A stretch of 38,758 nt of DNA, from IMG/VR virus record IMGVR_UViG_3300040789_000013. The stretch is one strand, 5' to 3'. This document shows positions 1 to 38,758 of this stretch, piece by piece. The first letter of the stretch is position 1; every line of letters begins with the position of its first letter. The notes below the pieces were generated by a model. The model was not told the origin of the DNA, ran no database searches, and saw only the letters and a list, made by a program, of their open reading frames with translations. Both the position numbers and the translations under genes were made by a program. This stretch comes from a virus.

Positions 1-21
1 ATCGACAAACAAGAAAAGGCG
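1..21. repeat. Terminal overlap: identical to 38738..38758, consistent with circular closure of the assembly
   Basis: ATCGACAAACAAGAAAAGGCG occurs at both ends of the window. An ORF reads in frame through the join. Confidence 0.9.
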
Positions 22-423
22 ATCACTAAGCCGATCAATGACTCACTCAAAAAGATCCGGGATATGTTCCGTCCGTTTAAGACTCAAGTCAAGGGAGTCA
101 GCGATGATCTTAAAAAGCGACGTCAAACCTGGATCGATGCTGAGGCTGAGAAAGCTCGAGTCGAGGAGGAGCGTATCGCTAAGCGAGTAGAAAAGGGTAC
201 TATGCGAGAGGATACCGCTGTCGGTAAGCTCGCTAACATCGAGCAAGAGGCTCCAGATACTCGAGGTGGTATGACGTCAGTGTTAGTGGTCAAGGTGGTC
301 GACATTAAAGCGATTCCAGAAAAATACCTTACTGTTAACGAGACAGCGATCAAGGCTGATCATCGGGAGGGAGTCGATATCCCGGGAGTGGAGTGTACTT
401 ATGAGAAACGAGCTAGAAATTAA
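1..423 (+). CDS. 3' part of a junction-spanning gene (5' part at 38588..38758); coiled-coil protein resembling the siphovirus Gp157 family
   Basis: Frame 1 is open from base 1 and in frame with the listed 64..423 ORF. The ATG at 38588 reads through the 21-nt overlap, giving a joined product of about 190 aa. The N-half is charged and helical. The C-terminus (VVDIKAIPEKYLTVNETAIKA...GVDIPGVE) resembles Gp157-type proteins that head phage recombination modules. The family call is from memory. Confidence 0.55.
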   Translation: MDKQEKAITKPINDSLKKIRDMFRPFKTQVKGVSDDLKKRRQTWIDAEAEKARVEEERIAKRVEKGTMREDTAVGKLANIEQEAPDTRGGMTSVLVVKVVDIKAIPEKYLTVNETAIKADHREGVDIPGVECTYEKRARN

Positions 424-429
424 ATCTAT

Positions 430-660
430 ATGCAAAAATCAAAAAAGCGACTTTCAGTAATGGAAAAGATCCGGAGAGCTTTAATCCCCGGAGCTGATCG
501 TAAAATGATGAGACTGGTCTCCAGAGATCATCGTCGATGGGCTGAGGGCTGGAAACGTAACGCGACGTATAAAGGTAAGCCGCTCACTCGGTCGATGATC
601 CGTCGAGTCGGGTCCCGGGAGCGTGCTATTGAGCTCGGATTATTTAAACTTAAATCTTAA
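430..660 (+). CDS. hypothetical small basic protein
   Basis: 76-aa ORF, tightly packed after the previous stop, with codon style like its neighbours. No recognisable motif. Confidence 0.5.
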   Translation: MQKSKKRLSVMEKIRRALIPGADRKMMRLVSRDHRRWAEGWKRNATYKGKPLTRSMIRRVGSRERAIELGLFKLKS

Positions 661-663
661 TTT

Positions 664-879
664 ATGGCTAAAGAAAATATCCAACAAATACCAAAGGAGG
701 ACCGCGAGGCAATTTATAAAGAGATCATGGCTGGTATCAAGCCGGTCGCTGATAAGTATGACGAGACGGTCGTCCGGTGGGCGTTAAATCGTCATCTCAA
801 AGAGCGTCGAGAGATCGAAAAAGCTAAAGCTGATAAAGCGGAGGCTGAGGCTCGTCTTAAGGAGCTCGGAGTTAAATAG
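664..879 (+). CDS. hypothetical protein (Lys/Glu-rich helical)
   Basis: 71-aa ORF, 3 nt after the previous stop and 1 nt before the next start. Confidence 0.55.
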   Translation: MAKENIQQIPKEDREAIYKEIMAGIKPVADKYDETVVRWALNRHLKERREIEKAKADKAEAEARLKELGVK

Positions 880-880
880 T

Positions 881-1204
881 ATGAGCGATCGTACTGTTAT
901 AGTCCCGGAGGCTGATCTGTCTGATATTGATTTTAATGCTATCGATCTTGTCGAGCAGTTAAAAGAAAATCATATTGATCGGATACACTCAGCTCTCGAC
1001 CGAGAGATGATCTCTTTTCTAAAAGAGCACAAATTATATAAAGATGGTCTGACAGCTGAGCAAAATCGTAATCGACTGATCGATCTAGGATACGAGGTAA
1101 TACTCGAGAGAAAGCCGGACGATGTATACCAGTACAAACTCTGTCGAGTAATCGATTACCGGGGTATTAAAGTTATCAGTAATGTAAGTATTAAAGATGA
1201 CTAG
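881..1204 (+). CDS. hypothetical protein
   Basis: 107-aa ORF in an operon-like tight array. It overlaps the next start by 8 nt. Confidence 0.55.
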   Translation: MSDRTVIVPEADLSDIDFNAIDLVEQLKENHIDRIHSALDREMISFLKEHKLYKDGLTAEQNRNRLIDLGYEVILERKPDDVYQYKLCRVIDYRGIKVISNVSIKDD

Positions 1205-1820
1205 CGTCCTCCCAGTAAATCCTCGATACGGCGTCCCGGCGATCAGCTGGTCCGACGTCATCGCTATCGAGAGCAACGTCTCAGCCTGGTACAAGCGAGC
1301 GACTGGGGTCATGGGTAAACGCGAAAGTCCCTCATTATCTTATGGGACTTTTGTGCATAATCAGATCCAGCGTCGAGCTAAGGTCCATCCAGAGATTAAA
1401 AATATCCCTCATGGTCACTCTCCAGAGGAGGTGATCGTCTATAATCTCCGATATCGTAAAGGACACAAGAAAGTCCCTCACTCGTTTTTAATTGTCGGTA
1501 CTCCAGACGATGCTGACGACGATACTATTTACGAGTATAAGACTGGACTCAAACTCTGGACGCGTAAGCAAGCGGAGGATCATGGTCAGCTCCGGACGTA
1601 CGCGTTACTCCGGGCGTCTGTCAATAAAGGTAAGTATCCTAAGCGAGCTCTCCTCGTCTCTCTGGAGACGGCTAATGATGAGGACGCCGGTATTTATCTT
1701 ACTGGTAATACTCGCGTCCTGGAGGTCCCGATCACTAAGCTCGAGATCCTTAAAATCCAGGCTCGCTTTATCGCGGCGTACGAGAAAGCTGTCGAGTTTA
1801 TGCACACTTTAGAGGCTTGA
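1197..1820 (+). CDS. PD-(D/E)XK family nuclease (RecB/Cas4-like exonuclease fold)
   Basis: Motifs GTFVHNQIQ, VGTPDD, IYEYKTG (D...ExK) and QLRTYALL (QxxxY) occur in the order typical of RecB/Cas4-like nucleases. It sits in the recombination module. Confidence 0.65.
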   Translation: MTSVLPVNPRYGVPAISWSDVIAIESNVSAWYKRATGVMGKRESPSLSYGTFVHNQIQRRAKVHPEIKNIPHGHSPEEVIVYNLRYRKGHKKVPHSFLIVGTPDDADDDTIYEYKTGLKLWTRKQAEDHGQLRTYALLRASVNKGKYPKRALLVSLETANDEDAGIYLTGNTRVLEVPITKLEILKIQARFIAAYEKAVEFMHTLEA

Positions 1821-1897
1821 TAAAAGTATGATAATACGATATCATACTTGAGTAACGCCTTTAATAATGTTACACAATCATTAAATACAATCGTCTT

Positions 1898-2782
1898 ATG
1901 ACAAATACAAAATCAACTAAAGCAACCGCTAAAAAGGCTCCAGCTAAAAAGGCTGAGACTAAAAAGCCGGGATTATCAGAGGAGCAACTCGCTCGACTTA
2001 AGGAGCAATCCGGAGTCCAGGCTGGAGGTACACGCCTCCCAGTATTAAACCGAGTCGCTTTAAATGGTAATGCGGATGCGGTAGAGGTAGAGGGTACGGA
2101 CACAATGAAACGTCCAGACGTAAATTATCGGAAAATGCTCATGGTCGGAAAAGAGTCAGACGCTCGACCAGAGACGGAGGATCTAGGATCTCCGATCGAG
2201 GTTACGTTTGTAAAGATCCGACGACGACTGATCGCTCGAGACTCGCAAGGTTTCCAGGTGATGTCATCATCTCAGCATGGTCATCCTAATCATACGGTCG
2301 TTATCTGGAGTGATAACAAGATGATCGCTAAAGGACCGGCTCGAGAGATGCGAGAGCAATTCGAGGATCTCCGGACCGTACAAGAGATATATATCCTATT
2401 ACCCGACGGAGAGCTTGCTCTATTGATCGTCAAGGGAGCGGCTCTAGGGTCTAAGACTCGAGATCCGAAACTGGATAGCTTTTACGATTACATCCAAAAG
2501 CTAGACAAGGAGGGAGGTATCTTTATGCGTAAAACGATCCTCGGAGGAGTCCTGGAAAAAGGAGCTAAGGACTTTTATACGATGACGTTTGAGATGGGAC
2601 GTCCGTGTACAGATGAGGAGCTTGCTGACGTACTAGAGCAATCTGACGAGCTGTCAGAGACGATCAATAAGTACGACGAGGAGCAAGCATCGATCGCCTT
2701 TACAGATGGTGAGGAGCTACCGTTTGACTCAGAGGGAGACGACGACTCAAGTGAGCCGGCTGATCCTAATAAAGCATTTTAA
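1898..2782 (+). CDS. putative ssDNA-binding or annealing protein (function uncertain)
   Basis: 294-aa ORF with a Lys/Ala-rich N-terminus and an acidic C-terminal tail (EELPFDSEGDDDSSEP) reminiscent of SSB tails. It lies next to the nuclease. Gene presence is solid; the function call is weak. Confidence 0.5.
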   Translation: MTNTKSTKATAKKAPAKKAETKKPGLSEEQLARLKEQSGVQAGGTRLPVLNRVALNGNADAVEVEGTDTMKRPDVNYRKMLMVGKESDARPETEDLGSPIEVTFVKIRRRLIARDSQGFQVMSSSQHGHPNHTVVIWSDNKMIAKGPAREMREQFEDLRTVQEIYILLPDGELALLIVKGAALGSKTRDPKLDSFYDYIQKLDKEGGIFMRKTILGGVLEKGAKDFYTMTFEMGRPCTDEELADVLEQSDELSETINKYDEEQASIAFTDGEELPFDSEGDDDSSEPADPNKAF

Positions 2783-2794
2783 GGAGAGCATAAG

Positions 2795-2826
2795 AAAAAT
2801 CCCCGGGAGAGATCCTGGGGATTTTC
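2795..2826. terminator. bidirectional rho-independent terminator between convergent gene blocks
   Basis: A 9-bp stem AAAATCCCC / GGGGATTTT is flanked by an A-run and a T-run. It lies between the + gene ending at 2782 and the - ORF ending at 2828. Confidence 0.6.
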
Positions 2827-2827
2827 T

Positions 2828-2968
2828 TTATGTGACTATCTCAATTTTATATCCTTTAGTCTCGAGATCCTGGTAATACTCGATCTCTCTCTCTGACTTG
2901 ATCTCCCTGGTTACGACTACTCCCCGGGGATCTGTACGCTTAATAGTGTCTCCGATTTTGATATCCAT
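2828..2968 (-). CDS. small hypothetical protein (46 aa; below the ORF-track cutoff)
   Basis: My own translation gives MDIKIGDTIKRTDPRGVVVTREIKSEREIEYYQDLETKGYKIEIVT. It fills the gap between the 2983 gene and the terminator, and its codon style resembles its neighbours. Confidence 0.35.
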   Translation of the reverse strand: MDIKIGDTIKRTDPRGVVVTREIKSEREIEYYQDLETKGYKIEIVT

Positions 2969-2982
2969 AGTCTTTAATTATA

Positions 2983-3288
2983 CTATCCCGGTAAGCTGTC
3001 AAACCACTCATTATCAGCGATACGACGGTCGATCTCAGCTTGAGTCATCGGGATACGACATATGTACTCGGTCCGATCTTTAGAGTGCCATACGATCGCG
3101 ATGTCGACGTCACGCTCCAGGGCTCGGAGAGCCGTCCCGATCTCTTTTAAGGAGTATCCCTGTCCGAGTGCGAGCTGTTTAAGCCTCCCCTTTTTAATCC
3201 AGGTGGTCTCGTCGACGGTAAAATCGACGCCGAGTTTAAACTTAGCGAGGTACTCTCGATATCTAGTGTGGAGGTCGGGCTTGCTCAT
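2983..3288 (-). CDS. hypothetical protein
   Basis: 101-aa ORF. Its start overlaps the stop of the upstream - strand gene by 4 nt (3285..3288). Confidence 0.55.
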   Translation of the reverse strand: MSKPDLHTRYREYLAKFKLGVDFTVDETTWIKKGRLKQLALGQGYSLKEIGTALRALERDVDIAIVWHSKDRTEYICRIPMTQAEIDRRIADNEWFDSLPG

Positions 3289-3821
3289 ACAATTTTATTT
3301 TGATACGCGTGCTCCCCGAAATACTCAAGAGCTTTCTCGTTATACCACTCAGCCGCCTCCCACTCATGCTCAAAACACTTAGTCTCTGGACGTCCATTTT
3401 TCTGGATGGTCGCTTTCCAGCTTTTAATTTTATATCGAGGATCTTTAATTTTACTTACTCCTTTATATTGAGAGCTAGGGTTTTTTAATTTTGGTTTTGA
3501 TCGTTTGTGTTGTTGTTTTTTTTGATACATTTTCCAGGCGGTACCATTAAACTCAGCTGTCGTCAGTAATAGTATATTTTCTTTACGATTGTCTAATGTA
3601 TTTTTATTTTTATACGCCACTTTACGCTGGATTTTAGGAGTATAAAGGAAACGGCTCATCGGTATACGTACCCAATTACCAGAGTCGAGCTTAAAGTTGG
3701 TGGATGCGTATACGTTACCGGAGCTGTCTGGTATAGCTTGCCAACTAAAACGACTTAAAAAAATGTAGTCCTCATCATCGACAATAGCTTTATATCCTTT
3801 TGTTAATTCTATTTCTCTCAT
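3285..3821 (-). CDS. AP2-domain DNA-binding protein of the phage HNH/AP2 homing-endonuclease-associated type
   Basis: The C-terminus (SQYKGVSKIKDPRYKIKSWKATIQKNGRPETKCFEHEWEAAEWYNEKALEYFGEHAYQN) fits the AP2 pattern YRGV..W.A.I......G.F....EAA.AY..A....FGE.A..N. The N-terminus (LTKGYKAIVDDEDYIFLSRFSW) is typical of phage AP2/HNH proteins. I saw no HNH catalytic motif. Confidence 0.65.
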   Translation of the reverse strand: MREIELTKGYKAIVDDEDYIFLSRFSWQAIPDSSGNVYASTNFKLDSGNWVRIPMSRFLYTPKIQRKVAYKNKNTLDNRKENILLLTTAEFNGTAWKMYQKKQQHKRSKPKLKNPSSQYKGVSKIKDPRYKIKSWKATIQKNGRPETKCFEHEWEAAEWYNEKALEYFGEHAYQNKIV

Positions 3822-5056
3822 ACATTGTCGGGCTTAATAGTCTTGTCATAAGCAATTACTTTTTTACTGACTCGGAAAAATCCTTGACTGAGAAATCCCT
3901 GGAAATGCAATCCCTCTAGCGTCCGGACTCGAGATACCGCGACGTACGCCTGTCCCTCAGCAAAAGCGTGCGAGACGTCGACAATAGCTCGATCGAGCGT
4001 CATCCCTTGCGATTTATGGATGGTGATCGCCCAGGCTAATTTTAATGGTAACTGAGAGATCTCAGCGTATATCTTACGGTTTTTACCATAACCGCTCGAC
4101 GCCTCCCAGGTCGCCGGATCTACCTCATAGCTCAGTCCGTTAGTGAGCTCGACGATAACTGAGTGAGGTCGTAGCTCAGTGACGATCCCTTGCGTACCGT
4201 TTACCCAACGGAGCTCTCCATCATTACGCGTAAAGAGGACCGGTGTACCGACTTTAAGTATCAGTCTCTCCGGGCTGAGACAGTTTTTCTTGAGCTTTTC
4301 AATAGCATCCGGGTACTTACTATCCTCTTGCATTACGTACGTCTGAGGAGGCGTATCTAGCCTCTCCAGCTGTCGATTATTGATCTGATCGACTTTCTTA
4401 TTATGCGTATCGAGTCGGATCTTAGGATCCTCGACGGTACTAGCGTCCTCGATTACTCTTGATCGGATGATATCTTTCTGGGTTTCCGTAAGGAAGCCCG
4501 AGCGGATATTCTGGAGGATCTCAGTAAATACCGGCTCAGTCTGACGCTTTTGCTCAGTCAGATAACAAACCTCGAGATCAGCCTCGTCCCAGTCCTCAGA
4601 CTCAAAAGCAAATCGTCCCTTGACTGGAGGTAACTGGAAAAAGTCGCCGACGACGATGACGCGGATCCCTCCGAAAAATAAGTTACGTCCCCGGGCTCGC
4701 TTAGCGATCTTATTAAGATTTTCCATAAGCGACGCCGATACCATCGAGATCTCATCGATGATCAGTGTCTCGGTCTCCAGGTAATTACCGTAAGCGTATC
4801 CCTCCAGGATATCGTCGACGTCCTGGTCCGAGAGAGGATGATCGTCGCGTAAGCCTCCCCAACTATGGAGAGTTTTACCGTTTACATTTAAAGCGGCGAT
4901 CCCGGTCGATGCGGTCATTATCGGAGCCTCTCCGTTATCGAGTAACCAGGCGACGTATTTATTTATGAGATACGATTTACCGGTCCCTGGAGCTCCAGTT
5001 AAAAAGATATTTTTGTTAGTGTTTTTCAGTATCTCGAGTGCTGAGTCTTGAGTCAT
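3818..5056 (-). CDS. PIF1/RecD-family DNA helicase
   Basis: Walker A (GAPGTGKS), TASTGIAA, IIDEISMV, VGDFFQLPPV, ITIHKSQGMTLD and YVAVSRVR occur in canonical order. The start is placed at the ATG at 5056 (MTQDS...). The extension to 5116 in the ORF track looks spurious. Confidence 0.8.
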   Translation of the reverse strand: MTQDSALEILKNTNKNIFLTGAPGTGKSYLINKYVAWLLDNGEAPIMTASTGIAALNVNGKTLHSWGGLRDDHPLSDQDVDDILEGYAYGNYLETETLIIDEISMVSASLMENLNKIAKRARGRNLFFGGIRVIVVGDFFQLPPVKGRFAFESEDWDEADLEVCYLTEQKRQTEPVFTEILQNIRSGFLTETQKDIIRSRVIEDASTVEDPKIRLDTHNKKVDQINNRQLERLDTPPQTYVMQEDSKYPDAIEKLKKNCLSPERLILKVGTPVLFTRNDGELRWVNGTQGIVTELRPHSVIVELTNGLSYEVDPATWEASSGYGKNRKIYAEISQLPLKLAWAITIHKSQGMTLDRAIVDVSHAFAEGQAYVAVSRVRTLEGLHFQGFLSQGFFRVSKKVIAYDKTIKPDNV

Positions 5057-5209
5057 ATTATTTATTTTTATTGCAATTACTACATTTAAAACAATCGCTC
5101 CGGTAATCCCATCCAAAATGGTATTTAAATAAAGCGTTACAGCACTTAGATCGGAATCCGAGTCGCTGAGCTATCGAGTATTTATTGATCCAGTTATATA
5201 TTTTTTCAA

Positions 5210-5785
5210 TCATTGTAATGCTTTAACCGCCTCCGGAAAAGAGACGCCGTTTAATTTTTGATAAAAGGCGATACTGTCGCCATGCTCGCCGCAAGCTCCG
5301 AAACAGCTCCAGCGATTGTCGGGATGGATACAAAATGATCCGGTCTTTTCACTATGGAAAGGACAGCATCCGAAACGTCGACCGCTCTCTGGTCCCCGGA
5401 GATGTCCGTCGTATAGCTGATCGATCGGATACTCTCTCGCTCGATCGATCATCTCATCCGTGAGCTTTTCCCGGTAGGGATTGCGTTTGTGTATCTCCCG
5501 TTGGTTAATGCGCTTGAGTGTCGTCTGGTAGTGCTTTACTCCCTCGGCCACTCGCATTTTCCTCAGATCCTCTCGTACCTCGTCATACTCTGGCCAGCCG
5601 GTCGGCTCGTATGGTGGGTTACTCGCTACAATGTGTCTGATATTAAGGATGCACGCTAGTTTGATGCCCTGGAGGTCGTCCTCGAACAATGCCAGGGCTC
5701 CGGATAGATTAAGACGCTCCGGCCGGTAGTCCGGGATCTCATACCACTGGCCGTCTATCTCTACGCTCCTGGTCTTTTTATCCAC
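5210..5785 (-). CDS. CHC2 (DnaG-type) zinc-finger protein, primase-associated
   Basis: The C-terminus reads CCPFHSEKTGSFCIHPDNRWSCFGACGEHGDSIAFYQKLNGVSFPEAVKAL, matching the zf-CHC2 signature CPFHxEKTxSF...CFGCGxxGD. I saw no TOPRIM motifs. Confidence 0.7.
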   Translation of the reverse strand: MDKKTRSVEIDGQWYEIPDYRPERLNLSGALALFEDDLQGIKLACILNIRHIVASNPPYEPTGWPEYDEVREDLRKMRVAEGVKHYQTTLKRINQREIHKRNPYREKLTDEMIDRAREYPIDQLYDGHLRGPESGRRFGCCPFHSEKTGSFCIHPDNRWSCFGACGEHGDSIAFYQKLNGVSFPEAVKALQ

Positions 5786-5949
5786 GGTGATACGTAATTA
5801 GCCGGCATCGTTTTAAGGATTGCGTGCGCTCTCACGCGCGACAATCCAAACACTCTCCCGATTTGAGCATCATTATAGCCTTGTTTTTTGAGGCTATACA
5901 TCAGCTCTTTTCTTTTATCGGCCAGGTGCGGCTCGATCTGTTTCGCCAT
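5761..5949 (-). CDS. small helix-turn-helix protein
   Basis: The segment YNDAQIGRVFGLSRVRAHAIL looks like an HTH. It is the first gene of the - strand block, downstream of the divergent promoter region. An ATG lies at 5949 and a GTG alternative at 5955. Confidence 0.45.
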   Translation of the reverse strand: MAKQIEPHLADKRKELMYSLKKQGYNDAQIGRVFGLSRVRAHAILKTMPANYVSPWIKRPGA

Positions 5950-5980
5950 ATACACAGGTTGCTTATTCTCGTAATGTGTT

Positions 5981-5996
5981 AATATGATATCATAGA
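5981..5996. promoter_or_regulatory. near-palindromic AATATGATATCATAGA element in a divergent intergenic region; contains TGATATCAT extended -10-like boxes on both strands
   Basis: ATGATATCAT (5984..5993) is a perfect palindrome and so reads as TGnTATCAT in both directions. It lies between the - gene starting at 5949 and the + gene starting at 6056. Related copies lie at 36346 and 38543. Confidence 0.4.
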
Positions 5997-6035
5997 GAAA
6001 CGAAAAGCACTAACAATATGTTAACAGCGGCATAG

Positions 6036-6044
6036 TGTTATAAT
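6036..6044 (+). promoter_or_regulatory. extended -10-like box TGTTATAAT, 11 nt upstream of ATG 6056
   Basis: It matches the TGnTATAAT consensus and implies a very short leader with no Shine-Dalgarno sequence. Confidence 0.45.
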
Positions 6045-6055
6045 CGGCGGTAACA

Positions 6056-7399
6056 ATGGCAAACCAAAATAATAAAACAAATTCTCGAGACGAGACTAAA
6101 AAAATAAACGCGGAGCTAGAGGAGATGGGACTAGATCCTGTACCGGATCCGGAGGAGCCAGACTACGTAATGAGCGATGGTAAAAATCCGTATCCGCTGC
6201 TGATATTTGAAAACATCTGTCGACTCCTGGAGTGCGATCCTAAGTATAAAGAGAGTTTCCGGTTTAACGAGTTCTCACATATGACGGAGGTAAAAGACGA
6301 GAGCGGCCAGTGGAACGATCTCCAGGACCATGTGATCCTCGAGCTCCGGCGGTACATCTCGAGTGAATATCAGTACTTTGCCAAAGTCGCTAAAGAGATG
6401 GTCATCGATGCAGTTATCTCTGTCAGCCATCAGACCATCATTAATCCGCCGCGGGACTATCTCCTCGAGCTCGAGTGGGATGGCGTAGAGCGACTCGGTA
6501 CCTGGCTGCACGTTGCGTACGGTGCTCCGAAAAATAAACTATACGACGCGATCGGCTCTAACTGGATGAAAGGCCTCGTTAAGCGAGTGCTCTATCCAGG
6601 CTGCCAGTTTGACGAGGTACTGGTCCTCGAGGGAGCTCAGGGTACTCGTAAGAGCTCGAGTCTCCGGGCGCTCGGTAGTCCGTGGCACGTCGAGACTACC
6701 TACTCTAATGATAAAGACTTTTTCCTCATCCTGGCTAAAAACTGTATCGTCGAGTTTTCTGAGGGTGACATCCTTAGCCGGGCTGGAGTCCGGGCAGTAA
6801 AGGCACTCATCACTAAGACGGAGGATCAGTACCGGGTCCCGTACGAACGGTCCACCACGACACTTAAGCGCGGGTGTGTGTTCGCGATGACGACAAACGA
6901 TACTGACTATCTTAAGGATGAGACCGGTAATCGTCGCTGGCTACCAGTGAAACTCGAGCGGGATGCTGACATCGACTGGATCCTCGCTAATAGAGATCAA
7001 CTGTATGCCGAAGCGGTACATCGGGTGGAAACGCTTAACGAGACGACGTGGGAGTATCCTAAAGATGCACTCGAGATCCTCCAGGACTCCCGGACTGCTG
7101 AGGAGTCACATATGGAGGAGATAGAGGACTGGTATCTGGCGCAAACTATTAAGCGACGGCAGCAGGGGATCCGCGTTAAAGAGGTGTGGGAGGGTGCTAT
7201 CCGCGAGGAGCATGATAAAGCAAGTATTAACAAAGCACTCGAGTACGAAATTGCGAGAAGTTTGCGAAAAATGGGGATGGAGAATAAGATCACAAAACAG
7301 GACGGCAAAGCGGTCCGTCGCTGGTTTTTCACTAGACAAACTAAGAAAAAGTATGCAGAACGATGGACTGAGGAGATTGTCAATACCGAAATTTTTTAA
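6056..7399 (+). CDS. VirE / P4-type primase-helicase family protein (replication initiator helicase)
   Basis: LVLEGAQGTRKSSSLRALG is a variant Walker A. The segment FSEGD...ALITKTEDQYRVPYERSTTTLKRGCVFAMTTNDTDYLKDETGNRRWLPVKL matches the conserved VirE core (..YR.PY......R....TTN...L.D.TGNRR..PV). Confidence 0.8.
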   Translation: MANQNNKTNSRDETKKINAELEEMGLDPVPDPEEPDYVMSDGKNPYPLLIFENICRLLECDPKYKESFRFNEFSHMTEVKDESGQWNDLQDHVILELRRYISSEYQYFAKVAKEMVIDAVISVSHQTIINPPRDYLLELEWDGVERLGTWLHVAYGAPKNKLYDAIGSNWMKGLVKRVLYPGCQFDEVLVLEGAQGTRKSSSLRALGSPWHVETTYSNDKDFFLILAKNCIVEFSEGDILSRAGVRAVKALITKTEDQYRVPYERSTTTLKRGCVFAMTTNDTDYLKDETGNRRWLPVKLERDADIDWILANRDQLYAEAVHRVETLNETTWEYPKDALEILQDSRTAEESHMEEIEDWYLAQTIKRRQQGIRVKEVWEGAIREEHDKASINKALEYEIARSLRKMGMENKITKQDGKAVRRWFFTRQTKKKYAERWTEEIVNTEIF

Positions 7400-7422
7400 G
7401 AAATCTAGCTCTAGTGAGAGAG

Positions 7423-7787
7423 TACTGTAACAGCCTCTCTTATCGATTATACGGCCTTGTATGGCCGTATTTTACGTTTTTTTTCGTGATTTTGGTTACA
7501 GTGGTTACGGTCCTGGTTACAGTGCTCGGCGGACCACTGTAACCGCTAATGTAGCCTTATATAGAGCCGTATAATTGCGATGCGGTTACAGTGTTACAGT
7601 GGTTACAGTACTTTTCCTATACTTTCCCCCAGCGACACTACTACTTATTAAATTACTTTTATTATATTGTACTGTAACACTGTAACCGTAGGTACTTTTT
7701 TAATGATTCTAGCCTTATTTATAGCGGTATTTTGTGGTTACAGTGCTTACGGAAATTTACTGTAACCGCACTGTAACCACTGTAACC
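7423..7787. repeat. iteron array; putative origin of replication
   Basis: There are at least 12 copies of GGTTACAGT(G) or its complement CACTGTAACC. Forward copies: 7494, 7515, 7584, 7593, 7601, 7736. Reverse copies: 7423, 7535, 7671, 7678, 7759, 7769, 7778. There is a degenerate GGTTACGG at 7503. An AT-rich core lies at 7611..7670. A second motif of about 22 bp (GCCTT.T.TAG.GC.GTAT.TT) occurs at 7453, 7554 and 7712. The array lies immediately downstream of the VirE-like gene. Confidence 0.7.
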
Positions 7788-7881
7788 GTCCGGGGTTGGT
7801 TTCTCATCACTTTGCAGGGTAATAGCGGTGCAAGGGTTAACCGCGCGGCGTGCAAAAAGTGGACAGGAATCTCCGCGGCGA

Positions 7882-7890
7882 TGCTACAAT
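7882..7890 (+). promoter_or_regulatory. extended -10-like box TGCTACAAT upstream of ORF 7928
   Basis: It matches TGnTAnAAT. The same 9-mer recurs at 31879. Here it is followed by a leader of about 30 nt carrying GAGAGGA (7913..7919). Confidence 0.4.
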
Positions 7891-7927
7891 TAAATTAGTC
7901 CAGTTCAACACAGAGAGGATATCCATC

Positions 7928-8122
7928 ATGGAGGACTTTTATGCAGATGATCGCCAGGCGATGCTCCCGCTCGATGAGAGGTTTCGACAAGCGGAGCAGT
8001 ATTCGCTCGATCTCCAGCCGCCGGCATCAACACGTCCGGCAACGCAAAGCAAAAAGCTCTGCCCGGTCCACGGATCGATAGAGATCCACGACTGCCCGTA
8101 TTGTCAGACTCGCTATCTCTGA
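7928..8122 (+). CDS. small protein with a C-terminal zinc-ribbon-like motif
   Basis: The ATG at 7928 is preceded by GAGAGGA with an 8-nt spacer, which is one of very few SD-led genes here. The C-terminus reads CPVHGSIEIHDCPYC. Local composition is more GC-rich than the flanks. The GTG start at 7850 in the ORF track is less likely. Confidence 0.45.
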   Translation: MEDFYADDRQAMLPLDERFRQAEQYSLDLQPPASTRPATQSKKLCPVHGSIEIHDCPYCQTRYL

Positions 8123-8123
8123 G

Positions 8124-8136
8124 AGGAGGTGATCCA
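8124..8136 (+). promoter_or_regulatory. 13-nt perfect complement to the conserved bacterial 16S rRNA 3' tail (AGGAGGTGATCCA), with no start codon at SD distance
   Basis: It sits directly after the TGA at 8120..8122. Downstream I find no ATG, GTG or TTG at 5-10 nt. A terminator follows at 8194. Confidence 0.5.
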
Positions 8137-8193
8137 CATCTCGTCTGGAGAGGAACGCCTGGACACACAGGCAATCGATCTCCAGATGTAACT

Positions 8194-8222
8194 AGAGCCG
8201 GTTTCGATCGGCTCTTTATTTC
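8194..8222 (+). terminator. rho-independent terminator
   Basis: The stem is AGAGCCG / CGGCTCT with loop GTTTCGAT, followed by TTATTT. Confidence 0.6.
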
Positions 8223-8261
8223 GCGCTACTTATACACAGGTACGATAGTATGATATGATAC

Positions 8262-8270
8262 TGGTAATAT
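8262..8270 (+). promoter_or_regulatory. extended -10-like box TGGTAATAT, 11 nt upstream of ATG 8282
   Basis: It is preceded by a second box, TGATATGAT (8251..8259). Confidence 0.35.
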
Positions 8271-8281
8271 ATACTTGTGAT

Positions 8282-8494
8282 ATGGCTACAGCAGAAAAAG
8301 TAAAGCGAAAGCGCCGCACCTACTCTATCGATCCGGACCGAGCCAGTGATCTCGGCCGGTGTCAGATTTCAATAGGTGACGAGCTAGACGCAAACGTAAA
8401 CCGCCAGGATATCCTCGATGAGTTGGTCCTCTTAATGTCGACTGATAAGTCTGTATATCAAAAAGTGGTGAAAGCGATTAAGAGTCGCTCCTAA
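8282..8494 (+). CDS. small DNA-binding-like protein (possible ribbon-helix-helix)
   Basis: MATAEKVKRKRRTYSIDPDRASDL... shows a basic N-terminus followed by a beta-strand-like segment and then helices, as in CopG/Arc-type RHH proteins. This is a weak call. The start is placed at ATG 8282 rather than 8255, which lies inside the promoter-like box. Confidence 0.45.
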   Translation: MATAEKVKRKRRTYSIDPDRASDLGRCQISIGDELDANVNRQDILDELVLLMSTDKSVYQKVVKAIKSRS

Positions 8495-8496
8495 CG

Positions 8497-8505
8497 TGTT
8501 ATCAT
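8497..8505 (+). promoter_or_regulatory. extended -10-like box TGTTATCAT, 7 nt upstream of ATG 8513 (leaderless-type spacing)
   Basis: It matches TGnTAnnAT, and the ATG sits where a transcription start would be expected. Confidence 0.45.
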
Positions 8506-8512
8506 AATTTTT

Positions 8513-9400
8513 ATGAGTGATATTAAACCAGTCCGACTATCAAACGTCGATTTTTGTGTCGCCGCTATGAGCGACAGTAAGGATGGGCTCGAGCGCTTGC
8601 TCCATTCGATCATAGACATTTATCCGACAGCTCGCATTATTGTGGCTGACAATGATCTCCAGTTAGATCGTAAGTATTACAAACAGCTCCGGAAAGATCT
8701 CGGAGAGGCCGGCCTCGTTAATCGATTGCAGGTCCACCACATCGCGTACCAGGCTGGTATCGCTGAGTCATTTAACCGACTCCTCTCACTATCACGATCT
8801 ACGTATCGTCTACTCCTTACTGATGAGGATGTGTTTACTGCTGAGACTGATGTAAAAAGCATGATCCGTACGATCGAGGCTAATAAGACAGTCGGCATCG
8901 TGTCAGGAGTGATCGGTGATGAGCGTCCTACTGCTGACGGTAAGCCTGTCGGTGATGAGGATCTCCGCTACTCACTAACAAAGCAAGCGACTCGGTTTAT
9001 GCTGGTCCAGGGAGATGTGATTAATTTCCTCCGGTTTGATCCAGACCATAAAAATCCGATTGTCGATTTTTGTACTCGAGCAGCTAAGCGACTGCCGTAT
9101 AAAATCGCTATTTCAGATGCAAGGATTACTAATGAGGTAATAAGTGATGATGACGATGAAAACGAAACGACCGGAGGGGACGATAACGGAGGCGCTGCCG
9201 GGACAGATCTACCGAGTGGAGATGATACCGGAAACGATGGACCAGGAGACGACGGAGACACTGGCGAGGATACAGGATCAGAAACAGCCGGGGACGATAC
9301 TAGCGTACGTAGCGGGCAAGATGAGGAGAGCCAGGATTCAGCTCCTAGTCGGCGATCGGGTGGAAATGGTACTCGATCCCGCCGGCGGCAAAACAACTAA
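8513..9400 (+). CDS. GT2-like glycosyltransferase with an 85-aa acidic Asp/Gly-rich low-complexity tail
   Basis: The N-terminal 205 aa or so show a GT-A pattern: ARIIVADND, AYQAGIAESFNRLL, and YRLLLTDEDVF (DxD-like). From about residue 209 the sequence is D/G/T/E low complexity. That segment is exactly the part overlapped by the IF-1-like ORF in another frame. Confidence 0.6.
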   Translation: MSDIKPVRLSNVDFCVAAMSDSKDGLERLLHSIIDIYPTARIIVADNDLQLDRKYYKQLRKDLGEAGLVNRLQVHHIAYQAGIAESFNRLLSLSRSTYRLLLTDEDVFTAETDVKSMIRTIEANKTVGIVSGVIGDERPTADGKPVGDEDLRYSLTKQATRFMLVQGDVINFLRFDPDHKNPIVDFCTRAAKRLPYKIAISDARITNEVISDDDDENETTGGDDNGGAAGTDLPSGDDTGNDGPGDDGDTGEDTGSETAGDDTSVRSGQDEESQDSAPSRRSGGNGTRSRRRQNN

Positions 9401-9422
9401 CCGGATTGTCTGGCGTAAATAA
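9144..9422 (+). CDS. infA: translation initiation factor IF-1 homologue (S1-like OB fold) with an insertion of about 20 aa
   Basis: EGTITEALPGQIYRVEM ... GTILAYVAGKMRRARIQLLVGDRVEMVLDPAGGKTTNRIVWRK aligns with E. coli IF-1 ([61 protein letters not shown]). GAGG lies at 9134..9137. Two in-frame TAA stops lie at 9138..9143. Candidate starts are GTG 9144 and ATG 9147. Confidence 0.7.
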   Translation: MMMTMKTKRPEGTITEALPGQIYRVEMIPETMDQETTETLARIQDQKQPGTILAYVAGKMRRARIQLLVGDRVEMVLDPAGGKTTNRIVWRK

Positions 9423-9430
9423 AAAGTAAT

Positions 9431-9454
9431 GCACACTCTCCGGAGTGTGTTTTA
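9431..9454 (+). terminator. rho-independent terminator
   Basis: The stem is CACACTC / GAGTGTG with a 4-5 nt loop, followed by TTTT. Confidence 0.65.
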
Positions 9455-9463
9455 CTATTAGTA

Positions 9464-9472
9464 TGATAATAT
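9464..9472 (+). promoter_or_regulatory. extended -10-like box TGATAATAT upstream of the SPFH gene (leader of about 20 nt)
   Basis: It matches TGnTAATAT and lies directly after the terminator. Confidence 0.4.
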
Positions 9473-9498
9473 GTAATCATATTAAGTAATAACGGTAT

Positions 9499-10305
9499 AT
9501 GTATAATCAAAATCAAAAAGGTAACGCGCTACTCGGTGGATTCATCGGTCTCGCGGTACTCGCTTTTATCGGATGGCTCTTTTTCTTTTTCCCGTGGTGG
9601 CCTACCATCATCAGTGATAAGGAGGAGGGAGTGGTAACAACACTCGGAGATATTAAGGAGGAGACTACTGGGACCGGTGTGTACTGGCGGTCACTATTCA
9701 TTACTCGTATCGATCGTATCGATATGCGAGAACGTACGCACACTATCAGCACTGAGACAGTCAGTAAGGAGGGTCTTAAGTTTGGTGTGGACATTACGGT
9801 CCGGTATGAGGTAAAGGATGAGGCCGCGATTAACCTAGTCACAAATCTACAGACTCCGCTGCATGAGCTGGTACTGACGTACGCTAATGCGACGATCGAT
9901 GATGTGGCGACGAGTAAAGATAAAAACGCGATGTACTCTGATGAGGGTCGTGTGGCTATCGTCCAGGCAGTAAAGGATAAGCTAAATACTGAGCTCGGTG
10001 CTTATGCACAAATTAACCAGGTAGTATTTGAGGACATCCGGCTCCCTGCTAGTATTACGCAAGCGATCGAAGCGCAACAGGCAGAGCTCGAGAAAGTGAA
10101 GCGGACAGAAAATCAGAAAGCGGTCGCTGAGAATGAGGCAGAGATCCGACGTATTGAGGCTCAGGGTATTGCTGACTCTAACCGGATCATCCAGAGCTCT
10201 CTTACTCGAGAGTACCTCCAGTACGAAGCGATCCAGAAATTTAATCCAGACGCGGAGAAAATCTATATCCCTAGTGATGCGATGACTCCGGTAATTAGTT
10301 ATTAA
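9499..10305 (+). CDS. SPFH / band-7 / prohibitin-family membrane protein
   Basis: There is an N-terminal TM helix (ALLGGFIGLAVLAFIGWLFFFF). An SPFH-like core follows (GVVTTLGDIK...VYWRSLFITRIDRIDMRERTH...GVDITVRYEV...FEDIRLPASITQAIEA), then a coiled coil (QQAELEKVKRTENQKAVAENEAEIRRIEAQG). Confidence 0.8.
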   Translation: MYNQNQKGNALLGGFIGLAVLAFIGWLFFFFPWWPTIISDKEEGVVTTLGDIKEETTGTGVYWRSLFITRIDRIDMRERTHTISTETVSKEGLKFGVDITVRYEVKDEAAINLVTNLQTPLHELVLTYANATIDDVATSKDKNAMYSDEGRVAIVQAVKDKLNTELGAYAQINQVVFEDIRLPASITQAIEAQQAELEKVKRTENQKAVAENEAEIRRIEAQGIADSNRIIQSSLTREYLQYEAIQKFNPDAEKIYIPSDAMTPVISY

Positions 10306-10309
10306 TTTT

Positions 10310-10561
10310 ATGGCAGCTCGAAACATCAAAATCATTAAAGACGAGGAGAAACCGGAGACTCCGGAGCTGCTCGCCTCGAGTATCGTCGCGATCGGTAACG
10401 CCTTTAAGCAATTAAAAAAGCACGGCCTTACTGATAAAGCGATCGTGACACTCCTCTCAGCTATGGATGGTATGAGTCGAGTGCCTAAATCAGATATCTA
10501 TCTGGTCCTCGAGAATTTACCAAAACTATCAGGCTACTACGTAAAGCCTCCTAAAAAGTAA
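10310..10561 (+). CDS. hypothetical protein
   Basis: 83-aa ORF, 4 nt after the SPFH stop. Confidence 0.55.
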   Translation: MAARNIKIIKDEEKPETPELLASSIVAIGNAFKQLKKHGLTDKAIVTLLSAMDGMSRVPKSDIYLVLENLPKLSGYYVKPPKK

Positions 10562-10569
10562 AAATCATT

Positions 10570-11064
10570 ATGTTAATCAACCGACAAAAAATCCAAAAGC
10601 TACACGCTCTCACTCGAGAGGTGGCGAAGTCTCAGGACGTAGTATCTGAGACAGTGCGGACTGCTCAGGATCGTTATAACCACGTCGAGGAAAAGGTCGA
10701 GCGTGATGGCAAGGTCCAGAAAATAAAGCGTAAGCTCCTATGGGACGAAGTGTTTTACCTCGGAGCAAATTGTCAGGCAGCTAAGATCCTTAAGGGATAT
10801 CATCCGGAAGTGTTCGAGGCGCTCGAGGCGCAAAACAAGGCAGCTGATGAGCTTAAGAAATTTACGATCGCTGAGCTCGATATGGATTACTCTCAGATGC
10901 GACTCAGTGACTACGTTAAGCTCACCGAGGCATTATTCGATCTGATGTGGGAGGAACGTAAAGAGGCAGCCGGCGGTAATGTACCGAGTACGTTTCCTAG
11001 TGATGGCGGTGGAGGTAATGGTCCGGATGAGCCGGGCGGCGGTGGAGTAGCCGCTCGAGTATAG
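10570..11064 (+). CDS. hypothetical protein with a Gly-rich C-terminus
   Basis: 164-aa ORF with no recognisable motif. Confidence 0.55.
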   Translation: MLINRQKIQKLHALTREVAKSQDVVSETVRTAQDRYNHVEEKVERDGKVQKIKRKLLWDEVFYLGANCQAAKILKGYHPEVFEALEAQNKAADELKKFTIAELDMDYSQMRLSDYVKLTEALFDLMWEERKEAAGGNVPSTFPSDGGGGNGPDEPGGGGVAARV

Positions 11065-11066
11065 GT

Positions 11067-11396
11067 ATGTCTGACGAGAAAAAAGTAAACCTCGACGAGC
11101 ATCATTCAGATCATATGGAGCAGCTAATCCGGAAGCGCCTCGCCACGCTGCTCCCTAAAGAGATGGTATCTAATGGTCAGGTAGCACTCGAGCATGTGCT
11201 CCTCGGTATTAACCACACGTCAGCATCTCCGGATGTGATGACGGCAAGTTACACCGGTCAGGATCGTAAACAGGTAATCTGTAATGCTGATTTTATTGAG
11301 CTGATTACTTTGTGGCGATGGGGATACGAGCTTAAGAGCCAGGATAATCGCTGCATGGCTCTCTGCTGTAAATTACTCAGGACCGGTATCAGGTAA
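11067..11396 (+). CDS. hypothetical protein
   Basis: 109-aa ORF, 2 nt after the previous stop. Confidence 0.5.
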   Translation: MSDEKKVNLDEHHSDHMEQLIRKRLATLLPKEMVSNGQVALEHVLLGINHTSASPDVMTASYTGQDRKQVICNADFIELITLWRWGYELKSQDNRCMALCCKLLRTGIR

Positions 11397-11407
11397 TGCT
11401 AAAATGT

Positions 11408-11649
11408 CTCAGTGTATTGCACACTGAGAGGAGGATACGAGACGAGACAGAGATGTCAGGGCGAGCCGTGCCGGTGATAGCATCAAAGGTACAGGCGAGG
11501 GAGGGCAGGACGGCCTTGTGGCTGACTCCCTCTCACTCATAAATGACGTGAGAGTAGCACTCGATCGGTCCGGGATACTTATCCAGTATCTAGTCAGTTA
11601 ATGAGTAGCGGCCGATGCTCATTAACAGCGTATCCTCCTCTGAGTGTGC
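11408..11649 (+). ncRNA. candidate structured RNA or packaging-site element upstream of terS (class unknown)
   Basis: The gap 11397..11670 has no plausible ORF and is more GC-rich than other gaps. Bases 11419..11439 pair with 11629..11649 at 20 of 21 positions. A competing local hairpin pairs 11408..11415 with 11421..11428. Internal hairpins pair 11597..11605 with 11618..11626 (9 bp), 11574..11579 with 11585..11590 (6 bp), and 11497..11503 with 11526..11532 (7 bp). Confidence 0.4.
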
Positions 11650-11656
11650 AATCGTG

Positions 11657-11662
11657 TACAAT
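11657..11662 (+). promoter_or_regulatory. -10-like hexamer TACAAT, 8 nt upstream of ATG 11671 (terS)
   Basis: The spacing matches the leaderless-type pattern seen at other genes. It has no canonical TGn extension. Confidence 0.35.
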
Positions 11663-11670
11663 ACGATTAT

Positions 11671-12261
11671 ATGAGCAGTAAGGCTAAAGGACGACGATCG
11701 CTGCCAATGCAGCGGACAGATAATAGAGAATTAGCGCCAGGGTACGAGGAGCGTCATCCTCAGTACTATGCCTATGAGCTAAATGATCCACACTTTCCAC
11801 CGATGGCTATTCGGTACTCGCATAATGCGTGGTGGATGGAAAAGTATAAACTCGAGAAGCTGATCGATGCGTATAAGATGCACTGTACAGATCTCGAGGC
11901 GTGCTACTTTGCTGGTATCACTAAGGCTCAGCTCCGCTACTTTAAAGATCTGCATCCAGAATTTAAAGAGATCCGAGAGCTCTGTAAACAGGAGCTCGGA
12001 TTTTATGCGCGTCAGAATGTGGCGCGAGATATCAAGTCCGGTAAGTATTCGCTCCGGTCCTGGGAGTATCTCCAGAAAAAGCATAAAGATGAGCTCGGTG
12101 ATTCTGTCGACGTTACGAGTGGCGGCAAACCGCTCAAAGCTCCGAGTAATGCTGTGGTGTTTATGGACTTTAGTAAACCGGACCAGCGAGAGCCGGAGGT
12201 GATCGATGCAGAAAAGATCCACGACGTTAATCCAGATACCGACGATGGAGAAAGTAAATAA
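11671..12261 (+). CDS. terS: terminase small subunit (putative)
   Basis: It lies immediately upstream of and overlapping terL. An HTH-like segment (CTDLEACYFAGITKAQLRYFKDLHPEFKEI) is typical of small terminases. The start is taken at ATG 11671; the GTG at 11644 lies inside the structured element. Confidence 0.55.
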   Translation: MSSKAKGRRSLPMQRTDNRELAPGYEERHPQYYAYELNDPHFPPMAIRYSHNAWWMEKYKLEKLIDAYKMHCTDLEACYFAGITKAQLRYFKDLHPEFKEIRELCKQELGFYARQNVARDIKSGKYSLRSWEYLQKKHKDELGDSVDVTSGGKPLKAPSNAVVFMDFSKPDQREPEVIDAEKIHDVNPDTDDGESK

Positions 12262-13519
12262 GTTATATCAGCCGCTCTTTATACCGCCTCCCGGGGTCCG
12301 CTACATTATCAATATGGGCGGTCGTGGTGGTGGACGTTCTCATGCCGCGGCTCAGAAAGCGAAAACAGTTTTAACTGATCCGAGCAAGTATCTCCGCGGC
12401 GCGATGATGCGTTATATTTATGGCGATATTAAAAACTCGATCTATCAGGATATTTACGACCGGATCGATGAGGCCGACATGCTGGATGATATCGATCTGC
12501 ATGGTCAGCCGCTCGGCTTTTCATATAAAAAAAATCGCATTAATGGTATCGGTTTTAAAAAGAGCTCAGGCGATCAAAAGTCTAAGCTCAAATCGCTCGC
12601 CGGTTATAACTTTATTCTGATCGAGGAGGCGGACGAGATTGCCGAGACTGACTTTATGCAGCTCGACGACTCGATCCGTACGACTAAGGGTGACATCCTC
12701 ATCGTGCTTAACTTAAACCCGCCAGAAAAAGATCACTGGATCATCAAACGCTGGTTTAATCTTATCGATACCGAGATCGAGGGATTTTACGAGCCGGTGC
12801 TTAAAGAGGAGCACAAACACAATACGATCCACATACATGCTACGTACTACGACAACATCGTTAACATCGATCCGACTACGGCATCTAACTTTGAGGGGTA
12901 CCGAGAAAGCAAGCCGGAGTATTACTGGAATACGATCCGCGGCTATGTGTCAGAGGGTGCTGTCGGCCGGATTTATAAAAACTGGAAACCGACCACGTAT
13001 GCAGAATTTAAAGAGCTCCCCTACCCGTCTATCTATGGGCTCGACTTTGGTTTTAGTAACGATCCCGCGGCGCTTGTGGAGATCAAGATGCACAATAATA
13101 AAATATGGGTACATCAGCTGCTCTATCAGACCGGCCTACACAATATCGGAGCCGGACCAGATACATTATCCAAACGATTCGAGGACCTGGATCTCTCCGG
13201 GCAGGATCTTATTTACGCTGATTCAGCCGAGATTAAATCGATCGAGGAGCTATGCGGTGACGGCTGGTATGTTGAGCCAGCTGTAAAAGGTCCTGGGTCA
13301 GTTAATGCGGGGATCGACTTGCTCCAGGGATTCGAGGTGTACTATACCGAGGAGTCAGTCGACATCGCTCGAGAGTCTCGAGAGTATAAGTATCGTCTCG
13401 ATCGCAACAAAGTGCCGACCGGTAAGCCAGAGGACGGTAACGATCATGCGCTGGATGCGATTCGGTATGCGGTATTTTCTCATCGCCAGTCCACATTTGT
13501 CGGATTCGCTGGTAAGTAG
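12245..13519 (+). CDS. terL: terminase large subunit (PBSX/Terminase_3-like)
   Basis: The Walker A-like GGRGGGRSH sits in the context RYIINMGGRGGGRS. ILIEEADE resembles Walker B. The C-terminal nuclease region contains GLDFGFSNDPAA and DHALDAIRY. An alternative start lies at 12206. Confidence 0.85.
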   Translation: MEKVNKLYQPLFIPPPGVRYIINMGGRGGGRSHAAAQKAKTVLTDPSKYLRGAMMRYIYGDIKNSIYQDIYDRIDEADMLDDIDLHGQPLGFSYKKNRINGIGFKKSSGDQKSKLKSLAGYNFILIEEADEIAETDFMQLDDSIRTTKGDILIVLNLNPPEKDHWIIKRWFNLIDTEIEGFYEPVLKEEHKHNTIHIHATYYDNIVNIDPTTASNFEGYRESKPEYYWNTIRGYVSEGAVGRIYKNWKPTTYAEFKELPYPSIYGLDFGFSNDPAALVEIKMHNNKIWVHQLLYQTGLHNIGAGPDTLSKRFEDLDLSGQDLIYADSAEIKSIEELCGDGWYVEPAVKGPGSVNAGIDLLQGFEVYYTEESVDIARESREYKYRLDRNKVPTGKPEDGNDHALDAIRYAVFSHRQSTFVGFAGK

Positions 13520-13522
13520 GCG

Positions 13523-13531
13523 TGATATCAT
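13523..13531 (+). promoter_or_regulatory. extended -10-like box TGATATCAT, 8 nt upstream of ATG 13540
   Basis: It shows leaderless-type spacing and lies directly after the terL stop. Confidence 0.45.
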
Positions 13532-13539
13532 ATAATCAT

Positions 13540-13668
13540 ATGATAGGTAAATGGCTGTGTCGATTCGGACTACATCGATGGGGACATCGACATCGGAGAG
13601 GTAATAAATTTTATTGTCAGAGGATCTACTGTCATGTGAGTAGGCCCTGGCGCAAATCAGACAAATAG
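13540..13668 (+). CDS. small Cys/His-rich protein (42 aa; below the ORF-track cutoff)
   Basis: My own translation gives MIGKWLCRFGLHRWGHRHRRGNKFYCQRIYCHVSRPWRKSDK. The C-x-F-G-x-H-x-W start followed by a second Cys pair resembles small prophage zinc-ribbon proteins (DUF1660-like, from memory). Promoter-like box at correct distance. Confidence 0.4.
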   Translation: MIGKWLCRFGLHRWGHRHRRGNKFYCQRIYCHVSRPWRKSDK

Positions 13669-13669
13669 T

Positions 13670-13867
13670 ATGGGACAGAAAAAACACAAAGCTGAGCGTA
13701 AGAAAATTCGTAAAGAGATCAGGGCGCAAGTCGGTGACAGCATGGGGATATTAAGCTCGATAGTGCGGCCACGTCCTCAGTGGATACCTAAAAAAGTATG
13801 GGTCTGGTTTTACCTCCCTGTCTTTCCTAAGAAATATCTGCATATCGTTTACAAGTACCTGGACTAG
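13670..13867 (+). CDS. hypothetical small basic protein
   Basis: 65-aa ORF starting 1 nt after the previous stop. Confidence 0.4.
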   Translation: MGQKKHKAERKKIRKEIRAQVGDSMGILSSIVRPRPQWIPKKVWVWFYLPVFPKKYLHIVYKYLD

Positions 13868-13869
13868 CG

Positions 13870-13878
13870 TGGTATTAT
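13870..13878 (+). promoter_or_regulatory. extended -10-like box TGGTATTAT, 7 nt upstream of ATG 13886 (portal)
   Basis: It shows leaderless-type spacing. The same 9-mer recurs at 15908. Confidence 0.4.
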
Positions 13879-13885
13879 TTTAGGT

Positions 13886-15901
13886 ATGAGTTATCTAGGT
13901 GATCTATATAAAAAGGCCAGCGGTTTCATTAACGCTAAAAGTTACATGGGCATCCTGGCCGGTAACTTGCCGTCATCTACTCGCTGGAGTAATAATGATT
14001 TTTTAAATTCGCTCGACATCAGTCTCTATACTAATCGGGCAATCGCAAAGCGAGCAGAGAAAGTCGGAGAGATCGAGTGGGTGGTAAAAGACAAAAACAG
14101 TGAGCCGATTCTCGGTCACAGTATCCTCGACGTACTCAATTACCCTAACAAGTATTACAGCGGCGCTAAGTTCTGGAGTCTGTATCAGATCTACTATGAC
14201 GTGCTCGGTGTGTCGTACATCGTTAAGGATGTGGGCTTAAAACGTTTCTCTAGTGGTGTCGAGCCACTCGAGGGTCTCCACTTATTGCGTCCGGATCTCG
14301 TGACTCCGATTTTTTCAGCTGATAACAGTTGGATCATTCGATACGAGTACCGTCTTAATGGATCTGTCGTGCCGTATGAGCCGGAGCAGATTATCATGGT
14401 GTTTAATCCGGATCCTAAAAATCCACTCCGCGGCTGGTCACTACTTAAAGCTGGTATCCAGGCAATCCAGACCGAGGTGCAGATTTCCGCGTACCATGCT
14501 CGAGTGCTCGAGAATGGTGGTAAGGTCGAGGGTGTCTTTAAATTCAAAACGCCACGACTTACTCAGGAGCAACTCCAGCAGCTAAAAGATGGATACGATC
14601 AAGATTATGCGGATGCCCGGAAAACAGGTAAGCCGCTTTTCCTCGGTGGTGATGCTGACTATGTAAAGACTGGTCTCTCTCCGGATGAGCTCTCATATCT
14701 CGAGGCTAAGAAAATGACACTGGAGGATATCTCGATGATGACGGGGGTACCTAAAGTTATTCTCGGATCAGCTGACGAGATCCAGTACTCTAACTCGGAC
14801 AGTTTATATCGTATCTTTTTGCGCGAGACTATTCGGCCGCTCCTTTCAAACCTAGCGACAGCACTCGATCGCACGCTGGTACCAGAGGGAGAGACGCTGA
14901 CGTTTGTCGATCCTACTCCAGAAAACATCGAGGAGAAATCGAAGCTAATCGAGATGGCGATCGATAAGCACATCATCTCTACTAATGAGGGACGTATGAT
15001 GCTGGCTAAGCTAACCGGTGAGCAGCTCGACGATGTGCCAGGCGGTGAGCATATTCTCATCCCGTTTAACCTCATCCGTCTCGACTCTGATCTCTCTGCT
15101 GGTACTGATACCGAGACAGATAAAAAAAAAATTAAGTCATCAGAGATAGCGCATCCACTCCGGGACGCGACGGTCCGTAAGAAATACGGCAAGGCTCAGG
15201 ATAAGAAAAATGAGCGCAATATGGTCCGCTTTAAAAAGCCACTCGTAACGTATTTCGAGGAGCAGCGGGATCGGATCATCGAGCAACTCAGTCCGGAGAA
15301 AAATTACGTATTTCGTAAAAAAGATCTGATCGATAGTGCGATGAACATCGAGCTAGAGGTAAAGCTCGGTAAGGAGGCATTTTTACCGATGCTGACAGAG
15401 ATCCTTAAAGAGTCCGGGCAGGATGCTATGGAGCTCGCTGGATCGACGTACGCATTTAATCTCACATCCGATATCGTTTCCTGGATGAACACTCGGACCG
15501 AGGTATTTTCTCGGACCATTAACGAGACTACGTTCGGTCAGTTAAAAGATGAGTTTACTATTTCACTTGCTGAGGGTGAGTCCCGGGAGCAACTGATTAG
15601 ACGTATCGAGGATACTTACGATAATAAAATTACTAAGGCTCGAGCTACGACGATCGCTCGGACCGAGGTCCATAATGCAAACCAGAAAGGCACGATCGAG
15701 GGATATCGCCAGGGTAATCTGCCGATTAAAATCTGGGTGTCTGTTCTCGATGGTGCGACTCGAAACAATGCCGAGGCGGATCATGTGTCGCTCGATGGTG
15801 AGGAGGTCCCGCTCGATAGTCCGTTTAGTAATGGTCTGATGTATCCGGGTGATCCGCGTGGAGGACCGGCGGAAGTTATTAACTGTCGATGTGTCGTTTA
15901 A
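13886..15901 (+). CDS. portal protein fused to a MuF/SPP1 gp7-like minor head protein domain
   Basis: The N-terminal 400 aa or so are portal-like in position and length after terL. The C-terminal 230 aa or so carry the MuF signature (ARATTIARTEVHNANQKGTIEGYRQ ... AEVINCRCV). Confidence 0.8.
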   Translation: MSYLGDLYKKASGFINAKSYMGILAGNLPSSTRWSNNDFLNSLDISLYTNRAIAKRAEKVGEIEWVVKDKNSEPILGHSILDVLNYPNKYYSGAKFWSLYQIYYDVLGVSYIVKDVGLKRFSSGVEPLEGLHLLRPDLVTPIFSADNSWIIRYEYRLNGSVVPYEPEQIIMVFNPDPKNPLRGWSLLKAGIQAIQTEVQISAYHARVLENGGKVEGVFKFKTPRLTQEQLQQLKDGYDQDYADARKTGKPLFLGGDADYVKTGLSPDELSYLEAKKMTLEDISMMTGVPKVILGSADEIQYSNSDSLYRIFLRETIRPLLSNLATALDRTLVPEGETLTFVDPTPENIEEKSKLIEMAIDKHIISTNEGRMMLAKLTGEQLDDVPGGEHILIPFNLIRLDSDLSAGTDTETDKKKIKSSEIAHPLRDATVRKKYGKAQDKKNERNMVRFKKPLVTYFEEQRDRIIEQLSPEKNYVFRKKDLIDSAMNIELEVKLGKEAFLPMLTEILKESGQDAMELAGSTYAFNLTSDIVSWMNTRTEVFSRTINETTFGQLKDEFTISLAEGESREQLIRRIEDTYDNKITKARATTIARTEVHNANQKGTIEGYRQGNLPIKIWVSVLDGATRNNAEADHVSLDGEEVPLDSPFSNGLMYPGDPRGGPAEVINCRCVV

Positions 15902-15907
15902 TCGATA

Positions 15908-15916
15908 TGGTATTAT
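15908..15916 (+). promoter_or_regulatory. extended -10-like box TGGTATTAT upstream of the protease gene (21 nt to the ATG)
   Basis: It matches TGnTATTAT. A second TATAAT at 15929..15934 lies only 3 nt from the ATG, which is too close to serve as its promoter. Confidence 0.3.
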
Positions 15917-15937
15917 TTATAATGTTAGTATAATCGT

Positions 15938-16885
15938 ATGGCAAAAGTAAGACTAAAAGTAGGAGAGAAAGCAATCACATCGATGCCGGTATCCGTTAAG
16001 GCAATCGATAAGGAAAATTTCCGCCTTACGATGGTGGCCTCCACTCAAGACGTAGACCGTCACGGTGATACCGTCCTACAGGCAGGATGGGATATTAAGC
16101 CGTTTGGTAAAAATCCAGTTATCCTAAACTCACATAATTACTACGACGCTACTGAGGTTATCGCTCGAGCAGAAAATACTCGCGTCGAGGGTAAGGGTAA
16201 GCGAGCGAAGCTGATCCAGGAGTGGGTATTTGCTGTTAACGAAAATCCAAAAGCTAAAATCATTTTCGATCTGTATGCTGGTGGTTTCCTACACGCCTCA
16301 TCAGTCGGATTTATCCCGCGCAAGTTTGCAGAAAAGCCAGACGGATCTCGTGACTGGTTTGTAATCGAGCAAGCTGAGCTACTCGAGGTATCAGCTGTAT
16401 CAGTACCAGCTAATGCTATGGCTCTCGCTAAGAGTAAGGGTATCGCTGTCGATGAGCTCCCGGAGGAAATGATCGACGAGGACGAGATCGAGGACGACGG
16501 AGCTGGAGATAAAGATCATTTTGCGGAAGCTGAGGAAATGAACGAGGAGGAGGAAACTGAGGAAACCGGAGAGGATGAGGAGACAGCTGAGGACGAGGGG
16601 GTCGAACCAGATCCAGAGGAGCAGGAGCCAGAAGTCGTAACCGATAGTGTTGCTGATCTGCCAGCGTTCCGGCCGACTAAAAGCCAGCTCCAGAAAAAAG
16701 CTGCTGTCCGCGTTCTCCACAGTCTTAACGACCGGGAGGAGAAAGCACTCCGAGCGACGTATGATACAATCGGGAAAATGCTGCATGGGGATAAGTATAA
16801 AAACTTAGACCGTCGGACCAGACAGAAAGCTCAGCGACGAGATTATAACTCTGTCATCCGCAAGCTCCTCAAAGGCAAACGATAG
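15938..16885 (+). CDS. HK97-family prohead serine protease (S78) with an acidic, scaffold-like C-terminal extension
   Basis: DVDRHGDTV, NSHNY, HASSVGFIP and ELLEVSAVSVPANAMA match the S78 His/Ser motif layout. Residues from about 170 to 240 are extremely Glu/Asp-rich. Confidence 0.8.
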   Translation: MAKVRLKVGEKAITSMPVSVKAIDKENFRLTMVASTQDVDRHGDTVLQAGWDIKPFGKNPVILNSHNYYDATEVIARAENTRVEGKGKRAKLIQEWVFAVNENPKAKIIFDLYAGGFLHASSVGFIPRKFAEKPDGSRDWFVIEQAELLEVSAVSVPANAMALAKSKGIAVDELPEEMIDEDEIEDDGAGDKDHFAEAEEMNEEEETEETGEDEETAEDEGVEPDPEEQEPEVVTDSVADLPAFRPTKSQLQKKAAVRVLHSLNDREEKALRATYDTIGKMLHGDKYKNLDRRTRQKAQRRDYNSVIRKLLKGKR

Positions 16886-17051
16886 TACACCACAGTATAA
16901 AGTGATGATAAGCGTAGAGAGGTAGGGTCGTTAAATCGACCGGCTCCGCAAGGACCATAACAATACCTCTACTTTAGATCAGGGATGGTCGATACCCCGT
17001 ACGCCGGGCATCTAAAATATCAATTTACTAGGTATTAAGTATCGACTACTT

Positions 17052-18410
17052 ATGAACAAATTTAAGAAATTTGTAAAAACTCTGCTCGAACGCGGTTACG
17101 CTACCGAGGCTGAAAAAGAAAAGGCTGCTGGTCTTTTCAAGGCTCTCGATGAGGATGATCGCGATGAAGTGGCGACCGATGCTGAGACCGTTGCGGACCT
17201 ACCGGAAAGCGCGGAGGAAGCTGAGGAAGCTGCCGAGGAGGACGAGGAGATCGACGACGAGAATGTAGAAAAGGGCATCAAAGCTCTATTCTCTCGCGAG
17301 GGTAAGCGCATCGAAAAGTCTCTCGAGACTAAGCTCGATGGGTATATGGCTGATATGAAAGAGGCTATGGCTAGTAAAGCCGGTGTCTATCATCCAGACG
17401 TACAGGCGAAGCGTAAGGAGCTTAACAGCACTTTGCGTAAGACTGTATCCGCACTGATCTCTAACGATACTGCTGCTCTTAAGGAAATGACGACCGATGA
17501 CTCTGGATCGCCGTACGCTGGTTACACAGTGGACAGCGAGCTCAGTGCAGAAATTCGTCATCTCATTACTGAGTACGGTGTCGCTCGTCGTGAGATGGAA
17601 AACGTACAGCTTACTAAAGGCTCGTACAAGGTTAATGATCTGGTCACAGACGTTACCGTGTACTGGGTTGAAGAGGGAGCTGTCGTAAATTCTACTCAAG
17701 CCGTATTAGGTCAGGAGACTCTAACTCTCAAGAAACTCGGTGCCATCGTAACGATGACATCAGAGCTGCTCGAGGATTCAGAGATCGACCTTATCTCATT
17801 TATGGCCAGTCGTGTTGCGGAGGGATTCGCACAGGCTGAGGACGAGGCGTTCTTTAAGGGTGATGGTACGTCTGCATACGGTGACTTTACTGGACTCCTC
17901 GAGGCTAGTGATGTTAACGAAGTGACAATGGGATCAGGTGATACTGGTTTCAATGACATGGATGCTGACGACTTGCTCGACATGCAGGACGCTACCCCAC
18001 AGGGAGCACTTGCTAACGGTAAGTACTACTACCATCGCACTATCAAGAGCATTGTGCGTAAGCTCAAAGCTACTGACGGCACATACATCTACCAGGCTCC
18101 GTCTCAAAATGGTCCAGCGACCGTTTGGGGATCTCCGGAGGTATTGGTGGAGGCTATGCCAGCTATCGGTGACTCTGCTGCTGAAACATCTTTCGTACTG
18201 TTTGGTGATTTACGTAAGGCGTGTATCTTTGGTTACAAGGGTGCTATTAAAGCTAAGCGATTCGATGCCGGTGAAGTTCGCAACGTCGCGGATGACGCTA
18301 ACATCAATCTCATCACTACAGATCGAGAGGCTGTACGCTGGACTCAGCGAGTCGGTTACGTGCGTGTTATCCCACAGGCCGTAACTAAGCTCACTACTGC
18401 TGCACCTTAA
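17052..18410 (+). CDS. major capsid protein, HK97 fold
   Basis: It has an N-terminal acidic coiled-coil delta-like region. The core contains LKKLGAIVTMTSELLEDSEIDLISFMASRVAEGFAQAEDEAFFKGDG, typical of HK97-family capsids. A strong terminator follows. Confidence 0.85.
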   Translation: MNKFKKFVKTLLERGYATEAEKEKAAGLFKALDEDDRDEVATDAETVADLPESAEEAEEAAEEDEEIDDENVEKGIKALFSREGKRIEKSLETKLDGYMADMKEAMASKAGVYHPDVQAKRKELNSTLRKTVSALISNDTAALKEMTTDDSGSPYAGYTVDSELSAEIRHLITEYGVARREMENVQLTKGSYKVNDLVTDVTVYWVEEGAVVNSTQAVLGQETLTLKKLGAIVTMTSELLEDSEIDLISFMASRVAEGFAQAEDEAFFKGDGTSAYGDFTGLLEASDVNEVTMGSGDTGFNDMDADDLLDMQDATPQGALANGKYYYHRTIKSIVRKLKATDGTYIYQAPSQNGPATVWGSPEVLVEAMPAIGDSAAETSFVLFGDLRKACIFGYKGAIKAKRFDAGEVRNVADDANINLITTDREAVRWTQRVGYVRVIPQAVTKLTTAAP

Positions 18411-18441
18411 TCGATCGGCGACTGAGTACAGTTAACAAGAG

Positions 18442-18462
18442 GCTCCCTCCGGGGAGCTTTTT
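18442..18462 (+). terminator. rho-independent terminator after the capsid gene
   Basis: The stem is GCTCCC / GGGAGC with loop TCCG, followed by TTTTT. Confidence 0.7.
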
Positions 18463-18465
18463 GTG

Positions 18466-18474
18466 TGATATCAT
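18466..18474 (+). promoter_or_regulatory. extended -10-like box TGATATCAT, 6 nt upstream of ATG 18481
   Basis: It shows leaderless-type spacing immediately after the terminator. Confidence 0.45.
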
Positions 18475-18480
18475 ACTGAT

Positions 18481-18882
18481 ATGGTTTTTCAAGAAAAAGA
18501 GCTCGAGACGGGAGGGTATGAGTACAAGGTCCAGGATGTCTTTGGTGAGATGATTTTTACGTCTGATATAAAACTAAGCGGCGACAAGCTCGACGGTATG
18601 GTATCCTTATTACTAAGACAGGGACACAATGCGGAAACCGTCCAGGGGGAGGTTAAGCATGATACCGGTACTGTCACTTATAAATTTACTAAGGAGCCTC
18701 AATGGGCCGACGTTCCTCCAGAGGAGGAAAAAGAATGGGACGAACCATGCGAAAATACACCTACATCGACAAAAGAAACGGAAAGCGTGTTTACTCAGAT
18801 AAACCGCTTAATAAGCCGTATCTGGAAAAAGCTACAGAGGTCCGTGGTAGCGTTCCGCAAGGCATGGAAAAATCCGGAGTAA
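18481..18882 (+). CDS. hypothetical protein
   Basis: 133-aa ORF. Its 3' third is overlapped by a second coding-looking frame (see 18747..18929). Confidence 0.5.
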   Translation: MVFQEKELETGGYEYKVQDVFGEMIFTSDIKLSGDKLDGMVSLLLRQGHNAETVQGEVKHDTGTVTYKFTKEPQWADVPPEEEKEWDEPCENTPTSTKETESVFTQINRLISRIWKKLQRSVVAFRKAWKNPE

Positions 18883-18929
18883 CGAAATCCACAGACCGGG
18901 ATATCGCGCTCGACGGACCAGAGGTTTAA
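18747..18929 (+). CDS. possible nested or frameshift-accessed ORF (-1 frame relative to 18481..18882)
   Basis: MRKYTYIDKRNGKRVYSDKPLNKPYLEKATEVRGSVPQGMEKSGVTKSTDRDIALDGPEV uses typical phage codons. It extends through 18883..18929, which would otherwise be an atypically GC-rich gap, and it ends 16 nt before the next gene. Confidence 0.3.
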   Translation: MRKYTYIDKRNGKRVYSDKPLNKPYLEKATEVRGSVPQGMEKSGVTKSTDRDIALDGPEV

Positions 18930-18930
18930 G

Positions 18931-18939
18931 TGCTAATAT
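18931..18939 (+). promoter_or_regulatory. extended -10-like box TGCTAATAT, 6 nt upstream of ATG 18946
   Basis: It shows leaderless-type spacing. Confidence 0.4.
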
Positions 18940-18945
18940 ATACCT

Positions 18946-19515
18946 ATGGCAACATTTACTTTTTCACTCCAGGGATCGAGCGATACCACAGTAGGCGCGA
19001 CTGATGTTTTACAGTTTGCGGGTGCAGCTGGTTTCGATTCTAAAATTACTGTAGGAGAATATAACGACAGTACTCACGTTAAATCATCAGGCGGAGCTAA
19101 TGACTCATCTGGTAACACTCCTAACAATGTTAAATTTATCTCACAGTCAGGCGGTACTGGTGGTGACTCACAAGCTGACTGGGGAGACGGTACCGAGGAT
19201 CTCGATGCGATCACTGATGCGGAATGTACACTCGAGATTAATTTCTCTGACGCTGCATCTGTTACTACAGAAAGCGCAATCTTTTACGCTTACGATGGAT
19301 CTACTACTACATCAGCTCCGACCGGTATCACGTTTGTAGCTGCCGAGGGAGGTGATACTAACTGGACCGCTGCCGAGGGATCTGGATCTGCTCTAGCACT
19401 TGCGGACCAGTCAGCAGCTACGTCTCATAATTTCTACGTCGCCGTATCTGCATCTCCGGACAGCGTAGGATTAAAAGACTCATTTACACTCCGATGTGAG
19501 CTAACGTACTCTTAA
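18946..19515 (+). CDS. hypothetical structural protein (Ser/Thr/Gly/Ala-rich, beta-like; possible decoration protein)
   Basis: 189-aa ORF directly downstream of the capsid region. The call rests on position only. Confidence 0.5.
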   Translation: MATFTFSLQGSSDTTVGATDVLQFAGAAGFDSKITVGEYNDSTHVKSSGGANDSSGNTPNNVKFISQSGGTGGDSQADWGDGTEDLDAITDAECTLEINFSDAASVTTESAIFYAYDGSTTTSAPTGITFVAAEGGDTNWTAAEGSGSALALADQSAATSHNFYVAVSASPDSVGLKDSFTLRCELTYS

Positions 19516-19518
19516 AAT

Positions 19519-19908
19519 ATGAAACTAACAACAATCGACATTCTAAGACGAGCCAGTGTGCCGGATCCAGCTGACAAGATCGGTAAGGTTAGCGTTTCAG
19601 TCGGAGGCGTTCCTACAAACTACCCGGACAAAATGATTAACGTCCAGGAGGCAGACGAGGTAGAGGTTATCGTCGGTACTGAGAAATTTACTGCTAACTT
19701 ACGAGGACCGCTATCAGATCAAGAGGCTACTCGAGTAGAGGAGGCTAAAAAGGCTCGAGGAGAAAAAGCGACTGAGGCGTTTAGAGAGTCACAAATGAAA
19801 AAGGCAGAGAAAGGTCTGCTCGGTGACGACAAGCGACAGGCTCGCACACTAGAAAAGCGAGGACTGGAAACTCCAGAAAAAGACAAACCGGTCAAAGCTA
19901 AAATTTAA
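19519..19908 (+). CDS. hypothetical protein with a Lys/Glu-rich C-terminus
   Basis: 129-aa ORF, 3 nt after the previous stop. Confidence 0.55.
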   Translation: MKLTTIDILRRASVPDPADKIGKVSVSVGGVPTNYPDKMINVQEADEVEVIVGTEKFTANLRGPLSDQEATRVEEAKKARGEKATEAFRESQMKKAEKGLLGDDKRQARTLEKRGLETPEKDKPVKAKI

Positions 19909-19959
19909 TCGGACCGTTAACAAATAACGAGGCCCTCACGGGACTCAACAAATAACATT

Positions 19960-20418
19960 ATGCAAAAGGTACTTTTTACAGCAGGTTTATCAAATGGTGA
20001 GACCATCACTGAGGAGCATGGCGACTTTTGCAGGATAGACGGCGCTCTCTCTCCGTGGCAGCGCCTTTTATCGTATGTCGCCACTAAAGGGATTTATATT
20101 ACCTCATTGTCATTACTCACGGCCGATGGTCAGCGATGGAACCTACCGAGCGCCGGTAAAAATCCTAAGTTTAAGGAGTTCGGGTATACACAAAAGCCGG
20201 TAAGTTTCCGGATGTTTCGTAAAATTGCTAAAGAGGGTAACACTATCCAGGATCTTAATGCCGCGCCATCGAGTGATATGCACACTTGTATCGAGGCAGT
20301 ATATGAGGATGGTGGACGGATCCAGGTGTGGGTCCGTGAGGATAATCGAGCGAGCTGGACTGTACGGTATACCGCTGAGGAGTGGAAAGCCTACGAGGAC
20401 TCACTTAGTAAAAGATAA
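19960..20418 (+). CDS. hypothetical protein
   Basis: 152-aa ORF with no motif recognised. Confidence 0.55.
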   Translation: MQKVLFTAGLSNGETITEEHGDFCRIDGALSPWQRLLSYVATKGIYITSLSLLTADGQRWNLPSAGKNPKFKEFGYTQKPVSFRMFRKIAKEGNTIQDLNAAPSSDMHTCIEAVYEDGGRIQVWVREDNRASWTVRYTAEEWKAYEDSLSKR

Positions 20419-20420
20419 TC

Positions 20421-21200
20421 ATGGCGAAAATAGCGACACTACAGGATAATTTTAGCAGCTACCAGTATGGACTCTGGAGCTATGGCTCAGGTCTGACGGT
20501 CGGTGGTGGTGTGCTTACGATGGAGACTGATGACAGTCAAGAGGGATTGTTCTCTGATGATGATGCTTTAGATCTCGAGGATTCTGAGTTTTTTTTCCAG
20601 ATAGTGTCGCATGATTTTGTATCCGGAGGTGCAGCCTATTTAGGATTACGTGATTATACTAATGGTAATAACCTCAAGTTTCAGTTAAGCGAAAATGGGT
20701 CCAGCATCGATGTTTCCGGGGAGGGTGTTTCGATTACCGGATTTACTTTTAGCGGATCCCTTTGGTTAAGGATTCGAGAGAGTGGCGGTACGATTTATTT
20801 CGATACGTCGACTGACGGATTATCCTGGACTAATAGGGGGTCAGATACAGTAGCCGGTGCCGGCATTAACAGTCTCGCGGATATGAGGGTCGAGTTAATT
20901 CTCGAGTATTCAGGTATCAATACGCTTGTAATTGATAATGTAAATACTGCTCCAGTAACCTCTACCGATACCGAGGCTGAGCGTGATGCTGAGATATCTG
21001 GCATTGCCAGCGATGCCGCTGAGCGAGATGCTGAGACTCATGGCGCTACTGACTCTAATGCAGAGATCGATGCTGAGACTCATGGTGCGACTGACGCGAC
21101 CGGTGAGCGTGCGGCCGAGCTCGAGGGTACCATCAGACCGATACTCTCAGCTGAGCAGCCAGAGGGAGAGAGTAAGATCGTCCTTAGCTGGACTTATTAA
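20421..21200 (+). CDS. lectin/LamG-like domain protein ending in ER(D/A)AE..G acidic repeats
   Basis: WLRIRESGGTIYFDTSTDGLSWTNRG is typical of concanavalin-A-like/LamG jelly rolls. The C-terminus carries about 4 units of the 14-aa repeat shared with the next gene. Confidence 0.6.
   Translation: MAKIATLQDNFSSYQYGLWSYGSGLTVGGGVLTMETDDSQEGLFSDDDALDLEDSEFFFQIVSHDFVSGGAAYLGLRDYTNGNNLKFQLSENGSSIDVSGEGVSITGFTFSGSLWLRIRESGGTIYFDTSTDGLSWTNRGSDTVAGAGINSLADMRVELILEYSGINTLVIDNVNTAPVTSTDTEAERDAEISGIASDAAERDAETHGATDSNAEIDAETHGATDATGERAAELEGTIRPILSAEQPEGESKIVLSWTY
20979..21128 (+). repeat. in-frame 42-nt (14-aa) tandem repeat, about 4 units
   Basis: ERDAEISG IASDAA / ERDAETHG ATDSNA / EIDAETHG ATDATG / ERAAELEG. 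Confidence 0.8.
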
Positions 21201-21202
21201 GT

Positions 21203-23983
21203 ATGCCAACAGTAAACATTAAATCAGCTCCCGACTCTACCCCTTGCGGAGACGGCACATATTCGATGATTAGCTTTAAGCTAATCGACACTACTCACGG
21301 TGTAGTCGGGTACTCTTTTAATGGTGGATCTTTTAACTCAGTATCACAGGCCTCATTTTCTGATGCTAATAATAATACGGTAGCAGGAGATCCAGATATC
21401 GTCGTCGGTACTAACTACATCACTGTAGAAAACTCTATCGGAGAGGAGACTACCATTTACTTTGATATGGTGGACGCTTGTGTCGTTGGTACCGAGGATA
21501 GTGCTGAGCGTGCGGCCGAGCTCGAGGGTGAGGAGAGTACAGAGGTACCGTATATAAAGACTCAGCAGGGAGAGCTCACGATGACGACTACCTCGGAGGA
21601 TGTGACAATTAATGAAGTCACTGATCTCACTAAAGCATTTATCCTCATCAGCCAGCGCGGACAGGATACGGTCGGAGATCAAGATATGGACGAGATCCAT
21701 GTTACTGCTGAGTTTGTTAACGGGACCACGATCCGGATCAAGCGTCACAATACTGCTGAGGATTGTAATGTATTTTGGCAAGTCGTTGAGGCAGATCCTA
21801 ATGCTGATACGCCAGCGTTTGAGGTGGAGACTGGGGAGGTGGCTTTTACGGGATCTGATACTACTTTAAGCGAGAATATCGCGGATATTACTGATACCAG
21901 TAATGCGATTATTATCGTCCAGGCTAGAGCTACATCAGATTTTGATAATCGTACTGGTCATCTATTTTACGGTACATTTAACTCGAGCAGTCAGATCCAG
22001 CTGACTCGAGGACTATCTCCTGGACCGGTGGCAGTACGATACTGGGTCGTAAAATTTAGTGATGATATAAACGTCCAGAAAGGATCGATCGATCTTACTG
22101 GTACATCCGGAAATGATACTTTTACCGAGGTCGACGAGTCTCGGTCTATTGTGATGATCCAGTACGACTGTAACGATGAGGGTCTCTCTCAAGGATCTCC
22201 TCGAGCCTGGCTGTCTACTCCGACTGCAAACCAGATTAATTTTGCTCGCGCTGGTAAGGGTGGTAACTGTCATATCGAGTACTACGTTATCGAGTTTCCT
22301 GTCGGTGCCGCTGCTCAATATGAAGCGTCAGACTGGGGAGATCCTACGAGTGGTGATACTACGAGTATTTTTCCAGTAGATCTCGACCACACATTTATTA
22401 CGGCGAGCAATATGTGTACCGGTAGCGGGGACGCTTTTCCGCGGCCAGTTATCACGACAGCTCTTACTGATGAGAGTACGGTCACAATGACGACCAGTTA
22501 TACCGGTCAAACTAATACAGTGTCCTGGACTCTGGTAGATCTCTCCGGCTGGACGTATGAGGCAGTTAATGAGATCGGTGCTGATCGTTTTGCTGAGCTG
22601 CATGGTTTCGATACTGATGAGATTGAGCGAGATGCAGAGGCTCATGGGTCGTTAGATGAAAACATCGAGCGAGATGCTGAGCTCTTTGGTATTGCGACTG
22701 ATGACGTAGAGCGTGCGGCTGAGCTTACTGGGTTTCTTACTGATGAGGCTGAGATCGATGCTGAGGTGTTTGGTAGCATCGACGAGTCTGCTGAGCGTGC
22801 GGCTGAGCTTACTGGTACTGATGAGTCCTGGACTATTCAGCGCAATAAAGATAGCGAGGGATGGGTGACGATCGAGACCGCTCTGGTTATTGAGGAGGAT
22901 GGTGGATTATATATTTATGATGATGACAGTACGTTAGTCAGTGGCAGTCAGTACTGTTATCGAGTAAAAAATCACGTCGATGATAGTGAGTGGTCTAATG
23001 TTTCATGTGTCGACTATTTCTCCGGAGAGACTGTTACTGCTGAGCGTGCGGCTGAGCGTGCGGCTGAGCTTACTGGGTCTGAGGATACAGAGGCCGAGCG
23101 AGATGCTGAGCTCCACGGTATCGATACTGATGCGGCAGAGCGAGATGCTGAGCTGCACGGGCAGGACGAAGCGGCCGGAGAGATCGACGCTGAGACTCAT
23201 GGACAGGACACCGATGCAGCTGAGCGAGATGCTGAGCTCCACGGTATCGATACTGACTCCGGAGAGATAGACGCTGAGCTCCACGGTAAGGATACCGATG
23301 CAGCGGAGATCGATGCTGAGGTGTCTGGTACGGATGAGGCTACCGATGAGCGTGCGGCTGAGCTCCACGGTAAGGATACTGATAGTGTAGAGAGAGCGGC
23401 CGAGGCGTATGGTATCGATACCGATGCAGCAGAGCGTGCGGCCGAGCTTACTGGAGACCTTGCTAGTTACGGGATCATTAAAGCGGAAACTCACGGGCAA
23501 GATACCGCAGCTGGAGAGATCGATGCTGAGGTTACAGGATCGGTCCCGGATAGTGTAGAGAGAGCGGCCGAGGCGCATGGTATTGATACCACTGAGGCTG
23601 AGATCGATGCTGAGCTCCACGGTAAGGCTACTGATGTTGACGAACGCCAGGCCGAGACTCATGGCCAGGATGAGGCTACCGATGAACGTGCAGCTGAAAC
23701 TCATGGCCAGGATGAGGCTACCGGACAGATCGATGCCGAGACTATCGGTGCGCTCGAGGATACTGCTGAGCGTGCAGCGCAATTATCAGGACTCGAGGAG
23801 TCTGAGGCTGAGCGTGCGGCCGAGCTCGAGGGTGTAGCTGGAGCAGTCGGTGAGATCCGAGCTGAGCTACGCGGTGCGATCGGAGATCCTTACTGTCCGG
23901 ATCCTGGACCATATAGCGACAAAGCCAGTCCGTACGAAAAGGACCAGGATGTCTATAATGAGCCTCCGCGTCGTAATTGTTAG
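21203..23983 (+). CDS. large fibre-like structural protein with an FN3-like domain and about 26 acidic 14-aa repeats
   Basis: 926-aa ORF. The N-terminal 450 aa or so are beta-rich. Repeat block 1 is followed by an FN3-like segment (WTIQRNKDSEGWVTIE...YCYRVKNHVDDSEWSNVSCV), then repeat block 2 and a short Pro/Tyr-rich C-terminus. Confidence 0.7.
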   Translation: MPTVNIKSAPDSTPCGDGTYSMISFKLIDTTHGVVGYSFNGGSFNSVSQASFSDANNNTVAGDPDIVVGTNYITVENSIGEETTIYFDMVDACVVGTEDSAERAAELEGEESTEVPYIKTQQGELTMTTTSEDVTINEVTDLTKAFILISQRGQDTVGDQDMDEIHVTAEFVNGTTIRIKRHNTAEDCNVFWQVVEADPNADTPAFEVETGEVAFTGSDTTLSENIADITDTSNAIIIVQARATSDFDNRTGHLFYGTFNSSSQIQLTRGLSPGPVAVRYWVVKFSDDINVQKGSIDLTGTSGNDTFTEVDESRSIVMIQYDCNDEGLSQGSPRAWLSTPTANQINFARAGKGGNCHIEYYVIEFPVGAAAQYEASDWGDPTSGDTTSIFPVDLDHTFITASNMCTGSGDAFPRPVITTALTDESTVTMTTSYTGQTNTVSWTLVDLSGWTYEAVNEIGADRFAELHGFDTDEIERDAEAHGSLDENIERDAELFGIATDDVERAAELTGFLTDEAEIDAEVFGSIDESAERAAELTGTDESWTIQRNKDSEGWVTIETALVIEEDGGLYIYDDDSTLVSGSQYCYRVKNHVDDSEWSNVSCVDYFSGETVTAERAAERAAELTGSEDTEAERDAELHGIDTDAAERDAELHGQDEAAGEIDAETHGQDTDAAERDAELHGIDTDSGEIDAELHGKDTDAAEIDAEVSGTDEATDERAAELHGKDTDSVERAAEAYGIDTDAAERAAELTGDLASYGIIKAETHGQDTAAGEIDAEVTGSVPDSVERAAEAHGIDTTEAEIDAELHGKATDVDERQAETHGQDEATDERAAETHGQDEATGQIDAETIGALEDTAERAAQLSGLEESEAERAAELEGVAGAVGEIRAELRGAIGDPYCPDPGPYSDKASPYEKDQDVYNEPPRRNC
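22583..22816 (+). repeat. in-frame 42-nt tandem repeat, block 1 (about 6 units)
   Basis: DRFAELHG FDTDEI / ERDAEAHG SLDENI / ERDAELFG IATDDV / ERAAELTG FLTDEA / EIDAEVFG SIDESA / ERAAELTG. Confidence 0.8.
23039..23875 (+). repeat. in-frame 42-nt tandem repeat, block 2 (about 20 units)
   Basis: The unit is an 8-aa core E[RI][DA]AE[LTV][HTS]G plus a 6-aa acidic linker (for example IDTDAA). I counted 20 consecutive units by eye, from ERAAELTG to EIRAELRG. Confidence 0.85.
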
Positions 23984-23992
23984 TGATATACT
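23984..23992 (+). promoter_or_regulatory. extended -10-like box TGATATACT, 8 nt upstream of ATG 24001
   Basis: It shows leaderless-type spacing. Confidence 0.4.
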
Positions 23993-24000
23993 ATAAACAT

Positions 24001-24633
24001 ATGGCAGCTAAAGGGTACACAAGTGAGGAGAATATCGAGAGCTATGGTCTAGTCGACATCGCTGGATCTTTCTCAAACCAGATCGACGGATGGATCGAGG
24101 GTGTAGAGGGTATTATCGACGATATCACTGGTCGTAATTTCATCGCTGACGAGGAGGCCAGTCCTCGCCTGTTCGATGGTCCAGGATCTAAAAAACTCAT
24201 CATTGACGATGCAGTCGAGATTACTAAGCTGGAAATCGGACTCGATGATTATGGCGGCAATTTCCAGGAGATCCTCGCCAGTGGCGTTAACCGCTACTTT
24301 ACTCTGCCGGCAAACGGTATGGATAATGCTGGTAAGCCGGTGCCGTTTACAGCACTCCAGCTCCGAGCTCACTTTTTCCAGTCTGGTATGCAAAATCAGC
24401 GAGTGACTGCTAAGTGGGGATACTCAGTCGATGTACCTAAAGAGATCGAGTTTGCCGCTACCGTGTTTGCGTTCGGTATCGTTAACCAGCAGCGTCAGTC
24501 TGGCCAGAGCGTTAAATCTGAAAAGATCGGAAACTACGCCGTAACCTATAACAGTGATAATGGTAAAGACTCCTGGGGTGACTTTGAGCGAGCTCTAGCG
24601 ATTCTGGATAAATATAAACGGTATTACTTCTAG
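24001..24633 (+). CDS. head-tail connector (gp6-like) protein, putative
   Basis: The N-terminal pattern ...IEGVEGIIDDITGRNF... resembles gp6-like connectors, and it comes first in the head-tail joining block. The start is set at ATG 24001; the TTG at 23977 overlaps the promoter-like box. Confidence 0.5.
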   Translation: MAAKGYTSEENIESYGLVDIAGSFSNQIDGWIEGVEGIIDDITGRNFIADEEASPRLFDGPGSKKLIIDDAVEITKLEIGLDDYGGNFQEILASGVNRYFTLPANGMDNAGKPVPFTALQLRAHFFQSGMQNQRVTAKWGYSVDVPKEIEFAATVFAFGIVNQQRQSGQSVKSEKIGNYAVTYNSDNGKDSWGDFERALAILDKYKRYYF

Positions 24634-24636
24634 CCT

Positions 24637-24957
24637 ATGTCTACAATCAGCAGACTATTTACGACTACGTTTTCTATCTCTCGGATGCAGTGGTCCGGTA
24701 ACGAAGCCGAAGAGCAGTCAGCCGGTTCTTTTGTAGGTCATATCCAGCAAGCGAAACCGGAGACTGCTGAGACAATCGGAGAGACCTGGAGCCAGGTGTT
24801 TACTGTCTGGTGTCCAGTCGGTACAAGCGTCCAGGAGGGAGATAAGGTGGTAGTCTCTACTGGAGCATATGCAGAAACGTATTACGTTCGACAGATAATG
24901 AAAAATGCTGTCGGTATTAACCAGCATCTCGAGCTGGTTCTAAGTCTTAAAAAATGA
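24637..24957 (+). CDS. head closure / head-tail adaptor protein, putative
   Basis: 106 aa. Size and position are typical; there is no strong motif. Confidence 0.45.
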   Translation: MSTISRLFTTTFSISRMQWSGNEAEEQSAGSFVGHIQQAKPETAETIGETWSQVFTVWCPVGTSVQEGDKVVVSTGAYAETYYVRQIMKNAVGINQHLELVLSLKK

Positions 24958-25517
24958 CCCGGATATATACAGCGGTCCTGCTGGTACTGGCAATACTCGC
25001 AGCGACTCTCATACTTATTACTCCATCGAGTACGACCTATCAGCAGCCGGAAGCAACTCCTCCGGATGACGACGGTCCGATACCTATGGCTCCTTTCGAG
25101 CCGATGATACTCGCTACGAGTACTATCGAAATCGAGGAGCCGTTACCTTTACCGAAAAAGCTACCTCCTGGAGTGAACTGCCTGGAGGACTGTCCTTTAA
25201 TCGTTCCGGATGTAGAGGCAGTAGTTCGTGACCATTTTAGGGATAATCCTATTATGGTCGAGATAGCTCGCTGCGAGTCTACTTTTAAGCACTGGGATAC
25301 AGATGGTAGCGTTTTAATGAACCGACAGGGGAGCTCAGCTACTGGAGTGATGCAACTTATGGCGTCGTACCACGCTCGTCCAGCCGAGAAAATGGGTCTC
25401 GATATTACTGACCTCGAGGGTAATCTAGCGTATGCTGAGTATTTATATGACCGTCAGGGTACTACTCCCTGGAACGCCTCTCGAAACTGCTGGGGGAGTG
25501 CTTTAGCCCTTATTTAG
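24954..25517 (+). CDS. membrane-anchored lysozyme-like / lytic transglycosylase domain protein
   Basis: It has an N-terminal TM helix (IYTAVLLVLAILAATLILI) and a Pro-rich linker. The C-terminal segment ARCESTFKHWDTDGSVLMNRQGSSATGVMQLM...AYAEYLY...TPWNAS shows an E-S catalytic motif and a G.MQ motif, as in SLT/Rpf-like folds. Confidence 0.6.
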   Translation: MTRIYTAVLLVLAILAATLILITPSSTTYQQPEATPPDDDGPIPMAPFEPMILATSTIEIEEPLPLPKKLPPGVNCLEDCPLIVPDVEAVVRDHFRDNPIMVEIARCESTFKHWDTDGSVLMNRQGSSATGVMQLMASYHARPAEKMGLDITDLEGNLAYAEYLYDRQGTTPWNASRNCWGSALALI

Positions 25518-25543
25518 AGCCATATCTCGTTAAATACAATCGA

Positions 25544-25615
25544 CTCCCCCACTCTTCGATATGTCTCTCTTTCCAGGCTGAGAGTGCGAAATCGTATAGG
25601 TATGCAGTGGGGGAG
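25544..25615 (+). other. long-range hairpin in the 119-nt gap after the transglycosylase gene
   Basis: CTCCCCCACT (25544..25553) pairs perfectly with AGTGGGGGAG (25606..25615), enclosing a 52-nt loop. Function is unknown. Confidence 0.4.
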
Positions 25616-25636
25616 AGGGCAGTGTATACTTAACCT

Positions 25637-26068
25637 ATGGCAGATGCTGAAGTAAGAGTTATCGGGATTAAAGAAATCCGAGCAGCGATTAAACGAAACC
25701 CTCGAAAGGTCCGGGAGGAGGGTGGTAAGTTCCTCGTGCGAGCAATGGCTAAGTATAAGTCCGGCATCATTAATAATCCCTGGACTGTAAATAGTAAGGG
25801 CGGTGGTGCTCCAGTCGATACGCACAATCTTCGGGATACTCATAAGACCCAGATTCAGGGTCTCACTGGTATTATCGGTCCGGATGAGCAAGCTGCTCCA
25901 TACGCTAAATATGTCCACGGTAATAAAAAGACCCCGGTTAAGGTGAAAGGAACTCGGAACTTTAAGACTCGTCCGTGGCTCGATTATGTGTATAAGCAGA
26001 AAGATGCGGAGGTCGAAGAGCTATATCGTGATATGCTTAGTGTAATAACAAAAGACTTAGCTGCTTAG
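25637..26068 (+). CDS. HK97 gp10-like tail completion / neck protein
   Basis: ...APVDTHNLRDTHKTQIQ...GPDEQAAPYAKYVHG fits the gp10-family pattern (aPvdTG.LR.s......YA.yvE.G). It is preferred over the antisense ORF 25514..25918. Confidence 0.6.
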   Translation: MADAEVRVIGIKEIRAAIKRNPRKVREEGGKFLVRAMAKYKSGIINNPWTVNSKGGGAPVDTHNLRDTHKTQIQGLTGIIGPDEQAAPYAKYVHGNKKTPVKVKGTRNFKTRPWLDYVYKQKDAEVEELYRDMLSVITKDLAA

Positions 26069-26069
26069 T

Positions 26070-26498
26070 ATGTACCAGACACTTATAGCAAAAATTAAGA
26101 CGACTCTACAGAACACGACCGGCGTGGCTTCTTTCGGTAACGTGCCAGGAGAAGAGATAACGAAATACCCTCACGTATTTTTTAAACCGGCTGGATTTAT
26201 TAATCAGTTCGAGACAAACGAAGAGAACTATATTACCTACAATTTTCTTATGGTAGTGATGGTTACTACTGAGGGTGTCGGTGGTAGTAACGCTAAAGCG
26301 TTTGACGAAGTACTCCCCTCTGTTATCGATAACATTATCCAGCGTTTTAATGCTGACTGGGACCAGGGTACTATCGACGGACATCGAGTAACGACACTTA
26401 TCGACTCAGCTGACGCCTGGGAGCTCTCTGAGGAGGAGAAAGGTATGGTAGCTTATGCTCCCCTTTCTGTTCAAATTAAGCTGCTGACAAGTAACTAG
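26070..26498 (+). CDS. tail terminator / tail completion protein, putative
   Basis: 142 aa, immediately upstream of the major tail gene. The call rests on position only. Confidence 0.45.
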   Translation: MYQTLIAKIKTTLQNTTGVASFGNVPGEEITKYPHVFFKPAGFINQFETNEENYITYNFLMVVMVTTEGVGGSNAKAFDEVLPSVIDNIIQRFNADWDQGTIDGHRVTTLIDSADAWELSEEEKGMVAYAPLSVQIKLLTSN

Positions 26499-26501
26499 GT
26501 A

Positions 26502-26510
26502 TGCTATTAT
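26502..26510 (+). promoter_or_regulatory. extended -10-like box TGCTATTAT upstream of the major tail gene (leader of about 34 nt)
   Basis: It matches TGnTATTAT. GGAG lies at about 26523 in the leader. Confidence 0.35.
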
Positions 26511-26544
26511 AAATACATTAATGGAGTTAGTAAATTAATCGCTT

Positions 26545-27534
26545 ATGGAAATTATTGGACGAGAAATAGAGTTCGGAGTCGCTGTCGAGGAGACTCGTGG
26601 AACTGCTGAGACTACCGCTGACAAGTGGGGTCGTAAAGTAAATGCAAACGTCGTCGAGCGTGCTCTCCACGCTGTCGATGAAACTACTCGAGGAGTTCTC
26701 GAGGAAGGAGAGGGACGTCGAGTCGTCCAGCGTTTTGTCGAGGGAGACGTCGAGGGTATCCTCCACGCTGATATGCTCGGATATCTTCTGGCTAACCTAT
26801 ACGGTCTAGCTGTTACTACTGAGGTCGAAGCTGGAGAAGTATACAGTCACGTATTTAATCTCCGACAGAATATCCAGCATCAAGCTCTGACACTGTTCGC
26901 TAAAGATGGAGCTGTCCAGCAGCATACGTTCTCGAACGCTATGCTCTCGACTCTGGAAATCTCAGCTAGTATCGACGACTATGTTCGATTCTCTGCTGCT
27001 TTCATCGCTGCCGTCGCTGCTACTAACTCCGACACTCCTAGCTATGATACTGAGTACGACTGGATAGCTCGTGACATCGAAGTTAAACTGGCTGAGTCAG
27101 AAGCCGGTCTCTCTGGAGCTTCAGCTGTTAAGGCGAAAGACCTTTCTATCACGTTTGACCAGGGAGTCATCCGAGACCACGTAGTCGGTTCTCGAAATCC
27201 AGACGACCTTTATAACTCGAAGATGATGATAGAGGGTACGATGACTCTTAACTTCACTGACGAAGTATTTAAGGACTACTACCTCGGAGACGATGACCTC
27301 TATATGAGCATCACTCTCACCGGTGAGGCTGACCTCACTAACGGAGAAAATCCTACTCTCGAAGTGCTACTGCATAAAGTACAGTTTGGAGAGTGGAACC
27401 GCTCAGGTGGAGCAAACGACCTAGTAACTCAGGAAGTACAGTTCCGAGCGTTCTACAATGCTTCTGACCAGAAGCAGTCTCAGATAACTCTACAGAATAA
27501 AACTGCTGAGTATCCACACGTACCGACGAGCTAA
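26545..27534 (+). CDS. major tail (tube) protein, putative
   Basis: 329 aa. It lies between a tail-terminator-like gene and the frameshifting chaperone pair. It has its own promoter-like box and a strong terminator, consistent with high expression. Confidence 0.55.
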   Translation: MEIIGREIEFGVAVEETRGTAETTADKWGRKVNANVVERALHAVDETTRGVLEEGEGRRVVQRFVEGDVEGILHADMLGYLLANLYGLAVTTEVEAGEVYSHVFNLRQNIQHQALTLFAKDGAVQQHTFSNAMLSTLEISASIDDYVRFSAAFIAAVAATNSDTPSYDTEYDWIARDIEVKLAESEAGLSGASAVKAKDLSITFDQGVIRDHVVGSRNPDDLYNSKMMIEGTMTLNFTDEVFKDYYLGDDDLYMSITLTGEADLTNGENPTLEVLLHKVQFGEWNRSGGANDLVTQEVQFRAFYNASDQKQSQITLQNKTAEYPHVPTS

Positions 27535-27556
27535 GTTCGCTACGATATACACAGAT

Positions 27557-27579
27557 AACCGCTCTATAGCGGTTTTTTG
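27557..27579 (+). terminator. rho-independent terminator after the major tail gene
   Basis: The stem is AACCGCT / AGCGGTT with loop CTAT, followed by TTTT. Confidence 0.7.
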
Positions 27580-27586
27580 TGTAGTA

Positions 27587-27595
27587 TGATAAAGT
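27587..27595 (+). promoter_or_regulatory. extended -10-like box TGATAAAGT, 8 nt upstream of ATG 27604
   Basis: It shows leaderless-type spacing after the terminator. Confidence 0.35.
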
Positions 27596-27603
27596 GTAAT
27601 CAT

Positions 27604-27819
27604 ATGGATAAGAAATCACCAGAAGAGACGGCAGAAGCCATTACTGAGTGGGGTAAGAAAATGACGTGGGGAGTGACTCTTCCGATTTTTCTCTTCGTGC
27701 TCGGTATCTTCACAATGCCGGTCGGACTGCTATTCTGGATTCTGGGTCTCATTATGTTTTTAACAACCTTTAGTAAATCAATAGAAAACTATGCCAGTAC
27801 TCAAAAAGAGAGAGACTAA
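27604..27819 (+). CDS. small membrane protein (two predicted TM helices)
   Basis: MDKKSPEETAEAITEWGKKMTWGVTLPIFLFVLGIFTMPVGLLFWILGLIMFLTTF... The start is set at ATG 27604 rather than the TTG at 27577. Confidence 0.45.
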   Translation: MDKKSPEETAEAITEWGKKMTWGVTLPIFLFVLGIFTMPVGLLFWILGLIMFLTTFSKSIENYASTQKERD

Positions 27820-28114
27820 GACAGTCAAATTAATCACCATCCCAGACGCTGAGGTAGAGATATACACCAGTATTACAGCGGATGATGCTCAGAAGCTAAA
27901 TAAGCTGACCGCTGAGGGTAAGCATATCGTGGGTCCACTAACCTTTCTGATTAAGGACTGGAACCTCACAAACGAAGAGGGTACTAAGCTAAAAATTACC
28001 GAGGGTAATATCGGTCTTTTGGACCTCCGAGACGTGGAGCATATTGCAGATGAGTCTGGTATTTCCGACGGAAGTTTTTTAGCAAAACGGCAGACCGAAA
28101 CTGGCTCAGAGTAA
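27791..28114 (+). CDS. tail assembly chaperone (gpG-like)
   Basis: It lies immediately upstream of the tape measure gene and contains a slippery heptamer near its 3' end, with an open -1 frame beyond it. Confidence 0.65.
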   Translation: MPVLKKRETKTVKLITIPDAEVEIYTSITADDAQKLNKLTAEGKHIVGPLTFLIKDWNLTNEEGTKLKITEGNIGLLDLRDVEHIADESGISDGSFLAKRQTETGSE

Positions 28115-28290
28115 AAGCTCGAGTCTGTCGTGAGTTCGGGTGGACCGAAGCTGAGTTCGACCAGGGCAATACCTGGGATTTTATAGACGTTATACTGGAG
28201 ATGATGGAGGAAGAAGCTAAACAAAATGCTAGAATAAAAGCATATGGCGGAAAGTCGAAAGCTGAACATCATCCTCGACCTCGTAAATAA
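27791..28290 (+). CDS. tail assembly chaperone frameshift product (gpGT-like; -1 shift at 28075..28081)
   Basis: The -1 frame extension reads FFSKTADRNWLRVKARVCREFGWTEAEFDQGNTWDFIDVILEMMEEEAKQNARIKAYGGKSKAEHHPRPRK. It has a gpT-like character and ends inside the start of the tape measure gene. Confidence 0.55.
28075..28081 (+). promoter_or_regulatory. -1 programmed frameshift slippery heptamer T TTT TTA
   Basis: The zero-frame codons are AGT TTT TTA, an X XXY YYZ pattern. The -1 frame stays open from here to the TAA at 28288..28290. Confidence 0.65.
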
Positions 28291-30229
28291 GGTATCCGGT
28301 AAGCTGACCCCAGTCGAAAGAGACCTCGAGAGAACAGGTAAAAAAATGAGCTCACTCGGAAGAGACTTATCTCTCGGAGTGACTTTACCGCTGGCTCTCG
28401 CTGGTGGTGCGTTTGTTAAGGCTGCTGCTGACGCTGAGGAAACTGAAAACCGGTTCCAGCAGGTATTCGGTAGCCTGGCGGATGATGCTTCAGCGTTTGC
28501 AGATGACCTCGGAGAAGCCGTGGGTCGTTCTAGTATCAAGATTAAAGACGGTCTATCGACGTTTCAGTCGTTCGCTGTCGGTATGGGATTCGCTCGAGAG
28601 GAAGCGTCAGATATGTCGCAGTCTCTCTCTACTCTGGCTCTCGACTTCGCTTCCTTTAATAACATCTCTGACGGTGAAGCTCAGCAGCGATTTATTTCTG
28701 CTCTCTCTGGTTCCTCAGAAGTGCTCGACCGGTTCGGTATCAACATTAAGCAGTCAGCTCTCGACCTCGAGCTCCAGGCTCAGGGCTTTAACGTGTCAGC
28801 AGCTGAGGCTTCTGAGCAGCAGAAAGTAATCGCACGTCTCGCTATCATTATGCGAGCGATGACTGAGCAGGGAGCGGTCGGTGACGCTATCCGGACTCAG
28901 GACAGCTTCACTAACCAGATGAAGCGTCTTAACGATGCGTTTCTCGACTTCCGGGTCCAGCTAGGTCAGGACATTATCCCGGCACTGACAGGACTAGTAA
29001 CTGCTGCTGGTAATGCTCTCGAGAAGTTTAACGGTCTGTCTGACGGTACACGTAAGTCGATTATCGTATTCGCTACGTTCTTCGCTACACTCGGACCGGC
29101 TGCGTTTATTATTGGTAACATAACGAAAGCCTTTATCGCTCTTCGGACGGCTCTTATTGCTGCTCGTATCGCTTCCCTGGCTCTTCTCGGACCGTGGGGA
29201 CTAGTTATCGCTGCTGCTGCTGCCGTCGCTGGTGTCGTAGGCTTCTCACTGTTTAATGCTAATACAGCTGCTGCTAGTTCGACTGCTGAGCTCGAAGCTC
29301 AGATAGCAGCTCTCGCTCCGACACTTCCGGAAGCAGCTGCTGGAGCCGGAGCTCTCGGTGGAGCTCTCGGTGATATGGGTAATCAGGCAGCGGAGTCTGC
29401 TAAGAAAATCGAAGACCTCCGGGAGAAAACTCGAGACGTATTTAAAGATATGAACGCTGACGAAGCATCGTCGAAGCGTAACCTAGCTGAGGCTCTCGTC
29501 GAGCAGGAAGAGAAAGTATCTGACATTAAGAAGCAGCTTCGAGAGGAGGAGCGTAAAGATAAAGACGACCGGGATAAAGAAGAAATCCGACGCCTGGAGC
29601 AGGAGCTCGACCGAGAACGTGATGCTCTCCGGTCTGCTAAGTTTATCCGGGTACAGTTTGCAGAAGAAGTCGAGGAAGCTGAGCGTCGAGCTTCGCTGAC
29701 AGCGTTCGAGCGAGAAGTCGAGGATATTATGCGACGTCGGGCAGAACGTCTTAAGGCTCACCTACTCAGGCTTCAGGAAATCCAGGCTGAGATAGCAGCT
29801 GAGGAAGAAAAGAACCGTCGTATCCAGGCGAGCTTCGCTGCATCTCAGGCTGCTATGCGAGCTCAGTCTGAAGAGACCACGGATAAAGTCATCTTTGGTA
29901 TTAAGAAGCAGGAAGATGCGGTCGACAGTTTAATAAATGCGTTCGATGACCTTAATCGAACTGCTAACTCGACCCCAGCGTTCAGAGGCATCTCAGGAGC
30001 TCGAGCAAACGGTGGACCAGTGGGAGCCGGTCGCACGTACCTCGTAGGTGAACGTGGTCCGGAGCTGTTTACTCCTGGCGTCTCTGGTGGCATCACCTCA
30101 AACGAAGCTCTCCGGGGAGCTGGTGGCGGTTCTCCAGTCGTAAACGTCTACCTCGACAGTCGACCTATCGCTGCCAGAATTGAGTCTGGTATGGCTAAGA
30201 ATATCCAGCGACGTATCCGAACTACTTAA
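28244..30229 (+). CDS. tail tape measure protein
   Basis: 661 aa. It has a helical Ala-rich sequence, a hydrophobic central segment (IIVFATFFATLGPAAFIIGNI...LLGPWGLVIAAAAAVAGVVGF), long coiled coils, and a position after the G/GT pair. Confidence 0.85.
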   Translation: MAESRKLNIILDLVNKVSGKLTPVERDLERTGKKMSSLGRDLSLGVTLPLALAGGAFVKAAADAEETENRFQQVFGSLADDASAFADDLGEAVGRSSIKIKDGLSTFQSFAVGMGFAREEASDMSQSLSTLALDFASFNNISDGEAQQRFISALSGSSEVLDRFGINIKQSALDLELQAQGFNVSAAEASEQQKVIARLAIIMRAMTEQGAVGDAIRTQDSFTNQMKRLNDAFLDFRVQLGQDIIPALTGLVTAAGNALEKFNGLSDGTRKSIIVFATFFATLGPAAFIIGNITKAFIALRTALIAARIASLALLGPWGLVIAAAAAVAGVVGFSLFNANTAAASSTAELEAQIAALAPTLPEAAAGAGALGGALGDMGNQAAESAKKIEDLREKTRDVFKDMNADEASSKRNLAEALVEQEEKVSDIKKQLREEERKDKDDRDKEEIRRLEQELDRERDALRSAKFIRVQFAEEVEEAERRASLTAFEREVEDIMRRRAERLKAHLLRLQEIQAEIAAEEEKNRRIQASFAASQAAMRAQSEETTDKVIFGIKKQEDAVDSLINAFDDLNRTANSTPAFRGISGARANGGPVGAGRTYLVGERGPELFTPGVSGGITSNEALRGAGGGSPVVNVYLDSRPIAARIESGMAKNIQRRIRTT

Positions 30230-30231
30230 AT

Positions 30232-31878
30232 ATGTCTTTAGTACTCACAATTAACTCAGTAAATAGAACACTGGATATCGAGCAGGAAAGTCTGTCTCCA
30301 GAAATGACGCTGACTAAGGCTCCAGCGATTTTAGAGTTTTTCATTAAAGGTACGAAGTCGAACATCCCTACTCTGGGTCAGACAGTACTGCTATCAGAAG
30401 ACGGAGAAAATATCTTCCGAGGCACGATAACCGAGAGACTCGATACCGTGCTGGCTGGTCAGATGGTCCCTGGGTATCTCTTTACGTGTACTGACGGCTT
30501 TTATGAAATGGACCGACGTCTGGTCCAGAAAGCGTACAGTAATACTACTGCGACAGCTGTCGCTCAGGATATCGTCGATAACTTTATGACCGGCTTTACG
30601 CTGGATGCCCCTACTACTTCCCCACTTATTAATACTGCTCGCTTTAACTATGAGCAGCCTAGTCGCTGTCTGACAAAACTAGCGAACGAGGTCGGATGGG
30701 ACTGGTACGTCGATGCTGATAATGTGATTCACTTCTTCCCGGAAAGTAACGAGGTCGCTCCGTTTGAAATAACTGACGATAATGGAAATCTCGAGTTTCG
30801 GACCCTGGAGTTTGAGCAAAATGTAACAGAGCTACGTAATCGTGTATACGTGCGAGGTGGTCAGTATAGTGACCCTATCTCTGAAGATTTTGCTATCGAC
30901 CTCTACGAAGCGAACGGAGTCGACCAGACGTTTCCGCTTGTATATCGATACGAGAACGTCCAGGTCTCAGTTAACAAAGTAGCTCAGTCTGTCGGAGTCG
31001 ACTTTATTGACCAGTCTATCGGAGATTCTAGGAGCAGTGGTACAGCTGACAGTCTTTCTGCAAACCAGCTTATCGATTCTACTGCGACGTTCCAGACTGA
31101 CGGAGTGGCTCCAGGAGACCAGGTGCATAACACGACTGACGACTCGTATGCGATTGTAGTCTCTGTCGATAGCGAGACTGAGCTTACTCTTAATCGAGAT
31201 ATCTTCGATGATGGTAACGAAGAGTATCAGGTCAGAGAACGACTCCTGGACTGTCTCTATAACTTCCAGGAGAAGCTGGTCCGTTTCCCGGACGGCACGC
31301 TAGTACAGAACGACGTCTGTCGTGTGTTCGGTGATGCAAAAATCCCGCTAGTGGTCCAGGCTGAAGACCCGGACTCTATTGACCGGTACGGAGTACGTGA
31401 GGGTATCGAAATCGACTCGACTATCGACTCTATCGCTGAAGCTGAGCTCCTGGCGTTTGCTCGAGTGGACCAGTGGAAAGAGGGTTCTCGAGAGGGTACG
31501 TTTAAAACTCGTCGCAAGGGACTGCGAGTCGGTCAGACTATCCGGATTAACTCTGCAAAGTTCGGAGTAGATGACACGTATAAAATTAATAAGATACGAG
31601 GCTCGATGAACGGTCACGATGAGCTTATTTACGATATCGATTTTCTTAAGTCTGGTCAGACTACCTTTACTGATATCGTCGTGGGTCTTATCGGTCGCTC
31701 TCGAGAGGGTATTGAAATCTCTCCGAACGAAGTTATCCAGCGTTTCCGAAAGGTCGAAGAGGCTTTCAGTATGGCAGATGAGATAGTGGAGACATCCTTT
31801 ACGACTGGACCATACTTTTATGGTCCGACGACTGGAGGTAATGAGGAGGCACGATACAGCTTCTCGACGTATAGTTAA
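30232..31878 (+). CDS. distal tail / baseplate hub-like protein
   Basis: 548 aa, directly after the tape measure gene. The call rests on position and general resemblance to tail-component proteins. Confidence 0.5.
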   Translation: MSLVLTINSVNRTLDIEQESLSPEMTLTKAPAILEFFIKGTKSNIPTLGQTVLLSEDGENIFRGTITERLDTVLAGQMVPGYLFTCTDGFYEMDRRLVQKAYSNTTATAVAQDIVDNFMTGFTLDAPTTSPLINTARFNYEQPSRCLTKLANEVGWDWYVDADNVIHFFPESNEVAPFEITDDNGNLEFRTLEFEQNVTELRNRVYVRGGQYSDPISEDFAIDLYEANGVDQTFPLVYRYENVQVSVNKVAQSVGVDFIDQSIGDSRSSGTADSLSANQLIDSTATFQTDGVAPGDQVHNTTDDSYAIVVSVDSETELTLNRDIFDDGNEEYQVRERLLDCLYNFQEKLVRFPDGTLVQNDVCRVFGDAKIPLVVQAEDPDSIDRYGVREGIEIDSTIDSIAEAELLAFARVDQWKEGSREGTFKTRRKGLRVGQTIRINSAKFGVDDTYKINKIRGSMNGHDELIYDIDFLKSGQTTFTDIVVGLIGRSREGIEISPNEVIQRFRKVEEAFSMADEIVETSFTTGPYFYGPTTGGNEEARYSFSTYS

Positions 31879-31887
31879 TGCTACAAT
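31879..31887 (+). promoter_or_regulatory. extended -10-like box TGCTACAAT, 6 nt upstream of ATG 31894
   Basis: It shows leaderless-type spacing and is identical to the 9-mer at 7882. Confidence 0.4.
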
Positions 31888-31893
31888 GTCAGT

Positions 31894-32367
31894 ATGTTAG
31901 AAAGTTTTGCACTAAAAGGAGAGGTTAAATGGATTAAGACTCGAGGAGGTATTCTCGTCGCTGAGTCTCCCTGGATGCAGAACCAGATAGTCTCAGGCGA
32001 TGAGCTAGGACTATCTATTGTCCTCGACCGGCTGGCGTCTATCAATACTCATAGTCTGAACATAACGCACGCTGAAATGGGAGATAGTAATACACCAGCA
32101 GAAGCGTCTGATACGGCTCTCGGTAATGCTCTCGTTCGAGCTCAGGTCGGAGCTGTCAGCCGGTCAGGTCTGTCGGTAGATTTTCGATTCTTCTTTCCGG
32201 ATGCACTGACTCCGGATGACGACTATGAAGAGTTTGGTATGTATATCGATGGAGCTGCTGGACTAGAAACTGGACAGCTATTTAATCATCTTGTCTATAG
32301 TACGACACTCAGTAAAAATACTGGAGAAGACCATACTGTCGTATGTAGAGTCACTGGAAGCGTGTAG
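31894..32367 (+). CDS. hypothetical tail protein
   Basis: 157-aa ORF in the distal tail block. Confidence 0.5.
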   Translation: MLESFALKGEVKWIKTRGGILVAESPWMQNQIVSGDELGLSIVLDRLASINTHSLNITHAEMGDSNTPAEASDTALGNALVRAQVGAVSRSGLSVDFRFFFPDALTPDDDYEEFGMYIDGAAGLETGQLFNHLVYSTTLSKNTGEDHTVVCRVTGSV

Positions 32368-32373
32368 TATAAT
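32368..32373 (+). promoter_or_regulatory. -10 hexamer TATAAT, 6 nt upstream of ATG 32380
   Basis: It is a consensus hexamer with leaderless-type spacing and no TGn extension. Confidence 0.35.
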
Positions 32374-32379
32374 AATTTT

Positions 32380-33912
32380 ATGGCTAAGAAAGCACAACCA
32401 GACGTAACAGTAAGAGCTGACCACTTCATCCAAAACCAGGACCGAGACCCTGGAAACGATGACGGTCGAGTTCCGGTTCTCGAGGACGTAAGCGAACGTC
32501 TCCATAACTCGTTTATCGATTATCACTCTGGCGGAGATGGTTCCGACGGAGCTCTTAATGTTACTGGTGAGACTATTCTTAATGCTGGTCAGGTATACCA
32601 GTACACGTCTGTAACTATCGGAGCGACCGGTGTACTTAAGTTCGTCGGAGATGGTCCAGCTATTATTCTCTGTCAGGGAGATTTTACAATGGCAGCAGGA
32701 GGTGTTATCGATACTCGCTTCGCTGCTCTCGCTCCAGTGAACACTGCTCTTAATGGTTTTCTTTTCACTTCACGCCAGGCACGTCTAGCAAACGATACAC
32801 TCGGTCTCGGTGCTCCAGAAAATACTGGCGGTTTTACATACTCAGGACACGGCGGTAAGGGAGGTGATGACGGTACGACTGCTCCGAGCGATGGAGCTGG
32901 TGGTGCGAAAGGTATCTCGACCTCTACTGAAAATCAGCAAGCCGGACACGGTGGACCAGGTAATAACGGAAACGGTACGACCATCGGAGGCGGTGGTGGA
33001 GGAGGCGGTGGAGCCGAAGACGACATAAATAATAATGCGACTGCTGGTCAGACTGCTACGGATAAAAACGGTGGTGATGGTGGTGATGGCTCAGACTCAT
33101 CTGGTAACAGCGGAGGAAACGGTGGTAACGGCGGAGGCGGTGGAGCCGGTGTCGATGATGGTAACGGCGGTAACGGAGGTAACGGAGGTAACGGAGACGA
33201 CCGCAACTCTGGAGACGGTGGTCGTGGTGGAAACTCTGGACAGAACGGAGGTAATGGTGGTAATGGTGGAAACGGTCTCGATGGTGGTAACGGAGGCGAT
33301 GGCTTCGTGAACGGTGGTAACGGTGGTAACGGTTACTCTACTAATAACAACCGAGGACACGGAGGCGATGGTGGAGATGGTCGTACCGGAGTCGGAGGTA
33401 ATGGTGGAAACGGAGGCTCAGGCTTTAACGATGACGCTGGAGACGGAGGCGATGGTGGAAACGGAGGTATCAGTGGCGGTAATGGAGGAAGTGCGACAGA
33501 CGGCTCAGGTAGTGATGGTCCAGGTCCGCACGGAGGTAATGGTGGTAACGGAGTCAGTGGTATCGTTCCTCTTTATGTCGTCGTTCTCGGTAATCTGACG
33601 CTCGATGGTACTATCGAAGCTAAAGGAGGTGACGGTGGGGACGGAGGTATAGGTAGTACTGGAACCTCACCAGGGACTCACGGTGACGGTGGAAATGCTG
33701 ACGACGGTGGAGATGTTATTTTCCTCCATTATGGAAGCTACACTGATAACGGAGTAGTCATTAATAACCAGGGAGGTACTGGTGGAACGCCTGGCAATAA
33801 CGGAGCTCCGAGCATAAATATCTCAACTGGTGACGTAACTGTCCTCCCAGGACGATATGGTAAGGACGGTATCGACGGACGCACAATCATCACCACTCCT
33901 ATACTAGTTTAA
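32380..33912 (+). CDS. glycine-rich (GGN/GGD repeat) fibre or receptor-binding-like protein
   Basis: 510 aa. A beta-rich N-terminal domain is followed by about 190 aa of [17 protein letters not shown] repeats and then a beta-rich C-terminal domain. It is the last structural gene before the lysis cassette. Confidence 0.6.
32986..33560 (+). repeat. in-frame GGT AAC GGN-type low-complexity repeat encoding the Gly/Asn/Asp tract
   Basis: GGTAACGG(A/T)GG-like units are iterated. They generate long shadow ORFs in the other frames and on the opposite strand. Confidence 0.7.
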
Positions 33913-33923
33913 GCCTTACAGCG

Positions 33924-33932
33924 TGCTACCAT
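33924..33932 (+). promoter_or_regulatory. extended -10-like box TGCTACCAT, 6 nt upstream of ATG 33939
   Basis: It shows leaderless-type spacing at the start of the lysis cassette. Confidence 0.4.
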
Positions 33933-33938
33933 ATACGT

Positions 33939-34217
33939 ATGGATACGCTTAAAGGATTTTCAGTCGGAATAACCATCGGTGCTATCATCGGTGGTTATTT
34001 CGGGTATAACTACGGTCTTAAGGTGAGTGGTGAGAAAATGACTCGACCAGAGTTCCGGATAGTTTTTGCTAGTGTTGTACTGGCTATATGGGGTACTGCT
34101 CAGCTAATGGGTCTGCTTTTTAACACTGAAGTAGACCCCTGGCTTAATACCATTACTGGTATCGTAGTAGGATTCTTTTACGGAGATGGTATCGTAGAGA
34201 AGTATAAGGGTAAATAG
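33939..34217 (+). CDS. holin candidate (small protein with 3 hydrophobic segments)
   Basis: 92 aa with three TM-like stretches and a charged C-terminus (EKYKGK). It lies upstream of the endolysin. Confidence 0.45.
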   Translation: MDTLKGFSVGITIGAIIGGYFGYNYGLKVSGEKMTRPEFRIVFASVVLAIWGTAQLMGLLFNTEVDPWLNTITGIVVGFFYGDGIVEKYKGK

Positions 34218-34218
34218 T

Positions 34219-34710
34219 ATGGTACTTAATTTTTTACACGCTAAAAAATATGGCTTACTGGGAGCATTTATCGGAGGAGTAATCTTTACGATTTTACCGA
34301 TACTTATTAATGATGGTCTCAGTAACTGGGAAGAGCTTAAGATTCGATTATTTACTGACGTTACCGACGTCGTTCAGTACCACGAAGTCGTCCCTACAAA
34401 TAATCCGAACCCTCGAAAGGGAGAGTTATTTATGCGTTCATATGTTACCTGGTATCAGGCTGGCTGGGATGTGGAGTGGAACGACGTACTATTTTGTGAA
34501 GAGACTGGTTTTCAGTCTTCTCAAGTGACAAACCGTAATAATCATCAACCGGGTAAGCTAGGAGAGCGAGATATAAAGCCCTGGGTATACACTGCTCGAC
34601 TACCTAACGTAGCTAAAGAATGTTATATCGAAGCTACTATTACTGTCTGTAATATCGACGACATTTGTCTCCAGAAAACTATCGACAGCACTCCTATTTA
34701 TTTTAAGTAA
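34219..34710 (+). CDS. hypothetical protein with an N-terminal TM helix
   Basis: 163 aa. YGLLGAFIGGVIFTILPILI is a TM-like segment. It sits in the lysis cassette. Confidence 0.5.
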   Translation: MVLNFLHAKKYGLLGAFIGGVIFTILPILINDGLSNWEELKIRLFTDVTDVVQYHEVVPTNNPNPRKGELFMRSYVTWYQAGWDVEWNDVLFCEETGFQSSQVTNRNNHQPGKLGERDIKPWVYTARLPNVAKECYIEATITVCNIDDICLQKTIDSTPIYFK

Positions 34711-34712
34711 TG

Positions 34713-34721
34713 TGCTATCAT
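34713..34721 (+). promoter_or_regulatory. extended -10-like box TGCTATCAT, 8 nt upstream of ATG 34730
   Basis: It shows leaderless-type spacing. Confidence 0.4.
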
Positions 34722-34729
34722 ATAAACAT

Positions 34730-35896
34730 ATGAAAGCAAACCCTATCCACTACTACTGTCTAGTCGATAAGTCAGACAGAAACTGGAGGAGACGATTAAA
34801 AGCGTTCCAGAACGAGATGGAACGGACTCACTCGTGTACGTTCACAGTCGAGGGATTCGATGCTGAGAAAATTGAGTGGACTGACCGTCGAGAGCGACTG
34901 TATGCTTCTGACGATTTTGTTTTTTCTCACACGAACCGTATCTATAAAGAGCACGGTAAAAAAGTCGATGCGGTTAAGTTCTTCGTTTCAGAGGATAACT
35001 GGAAGCAGGGTAAGTATCGATTGAAAGGTTTTAAGCTCGGTCGTATTTTCGATGGTTACTACGTGACGTTTACCCGGCTACGTTACGCTAAAGATACCGG
35101 AGAGCACGAAGCTCTCCATCTCGTAGATGAGTACATTAAAGCGAACACTGGAGTCTCTCTCGAGGTAGTGTTTAAAGTCGATGACTTCGATGACGATATC
35201 GTTCACTCAGAGAAATACTGGAAAGACCAGGATTATAAATACGATGTAGTCTGGGATAAAATCGCTGACCATCTCAGTAACGCTGTCTACCAGCGACGCC
35301 AGGGGACGTTCACGAACCGTATCGCTATGATGCAGCTAGTGATTAAGTTACTGCTTCAGAAGATACAGTTACTCGAGTATAAGAGTAATTCTATTTATGA
35401 GGTGGAAATCCGGGAGCGTCATACGACTAAGTTTACTGACCGTCCGCTGCTAGCGGAGAACGCTATCATCGGTCATATTGACCTGGGGACTGAAGCCGGG
35501 ACCATTAACGAAATCCTTAATGGTACAAAGTCAGCCAGCTACCACTGGTATATCCCTCGTCACGCTAAGTATGTCATCGAGTTTGTACCGAAAGAAAAGA
35601 CAGCCTGGCACGCTGGACGTCTCAGTAATCCGGAAGCTGGGCTGGCTAAGCTCCTCGGTGGTCCGAACGAGCGTATCGAGTCCGGAGAGCCTAATAACTA
35701 TGCGTACGGGATCTGTTATGAGGGCATCGATGCAAACACTCCGCCTAATGATGAGCAGATCGATCTCGCTGCTCAGCTAATGCGCCGCAAAAAGATCCAC
35801 ACGCTCCCGGTGGTAGCACACTACCAGGTGACGGATTATAAGCCGCGCATCGTGTCGAGGTTTGTGGAGGGTATTAAAAAAATTGTAAACAAATAA
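34730..35896 (+). CDS. endolysin: C-terminal N-acetylmuramoyl-L-alanine amidase (Amidase_2/PGRP) with an N-terminal domain carrying HExxH
   Basis: The C-terminus shows IIGHID, SASYHWYIPR, TAWHAG, YAYGICYEG and VVAHYQVTDYK, the Amidase_2 pattern. The N-terminal domain contains GEHEALHLVDE (HExxH). The start is set at ATG 34730. Confidence 0.75.
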   Translation: MKANPIHYYCLVDKSDRNWRRRLKAFQNEMERTHSCTFTVEGFDAEKIEWTDRRERLYASDDFVFSHTNRIYKEHGKKVDAVKFFVSEDNWKQGKYRLKGFKLGRIFDGYYVTFTRLRYAKDTGEHEALHLVDEYIKANTGVSLEVVFKVDDFDDDIVHSEKYWKDQDYKYDVVWDKIADHLSNAVYQRRQGTFTNRIAMMQLVIKLLLQKIQLLEYKSNSIYEVEIRERHTTKFTDRPLLAENAIIGHIDLGTEAGTINEILNGTKSASYHWYIPRHAKYVIEFVPKEKTAWHAGRLSNPEAGLAKLLGGPNERIESGEPNNYAYGICYEGIDANTPPNDEQIDLAAQLMRRKKIHTLPVVAHYQVTDYKPRIVSRFVEGIKKIVNK

Positions 35897-35899
35897 TTT

Positions 35900-36163
35900 A
35901 TGGAGTCATTACTTTTGTTAGCGGTACCGATTATCGCCTCACTACTTACACAACTGGTAAAGTCTATCCAGTCGATAAAATTCTCGAGCGCTAAGTCAGC
36001 TATCCTCCGGGTAGTGGCCGCGACGCTCTCGTTTATCGGTGTGGTTATACTGAACATCGCTAATGGTGAGCCGGTGCCGCTCGATCAGATTAACGTCTAT
36101 GCAGAGGCCCTGGTCGCTTTTTTCGCCACTCAGGTACCGTACTGGTTAGCTAAAAACAAATAA
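35900..36163 (+). CDS. small membrane protein (holin/spanin-like)
   Basis: 87 aa with 2-3 hydrophobic helices. It is the last gene before a strong terminator. Confidence 0.5.
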   Translation: MESLLLLAVPIIASLLTQLVKSIQSIKFSSAKSAILRVVAATLSFIGVVILNIANGEPVPLDQINVYAEALVAFFATQVPYWLAKNK

Positions 36164-36177
36164 AGTCGACCACATAG

Positions 36178-36210
36178 AAAAAATCCCGGGTAACAATCCG
36201 GGATTTTTTC
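36178..36210. terminator. rho-independent (potentially bidirectional) terminator ending the late operon
   Basis: The stem is ATCCCGG / CCGGGAT with an 8-nt loop, flanked by an A6 run and a T6 run. Confidence 0.7.
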
Positions 36211-36345
36211 TCAGCTGTGGATCTCTAAAAAATAAATGTGTGTGATCCTAACCCGCTCTTTTCGAGCAAAATGTGTACCCGCAACGGCTCAACAGGTACA
36301 TTTATATAATACCAGATGAGTACGTACAGTTATTAACAGTATGTT

Positions 36346-36361
36346 AATATGATATCGTATT
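36346..36361. promoter_or_regulatory. AATATGATATCGTATT near-palindrome containing extended -10-like TGATATCGT (36350..36358), 6 nt upstream of ATG 36365
   Basis: It differs by one base from the perfect 16-bp palindrome at 38543. It shares the flanking GTTAATATGATATC with the 5978 copy. Confidence 0.4.
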
Positions 36362-36364
36362 ACT

Positions 36365-36646
36365 ATGGTATATTGTAAATATATGAAACGGCACGAAATC
36401 ATTTACGAGCTCGCTAAGTACGCTCATCCGTCGTGGTATCACGATCTACTGAGCTGGAAAACATGGCAGCTTAAAATTTTACTGGATTATTATAAAAGAG
36501 ACATCGCGGATAACTACCAGACTCATGTAGGTATTGATCTGGCCGCTGATATCGAGGAGGGACGACTTAAGGACACTCAAAGCGTCGCTAATGGTTTTGT
36601 AGAGGGTAAAGTACTCTACACTAAGTCTGAGCGCGTAGCAGAATAA
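36365..36646 (+). CDS. hypothetical early protein
   Basis: 93-aa ORF. An alternative ATG lies at 36383. Confidence 0.5.
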   Translation: MVYCKYMKRHEIIYELAKYAHPSWYHDLLSWKTWQLKILLDYYKRDIADNYQTHVGIDLAADIEEGRLKDTQSVANGFVEGKVLYTKSERVAE

Positions 36647-36650
36647 GAGT

Positions 36651-37025
36651 ATGGAGATCTGGAGACCAGTGCTCGAGTTCGAGAATCGATACGAGGTGAG
36701 CAATTATGGTCGGGTCCGGTCACTTGCTCGCTGTAACGAAAAGCTCAAACATATATGCTACCCGGAGCGGATGATGAAACTGCACGTACACACTAATAAA
36801 TATCAGGTGGTCTGGTTACGCCGGCCGGGAGTGCATAAAAAATTTTATGTGCATCGTCTGGTCGCGGTCGCGTTCCTGGATCCTGTCGACGGTAAAGACT
36901 ACGTTAATCACAAGGATAAGGACCGACTTAATAATCATATCGACAATCTCGAGTATATGACTCATCAGGAAAATTGCGACCACCGGGACGGTAAGTGTCC
37001 GCCAAACAATGACGAGCCGTTTTAG
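36651..37025 (+). CDS. HNH homing endonuclease (NUMOD4 + HNH_3 type)
   Basis: The N-terminus is IWRPVLEFENRYEVSNYGRVRSL (NUMOD4-like). The HNH motif is VHRLVAVAF...VNHKDKDRLNNHIDNLEYMTHQEN. Confidence 0.8.
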   Translation: MEIWRPVLEFENRYEVSNYGRVRSLARCNEKLKHICYPERMMKLHVHTNKYQVVWLRRPGVHKKFYVHRLVAVAFLDPVDGKDYVNHKDKDRLNNHIDNLEYMTHQENCDHRDGKCPPNNDEPF

Positions 37026-37028
37026 GAT

Positions 37029-37068
37029 CGCGCTCGATCTCTACGGTGGTCCCTGGAGATCGAGCGCG
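37029..37068 (+). other. perfect 13-bp hairpin after the HNH gene (no T-run)
   Basis: CGCGCTCGATCTC pairs with GAGATCGAGCGCG around a 14-nt loop. It may be a terminator, a processing site or a protein-binding site. Confidence 0.45.
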
Positions 37069-37107
37069 GCACTAAAGCCGCATTATCAGTTAAGCATATA
37101 GATCTAT

Positions 37108-37554
37108 ATGTCTGAACACATCAACACTGAGGGTCCTACTAGCGGAGCATCTGCTCCAGCTGGCGGATCTGATCCGGCTAAGGAGGCCGCGATCGCTGCT
37201 CAGGGCGAAGTAAAAGACGGGGAGGCGAAAGGTACTCCAGCTGGCAATCGCGAGCCGGAAAATCGCCGACCAGGTGCCGAGGAGACTCGCACGACTAGCG
37301 GTGAGGAGGAGACTCCAGCTGCTACTGCTGCCGAAACAGGAGGCGATGATGACGAGGAGACTCGCGAGCCTACTGATGAGGAGCAGAAAGAGATCGACGA
37401 CATGGTCGATTACACTGTGACTGAGGAGACCGAGGACCAGTTTCCGGATCTCCCGGACGGTACACCAGTTAAGGCCGGTGATACTGTTAAACTACCGAAA
37501 GACCATCCGCTCGTGACGGGTGGCACTGAGACTCAAGACGAGACTGCTCAGTAG
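37108..37554 (+). CDS. acidic, low-complexity (likely disordered) protein
   Basis: 148 aa, rich in E/T/G/A/P. It is more GC-rich than its surroundings. Confidence 0.5.
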   Translation: MSEHINTEGPTSGASAPAGGSDPAKEAAIAAQGEVKDGEAKGTPAGNREPENRRPGAEETRTTSGEEETPAATAAETGGDDDEETREPTDEEQKEIDDMVDYTVTEETEDQFPDLPDGTPVKAGDTVKLPKDHPLVTGGTETQDETAQ

Positions 37555-37617
37555 TTCTTTTTACAGGTCGCAATACCTCCGAGGGGAGCCGAGTGTGTCG
37601 GCTCTCCTACCGAGACT

Positions 37618-38145
37618 ATGGCGTTAACAAAAGCAAAAATCGTCGCGGCGATCGCGGAGTACATAATTAAAAATGGTCCCGTGACTCATACGGAGCTCGA
37701 GGCCAGGGCTCAGACGTTTACCTGGTATACCCTGGCGCGTTTCGATATTGTGATGGAGACAATCCACCGACATCCACAGATATCGACATCAGTCCGGGAC
37801 GATGACGTGTACTATAAAAAAAAGGTCTCTCGGCCGCGTAAGGCTCCGTCCACGTCTCACCTCGACTGGATTAATAAGCCTGGCAATTATCCGCGCATGG
37901 ATGAGATGGCCGGGATCCATGCGGTTTTTGAGGAGTACGATAAATCATGCAGCTGCTCGATGTGGTGCTCGAGGGAGCAGCTGATTGATCTTAAGAAAGA
38001 GAAAAAGCATTACCATATGTGTAACCTGGATCCGGTCCGGGCTGAGCGCATCAGTAACCTATATAATACATACTATGGCCGAGAGTCAGATCCAGACAAA
38101 GATAATCAAAAAACTCCAGAGCAAGGGAGTCTACTGCTGGCGTAA
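37618..38145 (+). CDS. hypothetical protein
   Basis: 175-aa ORF. Its C-terminal 23 aa or so overlap the VRR-NUC gene start. Confidence 0.5.
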   Translation: MALTKAKIVAAIAEYIIKNGPVTHTELEARAQTFTWYTLARFDIVMETIHRHPQISTSVRDDDVYYKKKVSRPRKAPSTSHLDWINKPGNYPRMDEMAGIHAVFEEYDKSCSCSMWCSREQLIDLKKEKKHYHMCNLDPVRAERISNLYNTYYGRESDPDKDNQKTPEQGSLLLA

Positions 38146-38401
38146 TAACAACGGCGGCACGTGGGATCCTAAAATGTACGGCGGTACTGGAGGGTATCGA
38201 GCGAGCTCTCAAAGTAAAAAGGGTATCGCTGATATTCTGGCAATCCTCCCGGGCGGGATCCATCTCGAGATCGAGGTCAAGAGTAAAGTCGGTAAGCAAT
38301 CTCCGGACCAGGCGATCCATCAAAAGCGAGTCGAGGCTCTCGGAGGAGTTTACATACTAGCGAGATCCGTTAAAGATATTGATCATTTATGCGATGCTTG
38401 A
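38075..38401 (+). CDS. VRR-NUC domain nuclease (PD-(D/E)XK, Holliday-junction-resolvase-like)
   Basis: MAESQIQTKIIKKLQSKGVYCWRNN...KKGIADILAILPGGIHLEIEVKSKVGKQSPDQAIHQKRVEALGGVYILARSVKDI shows the D...E.K core and the Q...... pattern typical of VRR-NUC. The start is taken at ATG 38075. Confidence 0.7.
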   Translation: MAESQIQTKIIKKLQSKGVYCWRNNNGGTWDPKMYGGTGGYRASSQSKKGIADILAILPGGIHLEIEVKSKVGKQSPDQAIHQKRVEALGGVYILARSVKDIDHLCDA

Positions 38402-38544
38402 TCTGTAAAAAGCCTGGAGGATATGTAAAGGGAGTCCGGATAACGGTCATCGCTTGCGGTGAGCACGCTAAGCTATGTCATCGACTCGAGGCTAATTATA
38501 AAGATCGTCACTATGGGGATAAGGATAGACAGCGTATACGATAA
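38398..38544 (+). CDS. possible small Cys-rich ORF (48 aa, TTG start overlapping the upstream stop)
   Basis: My own translation gives (M)ICKKPGGYVKGVRITVIACGEHAKLCHRLEANYKDRHYGDKDRQRIR. It fills an otherwise GC-normal gap. The non-ATG start keeps confidence low. Confidence 0.25.
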   Translation: MICKKPGGYVKGVRITVIACGEHAKLCHRLEANYKDRHYGDKDRQRIR

Positions 38545-38558
38545 TATGATATCATATT
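38543..38558. promoter_or_regulatory. perfect 16-bp palindrome AATATGATATCATATT containing extended -10-like TGATATCAT
   Basis: It is self-complementary over 16 bp and lies 30 nt upstream of ATG 38588, the first gene of the recombination module. Confidence 0.45.
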
Positions 38559-38587
38559 AAGTATAAGAGATAACAAATAATTTATAT

Positions 38588-38758
38588 ATGGAAAAGCATA
38601 AAGAAATTGTCGAGGTCGAGGATCAAGTCGGTAAGATGAGCGAGGCTATCGCTGATCTCCCGGAGGTGATCACTAATCAAGATGAGTACGATGCAACGTA
38701 TGAGATCGGTAAAAAGGTCGGTACACTTTTAAAGAATATCGACAAACAAGAAAAGGCG
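38588..38758 (+). CDS. 5' part of the junction-spanning Gp157-like gene (continues at base 22 of the window)
   Basis: The frame from the ATG at 38588 stays open to the window end (57 codons), in frame with 1..423 through the 21-nt overlap. Confidence 0.55.
   Translation, partial: MEKHKEIVEVEDQVGKMSEAIADLPEVITNQDEYDATYEIGKKVGTLLKNIDKQEKA
38738..38758. repeat. terminal overlap, identical to 1..21
   Basis: Exact 21-nt identity. Confidence 0.9.

Follow-up and report, generated by a model that had tools for sequence, protein, structure and literature searches.

Putative extended −10 promoters abutting start codons in an essentially Shine-Dalgarno-free siphophage genome

How are the genes of a phage started when their upstream regions offer the ribosome no Shine-Dalgarno (SD) motif? 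The window, i.e., the whole stretch of DNA that was analyzed, is the complete, circularly assembled 38.7-kb genome of an uncultured siphophage with 53 genes. The original prediction listed 13 genes with a −10-like box at a fixed, very short distance from the ATG, and all 13 combinations of box, spacer, and ATG were present in the sequence exactly as given. About six more boxes were found in the window, and about 19-20 of the 53 genes carried a −10 box 6-8 nt 5′ of the ATG; a weak instance among the additions was TAAATT, 8 nt, ATG 26545. The other sites are given below with box, spacer, and start, together with orthologous starts in relatives (L numbers), where the box was kept with different hexamer letters.

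1886..1900, plus strand: TACAAT, 6 nt, ATG 1898, the A 7 nt past the hexamer being the A of the ATG (newly found)
8241..8257, plus strand: TACGAT, 8 nt (..GAT), ATG 8255, after a terminator at 8194-8215 (newly found)
8497..8515, plus strand: TGTTATCAT, 7 nt, ATG 8513 of a GT2-like gene; orthologous starts also boxed in L017 (TGATACAAT-6) and L012 (TGGTATTAT-6)
11657..11673, plus strand: (GTG)TACAAT, 8 nt (..TAT), ATG 11671 of the small terminase; same N-terminus in L012 and L004 (TGATAATAT-6-ATG) and in L017 and L018 (TGTAGAAT-7-ATG); the automatic caller's start is 12 codons downstream
13523..13542, plus strand: TGATATCAT, 8 nt (..CAT), ATG 13540 of a 42-aa ORF with a C..G.HRW motif in common with L023; TGATATCAT-8(..CAT)-ATG kept 3′ of the TerL stop in L010 and L012; a coupled 65-aa gene at 13670 lies 3′ of the ORF
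13870..13888, plus strand: TGGTATTAT, 7 nt, ATG 13886 of portal and MuF; TGTTACAAT-6-ATG in L020, TGGTATTAT-10-ATG in L009
15923..15940, plus strand: TGTTAGTAT, 6 nt, ATG 15938 of the prohead protease/scaffold (newly found)
18442..18483, plus strand: terminator hairpin (18442-18457) and T-run, then TGATATCAT, 6 nt, ATG 18481
18931..18948, plus strand: TGCTAATAT, 6 nt, ATG 18946; TGCTACAAT-6-ATG in L017
23984..24003, plus strand: TGATATACT, 8 nt (..CAT), ATG 24001; TGCTACAAT-8(..CAT)-ATG in L011, TGCTATAAT-9-ATG in L015
25622..25639, plus strand: (G)TG-TATACT, that is (G)TGTATACT, 6 nt, ATG 25637 (newly found); TGGTATACT-7/8 in L011 and L002, TGCTATACT-6 in L018, TGCTACAAT-6 in L023
27557..27606, plus strand: terminator (27557-27574) and T-run, then TGATAAAGT, 8 nt (..CAT), ATG 27604; TGATACAGT-8(..CAT)-ATG in L011
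28227..28246, plus strand: TGCTAGAAT, 8 nt (..CAT), ATG 28244 (newly found)
31879..31896, plus strand: TGCTACAAT, 6 nt, ATG 31894
32365..32382, plus strand: (GTG)TAGTATAAT with TATAAT, 6 nt, ATG 32380
33924..33941, plus strand: TGCTACCAT, 6 nt, ATG 33939
34713..34732, plus strand: TGCTATCAT, 8 nt (..CAT), ATG 34730 of an Amidase_2 lysin; the automatic caller's start is 29 codons downstream
36350..36367, plus strand: TGATATCGT, 6 nt, ATG 36365, inside a palindrome at 36345-36362 and 3′ of a hairpin and T-run at about 36185-36210

The lysin start at 34730 was supported by the lysins of relatives, which were 388 aa long at 100% query coverage. Every boxed gene had ATG as its start codon.

AT-rich intergenic DNA, with stop codons (TAA/TAG) no more than 20 nt from many starts, could in principle mimic TAnnnT by composition alone. 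When both strands were scanned for TGnTAnnnT-N6-8-ATG, 18 instances were obtained on the plus strand vs. none on the minus strand, and 300 dinucleotide shuffles gave only 1.8±1.4 (maximum 6). With each ORF's first ATG as its start, chosen without regard to boxes, the 53 gene starts placed the end of TGnTAnnnT at 6 nt (n=6), 7 nt (n=2), or 8 nt (n=5) and never at 0-5 or 9-10 nt, and the plain TAnnnT counts of 11, 2, and 8 at these three distances stood against about 1-2 per position elsewhere. The same signal emerged from an ATG-anchored base table free of any motif assumption, with A at −11 in 35, T at −12 in 24, T at −7 in 23, and T at −1 in 47 of the 53 starts. A TG one base 5′ of the hexamer was seen in 13-14 of 18 boxes (72-78%) vs. 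71 of 689 (10%) of all TAnnnT, and the pattern was replicated and conserved in relatives. A chance or compositional origin was thus tested and rejected on shuffles, strand asymmetry, and relatives, and we give it next to no probability.

The relatives also carried the spacing itself. Among 166 distinct starts of close relatives, extended −10 boxes had spacers of 5 (1), 6 (17), 7 (5), 8 (9), or 9 nt (4), with none at 0-4 or 10-15 nt; in the 8- and 9-nt spacers of relatives an A occupied position 7 in 13 of 13. The box was kept at orthologous starts of diverged relatives, and the layout at 18481, namely a hairpin, a T-run, (G)TG-n-TATCAT/TATTAT, 6-9 nt, and ATG, recurred in at least eight distinct relatives; there the hairpin stems 3′ of the capsid gene were different or unrelated in sequence while T-run, box, and ATG kept their order. 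The proposed terminators 5′ of boxes, at 18442-18457 and 27557-27574, were confirmed, and further ones precede the starts at 8255 and 9499.

It is clear from the hexamers that positions 1, 2, and 6 (T-12, A-11, and T-7) were invariant in the 18 boxes, position 5 was mostly A, and positions 3-4 were free; an A was found 7 nt past the hexamer in 15 of 18. Full −35/−10 promoters were not enriched over shuffles (24 vs. 26 and 19 vs. 25), as expected if the promoters are −35-independent. The same type of box was also present 11, 26, 33, and 34 nt from starts, in intergenic regions expected to hold promoters, and thus has no inherent tie to translation starts:

6036..6058, plus strand: TGTTATAAT, 11 nt, ATG 6056 of a VapE-like gene, giving a short (~4-5 nt) leader
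5949..5992, minus strand: TGATATCAT, about 34 nt 5′ of ATG 5949, at the head of the leftward replication operon with its primase and PIF1 helicase genes, and divergent from the promoter at 6036
9464..9501, plus strand: TGATAATAT, 26 nt before ATG 9499 of a Band_7 gene, leadered and SD-less, after a bidirectional terminator at 9431-9450
38542..38591, plus strand: perfect 18-bp palindrome TAATATGATATCATATTA, 33 nt 5′ of ATG 38589, whose gene spans the circular junction and ends at position 423

The best reading of these boxes, given their full anatomy, location, and conservation, is that they are extended −10 promoters of the host-σ70 type, (R)TGnTAnnnT, without a −35 element, with a promoter activity that we infer from the DNA. 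It is improbable that they act instead as RNA-level translation signals, either by pairing, as a non-canonical “SD”, with a changed 16S 3′ tail or as an A/U-rich enhancer or standby site. A distance of 6-8 nt is the usual one for an SD, some Parcubacteria have no canonical anti-SD, so that another tail sequence is conceivable, and the T at −1 of boxed genes suggests that the upstream bases are in the translated mRNA. However, invariant positions 1, 2, and 6 with an upstream TG and free positions 3-4 are what σ70 recognizes and not what base pairing would select, and the G is conserved within an otherwise G-depleted region. Moreover, 20 tightly coupled genes in equal need of an SD have no box, and the box follows terminators and recurs 11-34 nt from starts in expected promoter regions, on both strands of divergent ones.

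The palindrome raised a further reading, in which the boxes are operators bound by a phage regulator. TAATATGATATCATATTA, whose two strands both match an extended −10, was found at six sites with ≤3 mismatches vs. 0.03 expected, the core TGATATCA is palindromic and lies within this 18-bp palindrome at the six sites, and several boxes are TGATATCAT. The palindromic core is present in only about a third of the boxes, however, and TACAAT, TAGAAT, TACCAT, TAAAGT, TAATAT, and TATACT boxes have only the −10 invariants in common. A promoter-overlapping operator being a normal arrangement, this reading would add to the promoters rather than replace them, and as an explanation of the boxes it is very improbable.

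The gene set proved essentially SD-free as predicted, with SD-like 4-mers at −20..−5 in 1 of 48 starts vs. 10.2±2.7 in random intragenic windows. Two exceptions had been named: GAGAGGA of ORF 7928 does stand before an internal ATG, but the ORF is unsupported, and no infA-like gene, said to carry GAGG, was found in the window. The AT-rich ...T-ATG context held, T being at −1 in 89% of the starts (20 of 20 boxed and 23 of 28 unboxed) vs. 24% before other ATGs. Since it is equally strong in boxed and unboxed genes, this T is probably a translation signal rather than a transcription start signal. A fourth pair between U(−1) and A37 of the initiator tRNA was reportedly proposed by Esposito and colleagues in 2003, and most plausibly U(−1) would here add this base pair and compensate for the missing SD. 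In E. coli the U(−1):A37 quadruplet pairing with tRNAfMet enhances initiation as a modest modulator on SD-led genes (Höllerer & Jeschek 2023, PMC10018350), whereas in this phage it would be an almost indispensable element of the start signal.

In the promoter reading, transcription would begin at the purine lying 7 nt past the hexamer. With a 6-nt spacer the start codon's own A is this purine, and a true leaderless mRNA would result (about 10 genes); with 8 nt an A two positions upstream takes this role, and the 8-nt class (about eight genes) most likely has a 2-nt leader, 5′-AUAUG, rather than a strictly leaderless mRNA; the 9-nt spacers of relatives would give 3 nt. Boxed mRNAs should thus begin at the ATG or within 2-3 nt of it. 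The T at −1, absent from a leaderless mRNA, was kept in the 6-nt class too, which counts against this explanation.

Of the 27 genes separated from the upstream gene by ≥12 nt, 19 had a box; of the 20 with ≤8 nt or an overlap, one did. About 60% of the genes had no box and a start that overlapped the upstream stop or lay within 8 nt of it, so they cannot be leaderless; this suggests coupled re-initiation, by ribosomes that would resume after termination at the preceding stop. The major capsid gene, whose product is the most abundant protein, is a counter-example of another kind:

17022..17054, plus strand: AT-rich leader, SD-less and unboxed, with T at −1, before the major capsid start at 17052

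The description “largely leaderless” is therefore too broad: it fits, at most, the boxed genes, and among these the 8-nt class with its probable 2-nt leader only approximately. Since a terminator precedes only 3-4 of the boxed genes, transcripts initiated further upstream could cover most boxed genes as well, and the leaderless mRNA might then account for only a small share. In a stronger version of this argument the boxes are real promoters, protein comes mostly from read-through polycistronic mRNAs, the position is an effect of short gaps, and leaderless translation is marginal. There are indeed few terminators between units, T at −1 is conserved in 20 of 20 boxed genes, and the capsid and Band_7 genes use SD-less leaders, so the host is able to initiate internally. 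Packing would, however, predict other spacers, such as the 0-4 or 10-15 nt missing from the relatives' starts and the 0-5 or 9-10 nt missing from those of the window; the A lies exactly 7 nt past the hexamer in every spacer class; and gaps of 63-274 nt before 11671, 18481, 18946, 27604, 28244, and 36365 still have the box 6-8 nt from the ATG. We regard this version as unlikely, and consider it reasonably probable that the whole account holds, i.e., SD-free expression from start-abutting, −35-independent promoters with coupled re-initiation, mirroring the host.

As to that host, TerL relatives (50-57% identity) were carried by MAGs of Paceibacterota and Moraniibacteriota, on contigs of 85.6 kb and 146 kb, as well as by bins of Patescibacteria/Saccharibacteria; the close clade was sampled in viromes of marine and aquatic origin (Tara, mesopelagic, <0.22 µm). 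Prophages sharing an FtsK-like module adjoined rplK, the infA-rpsM-rpsK-rpsD-rpoA operon, and similar host genes; L047-L049, the prophages with a verified host, do not belong to the window's TerL relatives and connect to it only via the FtsK-like gene of L031. The likely host group is the Patescibacteria (CPR), the host of the window's own clade being deduced from these sequence links. An SD-like 4-mer was present in only 2 of 31 host genes adjoining the module-sharing prophages, and a relative from a different lineage, L038, had an SD at 16 of 29 starts, so the start context tracks the host. The SD-free state of the phage would then mirror its host. The proposed host or phage strategy is reasonable in its host part, since housekeeping genes of the relatives' likely hosts (Patescibacteria) are also without SD; the box itself, at 5-9 nt in 6 of the same 31 genes, showed no clear excess there, and T at −1 was at only 42%.

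Comparable systems are known. In D. deserti, de Groot and colleagues reportedly described leaderless genes with a “−10 region adjacent to ORFs” in 2014. Across Deinococcus-Thermus, ORF-adjacent −10 motifs drive leaderless genes (Zhong et al. 2025, PMC12340547): as in the window, TAnnnT lies a few bp 5′ of the start codon; in those bacteria it is a sufficient promoter without −35, as is predicted here, and about 30% of ORFs carry the motif vs. roughly 36% here. The remaining genes there carry normal RBS motifs (PMC12340547); the window differs in its near-total lack of SD, its mostly extended (TGn) boxes, its near-universal U(−1), and its likely host phylum. The Thermus phage φYS40 likewise has start-codon-abutting mRNAs, predicted from sequence in our case; most of its middle and late mRNAs are leaderless and rely on the host's translation apparatus (Sevostyanova et al. 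2007, as summarized in PMC3594737). It is a large myovirus for which that summary gives a shift of host IF2/IF3 levels (PMC3594737), unlike the 38.7-kb siphophage, whose genome yielded no translation-factor gene. The two phages are unrelated in sequence: at the DNA level the window matched no phage record, and among phage records its TerL came closest to that of an uncultured spring virus (38%).

Actinobacterial leaderless genes (GeneMarkS-2 “group C” genomes) have a −10 box at a similar distance, about 6-8 nt before ATG/GTG, with the transcription start at the start codon, and M. tuberculosis is said to be an example of such a transcriptome (Cortes and colleagues, 2013). Leadered actinobacterial genes keep an SD, the GC content differs, and GTG starts occur there, unlike the boxed starts here. 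Bacteroidota are an SD-poor lineage whose promoters use a different −7 element (TAnnTTTG), which was not seen in the window. With SD-poor lineages (Parcubacteria, Bacteroidota) the window has in common the missing SD pairing and A/T-rich, G-poor start regions, features also displayed by the host genes that adjoin the module-sharing prophages. For Parcubacteria the rRNA side has been described, an anti-SD motif being detected in only 48% of 16S rRNAs, with losses within a subgroup (Tsurumaki et al. 2022, PMC9297842); our literature search found no report on the mRNA-side start grammar or leaderless use in CPR. Thus, the style of expression is already known from Deinococcus-Thermus and φYS40, and the present genome would extend it to phages of the Patescibacteria, the likely host group, for which it has not yet been described.

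The window carries a siphophage-type genome, in which the following genes were assigned:

12245-13519, large terminase (TerL)
13886-15901, portal protein with MuF domain
15938-16885, prohead protease
17052-18410, HK97-fold capsid protein
34730-35896, Amidase_2 lysin
minus strand, PIF1 helicase and a primase-like gene

A VapE-like protein, a Band_7 protein, a GT2-like gene and an HNH endonuclease are also encoded, and a NUMOD4 plus HNH_3 homing-endonuclease-like gene (36651-37025) lies close to the lysis/early junction. The two termini share an exact 21-nt overlap (1-21 equals 38738-38758), and an ORF from ATG 38589 crosses the junction and ends at position 423, the apparent ORF 64-423 being merely the tail of this gene; owing to the identical ends and the ORF spanning them, the contig is read as a circular genome assembled in full, about 38,737 bp long. 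The sequence derives from a Logan assembly of SRR7428122. At the DNA level the structural region matched none of 50,697 phage records, and the best match in protein searches against phage records was TerL, with 38% identity to that of an uncultured spring virus, which leaves no cultured relative or host to draw on. The capsid protein retrieved nothing from GTDB genomes, the Rfam search of the window returned no family, and no tRNA was found in the window.

To examine the start sites, 53 starts were used, each long ORF contributing its first ATG without regard to boxes, a box being the -10-like hexamer TAnnnT or its extended form TGnTAnnnT. All 13 combinations of box, spacer and ATG listed in the original prediction were present as written; additional start-adjacent boxes were found at 15938 and 28244, non-extended ones before the starts 1898, 8255 and 25637, and a weak one at 26545. 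Every boxed gene starts with ATG. Among the 53 starts, the extended box occurred at spacers of 6 nt (n = 6), 7 nt (n = 2) and 8 nt (n = 5) and never at 0-5 or 9-10 nt, and the plain hexamer was found 11, 2 and 8 times at 6, 7 and 8 nt, with about one or two at each other position. The window holds 71 TGnTAnnnT on the plus strand and 30 on the minus strand, and 30 versus 5 of the stricter TGnTAnnAT. When both strands were scanned for the complete arrangement TGnTAnnnT-N6-8-ATG, 18 occurrences were obtained on the plus strand and none on the minus strand, as compared with 1.8±1.4 (maximum 6) in 300 dinucleotide-preserving shuffles, so that an effect of chance or composition is excluded and the fixed spacing claimed in the original prediction holds. 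A motif-free table anchored on the ATG revealed the same signal, with A(-11) in 35/53, T(-12) in 24/53, T(-7) in 23/53 and T(-1) in 47/53 starts, and with G depleted from -13 to -5.

The 18 boxes were then aligned on the hexamer, of which positions 1, 2 and 6 had been fixed beforehand by the search pattern. Position 5 was A in 14/18 boxes and positions 3-4 could be any base; one base upstream of the hexamer, the T of TG was present in 13/18 and the G in 14/18, as compared with a TG at 71/689 (10%) of the TAnnnT hexamers across the window, and G or R often stood 5' of the TG (GTGn). An A was located 7 nt downstream of the hexamer in 15/18 boxes, preceded by C or T in nearly all. In the 6-nt class this position coincides with the first base of the ATG; spacers of the 8-nt class all end in -AT (CAT, TAT or GAT), so that the A stands two bases ahead of the start codon. 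Complete -35/-10 promoters were not enriched (24 versus 26.2 and 19 versus 24.9 in shuffles), and no conserved -35 columns were seen in the 10 nt upstream of the 18 boxes, nor further upstream by eye. Four sequence features expected of a σ70 extended -10 element were thus found, namely the hexamer pattern, the upstream TG, -35 independence, and a purine start about 7 nt downstream with a pyrimidine at -1; because of this pattern, the box reads as the signature of a -35-independent extended -10 promoter rather than of RNA-RNA pairing. The main rival explanation, that the box acts in the RNA as a pseudo-Shine-Dalgarno (SD) element, draws on its location, which is where an SD would normally lie. 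This rival is disfavoured, and both the pattern of conserved positions and the conserved G within an otherwise G-poor region already speak against it.

Boxes were also observed away from starts, in divergent or post-terminator intergenic regions, which are likely places for promoters, at 6036 (11 nt), 9464 (26 nt), 38547 (33 nt) and, on the minus strand, 5992 (about 34 nt), and such distances in promoter regions again argue against a pseudo-SD. The arrangement TGATAATAT-GTAATCAT-ATT at 9464-9484 mirrors TGATAAAGT-GTAATCAT-ATG at 27587-27606; site 9464 resembles a start-adjacent promoter that has lost its ATG to ATT, the Band_7 start lying 17 nt further on. An 18-bp palindrome, TAATATGATATCATATTA, is present at six sites with at most 3 mismatches (0.03 expected), in the main intergenic and promoter regions:

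38542-38559, perfect palindrome
1832, 5980, 9467, 34708 and 36345, further sites

The palindrome core is an extended -10 when read on either strand, which makes it a candidate operator overlapping bidirectional promoters. A separate stretch of about 450 nt without a convincing ORF (7400-7850), located 3' of the VapE terminator, contains repeated GTTACAGT(G) units, and these repeats may be iterons or an origin:

7592, plus strand, TGTTACAGT
7679, minus strand, TGTTACAGT
7432, minus strand, TGTTACAGT

The comparison was extended to 29 IMG/VR relatives with capsid identities of 52-80%, which gave 312 crudely called starts. The spacing was reproduced in the closer relatives (capsid identity at least 61%, 166 distinct starts), with extended -10 spacers of 5 nt (1), 6 nt (17), 7 nt (5), 8 nt (9) and 9 nt (4) and none at 0-4 or 10-15 nt; all 13 of their spacers measuring 8 or 9 nt had the A at position 7 after the hexamer. 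Orthologous starts retained a box, with different letters.

Table. Boxes at orthologous starts in the window and its relatives
GT2-like gene: window, TGTTATCAT; relatives, TGATACAAT and TGGTATTAT
Small terminase: window, TACAAT; relatives, TGATAATAT and TGTAGAAT
Gene 24001: window, TGATATACT; relatives, TGCTACAAT and TGCTATAAT
Gene 25637: relatives, TGGTATACT, TGCTATACT and TGCTACAAT

In eight distinct relatives, the region 3' of the capsid gene carries hairpins with unrelated stems; behind each come a T-run and then (G)TGnTATCAT or TATTAT, spaced 6-9 nt from the ATG. In the window, rho-independent terminators were likewise verified at 18442 and 27557, where they had been proposed. A terminator precedes only three or four of the boxed genes, so a weaker form of the promoter reading, in which the promoters are real and read-through transcripts nevertheless dominate, could apply. 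In more distant relatives (L024-L030, L031, L033 and L040) the starts remain SD-free and position -1 is a pyrimidine or T, and boxes are largely absent.

The box-adjacent ATGs of the small terminase (11671) and the lysin (34730) correspond to N-termini conserved in relatives, which supports the choice of these ATGs as the real starts. Automatic calls in public collections begin later, at 11707 for the small terminase (12 codons) and at 34817 for the lysin (29 codons), which suggests that starts are systematically called wrongly in genomes of this SD-free, leaderless kind. The 42-aa ORF at 13540 was matched in position and by the same box in two relatives (L010 and L012), and shares a C..G.HRW motif with a third (L023).

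The genes without a box fell into distinct settings. Upstream gaps of at least 12 nt were found for 27 plus-strand genes, of which 19 are boxed; another 20 lie at -29 to +8 nt from the preceding gene, mostly at 1-4 nt (e.g., TAGT-ATG), with a single, weak box among them. These 20 genes, each overlapping or within 8 nt of the upstream stop, have therefore no room for a promoter-defined 5' end, and all of them show the start-near-stop arrangement of termination-reinitiation; the absence of the box from such coupled genes is a further point against the pseudo-SD. Eight gapped genes have no start-adjacent box, including those for capsid, VapE and Band_7. The VapE box is 11 nt and the Band_7 box 26 nt from the start, and the capsid gene has a 166-nt gap with an AT-rich, SD-less leader, the same in relatives. 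Within this non-coding gap (16886-17051), a GGTCGA-containing block about 60-70 nt 5' of the ATG recurs in diverged relatives; an RNA element and a remnant of a scaffold C-terminus are candidate readings of it. With 20/48 plus-strand genes boxed, a similar number tied to a preceding stop and the capsid gene leadered, the description of the gene set as largely leaderless in the original prediction was too broad.

The claim that the starts are free of SD elements was borne out, since SD-like 4-mers occurred in the -20 to -5 region of 1/48 starts as compared with 10.2±2.7 in random intragenic windows, and relatives showed them at 13/312 starts. Two SD-bearing exceptions had been proposed. For ORF 7928, the SD-like GAGAGGA does precede an in-frame ATG, and the ORF itself was left without support; for the infA-like gene, neither an infA/IF1-like gene nor any other translation-factor gene was found among the window ORFs tested with Pfam. 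A T directly before the start codon was present in 20/20 boxed and 23/28 unboxed starts, as against 24% of other ATGs and 36% of in-frame internal ATGs, and in 71% of the 312 starts in relatives. As T(-1) shows the same strength at starts that leave no space for a promoter, a role in translation is its most plausible meaning. U(-1) has been reported to enhance initiation in E. coli by pairing with A37 of tRNAfMet, an effect documented only in E. coli and chloroplasts (PMC10018350). The predicted 5'-AUAUG transcript of the 8-nt class would retain U(-1). In the GC-richer phage on a Paceibacterota contig (L031/L035, GC 58%), the -1 base was C at 17 and T at 10 of 32 called starts; because of this mixture the family-wide feature is a pyrimidine, of which U is one case, and an explanation by U:A37 pairing alone does not fit.

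An unpaired C1·A72 is a hallmark of bacterial initiator tRNA. In L021, a relative with 62% capsid identity, a tRNA with anticodon CAT (12974-13047) was observed with an unpaired C1·A72 and A37, whereas its anticodon stem lacks the three G-C pairs. An initiator-like tRNA carried by a phage would bear on SD-less initiation.

The boxes are likely to be host-σ70 extended -10 promoters giving rise to leaderless mRNAs (6-nt class) or mRNAs with leaders of 2-3 nt (8- and 9-nt classes). In the 6-nt class, transcription would begin at the A of the ATG and leave a 0-nt leader; in the 8-nt class the leader would be 2 nt (AUAUG), which is near-leaderless rather than strictly leaderless. For unboxed genes, ribosomes would re-initiate after terminating at the stop just ahead; a few genes would use SD-less AT-rich leaders, and U(-1) would help every one of these initiation modes.

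CPR bacteria (Patescibacteria) have reduced ribosomes. More than 1,300 homologues of the TerL were obtained. Among those on long or labelled contigs, relatives with 50-57% identity were located on contigs of Candidatus Paceibacterota (85.6 kb) and Moraniibacteriota (146 kb) and in Patescibacteria-group and Saccharibacteria bins; others were on an unlabelled 215-kb contig and on scattered phage-sized contigs binned elsewhere. A 126-kb 'bacterium' contig (JBAXVQ010000001.1, L038/L039) carries two TerL copies exactly 36,043 bp apart, probably because a 36-kb phage was mis-assembled as a concatemer. This relative stands apart from the other family members in having a clear GGAG/GAGG SD at 16/29 starts, and this use of SD in a relative from another lineage indicates that the start context follows the host. 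The close clade of the window comes from aquatic and marine viromes, one lysin homologue being from the mesopelagic, <0.22 µm fraction of Tara station 072 and the close relative QDP67619.1 being of Tara mesopelagic origin; the lysin search returned phage-sized contigs only and no host homologues.

Host DNA was reached via homologues of the FtsK-like gene of the Paceibacterota-contig phage (L031). Prophages with such a homologue adjoin secE-nusG-rplK (L047/L050), infA-rpsM-rpsK-rpsD-rpoA-rplQ-rplM-rpsI (L049), or central-metabolism genes of an NCBI 'Patescibacteria group bacterium' (L048). Among 31 host genes flanking the prophages, ribosomal-protein genes included, 2 had an SD-like 4-mer, and at -1 T (13 genes) and A (12) were commoner than C (5) and G (1). 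A TAnnnT lay 5-9 nt from the start in 6/31, without clear enrichment. These prophages do not share the TerL of the window and hence support the host inference only indirectly. The SD-poor flanking genes agree with the published finding that no more than 48% of 16S rRNAs from Parcubacteria showed the anti-SD motif, the losses falling in a subgroup (PMC9297842). At L047/L050 (7053-8573), secE-nusG-rplK is followed directly by the prophage and rplA (uL1) is absent there. This may mean that the operon is split by the prophage, or else that the host is one of the Parcubacteria without uL1, which reportedly overlap the anti-SD-lacking lineages (PMC9297842). For the window itself, we lean towards Patescibacteria as the host group. 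A Bacteroidota host was rejected since, although these bacteria are SD-poor, their -7 promoter type is absent from the window; Actinobacteria and Deinococcus were rejected as leadered genes there keep their SD.

The principle that a -10 box beside an ORF yields a leaderless mRNA is already established elsewhere. In Deinococcus-Thermus, a '-10 region adjacent to ORFs' was described for about 30% of ORFs, the motif alone being the promoter (PMC12340547), and the middle and late mRNAs of phage φYS40 are mostly leaderless (PMC3594737). The layout of the window matches both, and also the leaderless transcriptomes of actinobacteria. It differs from all three in that SD is missing on the remaining genes too (1/48 SD-like), the boxes are extended (TGn), U(-1) is near-universal and the probable host group is another one. 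A search for literature linking CPR, Patescibacteria, Saccharibacteria or their phages with leaderless expression found none.

An explicit start grammar is offered by these data: an extended -10 box, 6 or 8 nt and ATG; U(-1); and a stop-start gap of at most 8 nt. Standard gene callers misplace starts in such genomes, and box-aware prediction would lead to better annotation of a large family of uncultured phages. The SD-free context could also act as a host-prediction signal, given that the relative from the other lineage switches to SD. SD-free, leaderless-type initiation has so far been documented mainly in Actinobacteria, Deinococcus-Thermus and archaea. As a tentative and rather doubtful extension, the phage may display the start grammar of anti-SD-less Patescibacteria, which would initiate without SD through mRNAs with no leader or one of 2-3 nt, made from -35-independent extended -10 promoters abutting the ATG, and through re-initiation within 8 nt of a stop, both aided by a near-obligatory U(-1):A37. 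If this were true, a whole superphylum and its phages would use an initiation mode thought to be ancestral.

Follow-up and report, generated by a model that had tools for sequence, protein, structure and literature searches.

The intergenic region of 240 bases directly 5' of the small terminase gene terS in the window (the whole 38,758-nt stretch of viral DNA that was analyzed) contains a real, evolutionarily conserved folded RNA, which belongs to a family of structured non-coding RNAs that had not been catalogued before. Homologs are present in ~11 lineages of related uncultivated phages, and the architecture common to all full-length members consists of a long closing helix (P1), a 5' bulge (J1/2), a second helix (P2), and a multi-way junction. 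No Rfam family matches the element; it may already be listed in an extensive set of candidate RNAs predicted computationally from IMG/VR (PMC10690425). The parts of the element and the adjoining genes are as follows.

11397-11405, + strand: extended -10-like box TGCTAAAAT, which may act as the RNA's own promoter; the start predicted from it is ~11412, 4 nt before P1
11407-11429, + strand: P0, a competing local hairpin of 9 bp (11407-11415/11421-11429) made up of TCTCAGTGT, the loop ATTGC, and ACACTGAGA
11416-11439, + strand: 5' arm of P1, located by inverted-repeat search, predicted fold, and homolog alignment
11440-11458, + strand: J1/2, the P1-P2 junction (5' bulge), containing the mini-hairpin P1a
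11459-11462, + strand: 5' strand of P2, GGGC, which pairs with 11568-11571; the GA that follows opens the conserved GGCGA motif
11465-11496, + strand: P3, a junction hairpin arm predicted in the window and in the relative L006, with one compensatory pair
11497-11532, + strand: P4, a junction hairpin arm that includes the 11497-11503/11526-11532 stem, with four compensatory pairs relative to L006
11533-11549, + strand: J4/5, a single-stranded junction strand holding CAUAAAUGAC (11538-11547)
11550-11562, + strand: P5, a hairpin whose loop, U(A/C)GC, is conserved and in which 3/3 aligned pairs covary
11568-11571, + strand: 3' strand of P2, GUCC, within a conserved GGUCC
11574-11626, + strand: two extra hairpins (11574-11590 and 11597-11626) of the long forms only (window and L006)
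11629-11652, + strand: 3' arm of P1, which on the DNA overlies -35 to -13 of the putative terS promoter
11657-11662, + strand: TACAAT, a -10-like box and putative promoter, 8 nt before the terS ATG and inside a small hairpin (~11650-11668)
11671-12261, + strand: terS, small terminase, 196 aa, with a weak match to phrog_4102 and aligned homologs
12206-13519: terL, following terS, of the Terminase_3/PBSX headful type

Fold and covariation of the element

The arms of P1 are 24 nt each and 96% complementary, with 23 of the 24 positions paired around 189 enclosed nucleotides, so that the closing helix is slightly longer than the 20 of 21 bp given in a preliminary description of this region. As RNA, the + strand of 11397-11670 folds at -116 kcal/mol compared with -82.8 ± 4.8 kcal/mol for 200 dinucleotide shuffles (z = -6.85), a control proposed in that description and one in which none of the 200 shuffles is as stable. 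The - strand of the region gives a z value of -4.17, and the folds of the relatives L006, L009, and L008 give values of -6.0, -6.3, and -3.6, respectively. The three interior hairpins noted earlier are all found in the predicted fold, and the stems starting at 11497 and 11597 covary, the latter with five compensatory pairs relative to L006 (11597-11607/11616-11626); the 11574-11579/11585-11590 stem is identical in L006 and is therefore uninformative on covariation. An alternative pairing suggested for 11530-11536 and 11548-11554 is not supported, as these segments are complementary in the window and not in L006, the closest relative. The region had also been said to lack a credible open reading frame, in agreement with the finding that its 48-aa (+ strand) and 43-aa (- strand) frames have no counterpart in L006 and that none is conserved. 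Its portrayal as the largest gap outside the origin is inexact, as several gaps are larger in a simple map of open reading frames of at least 90 aa (e.g. 424-880, 7400-7849, and 35897-36364), and so is its portrayal as more GC-rich than other gaps, the values being 0.54 for the element and 0.479 for the genome.

The 3' arm of the long forms came out in the wrong place in a full-length MAFFT alignment, and alignment A4 was built without the two lineage-specific hairpins; because model R1 mis-aligns the 3' arm of the window, A4 and A8 were used to assess the window. A search for covariation in related phages had been recommended in the preliminary description, and the compensatory changes lie above controls: 96.4–97.0% of the alignment cells are paired and double compensatory changes occur in 29–31 of the 40 pairs, compared with at most 10 pairs in any slid control and with 0/500 shuffles matching. 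RNAalifold reports 28 of the 40 pairs as compensatory, and the window and L006 alone differ by 17 compensatory pairs. Five helices covary. P1 is 17–28 bp long across homologs and shows compensatory double changes in 18–19 of 23 aligned pairs, although its primary sequence is almost unconserved. P2 is 7–8 bp long in the homologs, with compensatory changes in 5–6 of 8 aligned pairs and one G.U pair that is invariant in 16/16 sequences. The helix at the P4 position covaries in the multi-lineage alignment, and every homolog has a hairpin at the P3 position that is variable in length and sequence (GCC-GCAA-GGC in L008). Among 546 positions of P1 and P2 in 17 sequences there are 63 G.U pairs, no A.C pairs, and 15 other mismatches, so that G.U is tolerated and A.C is not, indicating an RNA of the + strand and not a double-stranded pac site. 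Bit scores for the reverse strand are 25–45, compared with 105–190. The structured RNA that had been listed as one of three possible identities is thus borne out by the covariation in ~11 lineages, the 63:0 ratio of G.U to A.C, and the stable + strand fold.

The most conserved nucleotides of the family are the unpaired junction strands GGCGA and CAUAAAUGAC, together with the U(A/C)GC loop of P5. The most conserved stretch of all is J4/5, which reads CAUAA(A/C)NGRC in 16/17 homologs (CGUAAAUGAC in L030) and also in three compact relatives; a start codon within CAUAAAUGAC was considered and dropped, the AUG being missing in L008, L043, and L048. In the long forms J1/2 is a hairpin, P1a in the window (GACA-GAGA-UGUC, 11446-11457, with a GNRA loop), which shows an A-U to G-C compensation relative to L006. 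The mini-hairpin is replaced in 15/15 shorter homologs by a self-complementary hexamer, GAUAUC, GGAUCC, AGAUCU, or UUAUAA. All shorter homologs also lack the extra hairpins of 11574-11626, with an 11-nt hairpin at this place in L039. The 3' strand of P0 is a portion of the 5' arm of P1, and the competing hairpin, put at 8 bp in the preliminary description, extends to 9 bp, a length attained in only 0.6% of cases when the 30 nt upstream are shuffled (p = 0.006). Equivalents of at least 6 bp with 4–5-nt loops (9 nt in L048) occupy the same place with differing sequences in 6/9 lineages (L006, L008/L041, the L019 group, L030, and L048), and none was found in L009, L028/L049, and L039. The proposed two-fold switch is therefore supported insofar as the competing hairpin recurs in most lineages with differing sequences; it does not recur in all of them, and the second alternative pairing is unconserved.

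Distribution and relation to known RNA classes

The element lies directly 5' of terS in every lineage with a readable downstream gene, with strict adjacency in 16/17 full-length homologs and in the compact relative L097, and all terS homolog loci that have upstream DNA contain it. It is present as a single copy in each genome. The distance to the terS ATG is at most ~65 nt wherever terS is present, a proximity that would fit a role in cis on terS as well. The compact relatives consist of a core of ~75 nt, followed by a divergent terS in L097, by an open reading frame with a terS-like N terminus in L050, and by a phage tmRNA gene in L064. The upstream open reading frame varies by lineage and is not part of terS; in L008, L039, L041, and L048 it runs into the element, so that ribosomes would unfold the element on at least some transcripts. 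The contig of the window is a circular assembly with 21 nt common to both ends.

The distribution of the family is narrow, which limits its immediate impact. No phage record in INPHARED matched a DNA search with the element, and the nearest terL shares only 38% identity. Exact matching of a 16-mer taken from an arm of the closing helix gave five chance matches in IMG/VR, single-protein terS and terL scans of IMG/VR returned nothing, and a first core pattern retrieved only GC-rich coding chance matches there. A stricter core pattern found no match in metagenome and genome collections, and a search of GTDB genomes with a terS profile detected no prophage.

None of the 4227 models of Rfam 15 reaches its gathering threshold anywhere in the window, and within 11300-11750 only chance-level matches (E > 3) were obtained; the element was likewise unmatched in six homolog loci and in the three compact relatives, in line with the earlier failure to place it in any RNA family. 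The absence of hammerhead, twister, and tRNA signatures reported before also agrees with these searches, as the self-cleaving ribozyme models (hammerhead, twister, twister-sister, pistol, hatchet, HDV, hairpin, and glmS) are unmatched even at E <= 10 and ARAGORN detects no tRNA or tmRNA in the window. No known riboswitch aptamer class matches, and the downstream gene is terS with a promoter-like box before its ATG. A group I intron was rejected since no Rfam intron model matches and the flanking open reading frame differs by lineage and is not a terS exon. A miniature inverted-repeat transposable element was rejected as well, there being one copy per genome at a constant syntenic site and the repeat TCTCAGTGT/TCTGAGTGT lying inside the 3' arm and not outside it. 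Resemblances to the hammerhead (CUGANGA/GAAA), twister, ZTP (GGCGAAC), and sarcin-ricin loop motifs (ACGAGAGG in P5 of some lineages) were dropped as unconserved or wrongly arranged. No RNA of a comparable kind upstream of terS was found described in the literature.

Putative transcription signals around the element

We infer both promoters, the ends of the RNA, and any processing of it from sequence. A matrix built from 14 gene-proximal boxes of the same phage assigns 9.4 bits to TGCTAAAAT, and just 45 of 38,747 window positions reach at least 8 bits. Most lineages (window, L006, the L019 group, L028, L030, and L043) have their best-scoring box 10–14 nt before P1, with only 3–6 bits for several of these boxes; no box occurs at this distance in L008, L009, L039, L041, L048, and L049, making it weak or absent in ~6/17 sequences. 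On the other side of P1, a TAnnAT box is seen by eye 6–8 nt before the terS ATG in 17/17 homologs, with the terS start assigned from the conserved N terminus K-G-R/K-R-S-L. The matrix scan chose this box in 15/17 homologs, whereas in L030 and L039 its choice lay 3 nt before the ATG. An arrangement of box, spacing, and ATG like that of terS precedes ~14 other genes of the window, and Shine-Dalgarno sequences are almost entirely missing from the phage genome.

The -10-like box at 11657 of the preliminary description is thus real and conserved in position in all homologs, and its leaderless spacing between P1 and the ATG places the element upstream of the probable terS transcription start. The RNA is probably not the terS leader, and the terS mRNA would be near-leaderless from its own -10-only promoter. 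The earlier suggestion of a regulatory leader for the packaging operon is weakened to this extent, the box being found in every lineage.

Evidence for termination at P1 differs among the lineages. In the window P1 is followed by CGUGUACAAU, where a terminator scan finds no terminator and there is no U-run. UUUU(U) follows P1 in the L019 group, L009, L028/L049, and L039, with the layout P1-UUUUU-G-...TGATAATAT-N6-ATG in the L019 group. The run is missing in the window and in the L006, L008, L030, and L041/L043/L048 lineages, indicating that termination at P1 is not a general property. Elsewhere in the window (18440-18483 and 9431-9450), a plain terminator hairpin with a U-run stands before such a promoter exactly where P1 does.

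Possible functions of the RNA

Our leading explanation, which we hold tentatively, is that P1 clamps a discrete non-coding RNA, which is not the terS 5' leader and which additionally serves as a marker of the middle-to-late gene boundary. The RNA would be produced from the weak -10-only promoter just before P1 or from the 3' end of the preceding operon. P1 would set and shield the ends of a discrete RNA of ~140–240 nt and is long enough for RNase III, and it would close the upstream transcription unit right before the separate -10-only terS promoter. The folded core would be the functional part and presumably binds a partner; a boundary role alone leaves the conservation of the junction strands unexplained. 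The four mutually compensating versions of the self-complementary J1/2 hexamer suggest dimerization, in which two molecules of the shorter forms would probably pair through the hexamer, with an intramolecular hairpin at this place in the long form of the window. Modeling of homodimers with RNAcofold, which cannot represent kissing contacts, gave only trivial strand-swapped duplexes.

A clamped discrete RNA of this type has partial counterparts among known RNAs. Like 3'-UTR-derived sRNAs embedded in terminators, 6S RNA, and Y RNA, the element would be made at the end of a coding operon as a discrete structured body, with ends paired, as in 6S and Y RNA, in a long helix that would protect it from exonucleases. 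In contrast to these RNAs, it has no central bubble, no Ro, Hfq, or ProQ motif was recognized in it, and P1 greatly exceeds an ordinary terminator stem in length; to 6S and Y RNA it has no sequence or covariance-model similarity. With 23/24 bp in the window and 17–28 bp in the homologs, P1 compares with the continuous double-stranded helix of ~20 bp or more of RNase III stems, which at rRNA flanks and T7 inter-cistronic sites also surround structured RNA with more than 20 bp or lie between phage cistrons. The T7 sites, unlike P1, are local hairpins of ~50 nt with an internal loop, and cleavage of P1 is a conjecture. Like the element, the λ 6S/tR' late leader and the HK022 put RNAs are short RNAs encoded after the final regulatory or middle gene and ahead of the late operon, at the early-to-late boundary; in some lineages the element has a constitutive-looking promoter of its own before it and a hairpin and U-run after it. 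In contrast to the element, λ 6S has no conserved multi-helix core, the put RNAs are two simple stem-loops of ~70 nt, and neither has a 23-bp enclosing helix; here, the putative terS promoter follows the element and no antitermination factor was found.

If confirmed, the element would enlarge the small repertoire of structured RNAs encoded by phages by one well-supported new class, with an architecture of a long clamp helix, a multi-way junction, and a part that is an intramolecular hairpin in some members and a self-complementary strand in others. It is located where the replication/middle genes border on the packaging operon, among phages whose expression grammar appears unusual, with almost no Shine-Dalgarno sequences and putative -10-only promoters giving leaderless mRNAs, and could therefore reveal how such phages punctuate and time transcription.

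A different role, which we consider possible but rather unlikely, is that of a cis-acting regulatory RNA at the middle-to-late switch, where formation of P1 or P0 would decide between termination, pausing, or entry of RNA polymerase into terS and the 25-kb late operon. The choice would be set by ribosomes finishing the upstream open reading frame or by a protein bound to the core, with a logic like that of a leader-peptide attenuator or a put/EAR-type antitermination RNA. The adjacency to terS fits this role, as do the competition of P0 for the 5' arm of P1 in six of nine lineages, the U-run after P1 in 4–5 lineages, and the stop codon of the upstream frame in the P0 loop, P1, or the core in many lineages (a 24-codon micro-ORF in L019/L022; also L028, L039, L008, L048, and L041). 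As regards a leader-peptide attenuator, a micro-ORF ends at P0 or P1 in several relatives; the window has neither micro-ORF nor U-run, and the same is true of L006. The place of the stop codon relative to the structure is variable, P0 is missing in three lineages, and where present it spans just 5–9 of the ~23 pairs of P1, which wins over P0 in every minimum free energy fold. The conserved leaderless-spaced box between P1 and the ATG in all lineages and the tmRNA gene that follows the core in L064 also speak against regulation of this kind. Self-cleaving ribozymes are common in phage genomes, and a new class of them, or a processing signal that cuts polycistronic transcripts between the upstream message and the downstream RNA, would be compatible with a compact core of ~75 nt whose highly conserved junction strands and loops are typical of catalytic or ligand-binding cores, as well as with its position upstream of two kinds of functional RNA, the terS mRNA and tmRNA. 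We regard this as improbable given that no known self-cleaving model matches, no cleavage site can be inferred, and the downstream units carry putative promoters of their own.

A DNA-level pac signal, in which TerS would recognize the inverted repeat and its interior, is highly improbable in spite of its classical position, the pac site of SPP1 being found just upstream of and inside gene 1. The headful type of terL and the circular assembly, as expected of a permuted headful genome, would accommodate such a site, and the contigs of several short relatives end near the element; however, these contigs are short metagenomic fragments whose ends do not coincide. At a symmetric protein-binding site in duplex DNA, A.C mismatches should be as frequent as G.U (G.T), contrary to the counts of 0 and 63, and such a site would not be expected to keep five covarying helices, a fold specific to the + strand, and a P1 of almost unconserved primary sequence. 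This disfavors the pac/cos identity that had been listed earlier. The least probable of these explanations is a packaging RNA analogous to the pRNA of phi29, which would self-associate and join the portal-terminase motor. The element adjoins terS, terL, and the portal gene, and resembles pRNA as a phage RNA of 120–240 nt that has a long helix of its 5' and 3' ends, a multi-way junction, a link to packaging genes, and a covarying self-complementary element fit for intermolecular pairing. There is no homology, however, and the Rfam pRNA model (RF00044) is unmatched; the pairing element here is a palindrome, which would give dimers, and not two complementary loops, which give rings. To our knowledge pRNA is confined to phi29-like phages, which have no terS and package protein-primed DNA, whereas the phage described here has both terS and terL.

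More broadly, the element could be a self-associating RNA of the packaging module, either a J1/2-paired dimer acting with terminase as a pRNA-like cofactor or scaffold, or an RNA with a catalytic or processing role in defining the termini of packaging-gene transcripts, a proposal that we view as doubtful at best. ROOL, GOLLD, and OLE are phage-associated, self-assembling ornate RNAs of 500–800 nt that are present in Rfam. The element is similar to them in being phage-borne, in its strong covariation, and in its possible homo-oligomerization, but is 140–240 nt long and without an Rfam match, and its self-association is suggested by the covarying palindrome. If real, either version of this proposed packaging-module RNA would give terS/terL headful phages their first associated RNA component.

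Genome context and fold of the element

The window is a complete tailed phage genome assembled as a circle (38,737 bp), and the 21 nt at the two contig ends (1-21 and 38738-38758) are identical. Because the assembly is circular, the contig ends are uninformative on the physical termini. The gene order is as follows.

First in gene order: replication genes (Pif1/Dda helicase, primase zinc ribbon, VapE)
Between these and the element: small-gene block (glycosyltransferase, SPFH/Band 7, unknowns)
11671-12261: terS, the small terminase gene, directly after the element
After terS: late genes, with terL (Terminase_3 type), a portal-MuF fusion, capsid genes, tail genes and the Amidase_2 lysin
34712-35896: Amidase_2 lysin, which implies a bacterial host
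36651-37025: free-standing NUMOD4 + HNH_3 homing-type endonuclease gene, near the late-region end

The best terL match among sequenced phages has 38% identity, none being close, and no DNA match of the element was found among them. A related phage (L008) carries its HNH_3 gene elsewhere, at 4217-4519, and the 725-aa terL of another (L046, 705-2882) carries an intein (PF14890 Intein_splicing). The terS start is the ATG at 11671, from which homologs conserve the N-terminus (K-G-R/K-R-S-L motif); the public terS call on an identical contig (L010 10001, equal to window 11836) begins 55 codons too late and gives 141 aa.

The closing inverted repeat of the preliminary description was recovered as helix P1, with 24-nt arms at 11416-11439 and 11629-11652 that contain one mismatch and enclose 189 nt. 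The local hairpin proposed over its 5' arm, P0, is likewise present (11407-11415/11421-11429, 9 bp) and overlaps that arm, and all three interior hairpins listed earlier occur in the predicted fold. As + strand RNA, 11397-11670 folds at -116 kcal/mol, 6.9 SD better than dinucleotide shuffles, and the complementary strand gives z = -4.2 in the same comparison. Rfam 15, searched with the whole window, gave no match at gathering thresholds and chance-level hits only in the element region, in line with the earlier failure to assign an RNA family. Of the two small ORFs crossing the element, neither is matched in L006, the closest relative.

A conserved RNA family upstream of terS

A terS search returned three diverged homologs (51-65% identity), whose contigs were fetched, and terS profiles run on IMG/VR and metagenomes gave 20 more loci and then further contigs. 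A homologous element is present at every locus that includes the DNA upstream of terS, ending 14-26 nt before the ATG (49 nt in L039). The element is absent from L044, a phage with a remote terS (37% identity) that starts 4 nt after the previous gene; this phage uses an AGGAGG ribosome-binding site. A wider search, by core-motif scan and then covariance model, added one lineage (L054/L082/L083) and three distant compact versions, which precede a divergent terS (L097), an ORF with a terS-like N-terminus (L050) and a phage tmRNA gene (L064). On the L064 contig the gene order upstream is unchanged. The covariance model finds one copy per genome. The L064 tmRNA (Rfam, 74 bits) lies directly downstream of the compact form, with a -10-like box, CATCAT, placed for transcription start at the mature tmRNA 5' end; the contig also encodes a tRNA (26-328 (-) and 3320-3391 (-), respectively).

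One parse fits all 17 full-length sequences, which are 136-237 nt in total length:

P1: closing helix, 17-28 bp in the 17 sequences
J1/2: 5'-side junction between P1 and P2, 7-17 nt, with nothing opposite
P2: 7-8 bp (5-6 bp in the window and L006), ending in an invariant GGC/GUC that includes a G.U pair
GA dinucleotide: after the P2 5' strand
P3 and P4: hairpins of variable length
CAUAAAUGAC: single-stranded, between P4 and P5
P5: hairpin with loop U(A/C)GC
P2 3' strand: runs directly into the P1 3' arm

In the window and L006, the longest forms, P2 is separated from the P1 3' arm by two additional hairpins (11574-11626). At about 75 nt, the compact relatives retain P2, GGCGAAC, a single hairpin whose 17-nt loop is conserved, CAUAAAUGACGU, P5 and GGUCC.

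In the 12-sequence alignment 96.4% of cells are paired, with both-side changes in 29 of 40 pairs; in the 16-sequence alignment the figures are 97.0% and 31 of 40, and they lean towards the structure to which that alignment was fitted. In slid controls the number of such pairs never exceeded 10, and not one of 500 column shuffles matched the observed values. Between the window and L006 alone, 17 pairs differ in a compensatory way. P1 and P2 together contain 63 G.U pairs and no A.C, whereas a protein-bound repeat in duplex DNA would gather both kinds equally, and the covariance model gives the reverse strand a far lower score. Covariation, this asymmetry and the low reverse-strand score indicate that selection acts on the structure in the single-stranded form of the + strand; since the phage genome is double-stranded DNA, this form is RNA. 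The element is a conserved, strand-specific, multi-helix RNA family outside Rfam and syntenic with terS, and for something that came from a scan its reality is unusually well supported.

A feature absent from the preliminary description is a self-complementary hexamer in J1/2, found in all 15 shorter forms as GAUAUC, GGAUCC, AGAUCU (within GAGAUCUC) or UUAUAA. Every difference among these four versions keeps self-complementarity; across these RNAs, palindromic hexamers have a background rate of 0.025 per position. In the two long forms this position folds within the molecule into a 4-bp hairpin whose loop is GAGA; between the window and L006 it has a compensatory A-U to G-C change. The loop of the equivalent L097 hairpin contains UGAUCA. 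Most simply read, the position requires a short helix, which two molecules would form by pairing in the short forms and one molecule in the long forms.

Putative promoters, terminators and upstream ORFs

The window phage has almost no Shine-Dalgarno sequences, terL being one of the few exceptions. About 14 of its genes are preceded by TGnTAnnAT, then 6 nt (occasionally 7-8), then ATG. Examples, as hexamer start and ATG:

8500 and 8513
13873 and 13886
18469 and 18481
18934 and 18946
25625 and 25637
31882 and 31894
32368 and 32380
33927 and 33939
34716 and 34730

From its sequence and spacing, this module is probably an extended -10 promoter with the start at or beside the A of the ATG, giving leaderless mRNA; such mRNAs from -10-only promoters are predicted in the early and the structural gene block alike. 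In all lineages terS carries a box of this kind, 6 or 8 nt 5' of its ATG, and the P1 end lies 4-12 nt from it in most lineages (38 nt in L039). An ordinary terminator stands directly before a promoter module elsewhere in the window, at 18440-18483 (after the capsid gene) and 9431-9450. At 18440-18483 (GGCTCCCTCCGGGGAGCTTTTTGTGTGATATCATACTGATATG) and 9431-9475 the terminator hairpin and U-run are followed at once by TGnTAnnAT, a compact terminator-promoter punctuation, and the stem at 9431-9450 (GCACACTC...) resembles the base of P1 (GCACACTG...). The same arrangement, with a U-run after P1, occurs in the L019 group, L009, L028/L049 and L039; the window and five further lineages lack the U-run. 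A good extended -10, TGCTAAAAT (11397-11405), stands 5' of P1 in the window. In most lineages the best upstream box lies 10-14 nt before P1, and its score is often weak; at that distance none was found in about 6 of the 17 sequences.

As read from the sequences, the stop codon of an upstream ORF falls within P0 (in its loop), P1 or the core in several lineages; one such ORF is a conserved micro-ORF of about 24 codons. Many relatives have a conserved acidic micro-ORF or C-terminal tail (e.g. MDRLTEEESNEWGQILDMIRESE, 23-24 codons) just upstream of the RNA, its stop codon at one of these three places (L019 ~313-384, L022 ~2660-2731, and equivalents in L020, L028, L049, L008, L039, L041 and L048). 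The micro-ORF is absent in the window and L006 and is interrupted by a stop in L043.

Possible roles of the RNA

The transcript starts and ends of the RNA, like its function, are inferred. Our preferred reading, held tentatively, is a discrete non-coding RNA whose two ends would be clamped by P1, which would also close the upstream transcription unit directly before a separate promoter from which a near-leaderless terS mRNA would start. It is favored by the geometry of the putative promoters on each side, by P1 being placed like a terminator, by a 5'/3' clamp such as stable RNAs typically have, by the L064 element adjoining another RNA gene, and by the core, whose conservation implies a functional folded structure. 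The main rival, which we consider rather unlikely, is a cis regulator of read-through into the late operon, acting by P0/P1 competition and upstream-ORF translation. P0 recurs with differing sequences in six of nine lineages (lineage P values combined by hand with Fisher's method, ~0.006). A new ribozyme or processing signal is improbable. Still more so is a pac site acting at the DNA level, given selection as a single strand, and a pRNA-like packaging RNA is the least probable of these readings.

The element represents a new RNA family, narrowly distributed, of a known general kind: structured non-coding or boundary RNAs encoded by phages. More than 10,000 computational RNA candidates from IMG/VR have been catalogued (PMC10690425), and the element may already be present, anonymously, among them.
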